64,000 nt of DNA from Mobula hypostoma (GCF_963921235.1 NC_086097.1:69008001-69072000), one strand, 5' to 3'. Shown: positions 1 to 64,000, numbered from the stretch's first letter. Notes: generated from the sequence alone by a model not told the origin. Program-made: numbers and translations.

Positions 1-329
1 CTGGGTAACGGAGTCAGCATGGACAAATTGGTCTGACGGGCCTGCCCCCATGTTATACAACTTTATGGCTCTAATCAAATGCAGGAGGGCTCAAAAAGTA
101 AGTATATAATTTAAAGAGGACCTACGCATATTTAGTTTAAGGACTTTTGGCAGGTTCCCTTTGAACAATGCTGAATCATGTTGCATATTTTCTGATAAAG
201 ACCTTTTTCTGCATAAATGGTTTGCACAGGCTATGGATGAATGACTACATTCAGCAGAGGTGGCATGCAAATGTGCATTACATGCTAATAAACACCACTA
301 CAAAAATCTGGGCAGCTTCGTGGGCCTCA

Positions 330-449
330 ATAATCAGAATAAGAATTAGGTTTATTATCACTGGCATGTGTCACGAAATTTGTTAACTTAGTGGCAGCAG
401 TACAATGCAATATATGATAATATAGAAAAAAAATACATCAATTAAAGTT

Positions 450-490
<41 letters not shown>

Positions 491-785
491 TAAATTGTTA
501 GATTAAAATAGTGAAAAAACAGAAATAACATAAAAAAGTGAGATAGTGTTCATGGGTTCAATGTCCATTTTGGAATCGGATAGCAGAGGAGAAGAAACTT
601 TCCTGAATCACTGAGTGTGTGCCTTTAGGCTTCCATACCTCCTTCCTGATGATAACAATGAGAAGAGGACATGCCCTGGGTGATGGGGGTCCCTAATCGC
701 CTTTCTGAAGCACTGCTTCTTGAAGATGTCTTGGATACTACGGAGGCTAGTACCCAAAATAGAGCTGACTAATTTAGTAACTTTA
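330..785 (-). mobile_element. 3' fragment of Rex1/L2-type LINE
   Basis: Reverse-strand 3' end (aatcagaat...tttatt) followed by degenerate RT C-terminal sequence similar to the other Rex1-type copies in the window. Confidence 0.55.
453..488. repeat. (GT)18 microsatellite
   Basis: Perfect GT dinucleotide run. Confidence 0.97.
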
Positions 786-1089
786 ACAATACCTCAACAA
801 TGATAGAGGCCTTGACACGATATGACAAACATGGTAAGAGACAAAGTCAATAAAAGTACATTGTTCTCCCATTAAATGTTATCTTACCATGTACCTAAGT
901 AACAATAGAATTGCTGGGTCCCCCATTCCTACACTGACAGTATTATATCTGTTTATCAGATGTAACCATGTGGAAAACTACTTAAACTCAGTTGATTCCA
1001 CATCTTTCAATCTCTACCATGTTAAGCTGAATGCAGCATCTTCTTAAACTTAAGTATGCGTGAGATGAAGAAGCAACTTACTATTATTT

Positions 1090-1435
1090 AGTGCTATTCA
1101 TGACCTAAAGAAACACTAAAATGCTTTAGAGTGTCTAAAGTCACTTTAAATGTTTGACTCTTTTTTTGAGTAGGGAAACACAACAGCCAATCTCTACACA
1201 TTAATTTTCTTCAAAATAAAAGACTAGTTAAGATTTTTTAAAGAGTATTGGTTAAGGAGTAACTATGGGGAGTAGACTCAATATGACTACGGGACCTGAG
1301 AGGGGTAAATGAGGCCTTGGTTTAACATCACACTAAAATTCAGCATCTCTATCAATGTTCATTCCCTTAATGCTCTCTGATGAATCAGTCTACACTTTGC
1401 ACTGACATCTCTGGGGTGGGGTTTGAACCTTCTGA
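1090..1435 (-). mobile_element. Degenerate DeuSINE (SacSINE1/AmnSINE1-like)
   Basis: Reverse-strand resemblance to the Deu domain (cctgagaggggtaaatgaggccttggtttaacatc) and a B-box-like end (gggtttgaacc). Confidence 0.55.
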
Positions 1436-3379
1436 ATCAATCACTTACAGTTCCCAATGAAGCAATGGTCAAAACATCACTAATTAGGGAAATAGAATGG
1501 AGCCAAACCTTGTTATTACCGGCAGCCTGCCATTTTAGATTGCTTCGCACATAAGGTAGCCCATGCATCTAACAAGTCTGAATACACACTCATCCTTCCA
1601 CAAAGAAAAATGGTAAAATGTTCAAATTATTCTTCTGAAAAAGCTTTCTGCACTTACTTCACTAATTTGACACTTAGCCGCTGTTGAAACACCAAGCTCA
1701 ATTAATAGCTATGTGTAGTTCCATCAGCCACAATGTCCCAGGTTACCAAAGTTTATAAACACAACCAATCCTCAGTTTAGTAACAAGGTTTATTAAACTC
1801 TGCCATGCCACATGTCCCCTGCATGTCTGCTGCCAACTGAATTCAAGCTCTGGAAATTCGACTCTGAAAATATTCCAGATAATACTTAAGGGCTGTGGCC
1901 CCGACAGCAGATGAAGGATCCCCACCCTCAGACTTGCATCACTTGATATGCAAGCCAGCAACAAAATAAACAAAATCTGGACTGAAACATAGTCATAAAG
2001 TTCAAGGGAGATACTACAATTATTCATTGTAAGTTTCAAAATTTGACAAAAGAAGCCTTTGTCAAGATTGCATTTCATATTAAGCTAGAAAACCAAACAG
2101 GAGCTCAGCTATCAACACAAATTTGATATCTGAGAAAAGTTAAATATATTATACTTATTTTAGAATCTTGTTTGATCAAACAGCTCATAAAACATGCATG
2201 AACATACAGTATTTTGCTTTACTTCATTGAAATACTTCACTCAAAATATACAAATGCCTACACTGTATCTATATATATTGTATTGTTTCACCACAAACAT
2301 CCTGAAAACTTCCTGCTGACTGACTTATCACTCAAGTTTCTTTTTCTCTCTTCTTTGTTGATCATGAAAATTCCTCCTGCACTAAAGTGACAACTTCAAC
2401 CCTGAACTTGGTAAAAGTTTGAAGTTACCTATAACGCTGCTGATGCTTCCATATTGTTTGCTACAAACTAATTGGAATCATATGATCAGAAAGAACTACA
2501 TATACAGTATCTTTAAAGATTTACATTAATTATATTCATCTTGCAGAATAATCCATATTTAAAAATCAAGCAGTAAGTATGTAATAACAAGTAAAAAAAA
2601 ATCAAGTATAGGTATAACTTATATTTCTCATAAAATAGTTAAATACCTTGCCAGCATAGTAACATTGAGCCATATTTTACTCCACAGTTTGCAATGTTAC
2701 ACTGCCATTCATTTGTAGAAAATTGTTCATCAAATATGACATACGAGTCTGTATTAACCAGCCACACTGTCACCTCCTGGTTCACACAACTGCCTTCCTC
2801 AGTGGAATAATAATGGCTGCCGTGCTCACTAACACACAACTGTTGCAAGGCATCAAACAGACGTCGTGCTGTTCATACCCAAAATAACTCAAGCAGATCC
2901 CCATGGTTTGACAATGTACGCATAAAACTGTGGCAAATGCTTTCTCAGCCTTACTGTGGTTCAGATGCTATGAGATACAAAGATAAATACCTTGTAAAAA
3001 TAAACCATTTAATTTTGAAGGAAATAATTTCTAGGAAGATTATTAACTGTTCGGCAGCTCCTTTAGTTATTTGACGTAGAGTATGCAGTCATTCATTAGG
3101 TAGGTTAAGCATGTGGTACCCATTCATTCATGTTTATATGCCATTGCATACAAATCAAATATGACATGCATTAGGGTTCGGGTTAGCGTTACCACAGTAT
3201 CTGTTAAATTATTGGTGCAAAAATACTCGCATCTCTTTATTAAAGATTTGAAGAATCAAGTGATTCAGAGCCTACATACTCTATGTGTATAAAGAAAAAC
3301 GTATATTCTGTTCATATATTAAATATACAGACTTCTTCCAACTGAACAATTGTTGACAGGTCCAGTTGACAACTGAACC

Positions 3380-4105
3380 TTAATAGAACAGCACACAGAC
3401 ACCCTTCGATCCACCATGATATGCCAAATTAATTAAATTAATGATATCCGATGATAATCCCTTATCCTGCATATGGTTCATAGTCTTTCGTTCTCTGCAT
3501 ATTCATATGCCTATCACAGAGCCTTTTAAAGGCCTCCATTATATTTGCTTCCACCACCTTCCTGATGGTGTATTCCAGGCACCCTGTTAAAGACCGTGGC
3601 CCGCACATTTCCGTTGAACCTTTCCTCTCTCACCTGAAATGCATGTCCTCTAGCATTAGACATTTCAACCCTGGGAGGAAAATTACCAGTTACCTCTATC
3701 TATGTTGCTAGTAATTTTATAAACTTCTTTCAGGTCTGTCCTCTGCCTCTGCTCCTCCAGAGTAAACAGCCCTAGTTTGTCCAACCTCTCCTTATAGAAC
3801 ATGCTCTCTAATCTAGTCTCTTCTACACCTTCTCCAAAGCCTCCACAGCCTTCTTATAATGGAGTGACCAGAACTGAATGCAATACTCTACACATGAACT
3901 AACTAGAGTTTTATAAAGCTGCAACGTAACTTCCCGACTCAACTTATAAAGACAAGCATACCATCTGTCTTCTTTGGCAACCTATCAACTTGTGCAGCCA
4001 CTTTTAAGATTCCTTTGCCCATCATTGCTGTTAAGGGCCCTGACATTAATTGGTTACTTCACATTTGATCTCCTGAAGTGCAGTACTTGCCCAGTTTAAA
4101 CTCAA
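3380..4105 (-). mobile_element. CR1 LINE 3' fragment, degenerate
   Basis: Reverse-strand CR1 ORF2 C-terminal sequence (gaccagaactgaatgcaatactc) and CR1-type 3' end. Confidence 0.75.
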
Positions 4106-5022
4106 ATAGAAATTCCCTAAAGTTGGCTGACATACCACCACATGGGTTAGGTATGGTGTGACCAGTCTTTTGTTGACCACACGATATCCCGGTGTATTGG
4201 TAATGACATAACATCCAAATGGAGATCACTGTGCTGTTATTCCATTGTTTCTGGTATCTGGTGTAAATTTAGCCATCTATAAGTTCATTAACCATTAATT
4301 CCATTGCTCCACTGTGGCTGGTCTTTAAAAATCTACAAGTAACAAAGATAAAGAAAAAGAAGTTTCAAGAATAAATGGACTGCAGCAGGAGCATATATGG
4401 CCGATATTGTGAAGAGGAATATCACGGTCAATACAATGCTTTTTCTCATCATCCAAAGGAGGTTTATTCTGTGAATACAGCATCACAGCATTACAATATT
4501 ACAGTAGTCCACTACTCACACACTTTACAAGCAATAGTTTCAAATTACTACACAGTCATCTCTATCCAGAATGCACTCGAGCCCCTCTGGTGCCCATTGG
4601 TCACAGAAAGCCCTCAATCTACCCATGGATACCAATTACTCCTTCTCCAAGGACGCATGAGTATGGACAAAATCCCAAAAACAGAGCAGTTTTCAGTCCA
4701 GCCAGAACACTCGAATGCCCATCACCTCGACCTGTGAATGGCCAAGGTGGCCAGGCCCAGGAGAAAATTGACTGTAATATCCCTTAATCGACCCACCACC
4801 CTGCCTCCCCCTTCACAATGGGTGGCAGAAGTTCAGGTACATGGGGCCAAAGCTTGAGAAGCAGCACCTTTAGATATTCAGATAGAGGCTGCAACCTCTC
4901 ACACTCCATATTTACAAGGTAACTCAGACATGAGGAAATCTGCAGATGCTGGAAATTCAAACGGCACACACAAAAAATGCTGGTGAACGCAGCAGGCCAG
5001 ACAGCATCTATAGGAGGAGGTA

Positions 5023-5060
5023 CAGTCAACGTTTCAGGCCAAGACCCTTCGTCAGGACTA
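5023..5060 (-). ncRNA. Minimal type I hammerhead ribozyme motif (PLE)
   Basis: Minus strand: tagtc-CTGACGA-agggtcttggcct-GAAAC-GTT-gactg; stem I agtc/gact. Confidence 0.7.
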
Positions 5061-6373
5061 ACTGAAAGAAGAAATAGTAAGAGATTTGAAAGTGGGGGTG
5101 GGGGAGAGATCCATAATGATAGGAGAAGACAGGAGGGGAGGGGTGGATCTAAGAGCTGGAGAAGGGGGAGGATCATGGGACGGGAAGCCTGTATGTGTAC
5201 ATGTGTAGCACTTGTTCCACTTACAAGGAACAGCTACCTGGACTATTCCTCTTCCCACCCTGTCTCTTGCAAAAATGCCATCCTTCTCGCAATTCCTCCG
5301 TCTCTGCCGCATCTGCTCTCAGGATGAGGCTTTTCATTCCAGGAGGAAGGAGGTGTCTTCCTTTTTTAAAGAAAGGGGCTTCCCTTCCTCCACCATCAAC
5401 TCGGCTCTTAAACGCATCTCCCCCATTTCACGCACATCCGCTCTCACCCCATCCTCCCGCCACCCCACTAGGGATAGGGTTCCCCTTGTCCTCACCTACC
5501 ACCCCACCAGCCTCCAGGTCCAACATATAATTCACTGTAACCTCCACCACCTCCAATGGGATCCCACCACCAAACGCATCTTTCCCTGCCCCCCCTTCCG
5601 CTTTCCGCAGAGATTGCTCCCTACGCAACTCCCTTGTCCATTCGTCCGTCCCATCCCTTCCCACCGATCTCCCTCCCAGCACTTATCCTTGTAAGCAGAA
5701 CAAGTGCTACACATGCCCTTACACTTCCTCCCTCACCACCATTCAGGGCCCCAGACAGTCTTTTCACGTGAGGCGACACTTCACCTGTGAGTCGGCTGGG
5801 GTGATATACTGCGTCCGGTGCTCCCGGTACGGCCTTCTATATACTGTATTGGCGAGACCCGACGCAGGCTGGGAGACCATTTCGCTGAACACCTACGCTC
5901 TGTCCTCCAGGGAAAGCAAGATCTCCCAGTGGCCACACATTTTAATTCCACATCCCATTCCCATTCTGATATGTCTGTCCATGGCCTCCTCTACTGTCAA
6001 GATGAAGCCACCCTCAGGTTGGAGGAACAACACCTTATACTCCATCTGGGTAGCCTCCAACCTGATGGCATGAACATTGACTTCTCAAACTTCGGTTAAT
6101 GGCTCTCCTCCCCTTCACACCCTATCCCTTATTTATTTATTTAATATATATTTTATATGTTTTCTCACTCTGTCCTTCTCACTATAACTCCTTGCCTGCT
6201 CTCCACCCTCCAGGCTCCCCTCCCCCGTCTCTTTCTCCCCAGGCTTCCTGTCCCATGATCCTTTCCCTTCTCCAGCTCTTGGCTCCATCCCTCCCCCTCC
6301 TGCCTTCTCCTATCATTTTGGATCTCCCCCTCCCCCTCCCACTTTCAAATCTCCTACTAGCTCTTCTTTCAGT

Positions 6374-6411
6374 TAGTCCTGACGAAGGGACTCAGCCCGA
6401 AACGTCGACTA
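6374..6411 (+). ncRNA. Minimal type I hammerhead ribozyme motif (PLE)
   Basis: tagtc-CTGACGA-a-ggg-actcag-ccc-GAAAC-GTC-gacta; stem I tagtc/gacta, palindromic ACGT in place of helix III. Confidence 0.75.
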
Positions 6412-7854
6412 TACCCCTTCCTATAGATGCTGCCTAACCTGCTAAGTTCACCAGCAATTTTTGTGTGTGTTGCTTATACAAGGTAACTGACTGCTCCCAG
6501 CTACAGAAATGGCAGGTGAATAGGTAGTTCATAAACCAAGCTAGGAATCTGCTACACAGAACAGGTCTGATTAACACTCACCACCGTAGGGTCCTGACGT
6601 AAAGGGGGTGGAATCCCACATAACGAAACCTCCACTGGAACCCTCCCTCATTGCCGGATGGCAGAACAGACCATACAGCAAGGGCAAGGAAATGTACAGT
6701 GTGCAGAAGCAGACCATACAGTAACCATCTCACGTGCATCACAAAATAGTACATCGTGCATCGCTGAAAGGCTACTCATATTTTGTGGGGACCTACAGTA
6801 CTCCTGAGAGAGATTTCAGGCTGATGAGTAATTCCAGCTGAGCGGAAGTACTTCATCCTCATGAGTCACCTTGTCACCCTTTGATTCAGGCTGGGGTCTG
6901 GCCTCCTTCTCAACAAAAACATGATTCTCCGCCGGCAGAGGAGCACTTGGACTGGAGGTGACAATGTCCCTGACTTTTAATAGCTCATGATAAACGCTGA
7001 TGTTCTTGCTGGGAGTTGGCAACGTCCCTGACAGAAAACATACATGTCAACACAATGCTGGTCACAGTTTACGCTGGTAAATAAGCCAATGTCAGACAGC
7101 ATACCTACTAAATTCCAATTGTCCAGATTACAGCCAAAGTTTACTTTCTTTTTCTTGCCAAACTGTGGATGAACTACACTGTCTTAGAATTCTACTTGGA
7201 CCTGGGCTGAACCTTTGCACCGCATCCTTTCCACCACCAAAACAGGTTATTCACAATCTGCTGTGAGCTGAGGAATCTGCAGACGTCTACCCCAATGATC
7301 TACTAATCAGCTTCCCATCGTGAACACACTGTACACTTGGGCTCGTGCACAACAGCGCCACGTGCATGCAGACTCCTCAAGTCATTGTCACACAAACCAG
7401 TGATGCTTACTTATCACATTGCCTCCGAATCTGGCAATGCCATGACTTTAAGAGTTTCAGAAAGTCTATCATGTTGATGCTTGTTTTTGTAAACTACAAA
7501 CAAACTTTAAACATTTCCCCATCAGTACACTTCCTGTTGTAAATCTGTGTGCTCCATAGAAATGATGCAATTATGCAGGATGTCTACAGTTTGTGCATAA
7601 AGGTGTCAAACATAATGCAATGCACAATAGTTGGGTGAAACTGCACTACCCAGATTCAAACACTGAATCAACACTTAACAGAGGAATGACACATTTAAGA
7701 GGCTAACCCTACATAGGGCACTGGTGGCAATGAGAGGCATCAATGTTTTTCCAAGTAAATGGTCTTTTGAGATTTTGTGGCAGCATCTCTCACTCCCTAT
7801 ATTCTCAAGCTCCTTCACTATCATTTTCCTGAATAATTCCTCAGACCCATCATC

Positions 7855-8861
7855 TGTCATATGGGGGCATTGGGAGCAGACCCAAGTGCAAGACACAGAC
7901 ACTGAAATAATAGGAACAGGACTAGGTTTATCGAGATAGCAAGGGAAATCAGAAAGAAACGACGCTGGACATGGACACAGGCCCTGGATGAGACAAGGAC
8001 ACTGGGCCTGGGCTAGGACTAACACTAGGAAAGTGTTAGTCCTAGCCCAGGACAAGGAACTTGGAACTAGGAGCCTGACCAGGACAAGGAACTTGGAACT
8101 AGGAGCCTGGGCTAGGACTCCGAGCCAGAGACTGGACAGGGACCCGGAACCTGGGTCTTGACTTGGGCTCGGATCCCACATCTAGGCGAGGACAAGACAT
8201 GGCTACAGGACTGGATGTGGCACTCCTGCACAGGACAAGGCACATGGACAGGACAAGAACATAAAGCCGTGGCTCAGACTGGACGAGGTTCTTGGACGTG
8301 ACTCGGACTGAACGAGGTTCTCGGACGTGACTCGGACAGGATGAGGTTCTCGGACATGGCTCGGACAGGACGAGGAACCTCCAGCACAGGGCAGGACAAG
8401 GTACTCCTAGGCTGAGCGAGGAAACTCCAGAACAGGACATGGCTCTTGAACTAGATTTAGCTCGGCTCTTGGACTTGGCTGGGTTAGGCTCTAGGGTACG
8501 GAGCCAGGACTCCTACTTGGGCTCAGAGCCACCGGGACCCTTCTAGGACACAGGGCTGGGACCCTTCCTTGAATGCAGGGGCTGGGATGCTTTCCAGGAT
8601 GCAGGGCCAGGTTGACTGCCCAGGTAACTACCTAGGATACTTGCCAAGGTAAACTGCCAGGGATTCAGATGGGGAGGGGAAGGGAACAGTCCACCAAGGA
8701 ATCCTTGGTTTGAGAGGTATTTATGTGCCAGCCCAAAACCAGAATCAGGTGCCTCAATTAAGGCACTCAGTGGAACAAGGGAACACAGGAAAACCCGGAA
8801 TAAGGAATCGACGGACCGGAGTGTGAACCGGAATACGGAGTTTACGGACCGGACCATGACG
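7855..8861 (-). mobile_element. Solo LTR, Gypsy-like, with internal minisatellites
   Basis: Termini TGTCAT...ATGACG; 5-bp TSD TCATC (7850-7854, 8862-8866); TATA-like ataaatacc on the minus strand; internal ~30-32 bp tandem repeats. Confidence 0.8.
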
Positions 8862-8987
8862 TCATCTCCCAAAACTATGCTTCCATCACTGACATTTTGT
8901 AATTCCTCATATTCCTGACTGGCTTGACCATCATGAAAGATGAACCCTCTCTCCATAGGTCTCCACAACTAAAACCATCCTATCCAC

Positions 8988-10545
8988 TATACACACAATG
9001 CTGGAGGAACTCAGCAGGTCAGGCAGCATCTAGAGAAATGAATGGTCGACGATTCAAGCTGAGACCTTTCACCACAACTGGAAATGAAGGGAGAAGAAGC
9101 CAGAATAAGAAGGTGGGGGAGGGAGGGAAGGAGTACAAGCTAGAAAGTGATAGGTGAAGCCCAGTGGGTGGGGAAAGGAGATGAAGTAAGAAGCTGGAAG
9201 ATGATAAGAAGAAGGAATCTGATAGGAGAGGAGAATCAACTATAGGAGAAAAGGAAGGTGATAACAAGTGAGGAGAAGAGAAGAGGTAAAAGGGGATCCA
9301 AAGTAAAAATGAAGAATAGGGAAGGAGGAGTGGAAAAAAGTTGGAGAAATCAATGTTCATGCCATCAGGTTGGAGGCTATCCAGATAGAATATGAGGTAC
9401 AGGTTTCCCCCACTACCTGAAGGTAGAGAGTTCCTGTGAAACTGTTTGTAAGCCAAAATGTCGTAAAGCGAAGAAGCAATTACCATTAATTTATATGGGA
9501 AAAATTTTTGAGCATTCCCAGACCCAAGAAATAACCTACCAAATCATAACAAATAGCACATAAAACCTAAAATAACATGAACATATAGTAAAAGCAGGAA
9601 TTATGTGATAAATGCACAGCCTATATAAAGTAGAAATAATGTATGTACAGTGTAGTTTCATTTATCAAAATCGGGAAGACAGTGAGCCAAAATCGATTTG
9701 GAGAAAAAAAATCTGCACGTACATGCATGCGCACACAACTGCCCGCACAAGGCTGCACGGTCATGACAGTTTTTCTCGGGGTAAACACACGTATAAAGTG
9801 AGCGTCTTTTTTTCGTAAAAGCGAAAATCCTCTTTGGTTAGCATAAACAGGTACTAATGTAGGTCTTTCGTAACAGCGAGCTGTCGTAAAGCGAACGTTC
9901 GAAAAACGGGGGCCACCTGTATTGCTCCTCCAACCTGAGAGTGGCCTCATCATGGCAGTAGAGAATGCAGTGGGCCAATATGTTGGAATAAGAATGGGGA
10001 TTGGAATTAAAATGGCTGGCCACTGAGAAATCCTGGTTTTTGCAGGTGGAGCAAAGGTGCTCGACAAAGCAGTCCACTAATCTACAATCGGTCTCACCAA
10101 TGTAGAGGAGGCTGCATCAGGACACAACTCCTGCAACTTCACAGGTTAAGTGTTGTCTCACGTGGAAGGTCTATGTGGAGGTGTGAATAGGGAATGGCAC
10201 TTTTGAAGGAGATAGGGTAGGAGGAGGTATAGTCAAGATAGCCATGGGAATCGGTAGGTTTATAAAATATATCAGTAGATACTTGTCTCCAACTATCAAA
10301 AAAGTGGAGAGAGGTGGCAGAAATGTACCAAATGAATTTAAGAGTAGGGTGGAAGTTGGAGGTAAAGTTGATGAAATTGACGAGCTCAGCATGGGTGCAT
10401 GAGGCAGCACCAATGCAGTCGTCAATGTCGCGCAGGGAGACTTCCTTTCCTTTCTTATCAGTCCTGATTGAGGTTTGAAACATTGACTGCTTGTTCATTT
10501 TCATAGATGCTGCCTGACCTGCTGAGTTCCTCCAGCAATTTGTGA
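8988..10545 (-). mobile_element. Degenerate Neptune-type PLE with short inverted arm (10440-10545)
   Basis: Minus-strand IDDCIGAASCTHAELVNFINF (RT), VASHFNS...EATLRLEEQ and LQPDGMNIDFSNF (GIY-YIG end). Confidence 0.85.
9400..9919. mobile_element. Tc1/mariner (Tigger/pogo-like) non-autonomous DNA transposon
   Basis: Ends CAGGT..CCCCC / GGGGG..ACCTG flanked by TA (9398-9399, 9920-9921); removing it restores the PLE sequence gaatatgagg-ta-ttgctcctccaacctg. Confidence 0.85.
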
Positions 10546-10854
10546 TTTTCCATCAAAGTGAAGCATTTTGCCTAGAAAATTTGATAAAATGTTCTACCTT
10601 TCATTGCTAAATGTATGAATAGCAATTATTTGTGGAGTTAATCGCTATAATCATTTCCAGATCAAACGTAACACAGTGGGAATCCAACTGGTCATGGCTC
10701 GATCATCCACCATTGATATATTTTCCACAACAAACTTAATGATGGCATTCCTTTGATGTGGAAATTATATCATGTTACTGTTATAACAAAGCATTCTCAG
10801 AAACAATAGCTTTTAACAGCACTAGTAGTTCTGCCACATCACTTAAAGGGGATA

Positions 10855-11085
10855 GGAAATGCTGGGATCGGGAGCTCCCTGCCTCTGGTGCTATCTCCAC
10901 CCCTCCTTGCCTAGATCTACTTAATGTTTTCCAGCTCCTGCTGCAACCCTTCCCCTCACCTCTTTATACCAGCTATTTCCCCTCTACACTCTCAGTCCTG
11001 ATGCAAGATCTCAAACCGATCTATTGACTATCCTTTTGTCACTATTGATGATGCCTGAGCCACTGAGTTCCTCTAGTAGCTGGTT
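10855..11085 (+). mobile_element. Old PLE terminal-repeat remnant
   Basis: cagtcctgatg...gatgcctgagccactgagttcctctag, a degenerate version of the PLE 3' end. Confidence 0.55.
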
Positions 11086-14000
11086 TTTCTTTTTTTTTGG
11101 CTGCAGTTTAAAGGGGGCCTTCCTGAGCAAGCCCTTGCTGCAGGCTGGAAACTTAACTATGGTCAATCCCTGAACTACAAAGCCCCACCCCACTGCACCC
11201 ATTTTACTGGTTGCCAGCTGTCTGCTCTTGACTCAGGGAGATGTCTGCTCAGATCCTAATATCTGCCACTTCCCCTTCCCCTGCTTCTCCTCTCCTCTGA
11301 TCCCACACCCTAATCCTCCATGTTCTTCCCCTTCAATTGCTCTGAGCGAAGGTAACCAACTATGTGTCATTCAATGGTACTAACATGTACTTCAGACCAT
11401 ACTCAATATCTAAGCAACAGGCCCATGATTAAAACTATCTTTGCTGTACTGCACAGCTACTGGGTAACATATCCCTCTGGGCACTGAAGAACCTCTAGGC
11501 CCTCTTGTTTCAGTTTGCTAATTCCATTACACAGTAAGGCACAGAATTCAATAACATAAATCTCTTCGTCATATTAATATAAACATGAAGCATACATGTG
11601 GCTCAGAAGCAGAGAACTCTAAGTGTATATCCACATATGCATTAGGGAAACAAAGCTTAGTTATGTTGGGTTTTATTAACAAGGAAACAGCAAAAGAGAA
11701 ATATCCCCACTCAGAAGTTGCCTAGACCAGAATGGTGAAAACATGGCCCATAAACAACAAATGGCATGTGCATTGCAAGCCAAACAAGACAGCTGAGGCC
11801 CACTTTACTTGACTTCAAATGCAGCACCTTCTCTTGGACAATGTCTACCAAGCTCAGGTACAAAACTGATACAGTTCTGGACATAAACACAAACAAGCTA
11901 TCACAATACACCAACAATTGTTTAATTAGTGGTTAATAAGTTCTGGATTATGGTCTAAATTAGCATTTTTTCTTGTAGTTTTACTTTGTTTATCCTTATT
12001 TGAATGTTTGTATAATCACCTGTTTGTCTGTAAATGTTCACTGGATTTTCAATAATTTGTAGTATAGCTGGTTCTGTATTTTTGAAGTTTCTTTGTCTGT
12101 AAACCTCAGGCTCACACCAGCACAAATCAAAGATGTCCTTGCCATCTCAAAGACTGTCCTTAGCAGAGAATTTCCTTGTCTGTCCAACTTGAACTAGTTT
12201 TCAGCATAAAAACCATCACACAGCAAGTTTTTTCGACCTTTTCTTTCCTCCTTACAGTAGAGTGAGTTGGTTACTGTCAGAGCTGTTATGCTTTACTGCT
12301 ATTTCTTTGTTATGGATATCTAATAAAATGCCTGTAGCCACAAGATTTGTGCCTCAGTCTTGACTTCCAAAGAACTTTCTGGACAATATTATCTCCAGAT
12401 CCAACTAGGGCTACAGCACACACAAATTAACATCTTAATGCTAAACCAAAGACTCAGTGATCATCTTATATATTGGAGCTGCATAGTTTCAAAGTAAAGA
12501 TTAGTTATATAGGCTGGCCATCAGAAGATACTGGTAAGCAAGTACTTCACCCAGGATCAAAGGGCCAAATGGACACGATTAACAATAAGACACATCCAAC
12601 CTTTGCAGCTCAACTCATTCTGGATCATCTGTGCTTACCTGGCCAAAGATACAAGACCTAAATGACCCGGAAATCAGATGTCAGCGCACCTGAGCTCCCG
12701 ATTTGCCACTGAAGTCAGCATTTGAATGGGTCACCTTTCCTGTGTTTGAACTATTTTACATTATGAAATACTTTAAATTATGTTTTAACCATTTAATGGA
12801 AGTTTTTAAGTATTTTATTTCATTATTTTTAAACTTTCTTGAGTAGTTTTTTTTAACTTATTCTGATAATGGGGAGTAAAAGCCTTTGACTAGGTGATGG
12901 GGTTTGAGGTAGATGCCACAGAATACAGTGCTTGAGACCCCCTCGTCTCTCAGAGTACACTCCACCTTGTGCGACCTCTCTCTAGTGTGAGGTATCAGAT
13001 TGTTTGGCCATCCAGTAAAAGAAAGGTAAATATTTTTGGGTGGGCAGGGCAGGCAGCAGATCTGGTCAATGAACTGGGCCCAGCTTAATCTGGCCCAATA
13101 CTTTCAGAAAACTGTGCCATGTTATGCAGATAAAAGGCTATATTCCTGAAAGACACTGTCACTGGAGGGGAAACTGAAAGTCAATTTCTTGCATATTTGG
13201 TGATTAATATGTACTCTCCCCATTCCTCATTCAGAAAATGTCAAGAACCCATTCAGAGGTCCCAAGTATTTTAAACCAAGCTATTTTGTCCCAGTAAATT
13301 TTTTGGTTATTTTTATAACGATTATCAGGGCATCAAAGCAATCCCATGAATCCAAAACTTTTGCTGTACTCTGAAAAATGTGAAGCAGAGAACCTCAAAG
13401 AACTCTGCATTCTCTTCAGTTAACAAGAAAGCTGCAGAAGCTTGCAACCCGCTGGCAGAAAAGCTAAATGCAATGTAACCCAACCCCTTCTGAATGTTGC
13501 CAGCATTAAATGGCGATTGTAGTGCACTCGAAAGCCTGTGATTGGGAAAATAAAGTAGACTTACAGTAATGTTCAAGTATCACTGCCAGTACCCATGGCA
13601 CTCTAGCAGAACTAGTCCTGGATTTGTACAAATGAAGGCTGGATATATTGTCCTGAGTTCTACTGCGTATTCTGTCCTCATGACCAACGTTCCAATAGCA
13701 GTCCAATGGCTGTAGCTAGCAGGGATATTTTCAGCACTGACCTAACTATCAGGAGAATGTCAACTGAACTTTGAGCCAGCAAGTGGGAGTCTCAGCTACT
13801 GTTTCCATCAGCAGAAGTTTTAAATTCATATCTTTGAATTTGCTGCTACAAAAGAATATCAAGAAATGACTTGAGATACACTAAAATTAGAAATTTTGAT
13901 TTAGCACAGTCAAGATAGCGGTTTCTTCTTTAGATACTATATTGCTTTTATAGTTACGAATATGCTTAAATCTCCATGGCTTTTAAAATAATATAAATTA

Positions 14001-14844
14001 ATTTCTATGTCCTAATTAGAGAGTGTGAAGATTATGTTCCAGTCAGTGCAATTTTTCTCCTTTGCAGATGACAATTGCAAATCCTCCATCAGAATAACCA
14101 TTGCAATTAGTTCAACCACATGAGGCCGGTTAGTCCTCATGAGTAAAAATTGTTCAACCTTATCCAGAGAAATCCTGGAGATTTATGATTGTTTGCACCC
14201 ATAATATGAGTGGCTTGGTGACTTATAGTACGTTGTACTGATTGAGTCCCAAGCAAGCGAGTAACCCTGTTCACCTCTGGTTCACCTCAAGGTCATTCCA
14301 CTCGATTCTGTGTTGTACACTATTTCCTTTCAAGTTTCTAACGGAGCACCATTGCAATCCTTACTTAAGGTTCAGTCAACAGCTGAAGCCTCGTCAATGT
14401 ACAGTAACTCAGTAACCTCAGCTCATGTTGCGACAGTAACATACTGAAGTGTGACAGATCAAAATATCAAGCCTTGTCTGCCCATGTTGAACCTGTTTTT
14501 GTTGTATTTTGCACAAACATTAACAAAAATTTATTCTGCCATATTAAAAGTATATCACTATAAATTATTTTTGACAAAAGCAGTTGTTAGTTTATATCTC
14601 AGGTTCCTGACATTTTTATGGAATATTAGTAAGTACCCAGCTGTTCCTTTATTGATGCCAAGTACAGCCTGGATTAAAGCAAGTAAAACTAGATCAATAG
14701 GGCAGTTACTCCAGAATATTCAGGAGGATTTCATATAACAAAGGAAATCAATCATTTATTTATTGCAAGCTCATGATTAGCAGTCAAATAAATGGAGTTT
14801 TCTTTGAAACTGTGAGAATTTCATTCAGCAGAATCCAAAACATC

Positions 14845-15404
14845 ATAAACACCAGAGATCCTGCAGATGCTGGAAATCCAGACTAATGCTGTACACACAA
14901 AATGCCAGAGGAACTCAGCAGGTCAGGCAGCAACCATGGAAGTGAATAAACAGTTGGCATTTTGAGCGGACTGAGGTGGAAGGGGGAAGACGCCAGAGTA
15001 AGAAGGTGGGGGGGAGGGGAAAGGGGGATAGCTAGAAGGTGATTGGTGAAGCCACGTGGGTGGGTGTGACAGAGCGTAGAATTCCTCCCTTCCTCCCCTC
15101 CCCCCCCCACCCCCAACCCACCCATCAGTCAGGTCCCCGCCCTGAAACTGGAGAAACAACATACAGGACGTGTCAAAGCACGCCACTGTTCTGGAGTGTG
15201 TAAGTACAAACAAAAGTGTCCTTGCTGCATGTTAGCCGAGAGTTGCACCTAGTAAGCATAGCATCAGCACTGCCAGACCGGGATAATGAGAATCACGGGG
15301 CTTTGGGAGGGGTGGGGGAGACACACTCTGTCACAGTGGGAAAGATAAAGGGCTAGAGAAGCATTTTGTATGTGCTGCTCTGGATTTCCAGCATCTGCGG
15401 CATC
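14845..15404. mobile_element. Short fold-back PLE remnant interrupted by a solo LTR
   Basis: Minus arm (ctgcagatgctggaaatcc...cagcaggtcaggcagc) and short plus arm (gcattttgtatgtg...ccagcatctgc). Confidence 0.75.
15065..15335. mobile_element. Solo LTR (271 bp)
   Basis: TGTGACAGAG...CTCTGTCACA inverted termini and 5-bp TSD GTGGG (15060-15064, 15336-15340). Confidence 0.75.
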
Positions 15405-15764
15405 AAAAGATACAGGGAAAGCATGATGAATAAAGTTTTTCTCGTTAAGCCGAGTGCTTATGATCTGGAATTCAGCCTAAAAGGAAGAATTAATCAAGGC
15501 TTCAAAGGAAACCGGTAGGCAGTCAAAGAATGATTGACAGATTATCAGGGTAGAGTGGGTGATTGATTTTGCTGGAATTGATCAAGAGCACAGACTCAAT
15601 GGATCAAAGTCTCCTTCTGTGCCAAAATGATCATATTATTCCAGCAACAAGACTGTAAGGAAGCAGCTGAACTCAGGTTTATTTCCAGTTACGCACCTCC
15701 CACTCTAATCTGATCATTACTAGTTACAGGTCCTCTGTAACTACACACAAGCTACATTCTGTCC

Positions 15765-16290
15765 ATGGCCATGATGTCAGACCGAAATGGGAGTCGAACT
15801 GAAATAAGAGGCAACACTTCATATTCCATCTGGGTAGCCTCCAACCTGATGGCATGAACATTGACTTCTCTGACTTCCAGTAATCTCTCCCCACTCCCTC
15901 CTTCACTATTTTTCCATTCTCAATTCTGGTTACACTCTCACCCCTTCTCTTCTTCCCACTTGCCCATGATCTCACGCTGGTTTCCCTCCTCCTGCCCTTT
16001 CTTCCATGGTCACCGTCTTCTCCTATTAGTTTTGTTCTTCTTCAGTCCTTTACCTCTTCCACCTGTACCCTCTCAGCTTCACACCATCCCCCATCCCCTA
16101 CACTCGCATCTTCCCCCTCTCACCCACCAGCTTGTATTGTTTTCCCTCCCACCACCTTCTTATTCTGGATTCTGCCCACTTCCTTTCTAGACCTGATGAA
16201 GGATCATAGACTGAAACATCAACTGTCTATTCCCCTCTACAGATGCTGCCTGGTGTGCTGAATTCCTCCAGCATTTTGTGTGAGCTACAA
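15765..16290 (+). mobile_element. PLE 3' fragment
   Basis: GIY-YIG end (ctgggtagcctccaacctgatggcatgaacattgac), pyrimidine-rich UTR, degenerate hammerhead (cctgatgaaggatcatagactgaaacatc). Confidence 0.8.
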
Positions 16291-16374
16291 TTGGTGCAGA
16301 TTGGAAAAAAAAATATTTCCTCCTCGGTGACAAGCAGGACAGCACACCTCAAGGATACCACTGATTCCCTCTCT

Positions 16375-16755
16375 CTATAGCTATGATGGTGTGGCTAGAT
16401 ATAGATAGTGATGAGGAGGTGTACGGGGTGAGACAGATTGGCTGGTTAAATGGTGTCACTAAAACAAGCTTGCAGTCAATGCCAGCAAGGCCAAGGAATT
16501 GATTGTGGACTTCAGGAAGAGGATATTGGTGGAACACACATAAATAATAGAGGAGCCTGCACTGGAAGGGACGAGCAGCTGGAAGTTCCTGGGTGTCAGC
16601 ATCTCAGTGGATCTATCCTGGGCCGAACATATTGATGCAATCATGAAGAGGCCACGCCAGCAGCTATACTCCATTCAGAGTTTGAGGAGATTCTACAGAT
16701 GCACTGTGAAGAGCAGTCTGACTGGTTGCCTCTCCAGCTGGTATGGAGGCTCCCA
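16375..16755 (+). mobile_element. Degenerate Rex1-type LINE fragment
   Basis: DLSWAEHIDAIMKRPRQQLYSIQSLRRF... similar to other Rex1-type copies. Confidence 0.7.
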
Positions 16756-16762
16756 TGTACAT

Positions 16763-16910
16763 GTCGATGAAACCCTTCATCAGATTGATAGCTTCTTGAC
16801 GAAGGGTCTCGGCCAGAAACATTGACTGTTTATTCCTGACCTGCTGAACTCCTCCAGCATTTTGTGTGTGCTGCTCTGGATTCCCAGCATCTGCAGAATC
16901 ACTTGTGTTT
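16763..16910 (+). mobile_element. PLE terminal fragment with tiny inverted piece
   Basis: acccttcatcag (inverted) followed by ttgacgaagggtctcggccagaaacattgact...ccagcatctgcaga. Confidence 0.7.
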
Positions 16911-16949
16911 ATAACTTGCAGTAAATCCATCCCACGGGTCTCCCAAACA

Positions 16950-18153
16950 CCCATCATCTACCTGCTGAACCGTGTCTACGCCCACCCGGACAAGCCAGCG
17001 AGCACTGTGAGGGTCACGTTTTTTGACTTATCCAGTGCCTTCAACACCATCCGCCCTGCTCCGCTGGGGGAGAAGTTGACAACGATGCAGGTGGATGCTT
17101 CCCTGGTGTCATGGATTCTTGATTACCTGACTGGCAGACCCAGTACGTGTGCTTGTAACACTGTGTGTCCGACAGAGAGATCAGCAGCACTGGGGCTCCA
17201 CAGGAGACTGTCTTGTCTCCCTTTCTCTTCACCATTTACACCTCAGACTTCAACTACTGCACAGAGTCTTGTCATCTTCAGAAGTTTTCTGATGACTCTG
17301 CCACAGTTGGATGCATCAGCAAGGGAGATGAGGCCGAGTACAGGGCTACGGTAGGAAACTTTGTCACATGGCGTGAGCAGAATTATCTGCAGCTTAATGT
17401 GAAAAAAACTAAGGAGCTGGTGGTAGACCTGAGGAGAGCTAAGGTACCGGTGACCCCTGTTTCCATTCAGGGGGTCAGTGTGGACATGGTGAAGGATTAC
17501 AAATACCTGGGGATAAGAATTGACAATAAACTGGACTGGTCAAAGAACACTGAGGCTGTCTACAAGAAGGGTCAGAGCCGTCTCTATTTCCTGAGGAGAC
17601 TGAGGTCCTTTAACATCTGTCGGACGATGCTGAGGATGTTCTACGAGTCTGTGGTGGCCAGAGCTATCATGTTTGCTGTTGTGTGCTGGGGCAGCAGGCT
17701 GAGGGTAGCAGACACTAACAGAATCAACAAACTCATTCGTAAGGCCAGTGATGTTGTGGGGATGGAACTGGACTCTCTCACGGTGGTGTCTGAAAAGAGG
17801 ATGCTGTCTAAGTTGCATGCCATCTTGGTCAATGTCTCCCATCCACTACATAATGTACTGGGTGGGCACAGGAGTACATTCAGCCAGAGACTCATTCCAC
17901 CGAGATGCAGCACAGAGCATCATAGGAAGTCATTCCTGCCTGCGGCCATCAAACTTTACATCTCCTCCTTTGGAGGGTCAGACATCCTGAGCCAATAGGC
18001 TGGTCCTGGACTTATTTCCTGGCATAATTTACATATTACTATTTAATTATTTATGGTTTTATTATTACTATTTAATTATTTATGGTGCAACTGTAACGAA
18101 AACCAATTTCCCCCAGGATCAATAAAGTATGGCTATGACTATGACTATGACTA
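16950..18153 (+). mobile_element. Rex1/Babar-clade LINE, 5'-truncated, with frameshift
   Basis: RT motifs FFDLSSAFNTI, GAPQETVLSPFLF, KFSDD; C-terminal YKYLG...RLYFLRRLRSF; AATAAA and (CTATGA)n tail. Confidence 0.85.
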
Positions 18154-18199
18154 TAAGCCAAGCATTTGGAAGCTGGGTAGAACCTGCAAATTTCAATGC

Positions 18200-18860
18200 A
18201 GAGAGTAATCAATAAAGTGGATGAAAATGAGGTAGCCAGATTTCATTGCAGGTAACTGCAAATTGCGAAATCTGGGTCAATAAAGGATTCAGCCAAAGAT
18301 TTTTATGCAGTTTGGTAGTGGTGGATGTCTAAAGAGGAAATATGTAAGAGTTTGCTTCAGCTGTATAAAGGTTTTAGGCATATATGGAATATAGTGCAGA
18401 TTATGTTGTGTAGATTCTTGTTCACTGAGAAAGGATGCAGTGGCAAAGGAATACAATGCATCATAACCAGAATGATACCAAAGCCCTATAGATTAAATGA
18501 TAAACTGAAATTACATATTCCTGTAGCACAATATGTCAGGGGTTGGCTTGGGTGTGTCCTTTAAGGGTCTTGAAAGGAAATGGAGAGGAACTCTTCCCAC
18601 TGATGGAGAAGCAGGACAAAGCAATATAACAAACTCAGAGCCAAGTGAGGGCTGGGGTGAGAAGTTCAGAAAAACTTTGTCATGCAATGTTGAAAAATAA
18701 GCTTTCCTACCATATGTAGTAATTGCTAACTCAATTCATTAAGTATGCTGAGGATCAGTAAAAATTAATTAGCCAAAGGCACTAAAGAATATCAAATAAG
18801 GATTTGATGAGCCACAATCTTGCTGTATGTCAAAACAGAATCAGCTATAGCTATATTCCT
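18200..18860 (+). mobile_element. Highly degenerate CR1 3' fragment
   Basis: LLQLYKGFRHIWNIVQ resembles the CR1 motif LLQLYKALVRPHLEYCVQ. Confidence 0.5.
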
Positions 18861-19171
18861 AGAAAGAAGATCAAACACTGAAGCTACTCCTAAACCATGG
18901 TTTCATGCTCTTTGTAAATTATTGAAGCACATTACCACTGCGGCTTCCTAGATGATGACAACACTGACTTTGGACTGACATAAAGGAGAAACAACTTTGT
19001 TTCGTTACAAAAATGATCATTTGCGTGGCTTAACTCAAACTCAAATAGTTTCAAAGAATCATATAAATTGCTCTCGTGTAATTTTAATGCTCCTAATATG
19101 AAACCATATCTTGCAGCCTCTTGCATAACTTTGAAATTCATAAAATTACTGGATTAAGTTCATTAAGAAAA

Positions 19172-19219
19172 ATAGTCATAGTCACAGTCATACTTTATTG
19201 ATCCCGGGGGAAATTGGTT
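19172..19219 (-). mobile_element. 48-bp 3' tip of the Rex1-type LINE family
   Basis: Reverse complement of 18102-18153 (aaccaatttccccc.ggatcaataaagtatg.ct.tgactatgactat). Confidence 0.8.
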
Positions 19220-21532
19220 AATATTGAATTGGTTAATATTGAAACAATAATAAAAGTAGGTTCATCATCCTGGCTCCTTCCCCCTTCCTTTCCAGCCCTG
19301 TTGAAGGGTCTCAGCCCAAAATGTCAAGTGTTTAGTCACTTTCATAGGTGCTGACTGATCTGCTGAATTCTCCAGGGTTTTGTGCATGTTTCACCATGAC
19401 CTGCTGCCGAGTTAATCTTGTATTTACTGTTGGTTTCTGTTGCTGTCTTGGTGTATTACTTATCCTCCAATATGAAGAGGTTTTCACTGCCTCTATGTCA
19501 ATCAGGTAACACATTTGCCTTAGTCACTACTTCAGCTGATATATTTTTAGTTACAGAGCTACAAACAGCATTCGTTGCATTCACAATATTGTTTCTCAAT
19601 TTAGTGCAGCCCAGGAGTTTAGACTACATGATTACTACTGTATTTGTTCCTGAAGGTAATAAACACAGGCAGTGCCTTCCAGAGGACAGAACTCCATTTG
19701 ATTAATGATCCTCTATTCAGTTCATTATCTACCTCCTTGCACGGAGCGTGCTTCATGCATACTTCAACTGTAAGTACCCCTTCAAGTCACACAATAGCTT
19801 AAATCGTGCATGTGTCATTGCTTCATCAATATTTTGGAATTCACTGCTAAAATAAAAAAGTTGCAAAAAACTACACTTATTGTAATAGGATGGTCTACGG
19901 CAGCATATAATTAAAGTGTTTTTGAAGTGTACTTCCAGAGGTAATACAGGATTCTTGGCAGACAATTGTGTACTGAACTATCAGCTTATGTGCTTTAAAC
20001 CCCTGGTTAAGGAATAACTATAGGCCAGTACACCATCTCTCTTGCCTCTCCTTGCGGAGTCAAAATATATTTTACGTCCTCGTAAGCAGGTTTATATCTA
20101 AAGTCCAACACAAAGGACAGTGCCTCTAACGTGCTCTCAGCATTGGTTTGAGATATCAACCTATATTTAGCCTTCAGGTCACTTGAGTGGAATTTCATCA
20201 GCACCTCTGGAAAACAAACTTGTCAGTATCTTTTAACTCACAAGAAACTTATTTACTTGAAAGTAAGGTGATTATTTTGCTAGGAAGAGCAATAAGCGGG
20301 ATCAGAAAAGTTTTAGTAGTCACCAGAAAAAGTTGACAAAGAGGAAGAAGATAAAATATGAATAATCTGGCAAGAAAAATATATAGAGAGTATATTATAA
20401 AATTTGTAAGAACTTCAACAACTGTGCAAAAAGAGGGTAGGAGAAAGTAAATATGAATTCTTTAGCAGAGGCAAGAGCACTTATTAAACAATAGTTTGTA
20501 TTTTCACAATACAAAACTAAGGACCAAATGAAAAGTGAAGTTCACCTATTTTATATTTATGAAGAAGTTAAGGGGATTAAAAGCAGAGAAAAGGTGATTT
20601 ACCTTGGGATATGGGAATGGGCACTCAGGGATGAGTGGAGAAGAAATGTTTATACTAAGGAAATTTTTATTCATTGGATATTTCCTACTCCAGAAAGTTA
20701 TGGATGATCAGTCACTAGATATACTCAAGAGTGAGACACAGAACTCTGAGACAAAACCGAGTCAAGAGACAAGAGGATTGAGGTTGGATATCAGCTGTGA
20801 TCTTACTGAGTCGCAGAACAGACTCAAAGATTTGAACATGCTTTCACTTAATGTTTTCTTATGATCTTAAATAATTAAAAACCCATCTAAAATATCATCA
20901 ATATACAAATAAATGTTTATAATGCATATACCAGCTATGATTTTTATGTTGTACCTGTTCCAAAAAGTGATTATCAAGTTATCAAGTGATTGTGCTCACC
21001 GATTGTCATTAGGTGAACCCGTTTAATGCAGGCTCAAGCATCCTGGCAACTTACTTTACACAAATCATTGTTACCAAAGGACTATTTTGAAAATTATTTT
21101 GGATTGGATTGCAGTACAACTCTTTCTCACAAATTGCTTTGAAATTCTAGCCTTTCAGAATGAAAAAGCCGGCATGAATTTGAGAGAAGAATAGGAACAC
21201 GTGAACGAAGGAGGTTGCACTGGAAAAAAACAATTACACAAAACTGTAATTTAAAAATTGTTTTTTTAAGTAATGCATTTCAGAATATCCATAGGACACT
21301 TACAACCTATCAACTGAATTACATCTTAAACCTGTTTTATAGGTAATAAGTATTAATTTCATATTATATTGAATACTCCTTAAGCTTGGATTCTGCACAA
21401 GGAAAAGCATTTGTTGACAGATTTAATCGCAGTATTAACTTTACCAGCAGGTGGCACTCTGACTCAGTTCCACACCCCAGTAATAAATGTGGTGAAACAT
21501 ACAATCTGCTGGAAGAATTCAGCATGCCGAGC

Positions 21533-21985
21533 AGAATCAGAAATACAATCAGGTTTACTAGCACTGACATATGTTGCTAAATTTGTTGTTTTGCACCAGC
21601 AGTACTGTGCAAGACATAAAAGTTGCTGTAAGTTACAAAAGTAAACAGCTCCTGGGTATTCCTCTTTTGGGGTAGTGTCAGTAGGTTCATAAATCATCTG
21701 ATCATAAATCTGATGACGGAGGGGACAGAAGCTGTTCCTACAATATTGAGTATAGGTCTTCAGGCTGCTATACCTTCTCCCCAATGGTAGTAGCAAGAAG
21801 TGGGCATGTCCCAGACGGTGAGGGTTCTTAATGGTGGATTCCATCGCCTTAAGGCACTGCCTCTTGACGATGTCCTTGATGGAGGAGAGGGCTGTACCCA
21901 TGATGTATCTGGCTGAGTTTACAACCTTCTGCAGCTTCTTTCAATCCTGTGCATTCGAGCAGCTCGTCAGAACGCTCTCCACCAT
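21533..21985 (-). mobile_element. Rex1/L2-type LINE 3' fragment
   Basis: Minus ORF MGTALSSIKDIVKRQCLKAMESTIKNPHRLGHAHFLLLPLGRRYSSLKT and tail ctgattct. Confidence 0.75.
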
Positions 21986-22429
21986 ACATGCAAACTCAGC
22001 ATCAATGGGAGGAAAGAAATGATCAAGGACTGAGCATGGACATACAGATGGCCAGCTTAGAGAGGGAAGGACTGACGAGGGTTGTAAGATGATGAGCAGT
22101 ATTGGGGGTAGGGTTGGAAAACAGTGCTGGGTAAGTGATAGATGGGGGCAGATAGAGAGGAAAAAGAGTGCACAGCTGCAGCAAGGTGGCGGAGGTGTCG
22201 GTGAAGACACGAGACGGCTGCTGGGGGGAGATTAGCAAGGAATATCCATGCTGGTTTCTGATAATTAATAGGAACCATTAGAGGAGAAGGAAGAGTGAAC
22301 AACAGTTGGAATCTGATTGGAGATGAGGATGGGGGTAGGGGTTGGGGTTGGGACTCCTTATGTGAAGTTGGTGGGTAGAGGAGGGGAAAGGGGTGAGGAT
22401 AGGGGGGCTGGGGATGGGTGGAAGGGGAC

Positions 22430-22620
22430 AAAAATGGGAGCATCAGATAATCATGAGAAGAGGACAGAGGGAGGAAAAGGAAAGAGCGAGGAGGGTGTTG
22501 ACCTAAAATTGGAAAACTCAATATTCATGCTGTGGGTTGTAGAGTACCCGGGCATAATATATTGTTTCTCCAGTTTGGGTGGGGCTTCATCCTGGCAGTA
22601 GATAGGGCTAAGGATGGACA
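22430..22620 (-). mobile_element. Degenerate PLE GIY-YIG end
   Basis: Minus YCQDEAPPKLEKQY...SMNIEFSNFR. Confidence 0.65.
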
Positions 22621-22958
22621 GTAACCGTGATGACTTGTCTTTCAAAAAAAATTCCTGCCAAATAGTGTGAGTGAATACCAAAAAAGTGAATCAGTATGCA
22701 ATTTCCTTATATGACCACTGAGTGTCACTGTGGAACTGCAGTCAACCAAGTTGATAGTGTTAAATTCAGTAAAGTTGTAACAGCTGAGTTTCAATTTAAA
22801 CCATTTTTGATCCAGAAATTTGTTAGCACATTTAACTCACGTTGAGTGGCAATCTGGACATTAAATGCAAACTGAAGTCTTGGCAGTGTGTTCAGTAGCT
22901 TTAGTATTAAAAGCAGAGAAGGCCATTCTACAATTTTGTAAAATGGGCAATGCACATT

Positions 22959-23050
22959 AAGGGTCTCGGCCTGAAACGTCGACTGCACCTCTTCCTACAG
23001 ATGCTGCCTGGCCTGCTGCGTTCACCAACAACTTTGATGTGTGTTGGTTG
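22959..23050 (+). mobile_element. 92-bp PLE terminal insertion
   Basis: Starts inside the hammerhead motif (aagggtctcggcctGAAACGTCgact); perfect 10-bp TSD AATGCACATT (22949-22958, 23051-23060). Confidence 0.85.
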
Positions 23051-25320
23051 AATGCACATTTGTACCCATTTTGTAAGAGGCATGAAAATGGAACAGAATT
23101 GCAAATCTTTCTCATGCAGTCTTTCATTATGGCAAGAGCTCTTTCCAAACGTGAACCATTGCTTCAATTTCTAGGGCTGCTTTTGGACAGATGTGTCAGT
23201 AAAGAGCGCGTGTATAATAGGGATTGGCATTATGTCTCTTCGACCACTGGTTTGAAATTGTGCTATTAAATGTTGATAGTTAGAGTAGAGATTGTCTTCA
23301 TCAACAAGGTCCCATCAATACATAAGGAAGACTTGGTCACGAGGTAGATGATTTCTAGATAGCCTTAGAGAATTTGAAGATTCAGCCAAGCAGCAATGCA
23401 CCAATTAATTAAAACTTCACCCATTGGTTAAGTTTATGTAACCTTCTTCAAAATTATCCCACCCTCAAAGCCCATATTTAAGTTAGAATTTTGCAACACT
23501 ATTACTAATCATGTTGCCTTACCAATTTAGTGTTCTTTTTCCTGAAACAAGCGATGTGCCACAGGTGTGCACAGTGTCTTCAGTGACAAGCTACCAGACA
23601 GAAACAGCACAGGAAATTGCAGTGCGCGAGGACATTCCTACCCTTGTGTATTCTTCTTCAGTCTGTCGGAATTCTTGGACCAACACATCACCACTTCTAT
23701 TTATCTTGACTTCATTTTTCCTACCACAAGCTCTTCGAATTCTTAGAAATAACAAGAATCCACATATCCCTGAAGGACCACACACTCATCTCTTCATCCT
23801 GAAACATTAGTGTATGTTTCTCTTCCCCCTTACTGGCCTAATATGCCTTGCCACCACAAGCTCACTTGCAAATGTCCTGTAAGAATCCTTGTTTGTTTTA
23901 AACTGTCTATTTGGTCACTGAGCTGCCATTTCCTTCTTCCCCATAGCAACACTTCAAATGCAATAGCTCTCCAGAAAACTACTCTTACCCCCATCAGTAA
24001 ATTATCCTCTCTATTCCTCCCACACCCTAATAAGAGGAAATCACTTCACACTGAGAAATATTTTATCCACTTATCAGCCTTTATCAAGCAAGTCCCTCTC
24101 TCAAATCTTCAGCCGCAGTATTCCTTCTCCAATAATGTGTGGAGAAGGAGCATTCTGACTGGTTGCATTGTTATGGGTATTTCACTGTCCAGGGTCCAGG
24201 GGTGAGGGTGGGGGGCTTTTTGCACGCTCAGCTTTCTAGCATAGCGGCTGACGCTTCTAGATTGTTCTTGAGCAGGCTAAACTTCCGACGAATATTCTTT
24301 GTTAAGTTTCTTCTTATAACCGCAAGCCAGTCTTCAGTTCTTAATGTAAATTGCAAGCAATAATTAGTCTGAAGTTAAAAGGACAGCTTTCTAAACAAAC
24401 AACACTGTCTATACAGCATAGGGTGCTGGTCCACAGCACAGGGCTGATTGTTCAAGAAATGCCGTGTAAGACGATGGGGTTATGTTAATTGGCCTTATAT
24501 TAAACCAGATAACACTGGGGAATTTATTTAGTTCAAGGAAACTTGCAGACCAGATTGATACTGTCACTTAGCACATCAAATAGCTGACCTATCAATAGTT
24601 GGAAGACCTGTGTACTCAGAGAGCCAGCAATCACAGCAATGATTTTGGCTGTCTGGGATATCTGTCTCCAGAAGCTTTTAAACCATTTGTGTGAAAAGAT
24701 AACTGGGAAAAAACACATGGGTGTCAAGTCACCCAAGTGGCAAAAAAAGTATAAATGTAAGAGGGCAGTCAGGCTTGTTAGGAATGGTCCAGGAGCTTCA
24801 AGAAGAATGACAGAAAGATAGTGAATTAGAATCTATTCCACTGCCTTCAATTTCTGTGACAGATAACTCATTCATCTGTAACTCATTGGTATGTCTTTAG
24901 CTTATTGGAATTGTACCTGTGTGTTGGAAATCCTTTATGTTTTAGAAGTTGTTTCTAATCTAGAAATCCTTTATAAGATAAAAATCCTCTGTGAGTATTA
25001 AATGTGTTTTAAGAATTTTATCTAAATTTAAATGTGTACCACTAAAAATAAATGAACTGTGTTTTAAACTATTTGGTTAGCTGGAAATATCTTGTTGGTA
25101 GGAAAGGGTGACTCAAAAAGTCGGTATTGGCAGTTAGACTCACGGTGGAGGATAAACAGGGAAGTGAACTAGTCTTTGAAGAGTAGGTAGTGACAGTATA
25201 ACATACTTTTAGTGAGGGTACCTCTATCTATCTGTATTGGGTAGGGCTTAAGGTCTTTGTATGAATTTAGAACGTCACAGTCAGAAAACCCAAAACCAAC
25301 TCAGCATCTCATCCTGGTAT

Positions 25321-25725
25321 TGTCACGGTGTGCAGTGACAGACGACCGAGCCAGTCAAAATAAACTCGACAAGATTAAACAGAAAGCATAAGGACTTATC
25401 GACTCTAGGTAAGACAACAATTAACAAATGCAGATGTAAAGCAGGGGTCATGACAGTACCACCCTTCCTAAGGCCAGCACCTGACAGCCCAGGCTGTCCT
25501 GGGGAACTCGAGACAGGGCTGATAAATTCAAAACAGACCTGATACTTTTGAGACAGGGTTGGGAAATTCAAGAGAGACCTGATGCTCTCAAGGCAGGGCT
25601 GGAAAATTCAGGAACAAGGAATGAGCCTCAGGAACATAGAATAGTCTTCAGAAACCTGGAAGGCGATGGGTGATTCAGGAAATCTTGATGACCTTGAATG
25701 TGGACCAGAGAAGCTTGGACTTTTT
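25321..25725 (-). mobile_element. Gypsy-like LTR retrotransposon remnant: short 3' LTR, PPT and internal piece
   Basis: LTR TGTCA...TGACA at 25321-25455; polypurine tract AGGAAGGGTGGTAC directly before it on the minus strand; weak integrase C-terminal resemblance (SGP..FKVIK) near 25700. Confidence 0.6.
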
Positions 25726-26204
25726 TAGCAACATGTGCTGTTTTGAACTAAGTTTAAACAAAGACGAAATTCATTCATGTTTCACCCAATGCAAGATATA
25801 AACATGGCTGCAACTTAAGGACATAAATGGAGTCAAAAAATATATATAATCAGAAGCACATAGTTGAATCAAGTAGAAATTGCTGTGGCTGATGTAATTG
25901 AAGATATCCATCACATGTACGTCAATTCAAAACAACATTACTGATTCTCTCTGAGGTGAGGTATCACCTATTCCTATTGGACATGCCTTTCACTTTAGTG
26001 AGAGCACCAGCCTTTTTTTGTCATTCCTGATCCTCAGTCAGCAATACTGACCATGGCAAGATTGTGAATGCAAAGGTGGGCCCTTATCATAACTTAATGT
26101 GATCATATTATGTTGAAAACTAAATTTCACTGCAGGCGTGTTATGAAGGTTACCTTATGAGAATTCCGATATGAGGTATGAAGCGTAGTCTCCGTAATGA
26201 AAAC

Positions 26205-29200
26205 TCCACTCTGCTCTACAACTGCGTGGCCAGATTGTGCTCTAACTCCATCTGCAAGCTTGCAGATGACGCAACCGTAGTGCGCCGCATCTCAAATAAT
26301 GAGAGACACGGTGTCATGACAACAATCTTTTTCCTCAGTGTCAGTAAAGTAAAAGAGCCAATCATTAACTTCGGGAAAGGGGGTGATGCACATGTGTCTG
26401 CTTATGTGTCGGGATATTCAATATTCAGGAGGGATAGACACGAAGGAAGGGGAGGTGGGGTGGCGTTGCTGGTTAAAAAAGAGATTAACGCAATAGAAAG
26501 GAAGGACATAAGCCGGGAAGATGTGGAATCGATATGGGTAGAGCTGCGTAACACTAAGGGGCAGAAGACGCTGCTGGGAGTTGTGTACAGGCCACCTAAC
26601 AGTAGTAGTGAGGTCGGAGATGGTATTAAACAGGAAATTAGAAATGTGTGCAATAAAGGAACAGCAGTTATAATGGGTGACTTCAATCTACATGTAGACT
26701 GGGTGAACCAAATTGGTAAAGGTGCTGAGGAAGAGGATTTCTTGGAATGTATGCGGGATGGTTTTTTGAACCAACATGTCGAGGAACCGACTAGAGAGCA
26801 GGCTATTCTGGACTGGGTTTTGAGCAATGAGGAAGGGTTAATTAGCGATCTTGTCGTGAGAGGCCCCTTGGGTAAGAGTGACCATAATATGGTGGAATTC
26901 TTCATTAACATGGAGAGTGACGTAGTTAATTCAGAAACAAAGGTTCTGAACTTAAAGAGGGGTAACTTTGAAGGTATGAGACATGAATTAGCTAAGATAG
27001 ACTGGCAAATGACACTTCAAGGATTGACGGTGGATATGCAATGGCAGGCATTTAAAGGTTGCATGGATGAACTACAACAATTGTTCATCCCAGTTTGGCA
27101 AAAGAATAAATCAAGGAAGGTAGTGCACCCGTGGCTGACAAGAGAAATTAGGGATAGTATCAATTCCAAAGAAGTAGCATACAAATTAGCCAGAGAAAGT
27201 GGCTCACCTGAGGACTGGGAGAAATTCAGAGTTCAGCAGAGGAGGACAAAGGGCTTAATTAGGAAGGGGAAAAAAGATTATGAGAGAAAACTGGCAGAGA
27301 ACATAAAAACGGACTGTAAAAGCTTTTATAGATATGTAAAAAGGAAAAGACTGATAAAGACAAATGTAGGTCCCCTGCAAACAGAAACAGGTGAATTGAT
27401 TATGGGGAGCAAGGACATGGCAGACCAATTGAATAATTACTTTGGTTCTGTCTTCACTAAGGAGGACATAAATAATCTTCCAGAAATAGTAAGGGACAGA
27501 GGGTCCAGTGAGATGGAGGAACTGAGCGAAATACATGTTAGTAGGGAAGTGGTGTTAGGTAAATTGAAGGGATTGAAGGCAGATAAATCCCCAGGGCCAG
27601 ATGGTCTGCATCCCAGAGTGCTTAAGGAAGTGGCCCAAGAAATAGTGGATGCATTAGTGATAATTTTTCAAAACTCGTTAGATTCTGGACTAGTTCCTGA
27701 GGATTGGAGGGTGGCTAATGTAACCCCACTTTTTAAAAAAGGAGGGAGAGAGAAACCGGGGAATTATAGGCCGGTTAGCCTAACGTCGGTGGTGGGGAAA
27801 CTGCTGGAGTCAGTTATCAAGGATGTGATAACAGCACATTTGGAAAGCGGTGAAATGATCGGACAAAGTCAGCATGGATTTGTGAAAGGAAAATCATGTC
27901 TGACGAATCTCATAGAATTTTTTGAGGATGTAACTAGTAGAGTGGATAGGGGAGAACCAGTGGATGTGGTATATTTGGATTTTCAAAAGGCTTTTGACAA
28001 GGTCCCACACAGGAGATTAGTGTGCAAACTTAAAGCACATGGTATTGGGGGTAAGGTATTGGTGTGGGTGGAGAATTGGTTAGCAGACAGGAAGCAAAGA
28101 GTGGGAATAAACGGGACCTTTTCAGAATGGCAGGCGGTGACTAGTGGGGTACCGCAAGGCTCAGTGCTGGGACCCCAGTTGTTTACAATATATATTAATG
28201 ACTTGGATGAGGGAATTAAATGCAGCATCTCCAAGTTTGCGGATGACACGAAGCTGGGTGGCAGTGTTAGCAGTGAGGAGGATGCTAAGAGGATGCAGGG
28301 TGACTTGGATAGGTTGGGTGAGTGGGCAAACTCATGGCAGATGCAATTTAATGTGGATAAATGTGAAGTTATCCACTTTGGTGGCAAAAATAGGAAAACA
28401 GATTATTATCTGAATGGTGGCCGATTAGGAAAAGGGGAGGTGCAACGAGACCTGGGTGTCATTATACACCAGTCATTGAAAGTGGGCATGCAGGTACAGC
28501 AGGCGGTGAAAAAGGCGAACGGTATGCTGGCATTTATAGCGAGAGGATTCGAGTACAGGAGCAGGGAGGTACTACTGCAGTTGTACAAGGCCTTGGTGAG
28601 ACCACACCTGGAGTATTGTGTGCAGTTTTGGTCCCCTAATCTGAGGAAAGACATCCTTGCCATAGAGGGAGTACAAAGAAGGTTCACCAGATTGATTCCT
28701 GGGATGGCAGGTCTTTCATATGAAGAAAGACTGGATGAACTGGGCTTGTACTCGTTGGAATTTAGAAGATTGAGGGGGGATCTGATTGAAACGTATAAGA
28801 TCCTAAAGGGATTGGACAGGCTAGATGCGGGAAGATTGTTCCCGATGTTGGGGAGGTCTAGAACGAGGGGTCACAGTTTGAGGATAGAGGGGAAGCCTTT
28901 TAGGACCGAGGTTAGGAAAAACTTCTTCACACAGAGAGTGGTGAATCTGTGGAATTCTCTGCCACAGCAAACTGTTGAGGCCAGTTCATTAGCTATGTTT
29001 AAAAGGAAGTTAGATATGGCCCTTGTGGCTACAGGGGTCACGGGGTATGGAGGGAAGGCTGGGTTCTGAGTTGGATGATCAGCCATGATCATAATAAATG
29101 GCGGTGCAGGCTCGAAGGGCCGAATGGCCTACTCCTGCACCTATTTTCTATGTTTCTATGTTTCTATGTTTCTATACCATCGCTGTTGAGGTTGAGAATT

Positions 29201-29895
29201 TCAAGTTCCTCGCAATGAGTATAACCAGAAGCCTGTCCTGGTCTAAATGTGTTGATGCTATGGTCACAAATGCTCATCAGTACCTCTAATTCCTCTAAGA
29301 GCTAAAGAAATTTGGCCTGTCCCTGTCGACCCTCACCAATCTTCATCAAAGCACCATAAAAAGCATCCTATCTGGATGCATCACAGCTTGGTATGGTAAC
29401 TGTTCTGCCCCGTGACCACAAGAAATTGCAGAGAGTTGTGGGCACAGCTCAACACATCACAGAAACCAGCCTCTCCTCTATGGACTCTGTCCACACTTCT
29501 CGCTGCCTCAGTTCAGCATCCAGCATAATCAAAAATCCTACCCACTCCAGACATTCTATCTTCAACCCCTCCTACTGGGCAGAAGATGCAAAAGCCTGAA
29601 AGCACCCACCACCAGGTGCAAGGAGCACTTCTATCCTGTTGCTACAAGACTATTGAAAGTTTCCCTAGTACAATAAGGTAGACTCAGCCTCACAATCTAC
29701 CTCATTGTAACCATGCACCTGACATCTACCTGCGTTTCACTTTTCTGTAATGTAACACCTTATTATGCACTTTATTCTGTTATTGTTTTACCTTGTATTG
29801 CCTCAGTGCATTATTTTAATGAATTGATCTGTATGGGCAGTATGCAAGACAAGTTTTTCACTGTACCTTGGTATATGTGACAATAATAAACAAAC
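26205..29895 (+). mobile_element. Degenerate Rex1-type LINE split by a young CR1
   Basis: 26205-26409 (CVARLCSNSICKLADD...VSKVKE) continues at 29176-29895 (VEVENFKFL...LSWSK...KLQRVVGTAQHIT; aataataaac tail). Confidence 0.8.
26410..29175 (+). mobile_element. CR1 LINE, 5'-truncated, uninterrupted ORF2 (partial APE endonuclease plus RT)
   Basis: Open frame to 29069 with VVYRPP, GDFN, SDH, KSPGPDG, YRPVSLTS, QGSVLGP, FADD, RPHLEYCVQFWSP; (TTTCTATG)n tail ending at 29175. Confidence 0.95.
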
Positions 29896-31315
29896 TTACC
29901 AACTTAGATAATGTTTTCTCATTGAATACATAGGAACAGACAAGAAGAAACAAAAATATGGTGTTCTCTTAGAATGATGGGAAAAACTGTAAAAGAATGG
30001 ACTGATTCAAACATGTTCAATAAAACCATGAGGCCATGCTATAGCTGATGATATAAATTATTGACAGAACAGTTACGTTAATGGAGACACCAAGTTTTAA
30101 GAATAAAAATCTCCAAGAGAGCTTCGCACTAAACAATATAGCATAACATGCAGGAAGGCAATAGCCAAGTGTTTGATGGATGGAATTTGATAAGTACTTT
30201 GAAAAGCAGTATAACTGGTTAAGATTGTACAGCCAGGCCAGCGAAGACACCTTTATACCCTCACTCTTCCCACAGAGTGTACATTGGTTGAGAGTGTTAC
30301 TAGACTAACATTCAAAACAGATCAAGATGAAAAAGCGAATTAATTAAGTATTGAGACCCAATTTTTCATGTCATGGCCTACCTCAAAGAATTCAATCTCA
30401 GTTATGTTCATTTCTGTTTCAGCACTTCATGAAAAAATAACATAGAAACATGCACGGTATTTATTTCAGCCTTTCATCCACTGCCAAATGAATCAGTGAG
30501 AATTATATTACAGGAAGAAACAAGATTTAAAAGGGCGTTTAGATTTAACGTGATTTTGCTAAATTAAAGACCAATGCCAAGTTACTAATATGTAGGAAAC
30601 TCACAACATAAATGAGTTTAATCTGGCCAGGTTTTGAGGAGAGCAGAGGAGAAGCAGTTGACTTAGAAACAGAATTATGACTCAAGTTGTACAAAGAAAT
30701 AACGTGGATAACCTTAGAGAGATTTCATGTAATCACCAAAGAGTAAACCTGACAGTCAGAAATGGGACAGTGGAGTGATTGTTCAAACTGGAAGAACGAA
30801 GAGAAATCTTGCGGAAATACAAGATAAAATTAGAAGCATGGTGATGCATCACTGAATGATAGAATGCATGTGGAAGAGTTCTAGGAATACGAGCATATGC
30901 TGGAAACTAAGAAAATAGTGCATTCCACTGAACTGAGTCACCATGCAACATCAAGTCAAAGAGTGGATATAAAACTCATGAGACAAATTCTTTTATGATT
31001 AAAGAGACTCAAAGATCTTTAGTGGTTCAATCGGTCAGTAATGTGAACATGTTCAAAAAGAGGAATGTATGTGGTATTGAGTAAAAATAACAAATGTATA
31101 TGTTCCACCAGTGGAACCTCCGTGAATCTTTATCTCCCTGAAGTACACAGTTATAATAAGCATGTATACATCATTCAAGAGTAGAGAATTTACTTCTGAC
31201 CCAAAACTGAGATTACTAAAATGGACCCTTAGCTACGATTGCTCCGCCATCGAGATTCAGCCCAGCATCCTCCGCATCCTCTGCCTTCCCACTTCTATAT
31301 AATCACCATCCCATC

Positions 31316-32077
31316 AGGGGGGTTTAAACTAATGTGGCAGAGGGATGGGAACCGGAATGATAGCACTGAAGATGAGGTAGTTAGTTTACAAACAGAGGCA
31401 GGATTCCCTAAAGGTTAATTTGCAGGATGTGTCAGTGGTGAGGAAGGCAAATGCAATGTTAGCATTCATTTCAAGGGAGGACTAAAACATAAAGCCAAGG
31501 GTGTAATTTTGAAGTTTTACTGGTGAGGCCTCACTTGGAGTACTGTGAGCAGTTTTGGGGCCCCTATCTTAGAAAGGATGTGCTGACAAAGGGGTTCAAA
31601 GTAGGTTCACGAAAATGATTCCCGGATTGAACAGCTTGTCATGCTAGGAGCGTTTGATGGCTCTGGGCCTATATTTAATGAAATTCAGAAGAATAAGGAG
31701 TGACCTCACTGAAACTATCAAATGTTGAAAGGCCTCGAATGAGTGGATGCAGAGATGTTTCCTTTGGTGGCAAAGTCTAAGACCAGAGGACACAGTCTTA
31801 GAATAGAGGGGCATCCTTTAAGAATGGAGATGAGGAAGAATTTCTTTAGCCAGAAAGTGGTGAATCTGTGGAATTGGTTACCACAGGTGGGTGTGGAAGC
31901 CAAGTCTTTACAAATTATTTAAGGCAGAGGTTGATAGATTTTTGATTGATCAGGGCATGAAGTGATACGGGGAGAAGGCAGAAGATCGGGACTGAGAGGG
32001 AAAATGGATCAGCCATGATGAAATGGCGGAGTAGATTCAATGGCCTAATTCTGCTCCTATATCTTATAGTCTTATAT
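31316..32077 (+). mobile_element. Internally deleted CR1 fragment
   Basis: ORF1-end sequence (gggggtttaaacta) joined to a degenerate ORF2 C-terminus and a tcttat tail. Confidence 0.75.
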
Positions 32078-32162
32078 TCAACTATCTCCAAGCTATAATA
32101 AAAACACAAAATGTTTCAAGTCAAAGGCTTTTCATCAGGATTCTGTAATCTTAGCTTTGACT

Positions 32163-32660
32163 ACAGAACATAGAACAGGAACACTACAGAACAGTAGAGG
32201 TCCTTCAGACCACCATTTTGTGCCAGCCTCTTAAACTACTCTGAAGTCTGTCTATTCCTTCACTCCTATATAGCCCTCCATTTTTCTATCATCCATGTAT
32301 TAATCTAAAAGTTTCTAAAATGTCCCTAATATACAGTATTACCACCACCCATGGCAAAGCATTCCATGTGCTCACCACTCTCTGTGTAAAAAGCTACTTC
32401 TGACATCCCCCCCTACACTTTCCTCCAATCACCTTAAAATTATGCCCCCCCCCCCCCGATATTAGCCATTTCCACCCTGGGAAAAACTCTCTGGGTACCC
32501 ACTTGACCTATGTATGCTTCTTATCATCTTGTACACCTCTATCAAATAGCCTATCATCCTCTTTCACTCCAAAGGAAAAAGCACTGGCTCACTCAACCTA
32601 CCCTCATAAGAGCTCTCTATTCCAGGCAGCATCCAGGTAAGTCTCCTATGCACCTTCTCT
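32163..32660 (-). mobile_element. CR1 3' fragment
   Basis: agaacatagaac tail and reverse CR1 C-terminal sequence (caccactctctgtgtaaaaa). Confidence 0.75.
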
Positions 32661-32966
32661 ATATATATATAAATAAATAAAAGAATATTCTACGGAGGAA
32701 TGTTCGATTCACAGACATTTCCTTTGTTCTACAGTTCCCTCCACTACCATCCTTTCTACTAAAAACCTGAATACCTCTTTCTTTTCCTGCTCTGACTGAG
32801 GATCACAAAGCCACAACATTCACTGTTTCTCTTTCCACAGCTGCCTCAGATTTTCCAGAATTTTCCACTTTGGTTTCAGATCTAGTGATCTGCAGTTTTT
32901 TCAAACAATACACACAAAATGCTGGTGGAACACAGCAGGCCAGGCAGCATCTATAGGAGGAAGCAC

Positions 32967-33002
32967 AGTCGACGTTTCGGGCCGAGGCCCTTCGTCAGGA
33001 CT
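32967..33002 (-). ncRNA. Minimal hammerhead ribozyme motif
   Basis: Minus strand: agtc-CTGACGA-a-gggcc-tc-ggccc-GAAAC-GTC-gact, intact core. Confidence 0.75.
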
Positions 33003-33279
33003 AATTGAAAGAAGAGATAGTAAGAGATTTGAAAGTTGGTGGGGGGAGGGGGAGATCCGAAATGTTAGGAGAAGACAGGAGGGGGAGGGATGGAGCCAAG
33101 AGCTGGACAGTTGATTGACAAAAGGGATACAAGGCTGGAGAAGGGAGTGAATCATGTGATGGGGGGTCTAGGGAGAAAGAAAGGGGGAGGGGAGCACCAG
33201 AGGAAGATGGAGAGCAGGCAAGGAGTTATTGTGAGAGGGATAGGGAGAGAAAAGAGAGAGAGAAAAAACAAAGGGGGAA

Positions 33280-33310
<31 letters not shown>

Positions 33311-33384
33311 GGGGTGGAGTGAGAACAGGAGGATCATTTTGGATCTCCCCCTCCCTCTCCCACTTTCAAATCTCTTCTTTCAGT

Positions 33385-33422
33385 TAGTGCTGACGAAGGG
33401 TCTCGGCCTGAAACGTCGACTA
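33385..33422 (+). ncRNA. Minimal hammerhead ribozyme motif
   Basis: tagtg-CTGACGA-agggtctcggcct-GAAAC-GTC-gacta; one stem I mismatch. Confidence 0.65.
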
Positions 33423-34166
33423 TGTTTCTTCCTAAAGATGCTGCCTGGCCTGCTGCGTTCCACCAGCATTTTGTGTGTGTTGCTTGAATTTCCAGCATCT
33501 GCAGATTTCCTCATGTTTGCAGTTTCTTCAATTTTCATTTCCTATAGGTTTCCTCTAAATTCATCTGTAGTGTCTTCATTGTGTTTTGCAGTCGCCACAG
33601 GATTTTTAACAGGTAAGGTGTGGTTCAGTGGTTAACAGTGTGCGTGTCTGCTTGAAACAAAGCCCAATTTTCTGTGGCTTACACACAAAAAAGGTCTGGC
33701 ATTCCCTCGCTAAATCTTTCAGCTCATTTCTTACCTCTTTTAAGATGCTCATTGAACAACCGCTCTGTTATTCATCCTATCGCTGTGTGGTTTGGTGTCA
33801 TATGGCCAAGCTAATGTCTAAACTCTCTTGTTTGACATGACAGTGCTGCTGTCTTCACTTTTCACCTGGAGCCTAACAGAGATAAATTGGTATAATGCAG
33901 TATTTCAAGACATACCTGTCACCTGGAAACACGTATCAGAAATGCAGTTTAAAATGGACACTGTTTTCAATGTGATGCAAATATGTTAAATTATGAGGAT
34001 AGCATGGTAACAAGGAGATATGCTCATCACTGAAAATAAATTGCCCAGTAAATATTTCAGGATCATTATCGGCACTGACTAGAGAGGATAATCGCTCACA
34101 TACCGCTGCGACTGGGCTTTATTCTGAATCCTGTTTCTGCCCAACTGACTGCGAAATAATTTTTTT

Positions 34167-34180
34167 CCACTAGGTGGAGC
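34167..34180 (+). promoter_or_regulatory. Candidate CTCF site
   Basis: CCACTAGGTGGAGC closely matches the CTCF core motif and lies in non-repetitive sequence; motif match only. Confidence 0.35.
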
Positions 34181-34911
34181 ATAACTAGATTTTCAGCAGA
34201 TTCAGCAAACATCATGTCTCTGAATTGAAAGTGGATTCTTATTCCATTAATACAAGCACTGTTTACATGGAAGAGGATTACACACCATCATTTTTTTTCA
34301 AGCAAGATCTGAAATTCACCAACGATGAAGGTCATGGCAGATAGCAATTGTGGTAGTTTATTTCGAGCTGCAGGAACACGAATAAAATGTGGCATACAGA
34401 AATCATTTCCTCATGCTGAATGCATTGCTGCGGGTAGACACTAAATTTGTAAACATTCATTAAGTCATACAATATAGGAATAGCTTCAAACCAAAGAGCA
34501 ATTCTTTTCAACCTTCATCAACTAACCTATTTCACCAACCTTGCTTCAAATCACACAATCTTGCTCTGCATCAACCATCAGTTTCACCACAACAAAATTG
34601 GGCAATCTTTCCATGTCTATTCTATTTAGTACTTTCAACTGTTCAAAGGCATGGCTCTATTGTACCCAAAACAACTATCATTTCATTATTGGTGGCTCTG
34701 CCTTTAAATACTCCGAGCCAATCAGTATTTTTGATCTTTATCACTCTTGGTTTCAACTGGAATCTTCACATCCAGGAATCAGCTTTAATCCAGACTTACT
34801 CCTCTTAGCCCCTATAATATCCACTCCTGTCTAAGACTTGAGTTTTGTAGAAAGGGTAAGTTTTCAGATGACATGGACGTTGATGGCTTTGATGATGGTG
34901 AAAGGGGCAGA

Positions 34912-36132
34912 GGATACTTTATACTTTATCATCGCCAAACAATTGATACTAGAACGTACAATCATCACAGCGATATTTGATTCTGTGCTTCCCACTCCCT
35001 GGATTACAAATCAATAATAAATATTAAAAATTTAAATTATAAATCATAAATAGAAAATAGAAAAATGGAAAGTAAGGTAGCGCAAAAAAACCGAGAGGCA
35101 GGTCCAGATATTTGGAGGGTACGGCCCAGATCTGGGTCAGGATCCGTTCAGCAGTCTTATCACAGTTGGAAAGAAGCTGTTCCCAAATCTGGCCGTATGA
35201 GTCTTCAAGCTCCTGAGCCTTCTCCCAGAGGGAAGAGGGACAAAAAGTGTGTTGGCTGGGTGGGTCGTGTCCTTGATTTTCCTGGCAGCACTGCTCCGAC
35301 AGTGTGTGGTGTAAAGTGAGTCCACGGACGGAAGATTGGTTTGTGTGATGTGCTGTGCCGTTTTCACGATCTTTTGCAGCTTCTTCCGGTCTTGGACAGG
35401 ACAACTTCCATACCAGGTTGTGATGCACCCTAGAAGAATGCTTTCTACGGTACATCTATAAAAATTAGTGAGGGTTTTAGGGGACAGGCCAAATTTCTTT
35501 AGTTTTCTCAGGAAGTAAAGGCGCTGGTGGGCCTCCTTGGCAGTGGACTCTGCTTGGTTGGACCAAGTCAGGTCATTTGTGATATTGACCCTGAGGAACT
35601 TAAAGCTTTTGACCTGATCCACTTGTGCACCACCAATGTAAATTGGGTCGTGTGGTCCGCTACTCCTTCTGAAGTCAACAACCAATTCCTTCGTCTTGCT
35701 GACGTTGAGGGATAGGTTATTGTCTTCGCACCATGCCACCAGGTTCTTAATTTCCTCTCTGTACTCAAACTCATCAGTACCCGAGATATGGCCTACAATT
35801 GTTGTGTCATCAGCAAACTTATATATTGAGTTCGATGGAAATTTGGCTACGCAATCATGGGTGTACAGTGAGTGCAGCAGGGGGCTGAGTACACAGCCTT
35901 GTGGGGCACCGGTGCTCAGAGTGATTGTAGAGGAGAGCTTGTCCCCTATTTTTACAGCCTGGGTCCTGTCTGTGAGGAAGTTGAAGATCCAGCTGCAGAT
36001 TTGAGTGCTAAGGCCCAGGTTCCGGAGCTTAGGAATCAGTTTATTTGGAATGATGGTATTAAAGGCAGAACTGTAGTCAATGAAAAGGAGCCTTACGTAT
36101 GTGTCTTTATTCTCCAGGTGTTCTAAGGAGGA
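34912..36132 (-). mobile_element. Rex1/Babar-clade LINE, 5'-truncated, open RT frame
   Basis: 345-aa ORF with [42 protein letters not shown]; (AAAGTAT) tail. Confidence 0.9.
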
Positions 36133-36289
36133 ATAAGAAACAATATTGGTCAGCTGATAATAAGGGCAGGACATACACAGTGAATGAGAAGGCCATGGGG
36201 AATATTAAAGAACAAAGATGTATTTGGAGCAATCTTCCCAGAGCACCATCTAGGAAGACAGCCTCAAATCAATGATCTCCGCATTTTGA

Positions 36290-36605
36290 GCAACACAGAC
36301 CAGATGCCGGCAAAACTCAGCAGCATCAATGGAGGGAAACAAACCATCGCTGTTTCAGGACAAGACCCTTCATCGGGATTGGAAAGGAAGGGGTCAGGAG
36401 CCAGAACAAAAAGGTAGGGGGAAGGGAAGGAGCACAAACTGACAGTTGATAGGTGACTCTGCCCTTTTCCTTTCCATTCCTGATGAAGGGCTTCGGCCCA
36501 AAACATCAACTATTTGTTTCCCTCCATCAGTGCTGCCTGGTCTGATGAGTTCGTCCAGCATTTTATGTGTGGTTGTTCAAGATTTTCAGCATCTACAGAA
36601 TTTCT
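36290..36605. mobile_element. Short fold-back PLE derivative, degenerate
   Basis: Minus arm ~36290-36455 and plus arm ~36456-36605, each with a decayed hammerhead (cctgatgaagggcttcggcccaaaacatc). Confidence 0.75.
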
Positions 36606-38254
36606 CGGACCTCTGCGTTTGACTGAGATAAGATAAAGAGTACTCGGGGAGATATTAACATTTCAAATATGTTAACAAAGCAGAAATCTCCATTTCTCTC
36701 AAGTCCCAGCAAATCTAATGGCTGCCAGGAGGAGCAAGGGTCCATCCTCCTAACAATGAAGGTTCATGCACCATCCATCTCCGACCCACTATAAAAAGCA
36801 TCAACCTCCCATCACCCATCAGGTCAGTGACTGGAACCACCTCCACACTAATTACTGACTGCCTTTGCAATGACTTAGACCTGACCCAGTGGAAGCCAAG
36901 TCTGCCAAGCAAGGATGATCCATCAGGCCCAAACTGGTGTGTATCATGCATCGAAAACACCACAATATGACAGGAAGATTACAAAATGTGGCCTTTCAAC
37001 TTGAAATTCAACTCTCCCTATATAATCAACCAATATTATTCAAAACCAAGCCCATTTGCATTGCAGGGCAGAGATTATCTTCTCCTGTCAGTGCTGATGA
37101 TGAACATTTACAGGGCATTTAATGTTCAAAGATAAATATATCTTCTTGTTTCCATGCTATTCCCATAATGTAACGCATTTGAACCACAGTGAAAATGGTG
37201 TCCATATTAAACTTAAGATTAATACAGTTGGTTATGTGGTAAGTATAATTTATGCAAAGCATAATTTTGCATTTCTGATACATGTGGCCAGGCTTCAGGA
37301 ACAGTTTACTATACTGAATTATACCAGCTAATCTCCAAGAGCACTGTCCTGTCAACAAGAGTAGAGGTTGGACTAGCTTGGTCAAGTCAGGAGTCAATGA
37401 CATTATTAGTCTGTAACAGAAGGATAAATTAAGGGCTGTCAGACAGCAACAGGAATCACAAAGCTATTCAATCCAGATATAGAAGAAACAATCTAAAGTT
37501 GAAAACAGCTTTTGGATAAGAAGCCAAATGACAAAGGATCACAGGAAGTTCTCTTTTTTTTTACCAGAAATGGCACCTGCCGTCCAACAAAATAAAACAC
37601 ATGATGATGAATTTGATCAAAGAGCAAGGAATGATTCACATTCCTGAAGAAAATTAACTCAGAACATCATACAGAACTCTGAAAATAATCAATGAACTAT
37701 TGAACAAACCTTCAAAGTCCAGGAACAACACTGGATAACCTTCAATAAATGAGCAATAAGAGATTTCCATTCATTATCCTAATTGCCATCTTACTCGGCA
37801 TTGTGTTCTGACACAGTCATTCTTGCAAATAGTTACTGAGTAGTGTTTCATGTTTGATGTGTGAAGTTTCTGCACAGTTTTCAAAACAGTCTTCACGCAA
37901 AGTGAACAGATGGTAGAACAAAATAGGCTCATAACGTAACGACACATTACTCATTAGAATAAAACACTTCGTTTAGTTGTAAAAATATTTTCACTCTTAT
38001 GGGTTTGCTTATATTTTGTAACCTGTTGAGAAAAGCCAGCCATTGATAGTTTGTTTCAAGTCACTTATTCATAAAGAAGGTAAATCCAGTTGAATTGACT
38101 GTGTTTAGTTCATACATTCATTGGTAAGCTGTGATATTTCGGCTATTGGCTATTCTATCAAAGTGTCATTTTTGGACCATTTTGAACCACACTTTATCAA
38201 AATATTTTTTTCTGAAATCAAAAACCAAGTAGACGACAAAAAAAGGAAGACATG

Positions 38255-38680
38255 AATTCACATAGCATCTTTCACAGCCTTGTCAGGATCCCAAAGGATT
38301 TTACAGTAATTAAAATACTTTTTGAAGATCTGGCACAAAGTTCATATAGTCAATATGGTAACATCTACATCGTAAACCCTCACAAACAGCAATATGCTAA
38401 TCTGTTTGATTGGAAAAATTAAACGGAACATTTTGTCATTTTCACTTTGGATAAACACTACACGAGAGATAGTTCTCCCAAAGATTCCAAGAGCATATTT
38501 TATGTCTACCTCAATGAACAGCAAGGGCTTTGGCTAGTCTCATCCAAAAGGTAGTATCTTGCTTCCTCAGTACCGCAGCAGGAAGGTCATCCTTAGTCAA
38601 TATACACCATTTCTGGAATGAGATTTGAATCTAAATCCTATAACCTATAGGCAAGAATACTTCCTCTGAGACTCACAGTT
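38255..38680 (-). mobile_element. Degenerate DeuSINE (SacSINE1-like)
   Basis: Reverse Deu-domain-like sequence (gtctcatccaaaagg...cctcagtacc) and B-box-like gagatttgaatc. Confidence 0.55.
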
Positions 38681-39627
38681 TCAAACTTCACTGTAAATCA
38701 GATAACAAAAACTTATTTTCTTTATAAGGGATAATGATTATTTTTATACAGCTCTAATGTTTCATACCTGATATCAAATCGATCTGGGCTTCTGCAATAC
38801 CTTGAGTAATTTAGAATTCCAGTTGTATACTGGTGCTGTGCTTTAAAATGGCCTCCTTTCACAAGGCTGTATTATTTTCTGTTTACAATGACTTAAGCAT
38901 CTTGACCATTTTTGAGATTTCATATTCACAGAAAATATATGAATGCATAAAATTGCAGAATTTTATGGGGCATCCATTATATTTCTGTACATAACTACAA
39001 GACCAAAATGCATATAATTCTGTGGTTGCAGATCATAATGTTCTGATTAAGTTATTCAACATGACTTCTTATTGTAGCGCTATGTAATAATAATCCAGTA
39101 TTCACATTAACTCAACAAGCTATTTAGAGCAGGCATAATAGAAAAATGTTCTTAAATGGAACTTCATGTCATAATTAACCAAATTTATGCATTGATTGCT
39201 AAGGTAACAAGAATACCCTGACTGCTATGGTGTAATATTTATAATTAAAATAATAATAGAAATACTGGAAATATTCTGTAGGTCAAGTAGCATATTCGAG
39301 ACAGAAACATAATTAAAGATTCAGGTCAATAACCTCCTATCAGAATTAGGAAAAACCTATAAATTTAAACATTTCTTATTTTGTAGAAAGGGAGACTGAA
39401 TAACCCAAAAAGGTAGTGGTACCAAGTGAAAGAGCAAATGAACAAACCAGAGGAGCTAAAAACAGAAAATGAACAGAGAAAGTAAAATACCAATGCTAAA
39501 ACTATGAAATATATGAGAGGCAATGCTGGAAATATCCATTATTCCAGGCATCATCCATGGAGAGAAAAAACTGTTAACATTACAGATTAACAACTTTCAT
39601 AAGAATTGGCCAGTTTCATGCAAGGTC

Positions 39628-40646
39628 TTTACTTGGACTTTCTGACTAACAGACCCCAATCAGTTAAGTTTGACAACCTCTCCTCCTCCACTCTCACCCT
39701 GAACACGAACATGCCTCAAGGCTGTGTGCTGAGCCCTCTTCTGTACTCCCTTTTCACCTATGACTGCATTCCTATACATGGTTCTCACTCCATAGCCAAG
39801 TTCGCAGACGACACCACGGTGGTTGGCCTGATCAGAGGGGATGACAAGATGGCCTACAGGGACAAGGTCCAGCACCTGGCCGCGTGGTGTGTCGACAACA
39901 ACCTGGCCCTTAACACCTAGAAGAGCAAGGAGATCATTGTGGACTTCAGGCATGCTAGGAGCCACACTCACATCCCCATCTACATCAACGGAGCTGATGT
40001 GAAGCGTGTATCAAGCTTCAAATTCCTTGGTGTCCACATTTCCAAGGATTTCACCTGGTCCCTGAACTCCTCTATCCCGATCAAAAAGGCGCAATAGTGC
40101 CTTTATTTCCTGTGGAGCATCAAGAAAGCTCACCTCTGTCCCAGAATACTGAAGGACTTTTACCGCATACTCACCAACTGCATCTCAGTGTGGTATGGCA
40201 ATTGTCCCGTATCGGACCGCAAAGCACTCCAGCGTGTGATGAAAACTGCACAGCGGATTATCGGCACCCAATTGCCCACCATTGAGAACATCTACCATAA
40301 ACGCTGCCTGGGCAGGGCGAAAAGCATTATCAAGGATGCATCTCGCCCTAACCATGGACTTTTTACTCTCCTCCCATCCGGTAGGTGCAACAGCAGCCTC
40401 CGCTCCCGCACCGGCAGGCACAGGAAGAGCTTCTTCCCTGAGGCTGTGACCCCGCTTAACCTCACATCACAGCGCTAAGCAGTATTGCACCCATATTGTA
40501 CTTTTATATTTGTGTGCTGTAGCACTTTTTATTCGCAGTTATTTTGTAAGTTACACTATTCTTTGCATTTCTGGTCAGATGCTAACTGCATTTCATTGGC
40601 TTTGCAGCTGTACTCAGCACAATGACAATAAAGTTGAATCTAATCT
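39628..40646 (+). mobile_element. Rex1-type LINE fragment with stops
   Basis: LDFLTNRPQSV...[13 protein letters not shown]...KFADD; aataaagttgaatctaatct tail. Confidence 0.85.
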
Positions 40647-40819
40647 GTTTGTAATTGCTGAGTTCACTGTTGACTCTGAAGGGCTGTAGTGTGCCACGTT
40701 TCTCCAACTCCATTGATTCACAGTTCACACTAATGTTTCTCAGATGTCTTTGGTCTTTCTTAACGATAGTAACTCCTCCACTGTATTTGGTAGTGTTCAC
40801 AACTGCATTACTGACTCAA

Positions 40820-43110
40820 ACAGTAGAATTAGGCCCTTTGGCCCATCTAGACCATGCAGAACTTATTCTGCTTAGTCCCATGGGCCTGCATCTGGACTGT
40901 AACCCTGCATACCTCTCCCATCCATGTACTGATCCAAACTTCTCTTAAAAGTTGTCATCGAGCCCACATCCACCACTTGAGCTAGCAGCTTGTTCCACAC
41001 TCACACCATCCTCTGAGTAAAGAAGTTCCCCCTCAGGTTCCCCTTAAATATTTTACCTTCCACGCTTAGCCCATGACGTCTAGTTCTAGTCTCACCCAAC
41101 TTCAGTGGAATAAACCTGATTGCATTTACTCTATCTCCGCCCCTCATAACTTTGTATACTTCTATTCAATCTCCCCTTATTCTCCTGCGCTTCCAGGAAA
41201 TAAGTCCTAACCCATTCAAGCTTTCCCTATAACGCAGATCCTCAAGTCCCAGCAACACCCCGGTAAAGATATCAATCACATTGATATCTTTCCTGCAGGT
41301 AGATGACCAGAATTGCACAGAATACTCAGCAATCTTATACAATTTTGACATAACATTGCAACTCCTGTATTCATTACTCTGTATCTGAGGGCCAATGTGT
41401 TCTTTATGGTGCTATCTACGTGTAACGCCACTTTCAAGGAATTATGGACCTGTATTCCCACATCCCTCTGTTCTACCACACGCCTCAGTGCTCTACCACT
41501 CACCATGCAAATCCTACCCTGGTTTGAACTCCCAAAGTGCAACGCCTCACATTAGTTTCCAACCGCCATTTTTCCATTTGGTCTAATCAGCTCCAAACTT
41601 TCCTCACTGTCCAGTATGCCACCAGTCGTGGTGTCATCTGGAAATTTGCTGATCCAGTCTACCACATCATCATCCTGATCGTAGATATAGATAACAAACA
41701 ACAACAGACCCAGCACTAATTCCTATGGCACACCACTGGTTACAAGCCTCTAGAGAGACAACCATTTACTATCACCCGCTGGCTTCTCCTGCTAAGCCAA
41801 TATTTAATCTAATTTACTACTTATCCTGAATGCCAATCGACTAAACCTTCAGGACCAGTCTCCCTTACAGGATTTTGTCAAAGGTCTTGCTAAAATCCAA
41901 GTAGATAATATCCACTGCACTTCCTTCATCAACTTTCCTGGTACCCTCCAACGAAGAACTCTATTAGATTGGCTAGACATGACTTACAGTGCACAAAGCC
42001 ATATTGACTATCCCTAACCAGGTCCTGTCTATCCAAATACTTATATATACTGTTCCTTAGAATATCTTCCAATAATTTACCCCTTACCGGTCTCAAATTT
42101 CCCAGTTTACTCTTAGAGCCTTTCTTGAACAACGGAACAGCATTAGCTATCTTCCAATACCTCACCCACGGCTAAATACATTTGCCAGGGCCCCTACAAT
42201 TTCTGCACTAGCCTCCCATAAGGTTCGAGGGTATACCTTGTCTGGTCCTGGGGTCTTATCCACCCTGATTTTGCTTCAGACTTATGAACTATGTGTCCAT
42301 CTCCCAAGTATTTACAGATGCAAAAAAATCATTGAAGATCTCCCACATCTTTTTCTGCTCCATTCATAGATGACAACTCTGATCTTCAAGTGGACTAATT
42401 TTGTCACTTGTTATCCTCTTGCTCTTCCTATATCTATAGGAGCTCTTGGGATTCTCCTTTGCCTTGTCTGCCAGAGCAACCTCATGCCTGCTTTTAGTCC
42501 TCCTGATTTCCCTTTTAAGTGTTCTCCTGCTTTCCTTATGCTCCTCAAGCTCCTCATTTATTCCTTGCTGCCGAGACCCGCTATGATCTTCTACTTCCTC
42601 TTCTTCTTAATCAGGGCCTCAATATCCTTCAAAAAATCAAGTTTCCTAAATGTGCTGGGCTTGTCTTTTACTCTAATAGGAACATACAAACTCTATTCTC
42701 ATTATTTTACTTTTGACCAAAATTTACCAACTTTGACCCCCATTTACCAAAGATCTCTAGATATCCCAATCTACACTTGCTGGATTTTTCTGATGCCATC
42801 AAAGTTCATTTTTCTCCACCTTAGAGTCTCAACCCAAGAACCAGTCCTATCCTTTTCCATGATTATTTGAAACTAACGGAATTAAGATTGTAAGATCTGA
42901 AGTAGTCCCCTTAACAGAGTCCTGTCACTTTCCCTGTATATTTCCCTCACAGGAGATCCAGTATTGCATACTCTCTAGTTGGGACCTCTATGTATTCATT
43001 AAGGAAACTTTCCTGAACACATTTGACAAACTTTATCCCATCCAGTTCATTTACAGTATGGGAGTCCCAGTCAATATGTGGAATGTTACAAATACCTACT
43101 ATCACAGCAT
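40820..43110 (-). mobile_element. Degenerate CR1 LINE
   Basis: Minus fragments WKIANAVPLFKKG, HFGSSNQGR, EYSVQFWS. Confidence 0.85.
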
Positions 43111-43189
43111 TAAGTTCAGTTTCAATTCTATAGCAACATTAAGTTTAGTTCCAATTCTGCCACTTCTACTCTCTCTATCTATCGACCAA

Positions 43190-44410
43190 GTCATGGCAAG
43201 GCTAGGTTCCCCCAACCTCACTATGACCTGACCAATTTCCTAATTTCTTTGAAATTCCCCTCCCTTTTCCAGCACACTGGAAAAAGACATTCCCTCTGCA
43301 ACTCTGTGGTTAACTCTTCCATCTCCTCGGATTTCTCCCCTTCTCATTGCACCTTCCTTCCTATACAACCATACAACATACAGCAGCTGTTATTTTATAG
43401 CTTCCTTTCAGGACTCAGCTATTCCAGGCTAAGCTGTAACTAACTTATACTTCCAATTATTATACTGTATCCAGTGATCCTGACATTGTCTCTTCTGGAT
43501 TAAGAAAACCAAGTCATTCATGAGTACAAGAGTTGGGATAGTTTGTTATAACTGTGCAAACCGATGGCAATATCACATTTGGAGTATTGTGTGCAGTTCT
43601 AGTCACTAAACTACAAAAAGGGGATTATTAAGCTAAAGGGGGGCAGGAAAGATTCACAAGGATGTTACTGGGATTAGGAGCTTTTGTTATAAGGAGAGAA
43701 TGGATATGCTGAGACTCTTTCTCTCAGCAAAAGGAAGCTGAATGGTGACCTTATAAACGTTTACAAAATCATGAGAAGCTTCAATAAGGTGGGTGGTCAC
43801 AGTCTTTTACCCAGGATAGGGGAGTCTAAAATTCGAGGCCTACGTTTAAGGTGGGAGCTGCAAGCTGCCAGATGAAGTGAGAAAGATGGATAAAGTTACA
43901 ATATTTAAAGGATATTTGGACAGGTAAATGGATAGGGAAGGTATGGAGGGATATGGGCCAAAGTCAGCCAAATTGGACTAGCTCCGAGAGGCACCATGAA
44001 CGAGGTAGGTTGAAGGGCCTTTCTCCGTGCTCTGTAACTCCGTGAATCTAAATAAATGTTGGGCGATCACTTTACAGAATGTCTCCCTTCAGTCTGCAAT
44101 TCAGAATGCAGGATGCCTTCACTTTCTGTTGTCTCTCACATTAATTCTCTATTCCACCCCCATCTGCACCTCCCTGCCATGGACCTCTTGCACAGTGTCA
44201 ATGAAAGCTCAAAAAAAGAGCCTTTCATCTTTCAACCAGTCAAAGTAAAGCCCTCAGGATTCAATACGGACATGATCAATTTCAGAAAACAAACCTTTCC
44301 TCTTTGTTTCAGTACAGGCCACCAATCCACCTTAGCTCAATTCTTCCCTCTTCACAGATGCTACTTGCCCTGTTGGGCATTTCTAACATTTTCTCAGATT
44401 TCCAGTTGCT
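43190..44410 (+). mobile_element. Old PLE split by a CR1 3' fragment (43515-44050, plus strand)
   Basis: PLE-like sequence ends near gaaaaccaag (~43514) and resumes MLGDHFTECL...PSGFNTDMINF at 44056; the insert carries ttggagtattgtgtgcagttc and a CR1 3' end. Confidence 0.65.
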
Positions 44411-44889
44411 GAAGACTGAGCAACAGCTTCTATCCCAGAGCTGTGGCCTCCATCACACCACTCCCACAGAACAATGGCTGAAACTGTGAGCACACACATG
44501 CAGACACAAGGACTCAAATACTTGCACTAATGGCACTTTGTGCATCACTGTGATATTCTGGTGCTGCTGCAACTTATTTTCTGCTACTATCTATTTAATA
44601 CTGTTTTTCTATTACTGTCTTGTTTTTATTTAATTGCCTGAGAGGAAGCCAAACAGAGTTCATTGTACCTATGTATAATGACAATAAAGATCATTCATTC
44701 ATTCAGTATTCTGCACTTCACAGGTCCAGTATAGGTCTTTTTCTCCCCTTTGTGTTTACTCATTTCCTATTGACATTTCTTCCAGACAATCATTGCAATT
44801 AACAAGTCTTCATCATCTCCTCAATAATGGCATCATCACATTATTGCTCATTCAACCTGTTTTGGCTTCCACAATATCAGAGACAATCT

Positions 44890-46087
44890 CTTGCCACACC
44901 CATGCTAATCTCTTCAATTTCATCAATTTTACCTCCAACTTCCACTCTGCCTTCAAATTTACTTGCTCCATCGCTGACACCTCTGCCCCCTTTCTCAATC
45001 ACTCTGTCTTTGGAGAAAGCCTGACATCTTTTACAAACCTACTGTCTCTCACAGCTTTCTTGACTGTATCTCTTCCCAACCTGTCGCTTGTAAAAGTGCT
45101 TTTTCCTTCTCTCAGCTCCTCTCCACAAGCCTCCAGTCCAGCACATCATTCCACCATCTCAAACAGGATCCTACCAAGATCATCTTTTTTTCTGCTGCCC
45201 TACCCCTCCACTTTCTATACAGATCACTCTCTATGTGACTCCCTTGAGTACTCATCCCTCCCCATTGACCTCCCTACTGGCACTTATCCCTGCAAGCATG
45301 ACAAGTGTAACACCTGCTCCAACACCTCCTCCCTCACTCACCACAATTCCTGGCGCCAAACAGTCCTTCCAGGTGAAGCAACACTTCGCCTACAAGTCTC
45401 TCAGGATCATCTATTGTATCTGATCTCCCAGTGTGGCCTTCTCTTTATAGGTGAGAAGCAGCACACATTGGAGTTGGGCTCGTCAAGCACCTTCACTCTG
45501 TCGCAAAATGCAGAATCTGCCCTTGGCTACCCATTTTCAATTTGACTTCTCATTCCCATTCTGACATGTCTGTCTATGGTCTCCTCTACTATCACGATGA
45601 GTCCAAGCTCAGGTTGGAGGAATAATACCTCATTTTCCATTTGGGTACTCTTCTCTTTTTTTTCCATTCCCCATTCTGGTTATCGCCTGTCCTCTTCTCT
45701 CCTCTTTGGCTGCCCATCACCTCCCTCTGGTTCCTTTCCTCCTTCCTTTTTTTCCATGATCCATTGTCCTCTCCTATTTGAAGTGTGCTTCTTCAGCCCT
45801 TTACCTTTTCCACCTGTCACCTCCCAGATGCTTTATCACTCCCTCCCTCAGCCATTCACTTTCCCCCTCACCTGGTCTCACCAATTACCTGTCAGTCTGT
45901 ACTCCATCCCCTCCACCATCTTCTCATTCTGGCTTCTGCTCCGTTCCTTTCCTGTTCTGACGAAGGGTCTCAGCCCAGAACATAGGCTCTCTTTCCACCT
46001 ATATAGATGCTGCCAGACTTGCTGAGGTCCTCCAGCATTTTGTGTGCTCTGTTCAAAATTTCCAGCATCTGCAGAATCTTGTGTTTA
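44890..46087 (+). mobile_element. Degenerate Neptune-type PLE
   Basis: NFINFTSNFHSAFKFT; GTYPCKHDKCNTC; 3' end with ctgacgaagggtctcagccc and ccagcatctgcaga. Confidence 0.8.
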
Positions 46088-46282
46088 CTCTTTGTTCTCT
46101 TCGCCTCTTCCATGACTTAATGAGGTAAAGTACAAGAACAAGAGCCTATTCATTGAAATCAATCCTGTGCTAGAAGCAGCACTTGGGTTGCCAAATGATT
46201 TAAGATATTGCTGGAGGTTTCATCTTAAAACTTGCACCATTCCAAACCCTCAACTCAGTGAAACTGTCTACTTCCTATCTTA

Positions 46283-47560
46283 GACCATAAGACCATAAGA
46301 TATAGGGGCAGAATTAGGCAATTTGGCCCATCAAATCTGCTCTGCTATTGGCTGATACATTTTTCTTCTGAGCCCCAGTCTCCTGCATTCTCCCTGTATC
46401 CCTTCATGCCCTGACCAATCAAGAATCTGTCAACCTTTGTCTTAAATATACCCAGTGACATGGCCTCCAAAACCACCTATGGCAATGAATTTCACAGATT
46501 CACTGCTCTCTGGCTAAAGAAACTCCTCCCTATTTCTCTATTCTGAGGCGGTGTTTTCTGATCTTGGACTCCCCCACCATAGGAAACAATCATTCTATTG
46601 ACGCATTTCAACATTCGAAAGGTTTCAATGAGGTCAGCCCTCATTCTTCTGAATTCCAGTGAGCAGAGGCCCAGTGCCATCAAACACTCCTCATATGACA
46701 AGCTGTTCAATCCCGGAATCATTTTCATAAACCTCCTTTGAGCATTCTCCAACATCAGCAGTTTTAGGCCTCTTATCTTTCTTAGGTAAGGGGCCTAAAA
46801 CTGCTCAAAATACTCCAAGTGAAGCCTCGCCAGTGCTTTGTAAAATCTGAACATTACATCCTTGCTTTTATATTCTAGTTCTCTCAAAATGAGTACGAGC
46901 ATTGCATTTGCCTTCCTCACCACTGACTCAACCTGCAAATTAATCTTTACAGAATCCTGCATGAGGACTCCCAAGTCCCTTTGCATCTCAGATTTTGCAT
47001 CTCAACGTGCATGACCAGACACTTCCTGACACTGTATTCCATTTGCCACTTCTTTTGCCCATTCTCCTAATCTGTCTAAGTAACTACCTGCTACTCCACA
47101 GATCTTCAAATCATCTGCAAGCTTGGCTGAAAAGCCATCAATTCCATCATCCAAATCACTGACATGTAACATAAAAAGAAGCAATCCCAACACAAACCCC
47201 TGTGGACACCACTAGTCACTGGAGCCAACCAGAAAAGGCTCCTTTTATTCCCACTCTTTGCCTCCTGCCAATCAGCCACCGCTTTATCCATGCCAGTATT
47301 GTCCCTGTAGTACCATGGGCTCTTAACTTGTGAAGCAGCCTCATGTGTGTGGCACCTTGTCAAAGACCTTCTGAAAATCCAATTCTCCACACCTGCCGAT
47401 TCTCCTTTGTCTACCCTGCATGTTACTTCTTTAAAGACTTCCAACAGATTTGTCAGGTAAGATTTTTCCTTAAGGAAACCATGCTGACGACAGCATATTT
47501 TGACAAGTGCTTCCAACTACCCTGAAATCACATCCTTAACCTTCGACTCCAACATCTTCT
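46283..47560 (-). mobile_element. Degenerate CR1 3' fragment
   Basis: Minus QHGFLKEKSYLTNLLE, KLADD, ARLHLEYFEQF; (gaccataa) tail. Confidence 0.85.
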
Positions 47561-48419
47561 ATCACTTCTACAGCTAATTAAAATTTATTCAATACAAATG
47601 AAAAAGATATCCTTGCACAACATTTTAGCTTTTCTTCTTAGTTGATCGCAGCAGAATCCAAGATAGTCCTTGGCATTCTACAGATCAAAGTGAGAGAGCA
47701 AGCAGAAGGCTCAAGTGTAGAGCCGTATCATAGAGCATATAGAGCATAACAGGACTTATGACGCCGGCAGAAAAGAAGCCACTGCAGTGCAGGTGAGTGG
47801 GACCAGTATAGATGGGTACCTGATGGTCAATATACTGAAGTGTCTCTTTCTGTGCTGTGTGACTCCAGGACATTTGCACTGGTCCGAAGTGTGGGAGCTT
47901 GTTTTACTATCTGAAAGCCTATACATCAAATAGGCTCCAATTATCAAAATTATTTTCTTCCAATGTTCTTGAGAAAATATTCATAATTAATGCAAAGCTT
48001 TTATAATGTAACAGTGTGCATTTGCTGATGGAGCAAATATTCTTGTTTCTTTTCAGACGATACTAGGAATATATTATTAATGCACATTACAAATTGGTTA
48101 ATGACCAGACTGAAATGAACATCTAACTAGCTGAAAGTGAACAGAAAGGTTAGGGATAAAGGTCAGGATTGCTGGCTGTAGTTGTTATTATACAAACTGC
48201 TAAATAGCACACTGGTGTGAACCCTCAGTGGCATAAGAATGGCCTTACATGTGGTGCACATCATGATCAAATATCTGCCGATGCCAGCTCATCTACATTT
48301 ACATTTGATGTCACCATTAGTTTCTGGTACTTGTGTCCAGGGAACGTGATAATCTTTAGGAGAAATTATTGGCAATAGGTTCTAAAAGCTAATTACTCTT
48401 AATTATTCTTAATTTAAAA

Positions 48420-51400
48420 AGGGAGATGGATGGTGGTTTGTCTCCCAGGTGCCAGGGTCCAGGATGTTTCTGATCGCGTCCACAATATCTTGAAGTGGGA
48501 AGGAGAACATCCAGAGGACATGGTACATATTGGTACCAACGACATAGGTAGGAAAAGGGAGGAGGTCCTGGAAACAAACTACGGGGAGTTAGGAAGGAAG
48601 CTGAGAAGCAGGACCTCAAAGGTAGTAATCTTGGGATTACTGCCCGTGCAACGTGACAGTGAATATAGGAATAGAATGAGGTGGAACATAAATGCGTGGC
48701 TGAGGGATTGGAGCAGGGAGCAGGGATTCAGATTTCTGGATCATTGGGACCTCTTTCGGGGCAGGTGGGACCTTTACAAAAAGGTTGGGTTGCACTTGAA
48801 TCCCTGGGGGACCAATATCCTGGCCCGGGGGGCGGGGGGGGTGGGTTTGCTAAGGCTATCGGGGAGAGTTTAAACTAGAATTGCTGTGGGGTGGGAACAG
48901 AACTGAAGTGACAGAGTAAAGGGAAGTTGGCTCACAAGTAGAGAAAGCTTGGAGACAGTGCGAAAGGGAGGATAGGCAGGTGATAAAGAAGGGACGCGCT
49001 CAGACCGATGGTTTGAGATGTCTATTTTAACGCGAGGAGTATTACGAACAAAGTGGATGAGCTTAGAGCATGGATCAGCACTTGGAGCTATGATGTTGTG
49101 GCCATTACAGAGACTTGGATGGTGTAGGGGCAGGAATGGCTACTTCAAGTGCCAGGGTTTCGATGTTTCAGAAAGGACAGGGTGGGGGGCAAAAAAGGTG
49201 GGGGCATGGCGTTGTTGATCAAGGATAGTGTCACGGCTGCAGAAGAGGAGGAAGTCATGGAGGGGTTGTCTATGGAGCCTCTATGGGTGGAAGTTAGGAA
49301 TAGGAAGGTGTTAATAACTCTACTGGGTGTTTTTTATAGACCACCCAATAATAACAGGGGTATCAAGGAGCAGCTAGGGAGACAGATTCTGCAAAGGTGT
49401 AGTAATAACAGGGTTGTTGTGGTGGGGGATTTTAATTTCCCAAATATTGATTGGCCTCTCCCTAGAGTGAGGAATTTAGATGGGGTAGAGTTTGTTAAGT
49501 GTGTTCAGGAAGGTTTCTTGACACAATATGTAGATAAGCCTGTAAGAGGAGAGGCTGTACTTGATCTGGTAACCTGGTCAGGTGTCAGGTCTCTTAGTGG
49601 GGGAGCATTTTGGAGATAGTGATCACAAGTCTATTTCCTTTAGCATAGCATTGGAGAGGGATAGGAACAGACAAGTTAGGGAAACATTTAATTTTTGTAA
49701 GGAGAAATATGAGGCTATCAGGCAGGAACTTGGAAGCATAAACTGGAAACAGATGTTCTCAGGGAAACGTACAGAAGAAATGTGGCAAACATTAAGGAAG
49801 TATTTGCGTGGAGTTCTGCATAGGTACATTCCAATGAGACAGGGAAAGGATGGTAGGGTACAGGAACCATGGTGTACAAAGGCTTTTGTAAATCTAGTCA
49901 AGAAGAAAAGAAGAGCTTATGAAAGGTTCAAAAAACTAGGTAATGATAGAGATCTAGAAGATTATAAGGCTAGCAGGAAGGACTTAAGAATGAAATTAGA
50001 AGAGCCAGAAGGGGCCATGAGAAGGCCTTGGCGGACAGGATTAAGGAAAACCCCAAGGTATTCTACAAGTATGTGAAGAGCAAGAGGATAGGGCATGAGA
50101 GAATAGGACCAATCAAGTGTGAGAGTGGAAAAGTGTGTATGGCACCAGAAGAGATAGCAGAGGTACTTAATGAATACTTTGCTTCAGTATTCACTACGGA
50201 AAAGGATCTTGGCGATCGTAGGGAAGACTTGCAGCAGACTGAAAAGCTTAAGCATGTAGATATTAAGGAATAGGATGTGCTGGAGTTTTTGGAAAGCATC
50301 AATTTGGATAAGTCACCAGGAGCGGACGGGATGTACCCCCGGCTACTGTGGGAAGCGAGGGAGGAGATTGCTGAGCCTTTGGCGATGATCTTTGCATCAT
50401 CAATGAGGACAGGAGAGTTTCCAGAGGATTGGAGGGTTGAGGATGTTGTTCCATTATTCAAGGAAGGGAGTAGAGATAGCCCAGGAAATTATAGACCAGT
50501 GAGTCTTCCTTCAGTGGTTGGTAAGTTGATGGAGAAGATCCTGAGAGGCAGGATTTATGAACATTTGGAGAGGCATAATATGATTAGGAATAGTCAGCAT
50601 GGTTTTGTGAAAGCCAGGTCATGCCTTATGAGCCTGGTTGAATTTTTTAAGGATGTGACTAAACATATTGATGAAGGTAGAGCAGTAGATGTCGTGTATA
50701 TGGATTTCAGCAAGGCACTTGATAAGGTACCCCGTGCCAGGCTTATTGAGAAAGTAAAGAGGCATGGGATCCAAGGGGACATCGCTTCGTGGATCCAGAA
50801 CTGGCTTGCCCACAGAAGGCAAAGAGTGGTTGTAGATGGGTCATATTCTGCATGGAGTTGGTAACCAGTGGTGTGCCTCAGGGATCTGTTCTGGGACCCC
50901 TATTCTTTGTGATTTCTATAAATGACCTGGATGAGGAAGTGGAGGGATGAGTTAGTAAATTTGCTGATGACACAAAGGTTGGGGGTGTTGTGGATAGTGT
51001 GAAGGGCTGTCAGAGGTTACAGTGGGACATTGATAGGATGCAAAACTGGGCTGAGAAGTGGCAGATGGAATTCAACCCAGATAAGTGTGAGGTGGTTCAT
51101 TTTAGTAGGTCAAATATGATTGCAGAATATAGTATTAACGCTAAGACTCTTGGCAGTGTGGAGGATCAGCGGGATCTTGGGGTCCCAGTCCAAAGGACAC
51201 TCAAAGCTGCTACGCAGGTTGACACTGTGGTTAAGAAGGCATACAGTGCATTGGCCTTCATCAACCGTAGGATTGAGTTTAAGAGCCGAGAGGTAATGTT
51301 GCAGCTATATAGGACCCTGGTCAGACCCCACTTGGAGTACTGTGCTCAGTTCTGGTCGCCTCACAACAAGAAGGACATGAAAACCATAGAAAGGGCGCAG

Positions 51401-51870
51401 AGGAGATTTACAAGGATGGTGCTTGGATTGGGGAGCATGCCTTATGAGAATAGGTTGAGTAAACTTGACCTTTTCTCCTTGAAGCGACGGAGGCTGAGAG
51501 GTGACCTGATAGAGGTGTACAAGATAATGAGAGGCATTAATCATGTGGACAGTCAGAGGCTTTTTCCCAGGGCTGAAATGGCCAGCATGAGAGGGCATAG
51601 TTTTAAGGTGCTTGGAAGTAGGTACAGAGGAGACATCAGGGGTAAGTTTTTTTATGCAGAGAATAGTGAGTGCGTGGAATGGGCTGCTGGCAGCGGTGGT
51701 GGAGGCAGAAATGACAGGGTCTTTTAAGAGACTCCTGGATAGGTACATGGAGCTTAGAATAATAGAGGGCTATGGGTAAGCCTAGGTAGTTCTAAGGTAA
51801 GGACATGTTCGGCACAGCTTTGTGGGCCAAAGGGCCTGTATTGTGCTGTAGGTTTTCTATGTTTCTATGT
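48420..51870 (+). mobile_element. CR1 LINE with partial ORF1 (SGNH esterase-like) and disrupted ORF2
   Basis: ORF1 CLPGARVQDV...HIGTNDIG...GLHLN; ORF2 pieces YRPP, GDFN, DSDH, YRPVSL, RPHLEYCAQFWSP with frameshifts and stops; (TTTCTATG) tail. Confidence 0.93.
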
Positions 51871-52441
51871 TATTCAATAATTGGACACATTTTATTTTAA
51901 TAAATATACTTCAGAAATAGCTACTAAGAGATGAGTTTCTATTGTTCTAAGTATAGTGAAAATATAATCTTCCCAATTCCAGTAGAGCTAATGTTCAGCA
52001 GAAATTTCTCAACAGATTTAATGAAATTTTACTATTAATTTACACGCAATATGCCTTCACATCTTTCTATTTCCTGCCAAAATGAATTCTTAAACACCAA
52101 TCAGGTAGAATGGGCCAGAAGCCAAATGCTTCCAAGACATCCATGATACTTTGTGGAAATGGTTCAGAGTCGTGCAAATTACAGCGCCTTGATGAATCCC
52201 AATTGTTCTTCCTATAAAGTAATGCTACACCAATAATAGGCTCATCCGGTTTCAATATCATCTGCTGTCATCCACCTATACTACCAAATTATGTTAAATT
52301 GTATAAGGATATAGAAAGTGCAGTTCAACCAAGAATCAATTTTAATTTTAGATAGGATCTTATTTTAAATTATATGGATTATTTTTAACACATGTATTAA
52401 TTCATTAGTATCGTGTGCAAAGAATCCTCCACTTTTCTTAC

Positions 52442-52753
52442 CTTAAGTTGGACCAGATGAACATCAACGTGCTTATTCTCAGTGTCCTGCTGCACAGAAT
52501 ATGTCAGGTCTCGAACTCGCTCTGATGTCATACGAAGCCAATTTTCAATTTCTGGCAGATGTAAGACAACTTTCCAGTCTGCACCAGTGTGAAGTGGAGG
52601 AGGCTTCTCATAGCGCTGGTTAGCATCCAATTCTTTTATCGCCCTCTCATTCTCTGGTTCTTCCAAAGGGGTCATGTTTGTGATCATGGGAGATGTGTTG
52701 GTCGCTGTGGCATCCAGCTGTTGGCTTCTCATGGGGGATAGTATGATACTCAT
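52442..52753 (-). CDS. AKAP6: A-kinase anchoring protein 6 (mAKAP), first coding exon (104 codons)
   Basis: Translation MSIILSPMRSQQLDATAT...YEKPPPLHTGADWKVVLHLPEIENWLRMTSERVRDLTYSVQQD...HVDVHLVQLK matches the vertebrate AKAP6 N-terminus. ATG at 52753; phase-0 donor AAG|GTAAG after 52442; plausible acceptor ctcattAG| gives exon start at 52782. Confidence 0.93.
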
Positions 52754-55700
52754 GGCTGTTTGGGTTAAAGCCACATGAAATCCTAATGAGTTCAGATGAA
52801 AACAATTGCATGGACCGAATAAAATAAATCCAAGTATTAGAGAAAGCTGAATCAAAATCTAAGTAAATTCCAATTTGATCTGAATCTTAGTTCACTGGAT
52901 CAATTTAGTTCAATTCTTTTCCATCTTGAGGTAGGTTTTTAATTCTTTCTGAGAAATACTTAATGGCACAAATGAAGAAAGAGGAAGCGCACTTGATATT
53001 AAAAAAGGAATTTTGCATCCCTGTCCTCCTAAATAACTTACTGTGAAAGCACGAGAAAATTCATCATGATTTGACGCTGCAAATGTGTGGAACTTACACA
53101 AATTATTTCAAAAAGTGATAACAGAACCCAGGAATGTTACTATCCACTTTGGATTCCAAAATAATACACTGCAAATAAAATAACACAATACCATGGGGCT
53201 GCAATTATGCAATTCTGAGTTATGTTGTTCTTCTAAACTGATATGATTTCAGTCAGATTGATAGGAGAGGCACCACAGCTGAAAGCAGATCTTGTGAGTT
53301 GGAGAAAAGATCCATGGTTTCATCCTCAGTGACACCCCAGCGATTCCACGCTACACAATGCATTTGGTGGTAAAGGAACAACAGACAGATGTGTGTCTGA
53401 TTCTCATAAAACTCTCATCTCTCCTCAAGCCCAATGATCATAACTACTGGAAATCACTTTGACAGAATAATTAAAGAATAAGAGATTATGCTCCTGCAAT
53501 GACGAACAATGATAGGTGACATGGAAGTTCAGCCATGATCTTATTGAATGGCAGATCATTCTCAACAATTGCATTGTCCTACTGCTACTTCTACTTCTGA
53601 GGTATCATAAATCTTTGTTCTTTATAAATAATCTATTTTACCTCATTTTATTATTTTCCTCCTTTTCCTTTTTGATCAAAATAATTGGGCTTTGGGGCAT
53701 TATCAAGACTACCTTCATTTCAAACCTTGGCTGCTCTGACCGGATGGTGGCAGATAATAGTAAAATCATAATAAGATTATAAAATGACCTCAACCAGGGA
53801 TTCCAAAGTATTTGCCCAGTGACAATGAAGACTGATAATAGTTATCCATATTAGACTTGAATCTCTTTTGCTTAATAAACCAGTTAAAAATAATGCATGA
53901 AAAATGCATAATTTAATAAACAAAAATGTAAAATTTCCTAACATTTAAGGTAAAGTGCAACATTGTTCACTTCATGTTATTTATACTTCAGTATATTTTA
54001 TTCTAATATAAACATTGGGAGTTATATTGTATTAATTTTACTATTTTCCACTTATCAAAATATGATGCCAATGCAATTTATGTTGAACATTTTGCCTCTG
54101 TGGGTCACATGGATTTGTATGATGGAACATCAGAGGCTTTGCAGAAGGATTAGTTTTATGCTCCAAACGATTTGCAAATGTCCAATGTTTCTGACACTGT
54201 TCAGACTGAGGATTTGAAAACAAAACAAAAACTTTCCTCATCTCCAGACCTAAAAAATTCAAATGACAAATCATCAAATCAAAATATAAACACTGTAGTG
54301 CCTAGGATCAAATGCCATTATGCATGGCAGCGCAAATTGACAAGAACATAAAAAGGCAAATAAGGTCTATGTTTTTGTTTCTAGAAGCCTAGAATCCAAC
54401 AACTGGTGATATGTTTAAATGTAGACAAGGCCTTAAGTCAGAATCCTGCGTGTTTACTGCATATTATTTTATATAATTTATTATAGGTAAGATAAAAGAA
54501 CAAGTGAAAAGTTATAATGGAAACTCACTTCACTATTACCAGGGATGAAAACAAAAATTCAGGGTTATGAGAAGTTAAGCCCATTTTCATTGGAATATAA
54601 AATACTAACAAGTTATCTCATGGTGGTCTCCTAAAATATGACTTGATAGGATAAAGTGCGATAGATTGTTTTTATTGAACAGTTAGCATTAAGATATACA
54701 TTGCAAAACAAATTAAAGCGAAGCATCGACCTAATTACGCAGAGTGCTTAATATTGATTATTTTCTAAAGCAAATCACTGTTGAAGCAGAATCCACGATT
54801 CATTTGAAAGGAAGTTATTCGCAAGCAAAGGAGCATGGTAGAGTAGTGGAGTAAAAGGGCAAACAAATCAGGTTAAAGTACTTGTTGGCTCGATTCAGAA
54901 ATGTATGTGATTTATAAGCCATGGTATGGACAGTACTTTTTTACGTAAACATTCACAATGGGATCCTTGAGTTCCAGAAAGCCCCTAAGATTATCAGATT
55001 TCCATTTGCCTGCCATTGGACTTTGGTATTTGCATCTGTCTTATCTTATTGGGTGGCTGGCTTTAACAAATCAGATATTTTTGAGTATGTGTCACTATTT
55101 TTTGGAGTGGGAGTGTCTCAGAACTTGAAGATAGTATCTGGAAATATATACTTTGCAGGAGATCCCACAGAGTGTATCATTATTTACATACATTATCACA
55201 GAGTTTTCTACTTCTCCCCGAGAATCTGTCTCAACCCAACCGCAAAAAAAGAGCTACGTGAACCACTTTTTAAAATACTTTGCTTCATTTTGATCTCCCT
55301 ATAGAAATGACCTGGTATTTTCCCTTATTGAAGATCATCAGTTGGTAAACAGGTGGAAACAGACCAATACAAGACATAAGCCAGGTAATACAACTGTCTA
55401 GCCTGTTCCACCATACACTAAGATCATGGCTGATTTAATAGTGGCCTCAATTACACTTTTGTCCTGTTCATGCATGTTGAATACACCATCTTGGCTATAT
55501 ATTCACACTTACATCTCCTTTATTATGCATTTTTAATTCAATTGCCTTCAGCCTTTTCTCCCTTTAACCTACCTGTGGATTTTTATTGATATTGATGTTC
55601 AATATTGTTCTGGAATATTAGCTTATTTCTAAGATCTTTACAGATTGCCAAGGTGTTCCTGATATTTTTTATACCTGCAATGAAAAAATAACAAATAAGT

Positions 55701-56214
55701 AAATATTGAAAGTAGTGATGTAAGCATGTGTTCAATGTAATACTCTCTGTTTAATATATGAACAATAACTTCAACCTATTGACAGCCATTCTTTGAAACT
55801 GGATTTGCTGAGTTTAAACAGTTTAATCCTTATCTTAAACCATAATTCATTCAACATACAAAGAACTCGCCAGACATATTGCTTAATACAACAGGGCAAT
55901 TTCAAGATGGAACAAAGACACATATTTCCTTCTTATCACTCCAAAGCAAATATCGATATATCATTTTTACTGAATCATTTAACAGCCTTTCAAAAACAGG
56001 TTAATTCAATGCCTTTATGAATCAGCTCCAGTAATCATTATTAGTTTTACAAACATTATTATTTGGAACAAATCATTAAGCAAATACTTGCTGAATTTTC
56101 AATATGGATTGATTCATTGTCAATGATCAAAACTCATTCTTTGCTTGGAGATCTTAAGGAGGAGGAAATGCAAAATTAAACTAACAATGTGAGCTGTTGT
56201 TCAGATAATAGAAT

Positions 56215-56420
56215 TTTCCTTTTGAGTCAAAAGATCATGGCCTCAATTGTTAATCCCAATGCTCAGGCATAAAAATGTAAATGAACATTCCAGAACAGCA
56301 CTGATGGAGCAGTACACTACCAGAGGTTATATCTTTCAGATGAGAGGCTAAGCCGTCTGCTCTTTCTTGTGAACATAACAGTTCCCATGGCACTATTTTA
56401 AAGAAGGAATTATCCCACTT
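56215..56420 (+). mobile_element. DeuSINE (SacSINE1/AmnSINE1-like) remnant
   Basis: tctttcagatgagaggctaagccgtctgc...cccatggcactatttt matches the Deu core domain. Confidence 0.65.
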
Positions 56421-56589
56421 CATTGAGGCACACTGATAGGGATGCAAACATGTCTGTATAAAAAGAAATACTAGTTTTTTGGAACACAAATAACTTTTAT
56501 TCAAGTTCAAGTCTGCTACTGACACGATGAACACAGCTGTGAACGCTGCCACAAAATGCCAACAGCATAATGGGCAAAAGAAGAAGAAA

Positions 56590-56850
56590 GTTCAAGTTTA
56601 TTGTCGTTCAACCCTCTGCATGTATACCACCAAATGAAACAATGGTCCTCTGGACCAAAGTGCACAACACAGTGCATATAACTCACACACAACACATAGA
56701 GTAAGATTACCACAAATAAATTATAAATAATAATGTGCATTTATGGCACAAGTTTAAAAATGAACAATATAATGCGACTGGTGAATCATCCATAATGAGA
56801 CCTGGGTGGTGGCAGGGAGCTCAGTGAGTTCGGTAGTCTCACGGCCATTA
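56590..56850 (-). mobile_element. LINE 3' fragment (Rex1/L2-type)
   Basis: gttcaagtttattgtc reverse tail followed by reverse C-terminal sequence. Confidence 0.5.
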
Positions 56851-57073
56851 TTTATGTCAATCACAGGATTGTGCTATATAAGTGGAATCTTTTTTTTTAA
56901 CCACTTATCAACCCATGCCTGAATGTCATCAAAGTCCCGATGCTTGCAGGCATGGGCTGCTTTATTTTATTTGGAACTGTGATTGAAATTGAACACTGTA
57001 CATTCGCACTTCTAACCTTATGATGGATAGATGGTCATTGGTGTAACAGTTGAAGATCTTTACGCATGTTTTC

Positions 57074-57385
57074 TGGGGCATCATTGTAATATAGTAGTTA
57101 GCATAACATTACTACTGTGCCAGCTGTAAGATTGTGTTTGATTCCCCCCACTGTCTGTAAGAAGGATGGACATTCTTCTTGTAAACTTGTGGGTTTTTCT
57201 CCCACATTCCAAAGACGTATGGTTGATTTAGTGAGTTCTGGGCTTGCTGTGTTGGCACAAGAGGCATGGCAACACTTGTGGGCTGCCCATCACATTCTTC
57301 ACTGTTTAGATTTGACACAAATGGCAGATTTCACCCTGTGTTTTGATGTACATGTGTCAAATAAAGCTAATTTAATCTATTTAAT
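57074..57385 (+). mobile_element. Degenerate tRNA-derived SINE (elasmobranch HE1-like)
   Basis: A/B-box remnants, ctcccacattccaaagacg motif, aataaagctaat tail. Confidence 0.55.
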
Positions 57386-57391
57386 CAAACT

Positions 57392-57690
57392 CCTAGTGGT
57401 TAAGGCATTGGACTAGCTACCTGAAGGTCGTGAGTTCAAGCCCCAGCCGAGGGAACGTGTTGTGTCCTTGAGCAAGGCACTTAATCACACATTGCTCTGC
57501 GACAACACTGGTGCCAAGCTGTATGGGTCCTAATGCCCTTCCCTTGGACAACATTGGTGTTGTGGAGAGGGGAGACCTGCAGCATGGGCAACCGCTGGTC
57601 TTCCACACAACCTTGCCCAGGCCTGCACCCTGGAGAGCGAAGACTTCCCAGGCGCAGATCCATGGTCTCGCAAGACTAATGGATGCCTTA
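57392..57690 (+). mobile_element. tRNA-derived CORE-type SINE
   Basis: A-box tagtggttaagg, B-box gagttcaagccc, CORE-like gtgtccttgagcaaggcacttaa. Confidence 0.7.
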
Positions 57691-58259
57691 AATAATTATG
57701 TCCTGGGGCAGGGATGATTATCTTTCAACTTCTGTTGGGTGAAGAATGACTCCAATTATTCGATAGTGCCTCCCTTGTTACCTATTTCCTTCAGCTTTAC
57801 TAAGGTTCCATGATGCTACTTTACTTGTTGCCTTGATGTCGAGGGTGGTGACTCTCACCTTCCTTCTGAAATTCAGTTGGACCAAGTCTATGATGTCTGG
57901 AGTCCAATTGTCCAAGTAATGCTTGCAATGGGCATTGTTGAACCAAGTAATGCTAAGTAATTACTACTTGACAGCACTATTAACAACACCTTTCAACCTT
58001 TTCTGCTGATTTAGAGTAATGTCATTGAGATGAATTGGCCAGAGTGGATCATGATGGAAGTTATTATCTGGAGTCTGGGAATGAGAGCACTTAAAACTAA
58101 ATGTTTGCACCAAACATAATTGAAATGTAGAAAGATAACAAGCTGATTTTGAAACTCTACAATTGACATAAAAACCATTCACTAGCGTATAAAAGTATCC
58201 ATGTTGGTATCAAAAATATATTGGCAATGTGCTCTGGTTGAGCACCCAGTTAGTTTGGT

Positions 58260-58391
58260 CTTTCATTGATTCTTGTATGGTTATTATTCTATTACGGATT
58301 TATTGAGTACGTTCACAGAAAATGGATGTCAGGGTTGTATATGGTGACAGATATGTACTTTGATAATAAATTTACTTTGAACTTTGAACTT
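58260..58391 (+). mobile_element. LINE 3' UTR tip
   Basis: cagggttgtatatggtgaca...aataaatttac(tttgaac)n tail. Confidence 0.55.
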
Positions 58392-59057
58392 GTTGACTTG
58401 TCCTTCTATTCAAAAAGCTAAAGCGAAGATGCGATTCCATCTGTCAGGAGTATGAATTGTTTAGTTTCTCATGGCAAGTTATTAATCATCTATCTGAAAC
58501 ACATGTCAACTGGCAAGCAGATTTTCAGGCCAACTTCTATGATGTATCATCCTCGAAAATTGCACCACAGAGGAAACACAATTGACTACAGCGCTGTGTG
58601 TCATTCTGACCACATGGATCCTGATAATACATCAAGGAAAACTTATAATGACTGTCATGCATCACACATGATCCAATCTGTCATTTAAAAAGTCAGCCTC
58701 ATTGTTCAAGCTGGATGAACTCCAGCCTCGCTCTAATGTACACTTGTAGGTTCCTGAGTTTTGGCTCTGACCTTTTGTGTTTAAGCTCTCTGAATTTAGA
58801 TAAATAGAATGTGTGATTGTTTGAGAAAAAGAGCAGGAATTTAGACACAATTTGAGGAAATTCAACTGAAGCATAATTCACATTAACTTAAAATAAATCT
58901 TTATCATGGTTATTGTGAGAGTCAGACACACAAATGTTGGGAAAAATTGTTAGAGAAAAGAGATCAGTGCAGGTTTTTTTTAAGCCATGGCTTTTCAGTT
59001 TTGAAATATTATGAATAAACTCTTCTCCGGCTTCCAGCAGGGTACAGATGTCAATTA

Positions 59058-59103
59058 TAATCAACGTTTCAATGACAGACTCTGCCATCTTCATCAGGAA
59101 TGA
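59058..59103 (-). ncRNA. Hammerhead ribozyme motif (Poseidon-type PLE)
   Basis: Minus strand: CTGATGA-a-gatggcag-agt-ctgtcatt-GAAAC-GTT; 8-bp stem II, weak stem I. Confidence 0.6.
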
Positions 59104-59864
59104 TGCCTGGGCATGTCTAGTCCAGTGGTATTTATACCCCCATAGTCCGTCTCTCCTGATTGGGTAAGGACTAACCAATCAGATTTCTGTTCTCCCATCG
59201 TGTTTACAATTGAATTCCAGTTCTTACTTAGAGTGAGATCTTCGTCTTTGCTAAAATGAACTTCTTCTACAAAGTAGTTTTATTTCAATGGCCTCCTTCA
59301 CCAGGGGGTCCCAAAAGCCATTGGAGTGGCAAGTAGTTTTGTGCAGTCGAAGTCAATCCTATAGCCATTGCGAATGCAATGTTCTGCTACTGCTGATGTC
59401 TCCGGGTAACCCAAATGGATGCACCTCCTGTGCTCCGAGATGCGGGTTTCCACCGTGTGTCCACATACGCTGCTCCACATTCACAGGGAATCCTGTAAAA
59501 TGCCAGCCGTCCCGAGTGCCAAGTCACCTTTGACCTACATTAACTGGGACTTGAGCTTCCTTACGGGTTTGTGAATGGTATTAATCTGATATTTCTTCAG
59601 AATCCTGGCGATCCTTCCAGAAACCATGGAAAAATAGGGAAGACAGCTGGTAGTGACGGATTCCTTCTCATTGTTAGGATCCCTGGATTTTCCGTCGGCC
59701 CTTTAAAGGACCAGGAACCATCTAAACAGTATATATCCAAACATTCAATTTACGCTAGAGATGGAGAAGCAGTGTTGCCTCCCATTCCTGGACATTCTAA
59801 TATGAGAGAAGCCAGATGGTAGCCTCGGCCAAGGCACCTATCAAAAACCCACTCACATGGACCT

Positions 59865-61663
59865 ATAGAAACCATAGAAACCATAGAAACTACAGCACAG
59901 AAATAGGCCTTTTGGCCCTTCTTGGCTGTGCCAAACCATTTTCTGCCTAGTCCCACTGACCTGCACACGGACCATATCCCTCCATACACCTCCCATCCAT
60001 GTATCTGTCCAATTTATTCTTAAATGTTAAAAAAGAACCCGCATTTACCACCTCGTCTGGCAGCTCATTCCATACTCCCACCACTCTCTGTGTGAAGAAG
60101 CCCCCCCTAATGTTCCCTTTAAACTTTTCCCCCCTCACCCTTAACCCATGTCCTCTGGTTTTTTTCTCCCCTTGCCTCAGTGGAAAAAGCCTGCTTGCAT
60201 TCATTCTATCTATACCCATCATAATTTTATATACCTCTATCAAATTTCCCCTCATTCTTCTATGCTCCAGGGAATAAAGTCCTAACCTATTCAACCTTTC
60301 TCTGTAACTGAGTTTCTCAAGTCCCGGCAACATCCTTGCAAACCTTCTCTGCACTCTTTCAACCTTATTTATATCCTTCCTGTAATTTGGTGACCAAAAC
60401 TGAACACAATACTCCACATTCGGCCTCACCAATGCCTTATACAACCTCATCATAACATTCCAGCTCTTATGCTCAATACTTCGATTAATAAAGGCCAATG
60501 TACCAAAAGCTCTCTTTACGACCCTATCTACCTGTGACGACACTTTTAGGGAATTTTGTATCTGTATTCCCAGATCCCTCTGTTCCACTGCATTCCTCAG
60601 TGCCTTACCATTAACCCTGTATGTTCTACCTTGGTTTGTCCTTCCAACGTGCAATACCTCACACTTGTCTGTATTAAACTCCATCTGCCATTTTTCAGCC
60701 CAGTTTTCCAGCTGATCCAAGTCCCTCTGCAGGCTCTGAAAACCTTCCTCACTGTCTACTACACCTCCAATCTTTGTATCATCAGCAAATTTGCTGATCC
60801 AATTTACCACATTATCATCCAGATCATTGATTATAGATGACAAATAACAATGGACCCAGCACTGATCCCTGTGGCACACCACTAGTCACAGGCCTCCACT
60901 CAGAGAAGCAATTCTCTACCACCACTCTCTGGCTTCTTCCATTGAGACAATGTCTAATCCAATTTACCACCTCTACAAGTATACCTAGCGACTGAATCTT
61001 CCTAACTAACCTCCCATGCGGGACCTTGTCAAAGGCCTTACTGAAATCCATGTAGACAATATCCACTGCCTTCCCTCCATCCACTTTCCTGGTAACTTCC
61101 TCGAAAAACTCCAATAGATTGGTCAAACATGACCTACCACGCACAAAGCCATGTTGACTCTCCCTAATAAGACCCTGTCTATCCAAATGCTTGTAGATTC
61201 TGTCTCTTAGTACTCCCTCCAATAACTTACCTACTACCAACATTAAACTCACTGGCCTATAGTTTCCTGGATTACTTTTTGATCCTTTTTTAAACAACGG
61301 AACAACATGAGCCACTCTCCAATCCTCCGGCACCTCACCCGTAGACAGTGACATTTTAAATATTTCTGCCAGGGCCCCCGCAATTTCAACACTAGTCTCC
61401 TTCAAGGTCCGAGGGAACACTCAGTCAGGTCCCGGGGATTTATCCACTTTAATTTTCCTCAAGACAGCAAGCACCTCCGCCTTTTTAGTCTGTACAGTTT
61501 CCGTGATCTCACTACTTGATTCCCTCAATTCCATAGACTTCATGCCAGTTTCCTTAGTAAATACAGATGCAAAAAACCTATTTAAGATCTCCCCCATTTC
61601 CTTTGGTTCCGCACATAGCCGACCACTCTGATCTTCAAGAGGACAATTTTATCCCTTACAATC
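59865..61663 (-). mobile_element. CR1 LINE 3' part nested in the PLE
   Basis: Minus ORFs YRPVSL, GVPQGSVLGP, KFADD, RPNVEYCVQFWSP with one frameshift; (GGTTTCTAT)n tail at 59865. Confidence 0.93.
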
Positions 61664-62432
61664 AAAATACCTCAAGAATAACGGCCATCATCATGCTTCT
61701 AAACGTAGAGCAGTTCTTTCTACTTTGATTAACTGTGCGAAAACTATTTCAGTCTCCCCAAGGAAATAAAATGATTACGCATGACGTTCCTACGGAATGG
61801 CTACAAGGTGAAGGAAATCAACTGGGCCCTTAAAAGGGACGATGGAAAAACTAGGAAATATAACAACGAGGAGAAACCTGTCGTTACCGCCTATCTTCCC
61901 CATATTTCCATGGTTTCCAGAACGATCACCAGGATCCTTAAGGAATACTGGATTAATACCATCCACAAACCCATAAGGAAGTTCAAATCACAGCTTATGT
62001 GGGTCAAAGATCTCCTGGGACTCAGGTTGGCTGGCGTATGCAGGATTCCCTGTGAATGCAGAGCAACGTATATCAGCCAGATGGGATGCCCCATGGAAAC
62101 TCGCATTTAGGATCACCGGACATGTATCCGTTTGGGTTACCCGTAGAAATCAGCAGCAGCAAAACATTCCACTCCCAGTGGCCATAGGATTGACTTCAAT
62201 GGCACAAATCGTACCACACCAATGACTTTTTGGACCATCTGCTGAAGGAAGTTATTGAAATAAAAGCAGAGGAAAAGAATTTTAACAAAGACAAAGGTCT
62301 CACTCTAAGTAAGATCTGGAATTCAATTATAAACGAGGTGGGAGAGCAGAAACCAGATTGGATGAGGACTAACCAATCAGGAGGGATGGACTACAGGGGT
62401 ATAAATACCACCAGCCTAGACATGTTCAAGCA

Positions 62433-62480
62433 TCATCTCTGATGAAGATGGCAGAGTTTGGCATCGAAACATTAGTAATA
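62433..62480 (+). ncRNA. Hammerhead ribozyme motif, degenerate (Poseidon-type PLE)
   Basis: CTGATGA-a-gatggcag-agt-ttggcatc-GAAAC-ATT. Confidence 0.5.
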
Positions 62481-63404
62481 ATCGATATCTGTACTCGGGT
62501 GGAAGCCCAAGAAGAGCTTATTCGTCATACATGCCGAGAAAGCACGAGATCCTTTTGAAGTATTATCTTTCAAATACAATAGCGAGGAGTAGAATGTCCA
62601 TAGGTATACAGAAAATAAACCCAAAACAAGGATTTAATTTAAAGCAAAGGTCCACAGCTGTAAGAACCAAGTGAAGGATGGATGACAGAATGTATTTCTT
62701 TCAGATAGAAAATGGTCAACAGCTGGAGTGGACTATTGGAAGGATGGCTGAGTATTTTTAATTTCCTTTAATGGATACATTTTTCTTCACTTAATTGTGC
62801 TATTATTAGCAGATTGTATCTTTGGCCAAAGATTCATAATAATATCTCCCATGATAAAATCTCATGACACAATTACTTTTCCACTTGTACATCAATGGGA
62901 ACACAACAAATGTTAGCAAATATTTATAGATTGTTGGAGAAAGAAAGATAATGTAACAGGCTTCAATTAACTTGGTGTTGATTAAAATTATGGACTTCAA
63001 ATATAAATCCACATTCAGCAAACACTTGTTAGCATGATAAACACATAAATAATAAGATAACTGAACAGGAACATTGCAATCCTGAAATTAACATGAAAAT
63101 CAAGAAATGCAAATTGTTTTCAACACTATGGAGTAAATTATAATTCACTATGCAATTGAAACAGAAGACAGGCAAACCCCATTCTGCAGGAACAAATTAT
63201 GTCTTGACATTTTATGGACACTTTACTCAAAAGTTCCATTATTTCAACGGATATAATTATTTTGTCCATAACTCTGGCCTTTTCTTTAGGTATCCAAGGC
63301 AGCAGCTGCCAGTCTCACTCCAAGTGGTTCTTTTTAAACAAAAGATTTTACAAAATATTAATTTGTTTTGCGTATCTTTCATTGTTGATGAATTTCTGGT
63401 GGAT

Positions 63405-63790
63405 TTCCTCCTTCGGTTAAATTTGAAGATACCTGGAAACCGTTTATGCAACATTTTCCAAATCTTTTTTCTAAAATTATATGATGAGAGGAGCGGAGTT
63501 AGTGACATTATGGATCATGTTTGATACAAGTTGTTGGTCTAGCCCTGTTTTGCCTTTTTTTAGGTTTTTTTTTTCTTTTTCTTTTGGGTTTTTTTTTGTT
63601 TATATATATTTTTTTATTTCTTTGTCATGTTTAATCTCATTATGAGTTTGGAAGTCTTTTATTTCTATGTTACTTAAAATTCATTTTATATATGCTGATG
63701 AACATTTTTCCAATCTCTTTGTACCAACTTTGTTATTGAGTTTATAATTTTGAAAAATTAATAAAAAGATTTAAAAAGAAAATAGAAAGG
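63405..63790 (+). mobile_element. L1-type LINE extreme 3' end
   Basis: PSVKFEDTWKPFMQHF resembles an L1 ORF2 terminus; T-rich 3' UTR; AATAAA followed by an A-rich tail. Confidence 0.55.
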
Positions 63791-64000
63791 ATTTCCTGCT
63801 TTTATTTCAGTCAAGCTACTCCTGGGGAACTAGTTAAGCTAATGAAAAAAATTGCAGCATATACCTGTCTGTAAAAATTGATGCACAATACCTGGCCTGG
63901 ATTTTACAGCACTATCAAAAATGAAAAGGTGATATTCAGCAATACCACACTGCAATAATTTCTCAAGTGTGTACACACAAGTGCACTTTCACAAGTACTT

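Follow-up and report, generated by a model that had tools for sequence, protein, structure and literature searches.

The window analysed here, a 64,000-nt stretch of Mobula hypostoma DNA, lies across AKAP6. The preliminary description had placed this gene on the minus strand and had accordingly read minus-strand hammerhead copies as sense to its pre-mRNA, and both points were confirmed. All hammerhead copies in the window are intronic in AKAP6: those from 5023 to 45955 share one intron of ∼61 kb, and those at 59058 and 62433 belong to an earlier intron, upstream of the 5′ exon 55573-55676. Contigs of runs X2, X3 and X6 join this exon to 52755, and an 8881-nt contig of run X1 also contains it; AKAP6 contigs of mRNA length are present in sequencing runs guessed to be RNA. 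The features are given below, where PLE is Penelope-like element and "descriptor-intact" denotes a conserved core with at least 4 bp of helix I and at least 3 bp of helix II.

4913-4924: 12-bp target-site duplication on the left side of insertion 1, a family-A copy; repeated at 6477-6488
4925-5171, minus: inverted pLTR arm of insertion 1 with a one-sided tail; family A, probably a Neptune-type PLE; sense to AKAP6
5023-5060, minus: sense copy of the minimal hammerhead, with an intact core, a GUU triplet and H17 at 5028
5230-6475, plus: 5′-truncated body of insertion 1, with RT thumb/linker, GIY-YIG remnant and 3′ pLTR
6374-6411, plus: minimal hammerhead, descriptor-intact, antisense to AKAP6
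6477-6488: right target-site duplication of insertion 1
8995-10436, minus: older remnant of family A, absent from the earlier list, whose low end carries a decayed hammerhead
10450-10546, plus: decayed pLTR end (listed earlier as 10460), helix II partly deleted; antisense
15754-16278, plus: older family-A remnant with a decayed hammerhead (earlier 16190); inverted partner at 14898-14967
16794-16910, plus: short decayed pLTR end (earlier 16795); antisense
19281-19380, plus: decayed pLTR end (earlier 19297); antisense
22956-23046, plus: young pLTR end that breaks off within the hammerhead core
32900-33294, minus: sense arm of insertion 2 (family A)
32966-33003, minus: best sense hammerhead; core intact, G10.1-C11.1, GUC triplet, H17 at 32971
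33333-33524, plus: antisense arm of insertion 2, with tail; contains the motif at 33385-33422
36304-36606: two decayed pLTR ends forming a small fold-back, one at 36304-36392 (minus) and one at 36463-36564 (plus; earlier 36476)
44890-46042, plus: older 5′-truncated family-A remnant with a decayed hammerhead (earlier 45955); antisense
52442-52755, minus: first coding exon of AKAP6
55573-55676, minus: upstream AKAP6 exon, AG before and GT after
59007-59712, minus: sense arm of an old family-B (putatively Poseidon-type) PLE insertion
59058-59103, minus: family-B motif; long helix II, short helix I, GUU
59899-61657, minus: LINE fragment between the two family-B arms, with RVT_1, resembling the LINE at 26175-29069; presumably CR1
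61825-62529, plus: antisense arm of the family-B insertion, with a GIY-YIG-like remnant and a decayed motif at 62433-62478

The pattern CTGANGA-N8..30-GAAACGTY matched five times in the window, compared with a mean of 0.015 (maximum 1) in 200 first-order shuffles of the same sequence. The five motifs and seven decayed copies named in the preliminary description were all recovered where it had placed them, and its reading of helix III as the bare palindrome ACGT holds in all five named copies. Its phrase "near-intact cores" stands for the core itself (CUGANGA...GAAA...UH in 5/5), but only three copies (5023, 6374 and 32967) pass the full descriptor; in these, a helix I of 4-5 bp closes the core. 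At 33385 a G·G mismatch occupies the first helix I position, so that the first pair is broken, and at 59058 helix I consists of 2 bp followed by a U·U mismatch. The triplet is GUU instead of GUC in 5023 and 59058. All five copies have an inserted A as the unpaired base between positions 9 and 10.1, and the palindromic 15.1-16.1 segment (ACGU) lacks a loop 3. Pair 10.1-11.1 is G-C in 6374 and 32967 and G·U in 5023, 33385 and 59058. Since G·U is the majority state among young family-A copies (43/63), in which helix II is 4 bp long, U11.1 of the 5023 copy was ruled out as a lesion; this copy departs from the young majority by two CpG-type changes. The seven decayed copies are all on the plus strand, antisense to AKAP6, with damaged cores. 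The copies are not all independent, and 5023/6374, 32967/33385 and 59058/62433 are each the two arms of one insertion. A profile search detected 17 family-A repeat ends in the window and none in the reversed control, the ends beyond the earlier list being 8995(-), 10981(+), 14898(-), 21506(-), 22956(+), 36304(-) and 39522(-); the inverted partner of the 8995-10436 remnant is 10450-10546. An Rfam scan of the window at E up to 10 returned no hammerhead among 29 matches, which we do not count as contrary evidence because the motif lacks helix III. The motifs are minimal type I hammerheads of PLE terminal repeats.

This origin, proposed in the preliminary description, is supported by a natural full-length family-A copy (L007:2873-7214), whose 829-bp direct repeats are 98% identical and carry one hammerhead each. 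Between these pLTRs the copy encodes an RT followed by a C-terminal GIY-YIG domain (RVT_1, E 5e-5; GIY-YIG, E 2e-4; both below the Pfam curated cut-offs), with the frame broken between the two domains. A programmed frameshift between RT and endonuclease is unsupported, as the query had picked break-bearing copies and the tract length varies among 17 unselected ones. Pieces in the window are 62-95% identical to this element; the body of insertion 1 is 85% identical and the frame of its GIY-YIG remnant is broken. A Pfam scan of seven window frames (six PLE remnants and one AKAP6 exon) gave no significant match, and Atlas assigned GIY-YIG clusters to family A at 0.96. The translation of the full-length copy contains a CX4CxxC linker before the endonuclease, corresponding to the CX2-5CxxC zinc-finger linker by which Neptune is defined in the available text of PMC8557442; this does not exclude Nematis, because Nematis also carries the linker motif.

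The second family in the window is represented by the insertion with arms at 59007-59712 and 61825-62529, where the motif sits after the endonuclease remnant; in most family-B copies seen, helix I is 2 bp followed by a mismatch. Its relatives are RT plus C-terminal GIY-YIG-type ORFs (E down to 1e-44), with RVT_1 upstream in all eight longer hits scanned and a weak GIY-YIG match in one of the eight; the linker zinc finger was absent from the two relative sequences inspected. Atlas gave HTH_animal and GIY-YIG clusters at 0.95. A direct Pfam scan of five family-B frames and two pairwise comparisons yielded nothing significant, tblastn with the family-A RT recovered no family-B RT, a homolog search at E 1e-25, too strict a cut-off, retained none of 535 candidates, and no full-length family-B copy was present among 20 loci. 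On their motifs, family A would belong to the Neptune-type and family B to the Poseidon-type PLEs.

Genome-wide, 58,985 core-intact family-A motifs were counted (29,427 plus, 29,558 minus; control 0), and the window holds two against 1.09 expected from the genome. Young copies reach 97% identity to the full-length element, suggesting recent family-A activity. For comparison, the accessible portion of Cervera and De la Pena (2014, PMC4209133) reports 4,000-9,000 minimal hammerheads in coelacanth and Xenopus, although our higher figure comes from a single pattern and the counting methods differ. The motifs described there, from Neptune and Poseidon elements of fishes, share with ours the type I core, the unpaired base between 9 and 10.1, a palindromic 15.2-16.2 without loop 3, a short helix I and the pLTR location; they too are mostly dispersed in truncated elements, with opposite-strand pairs 100-700 bp apart. 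The host here, a batoid-like cartilaginous fish, differs from those named in that portion, as do the 4-bp helix II of family A and its prevalent G·U at 10.1-11.1 (43 of 63 young copies). What the finding contributes is further copies, from a ray, of a motif class known since 2014, and its significance as found is small. As far as PMC8557442 and PMC3846280 could be consulted, Neptune and Penelope/Poseidon EN+ PLEs likewise have an RT with C-terminal GIY-YIG, direct pLTRs in full-length copies, and head-to-head inverted 5′-truncated copies with a one-end tail and a target-site duplication; with the CX2-5CxxC linker in family A and absent from family B, no difference from them was found. In the consulted part of PMC11167929, the PAc Poseidon of Anolis also has a hammerhead within its pLTR, close to the RT start 'tail'; the activity of that hammerhead was measured, being nil without protein and dispensable for insertion in vitro, in contrast to the window copies, which are known from sequence. 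The available text on non-LTR retrozymes (bioRxiv 10.64898/2026.07.22.740005) describes vertebrate type I hammerheads that derive from PLEs, among them those of one chondrichthyan, with monomers spread along chromosomes. Head-to-tail tandem arrays of short hammerhead units, by contrast, are absent from the window, where named copies are inverted arms or solo ends on PLE coding remnants.

The inverted arms of the named insertions are 165-717 bp long and 77-87% identical, and for each of the three named sense copies the antisense arm lies 0.36-3.4 kb earlier in the transcript. Pol II would make the antisense arm first, and the sense arm would then pair with it. Accordingly, hammerhead 5023-5060 is predicted to pair with 6374-6411, and hammerhead 32966-33003 with 33385-33422. 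Predicted arm duplexes reach -250, -398 and -327 kcal/mol, and the bases of the hammerhead are paired with the antisense arm at a mean predicted probability of 0.92 for 32967 and 0.97 for 5023 (0.81-0.96 in nascent-chain prefixes); these are secondary-structure energies, which ignore tertiary contacts, proteins, ADAR unwinding and temperature. A lone motif would adopt an inactive rod fold, with G5-G8 of the core base-paired to the CGUC of the cleavage site. This anatomy is common, since 68 of 134 neighbouring pairs under 2 kb apart are head-to-head (p 2e-10 against 25%), and it is predicted to mask the named sense copies. Masking by inverted arms is not general, however, among intact sense copies, as 8 of the 13 found in three genes lack an inverted neighbour at a distance of up to 5 kb. 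The idea that inverted arms are a selected safety catch was unsupported: of the intact sense copies 8 are solo and 5 are paired, and of the intact antisense copies 5 are solo and 6 are paired.

Strand bias and decay were evaluated over 1.514 Mb of three long genes holding 311 copies, namely AKAP6, NPAS3 and a paralogue on C40. Sense and antisense copies numbered 154 and 157 (p 0.91), and solo copies 77 and 80. The three genes contain 25 descriptor matches, one of which is not family A and was dropped; the other 24 comprise 13 sense and 11 antisense copies, with a 95% interval of 0.33-0.74 that gives little power, and a stricter 34-base pattern gave 8 sense versus 12 antisense. In the 63 of these copies that count as young (85% identity or more, with no fewer than 90 aligned bases), 12 of 559 non-CpG core positions differ (2.1%), compared with 119 of 4509 in the flanks (2.6%; p 0.57), and CpG positions differ in 43 of 374 cases within the ribozyme (11.5%) and 36 of 250 outside it (14.4%; p 0.33). 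For the palindrome and cut site, the rate of decay is that of ordinary CpG sites. When core decay was compared with the flank copy by copy, in 207 of the 311 copies, it was 0.035 in sense and 0.013 in antisense copies (103 and 104; p 0.069), which hints weakly that intact sense motifs are selected against; the same test on solo copies gave p 0.49. A gap in pooled flank divergence (sense 0.111, antisense 0.134) had p 0.065 when tested per copy and was set aside. The lack of a sense-strand deficit here differs from the intron deficit given for Xenopus in the available retrozyme text (bioRxiv 10.64898/2026.07.22.740005). What is useful here is a negative result, in that long introns tolerate minimal hammerheads that are intact and on the sense strand.

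Taken together, these observations favour, with a probability of roughly 0.86, the reading that the motifs are remains of dead 5′-truncated PLEs that likely decay neutrally and likely leave host RNA uncut, because each named sense copy is predicted to lie in double-stranded RNA with its own twin. According to the consulted portions of two reports, metazoan minimal hammerheads are inactive as monomers and weak as dimers (PMC4209133), or protein-dependent (PMC11167929). The literature suggests that any function of the ribozyme would concern the tandem transcript of the element itself, where it would act either as a dimer or together with element protein.

An effect on the host, if there is one, might instead arise from intronic double-stranded RNA (A-to-I editing, back-splicing) or an acceptor-like site immediately ahead of the ribozyme, not from catalysis. 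We regard this as unlikely, though it is compatible with the masked-PLE explanation. The arm lengths, their identity and the strong predicted duplexes are in keeping with a double-stranded RNA effect, but the repeats do not flank an exon. In 5023, as in 27 of 29 young sense copies, helix I comes directly after a pyrimidine tract with a terminal AG; however, the AG is equally kept in antisense copies (19 of 20), so that selection against it in sense copies is not seen, and 32967 has AA in its place.

It is improbable, but conceivable, that unmasked solo sense copies are occasionally cut in trans, with the help of a PLE transcript or protein and at low host cost. One candidate is C1:68992891 in the next AKAP6 intron, a descriptor-intact copy without any inverted repeat in the 10-kb stretch around it, but one that is not hammerhead-folded in the minimum free energy structure of its 1.2-kb context. 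In the accessible part of PMC11167929, the Anolis Poseidon hammerhead cleaves once protein is added, yet Anolis RNA-seq lacks reads ending at the site. The 97% identity of young copies to the full-length element and the p 0.069 trend point toward this explanation, and the even strand split of solo copies (77 versus 80; intact, 8 versus 5) points away from it; it is inapplicable to the three named sense copies of the window. The broader form, in which such half-ribozymes are completed in trans by Penelope transcript or protein and nick host introns genome-wide, seems slightly less probable again. Trans cleavage, if true, would tie the breakage of host pre-mRNA to the expression of transposons and bear on the role of PLE hammerheads. 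Our literature search, in which few subscription journals were covered, found no report of PLE-hammerhead cleavage of host introns in rays.

The preliminary description had proposed that two sense copies pair through ACGT and cut the intron co-transcriptionally. This would involve 32967 and 5023 pairing through ACGT plus helix I on nascent pre-mRNA, which we consider very improbable. Both cores are intact and sense, a dimer with 14 intermolecular pairs can be drawn, and an intron of ∼61 kb would place both copies on one nascent chain. Dimers and trimers of a minimal hammerhead cleave weakly in vitro in the consulted text of PMC4209133. However, GUU, the triplet at 5023, is a slower hammerhead cleavage site than GUC; the consulted text of PMC3138052 lists GUU simply as cleavable. 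By the time the second copy is transcribed, the first would, on prediction, already be paired with its own antisense arm, as the second would be in turn, and the active 32967+5023 dimer is calculated at -17.6 kcal/mol, compared with -26.1 for two folded monomers and -34.2 for an inactive co-fold. The copies are also 27,943 nt apart, sense copies are not depleted, and the core is unconserved after insertion. The proposal is thus unsupported, and co-transcriptional cleavage of the AKAP6 intron by the named copies appears unlikely.

Co-option of one copy as a regulatory intronic ribozyme in the manner of CPEB3 is the least credible explanation: intronic ribozymes can tune mRNA maturation (PMC10274809, as far as consulted), but these copies bear ordinary CpG-type changes, belong to young high-copy families, have no helix III for monomer activity, and, in the family-level test of 63 young copies, decay at core and CpG sites like their flanks. 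As described in the same text, the CPEB3 ribozyme is likewise intronic and sense to its pre-mRNA; it is a single conserved copy of measured activity, in contrast to the motifs here, which are high-copy, decaying and predicted to be masked. Its fold is HDV-like in the available part of bioRxiv 2022.09.22.508989, unlike the hammerheads of the window.

Re-inspection of the window sequence found all five named motifs, 5023(-), 6374(+), 32967(-), 33385(+) and 59058(-), and seven decayed copies where the preliminary description had put them, with the palindrome ACGT as helix III in the named copies. The pattern CTGANGA-N8..30-GAAACGTY matched 5 times in the window, against a mean of 0.015 in shuffles (n=200). 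A descriptor requiring, beyond the core, helix I of at least 4 bp and helix II of at least 3 bp separated them: 5023, 6374 and 32967 passed (3 of 5), and 33385, where the first helix I pair is a G.G mismatch, and 59058, where helix I comprises two pairs followed by U.U, failed. The H17 base at 32971 is C, and at both 5028 and 59063 it is U; GUU cleavage sites are slower than GUC sites. Profile searching detected 17 repeat ends of the Penelope-like element (PLE) family A in the window and 0 in the reversed control, and an Rfam search of the window returned no model matching the motifs.

In a natural full-length family-A copy (L007:2873-7214), direct repeats of 829 bp, 98% identical and with one motif each, enclose an RT and a GIY-YIG frame with a CX4CxxC linker; by sequence, family A is a Neptune-type PLE under the motif definition in the accessible text of PMC8557442. 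Family-A pieces of the window are 62-95% identical to this copy. The genome contains 4,524 instances of one 37-base family-A form. A 34-place core-intact pattern matches it at 58,985 sites, split evenly between the strands, against 0 in the control; the window holds 2 of these matches, with 1.09 expected. The second family, B, is present as two arms:

59007-59712 (-) and 61825-62529 (+), family-B arms, old copies about 78-80% alike

Direct Pfam scans of the family-B frames gave no match. In its relatives an RT lies upstream of the region matched, and the GIY-YIG-type end lacks the linker finger, features that mark family B as a Poseidon-type PLE. The AKAP6 hammerheads belong to the already known kind of PLE minimal hammerhead, and a literature search found no report of PLE hammerheads cleaving host introns in rays. 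At family-A position 11.1, U replaces C in 43 of 63 young copies; an actively spreading subfamily therefore carried helix II with a G.U closing pair. The RT-endonuclease frame is broken at a poly-C tract (window ~5600-5640 (+); L007-L014), a slippage hotspot whose length differs among 17 unselected copies.

The named copies are arranged as pairs, the first of them as follows:

4925-5171 (-) and 5230-6475 (+), insertion 1, a single insertion with a 12-bp target-site duplication

Insertion 2 (arms around 32967 and 33385) and the family-B insertion have 14-base direct repeats with one mismatch each, which are probably target-site duplications too; a LINE fragment, presumably CR1, sits between the family-B arms. 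The window has four minus-strand family-A copies whose hammerhead region can be aligned (4975, 8995, 32915 and 36304), and each has an inverted partner; in three genes, 68 of 134 pairs of neighbours less than 2 kb apart are head-to-head. Head-to-head arms, of which a single end carries a tail, are the PLE insertion structure set out in the portions available of PMC8557442 and PMC3846280; minimal hammerheads paired on opposite strands are likewise described in the available part of PMC4209133.

Protein matches and exon order bear out the earlier placement of AKAP6 on the minus strand, with minus-strand copies in the pre-mRNA sense. The frame 52397-52858(-) is up to 74% identical to AKAP6 proteins over ~70% of its length, and the minus-strand coding exons extend from C1:69060756 to C1:68733107. 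Because the next exon beyond the window's own lies 8.6 kb outside it, copies 5023 to 45955 fall in a single ~61 kb intron. Contigs of runs presumed to be RNA join one more exon to 52755:

55573-55676 (-), upstream AKAP6 exon, 104 nt, AG/GT borders

An 8881-nt contig carries 100 additional bases without placement anywhere in 55400-64000, so 59058 and 62433 most likely sit in an earlier AKAP6 intron. A further AKAP6 exon lies past the window end, and the neighbour gene is NPAS3 (98% identity to ray proteins), a match that puts the host in the batoids.

We consider it highly probable (about 0.86) that these copies are truncated or inverted PLE ends, bearing a ribozyme that is maintained in the element lineage and decays after insertion, with the named sense copies predicted to be masked. 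The ends left behind by PLE retrotransposition are truncated and in many cases inverted, yet the ribozyme is always part of them, since it lies ~60 bases from the repeat end. In the lineage it may be completed by tandem copies or element protein, and once inserted it would decay. In AKAP6 pre-mRNA the named sense copies are predicted to form long hairpins with their inverted twins and so to be unavailable for dimers. The antisense arm precedes the ribozyme in the minus-strand transcript and hence is made first. Nascent-chain prefixes gave ribozyme-arm pairing of 0.81-0.96, and, considering secondary structure only, at 37 C and without tertiary contacts or proteins, arm duplexes reached -250, -398 and -327 kcal/mol versus -62, -80 and -112 for separately folded arms. 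Effects through double-stranded RNA or a cryptic acceptor, compatible with this main account, are unlikely. A lone motif favours a predicted rod with core G5-G8 paired to CGUC of the cleavage site. Occasional cleavage of solo copies in trans is quite improbable.

The preliminary description had proposed that sense copies could cleave the AKAP6 intron as cis-dimers, which now appears very improbable. In folded natural segments 32967 and 5023 are each predicted to pair with their own antisense arms (means 0.92 and 0.97) and not at all within the ribozyme; the partners are 27,943 nt apart; and their active dimer (-17.6 kcal/mol, on the same secondary-structure terms as the arm duplexes) is weaker than two monomers (-26.1) and the best co-fold, an inactive one (-34.2). 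In the accessible parts of the sources, a Schistosoma minimal hammerhead is inactive as monomer and weak as dimer or trimer (PMC4209133), and an Anolis element has a hammerhead dependent on element protein, with no RNA-seq reads ending at its site (PMC11167929).

Selection was evaluated in AKAP6 (314 kb), NPAS3 (800 kb) and a plus-strand paralogue on contig C40 (400 kb). Family-A ends showed no strand bias in the three genes, with 154 sense and 157 antisense of 311 (p 0.91; interval 0.44-0.55) and 77 versus 80 for solo copies. Young copies numbered 37 sense and 26 antisense (p 0.21), descriptor-intact copies 13 and 11 (n=24, one non-family match removed; low power), and copies under a stricter pattern 8 and 12. 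In the 63 young copies, non-CpG core positions were off the majority in 2.1% versus 2.6% for flanks, and CpG sites of the palindrome, cut site and core in 11.5% versus 14.4% for remaining CpG sites; both changes in 5023 are C-to-T at CpG. Per copy, core minus flank decay was slightly greater for the sense than for the antisense orientation (p 0.069; solo subset, p 0.49), which counts against a neutral reading. Co-option of a copy by the host is scarcely credible. Since 8 of the 13 sense copies that are intact lack an inverted neighbour, masking is not the general cause of tolerance; weak intrinsic activity would be a more general one. Per 100 kb, family-A ends number 29.8 in the C40 paralogue (C40:5770001-6170000), 17.9 in NPAS3 and 15.6 in AKAP6.

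The best local candidate for an unmasked state is a solo descriptor-intact family-A hammerhead in AKAP6 sense in the next intron (C1:68992891, L018:4860-4891 (-)), with no inverted repeat within its own 10-kb stretch. At 5061-5110 (-) and family-wide, a splice-acceptor-like pyrimidine tract has its AG directly before helix I, and young copies retain this AG in 27 of 29 cases when sense and 19 of 20 when antisense; an intron of Drosophila virilis Penelope ends at helix I, according to the text available of PMC4209133. Other features of the window were:

26175-29069 (+, AKAP6-antisense), nearly whole LINE ORF2, 964 open codons, endonuclease and RT domains
17159-17998 (+) and 35137-36204 (-), RT remnants from a different non-LTR family, ALKBH8_N Pfam match
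7993-8064 (in a repeat-rich stretch) and 46757-46805, short near-perfect hairpins, sub-threshold microRNA matches
56620-56850, 57313-57774 and 58237-58467 (region 56600-58400), pieces of another high-copy repeat family, very deep contig cover
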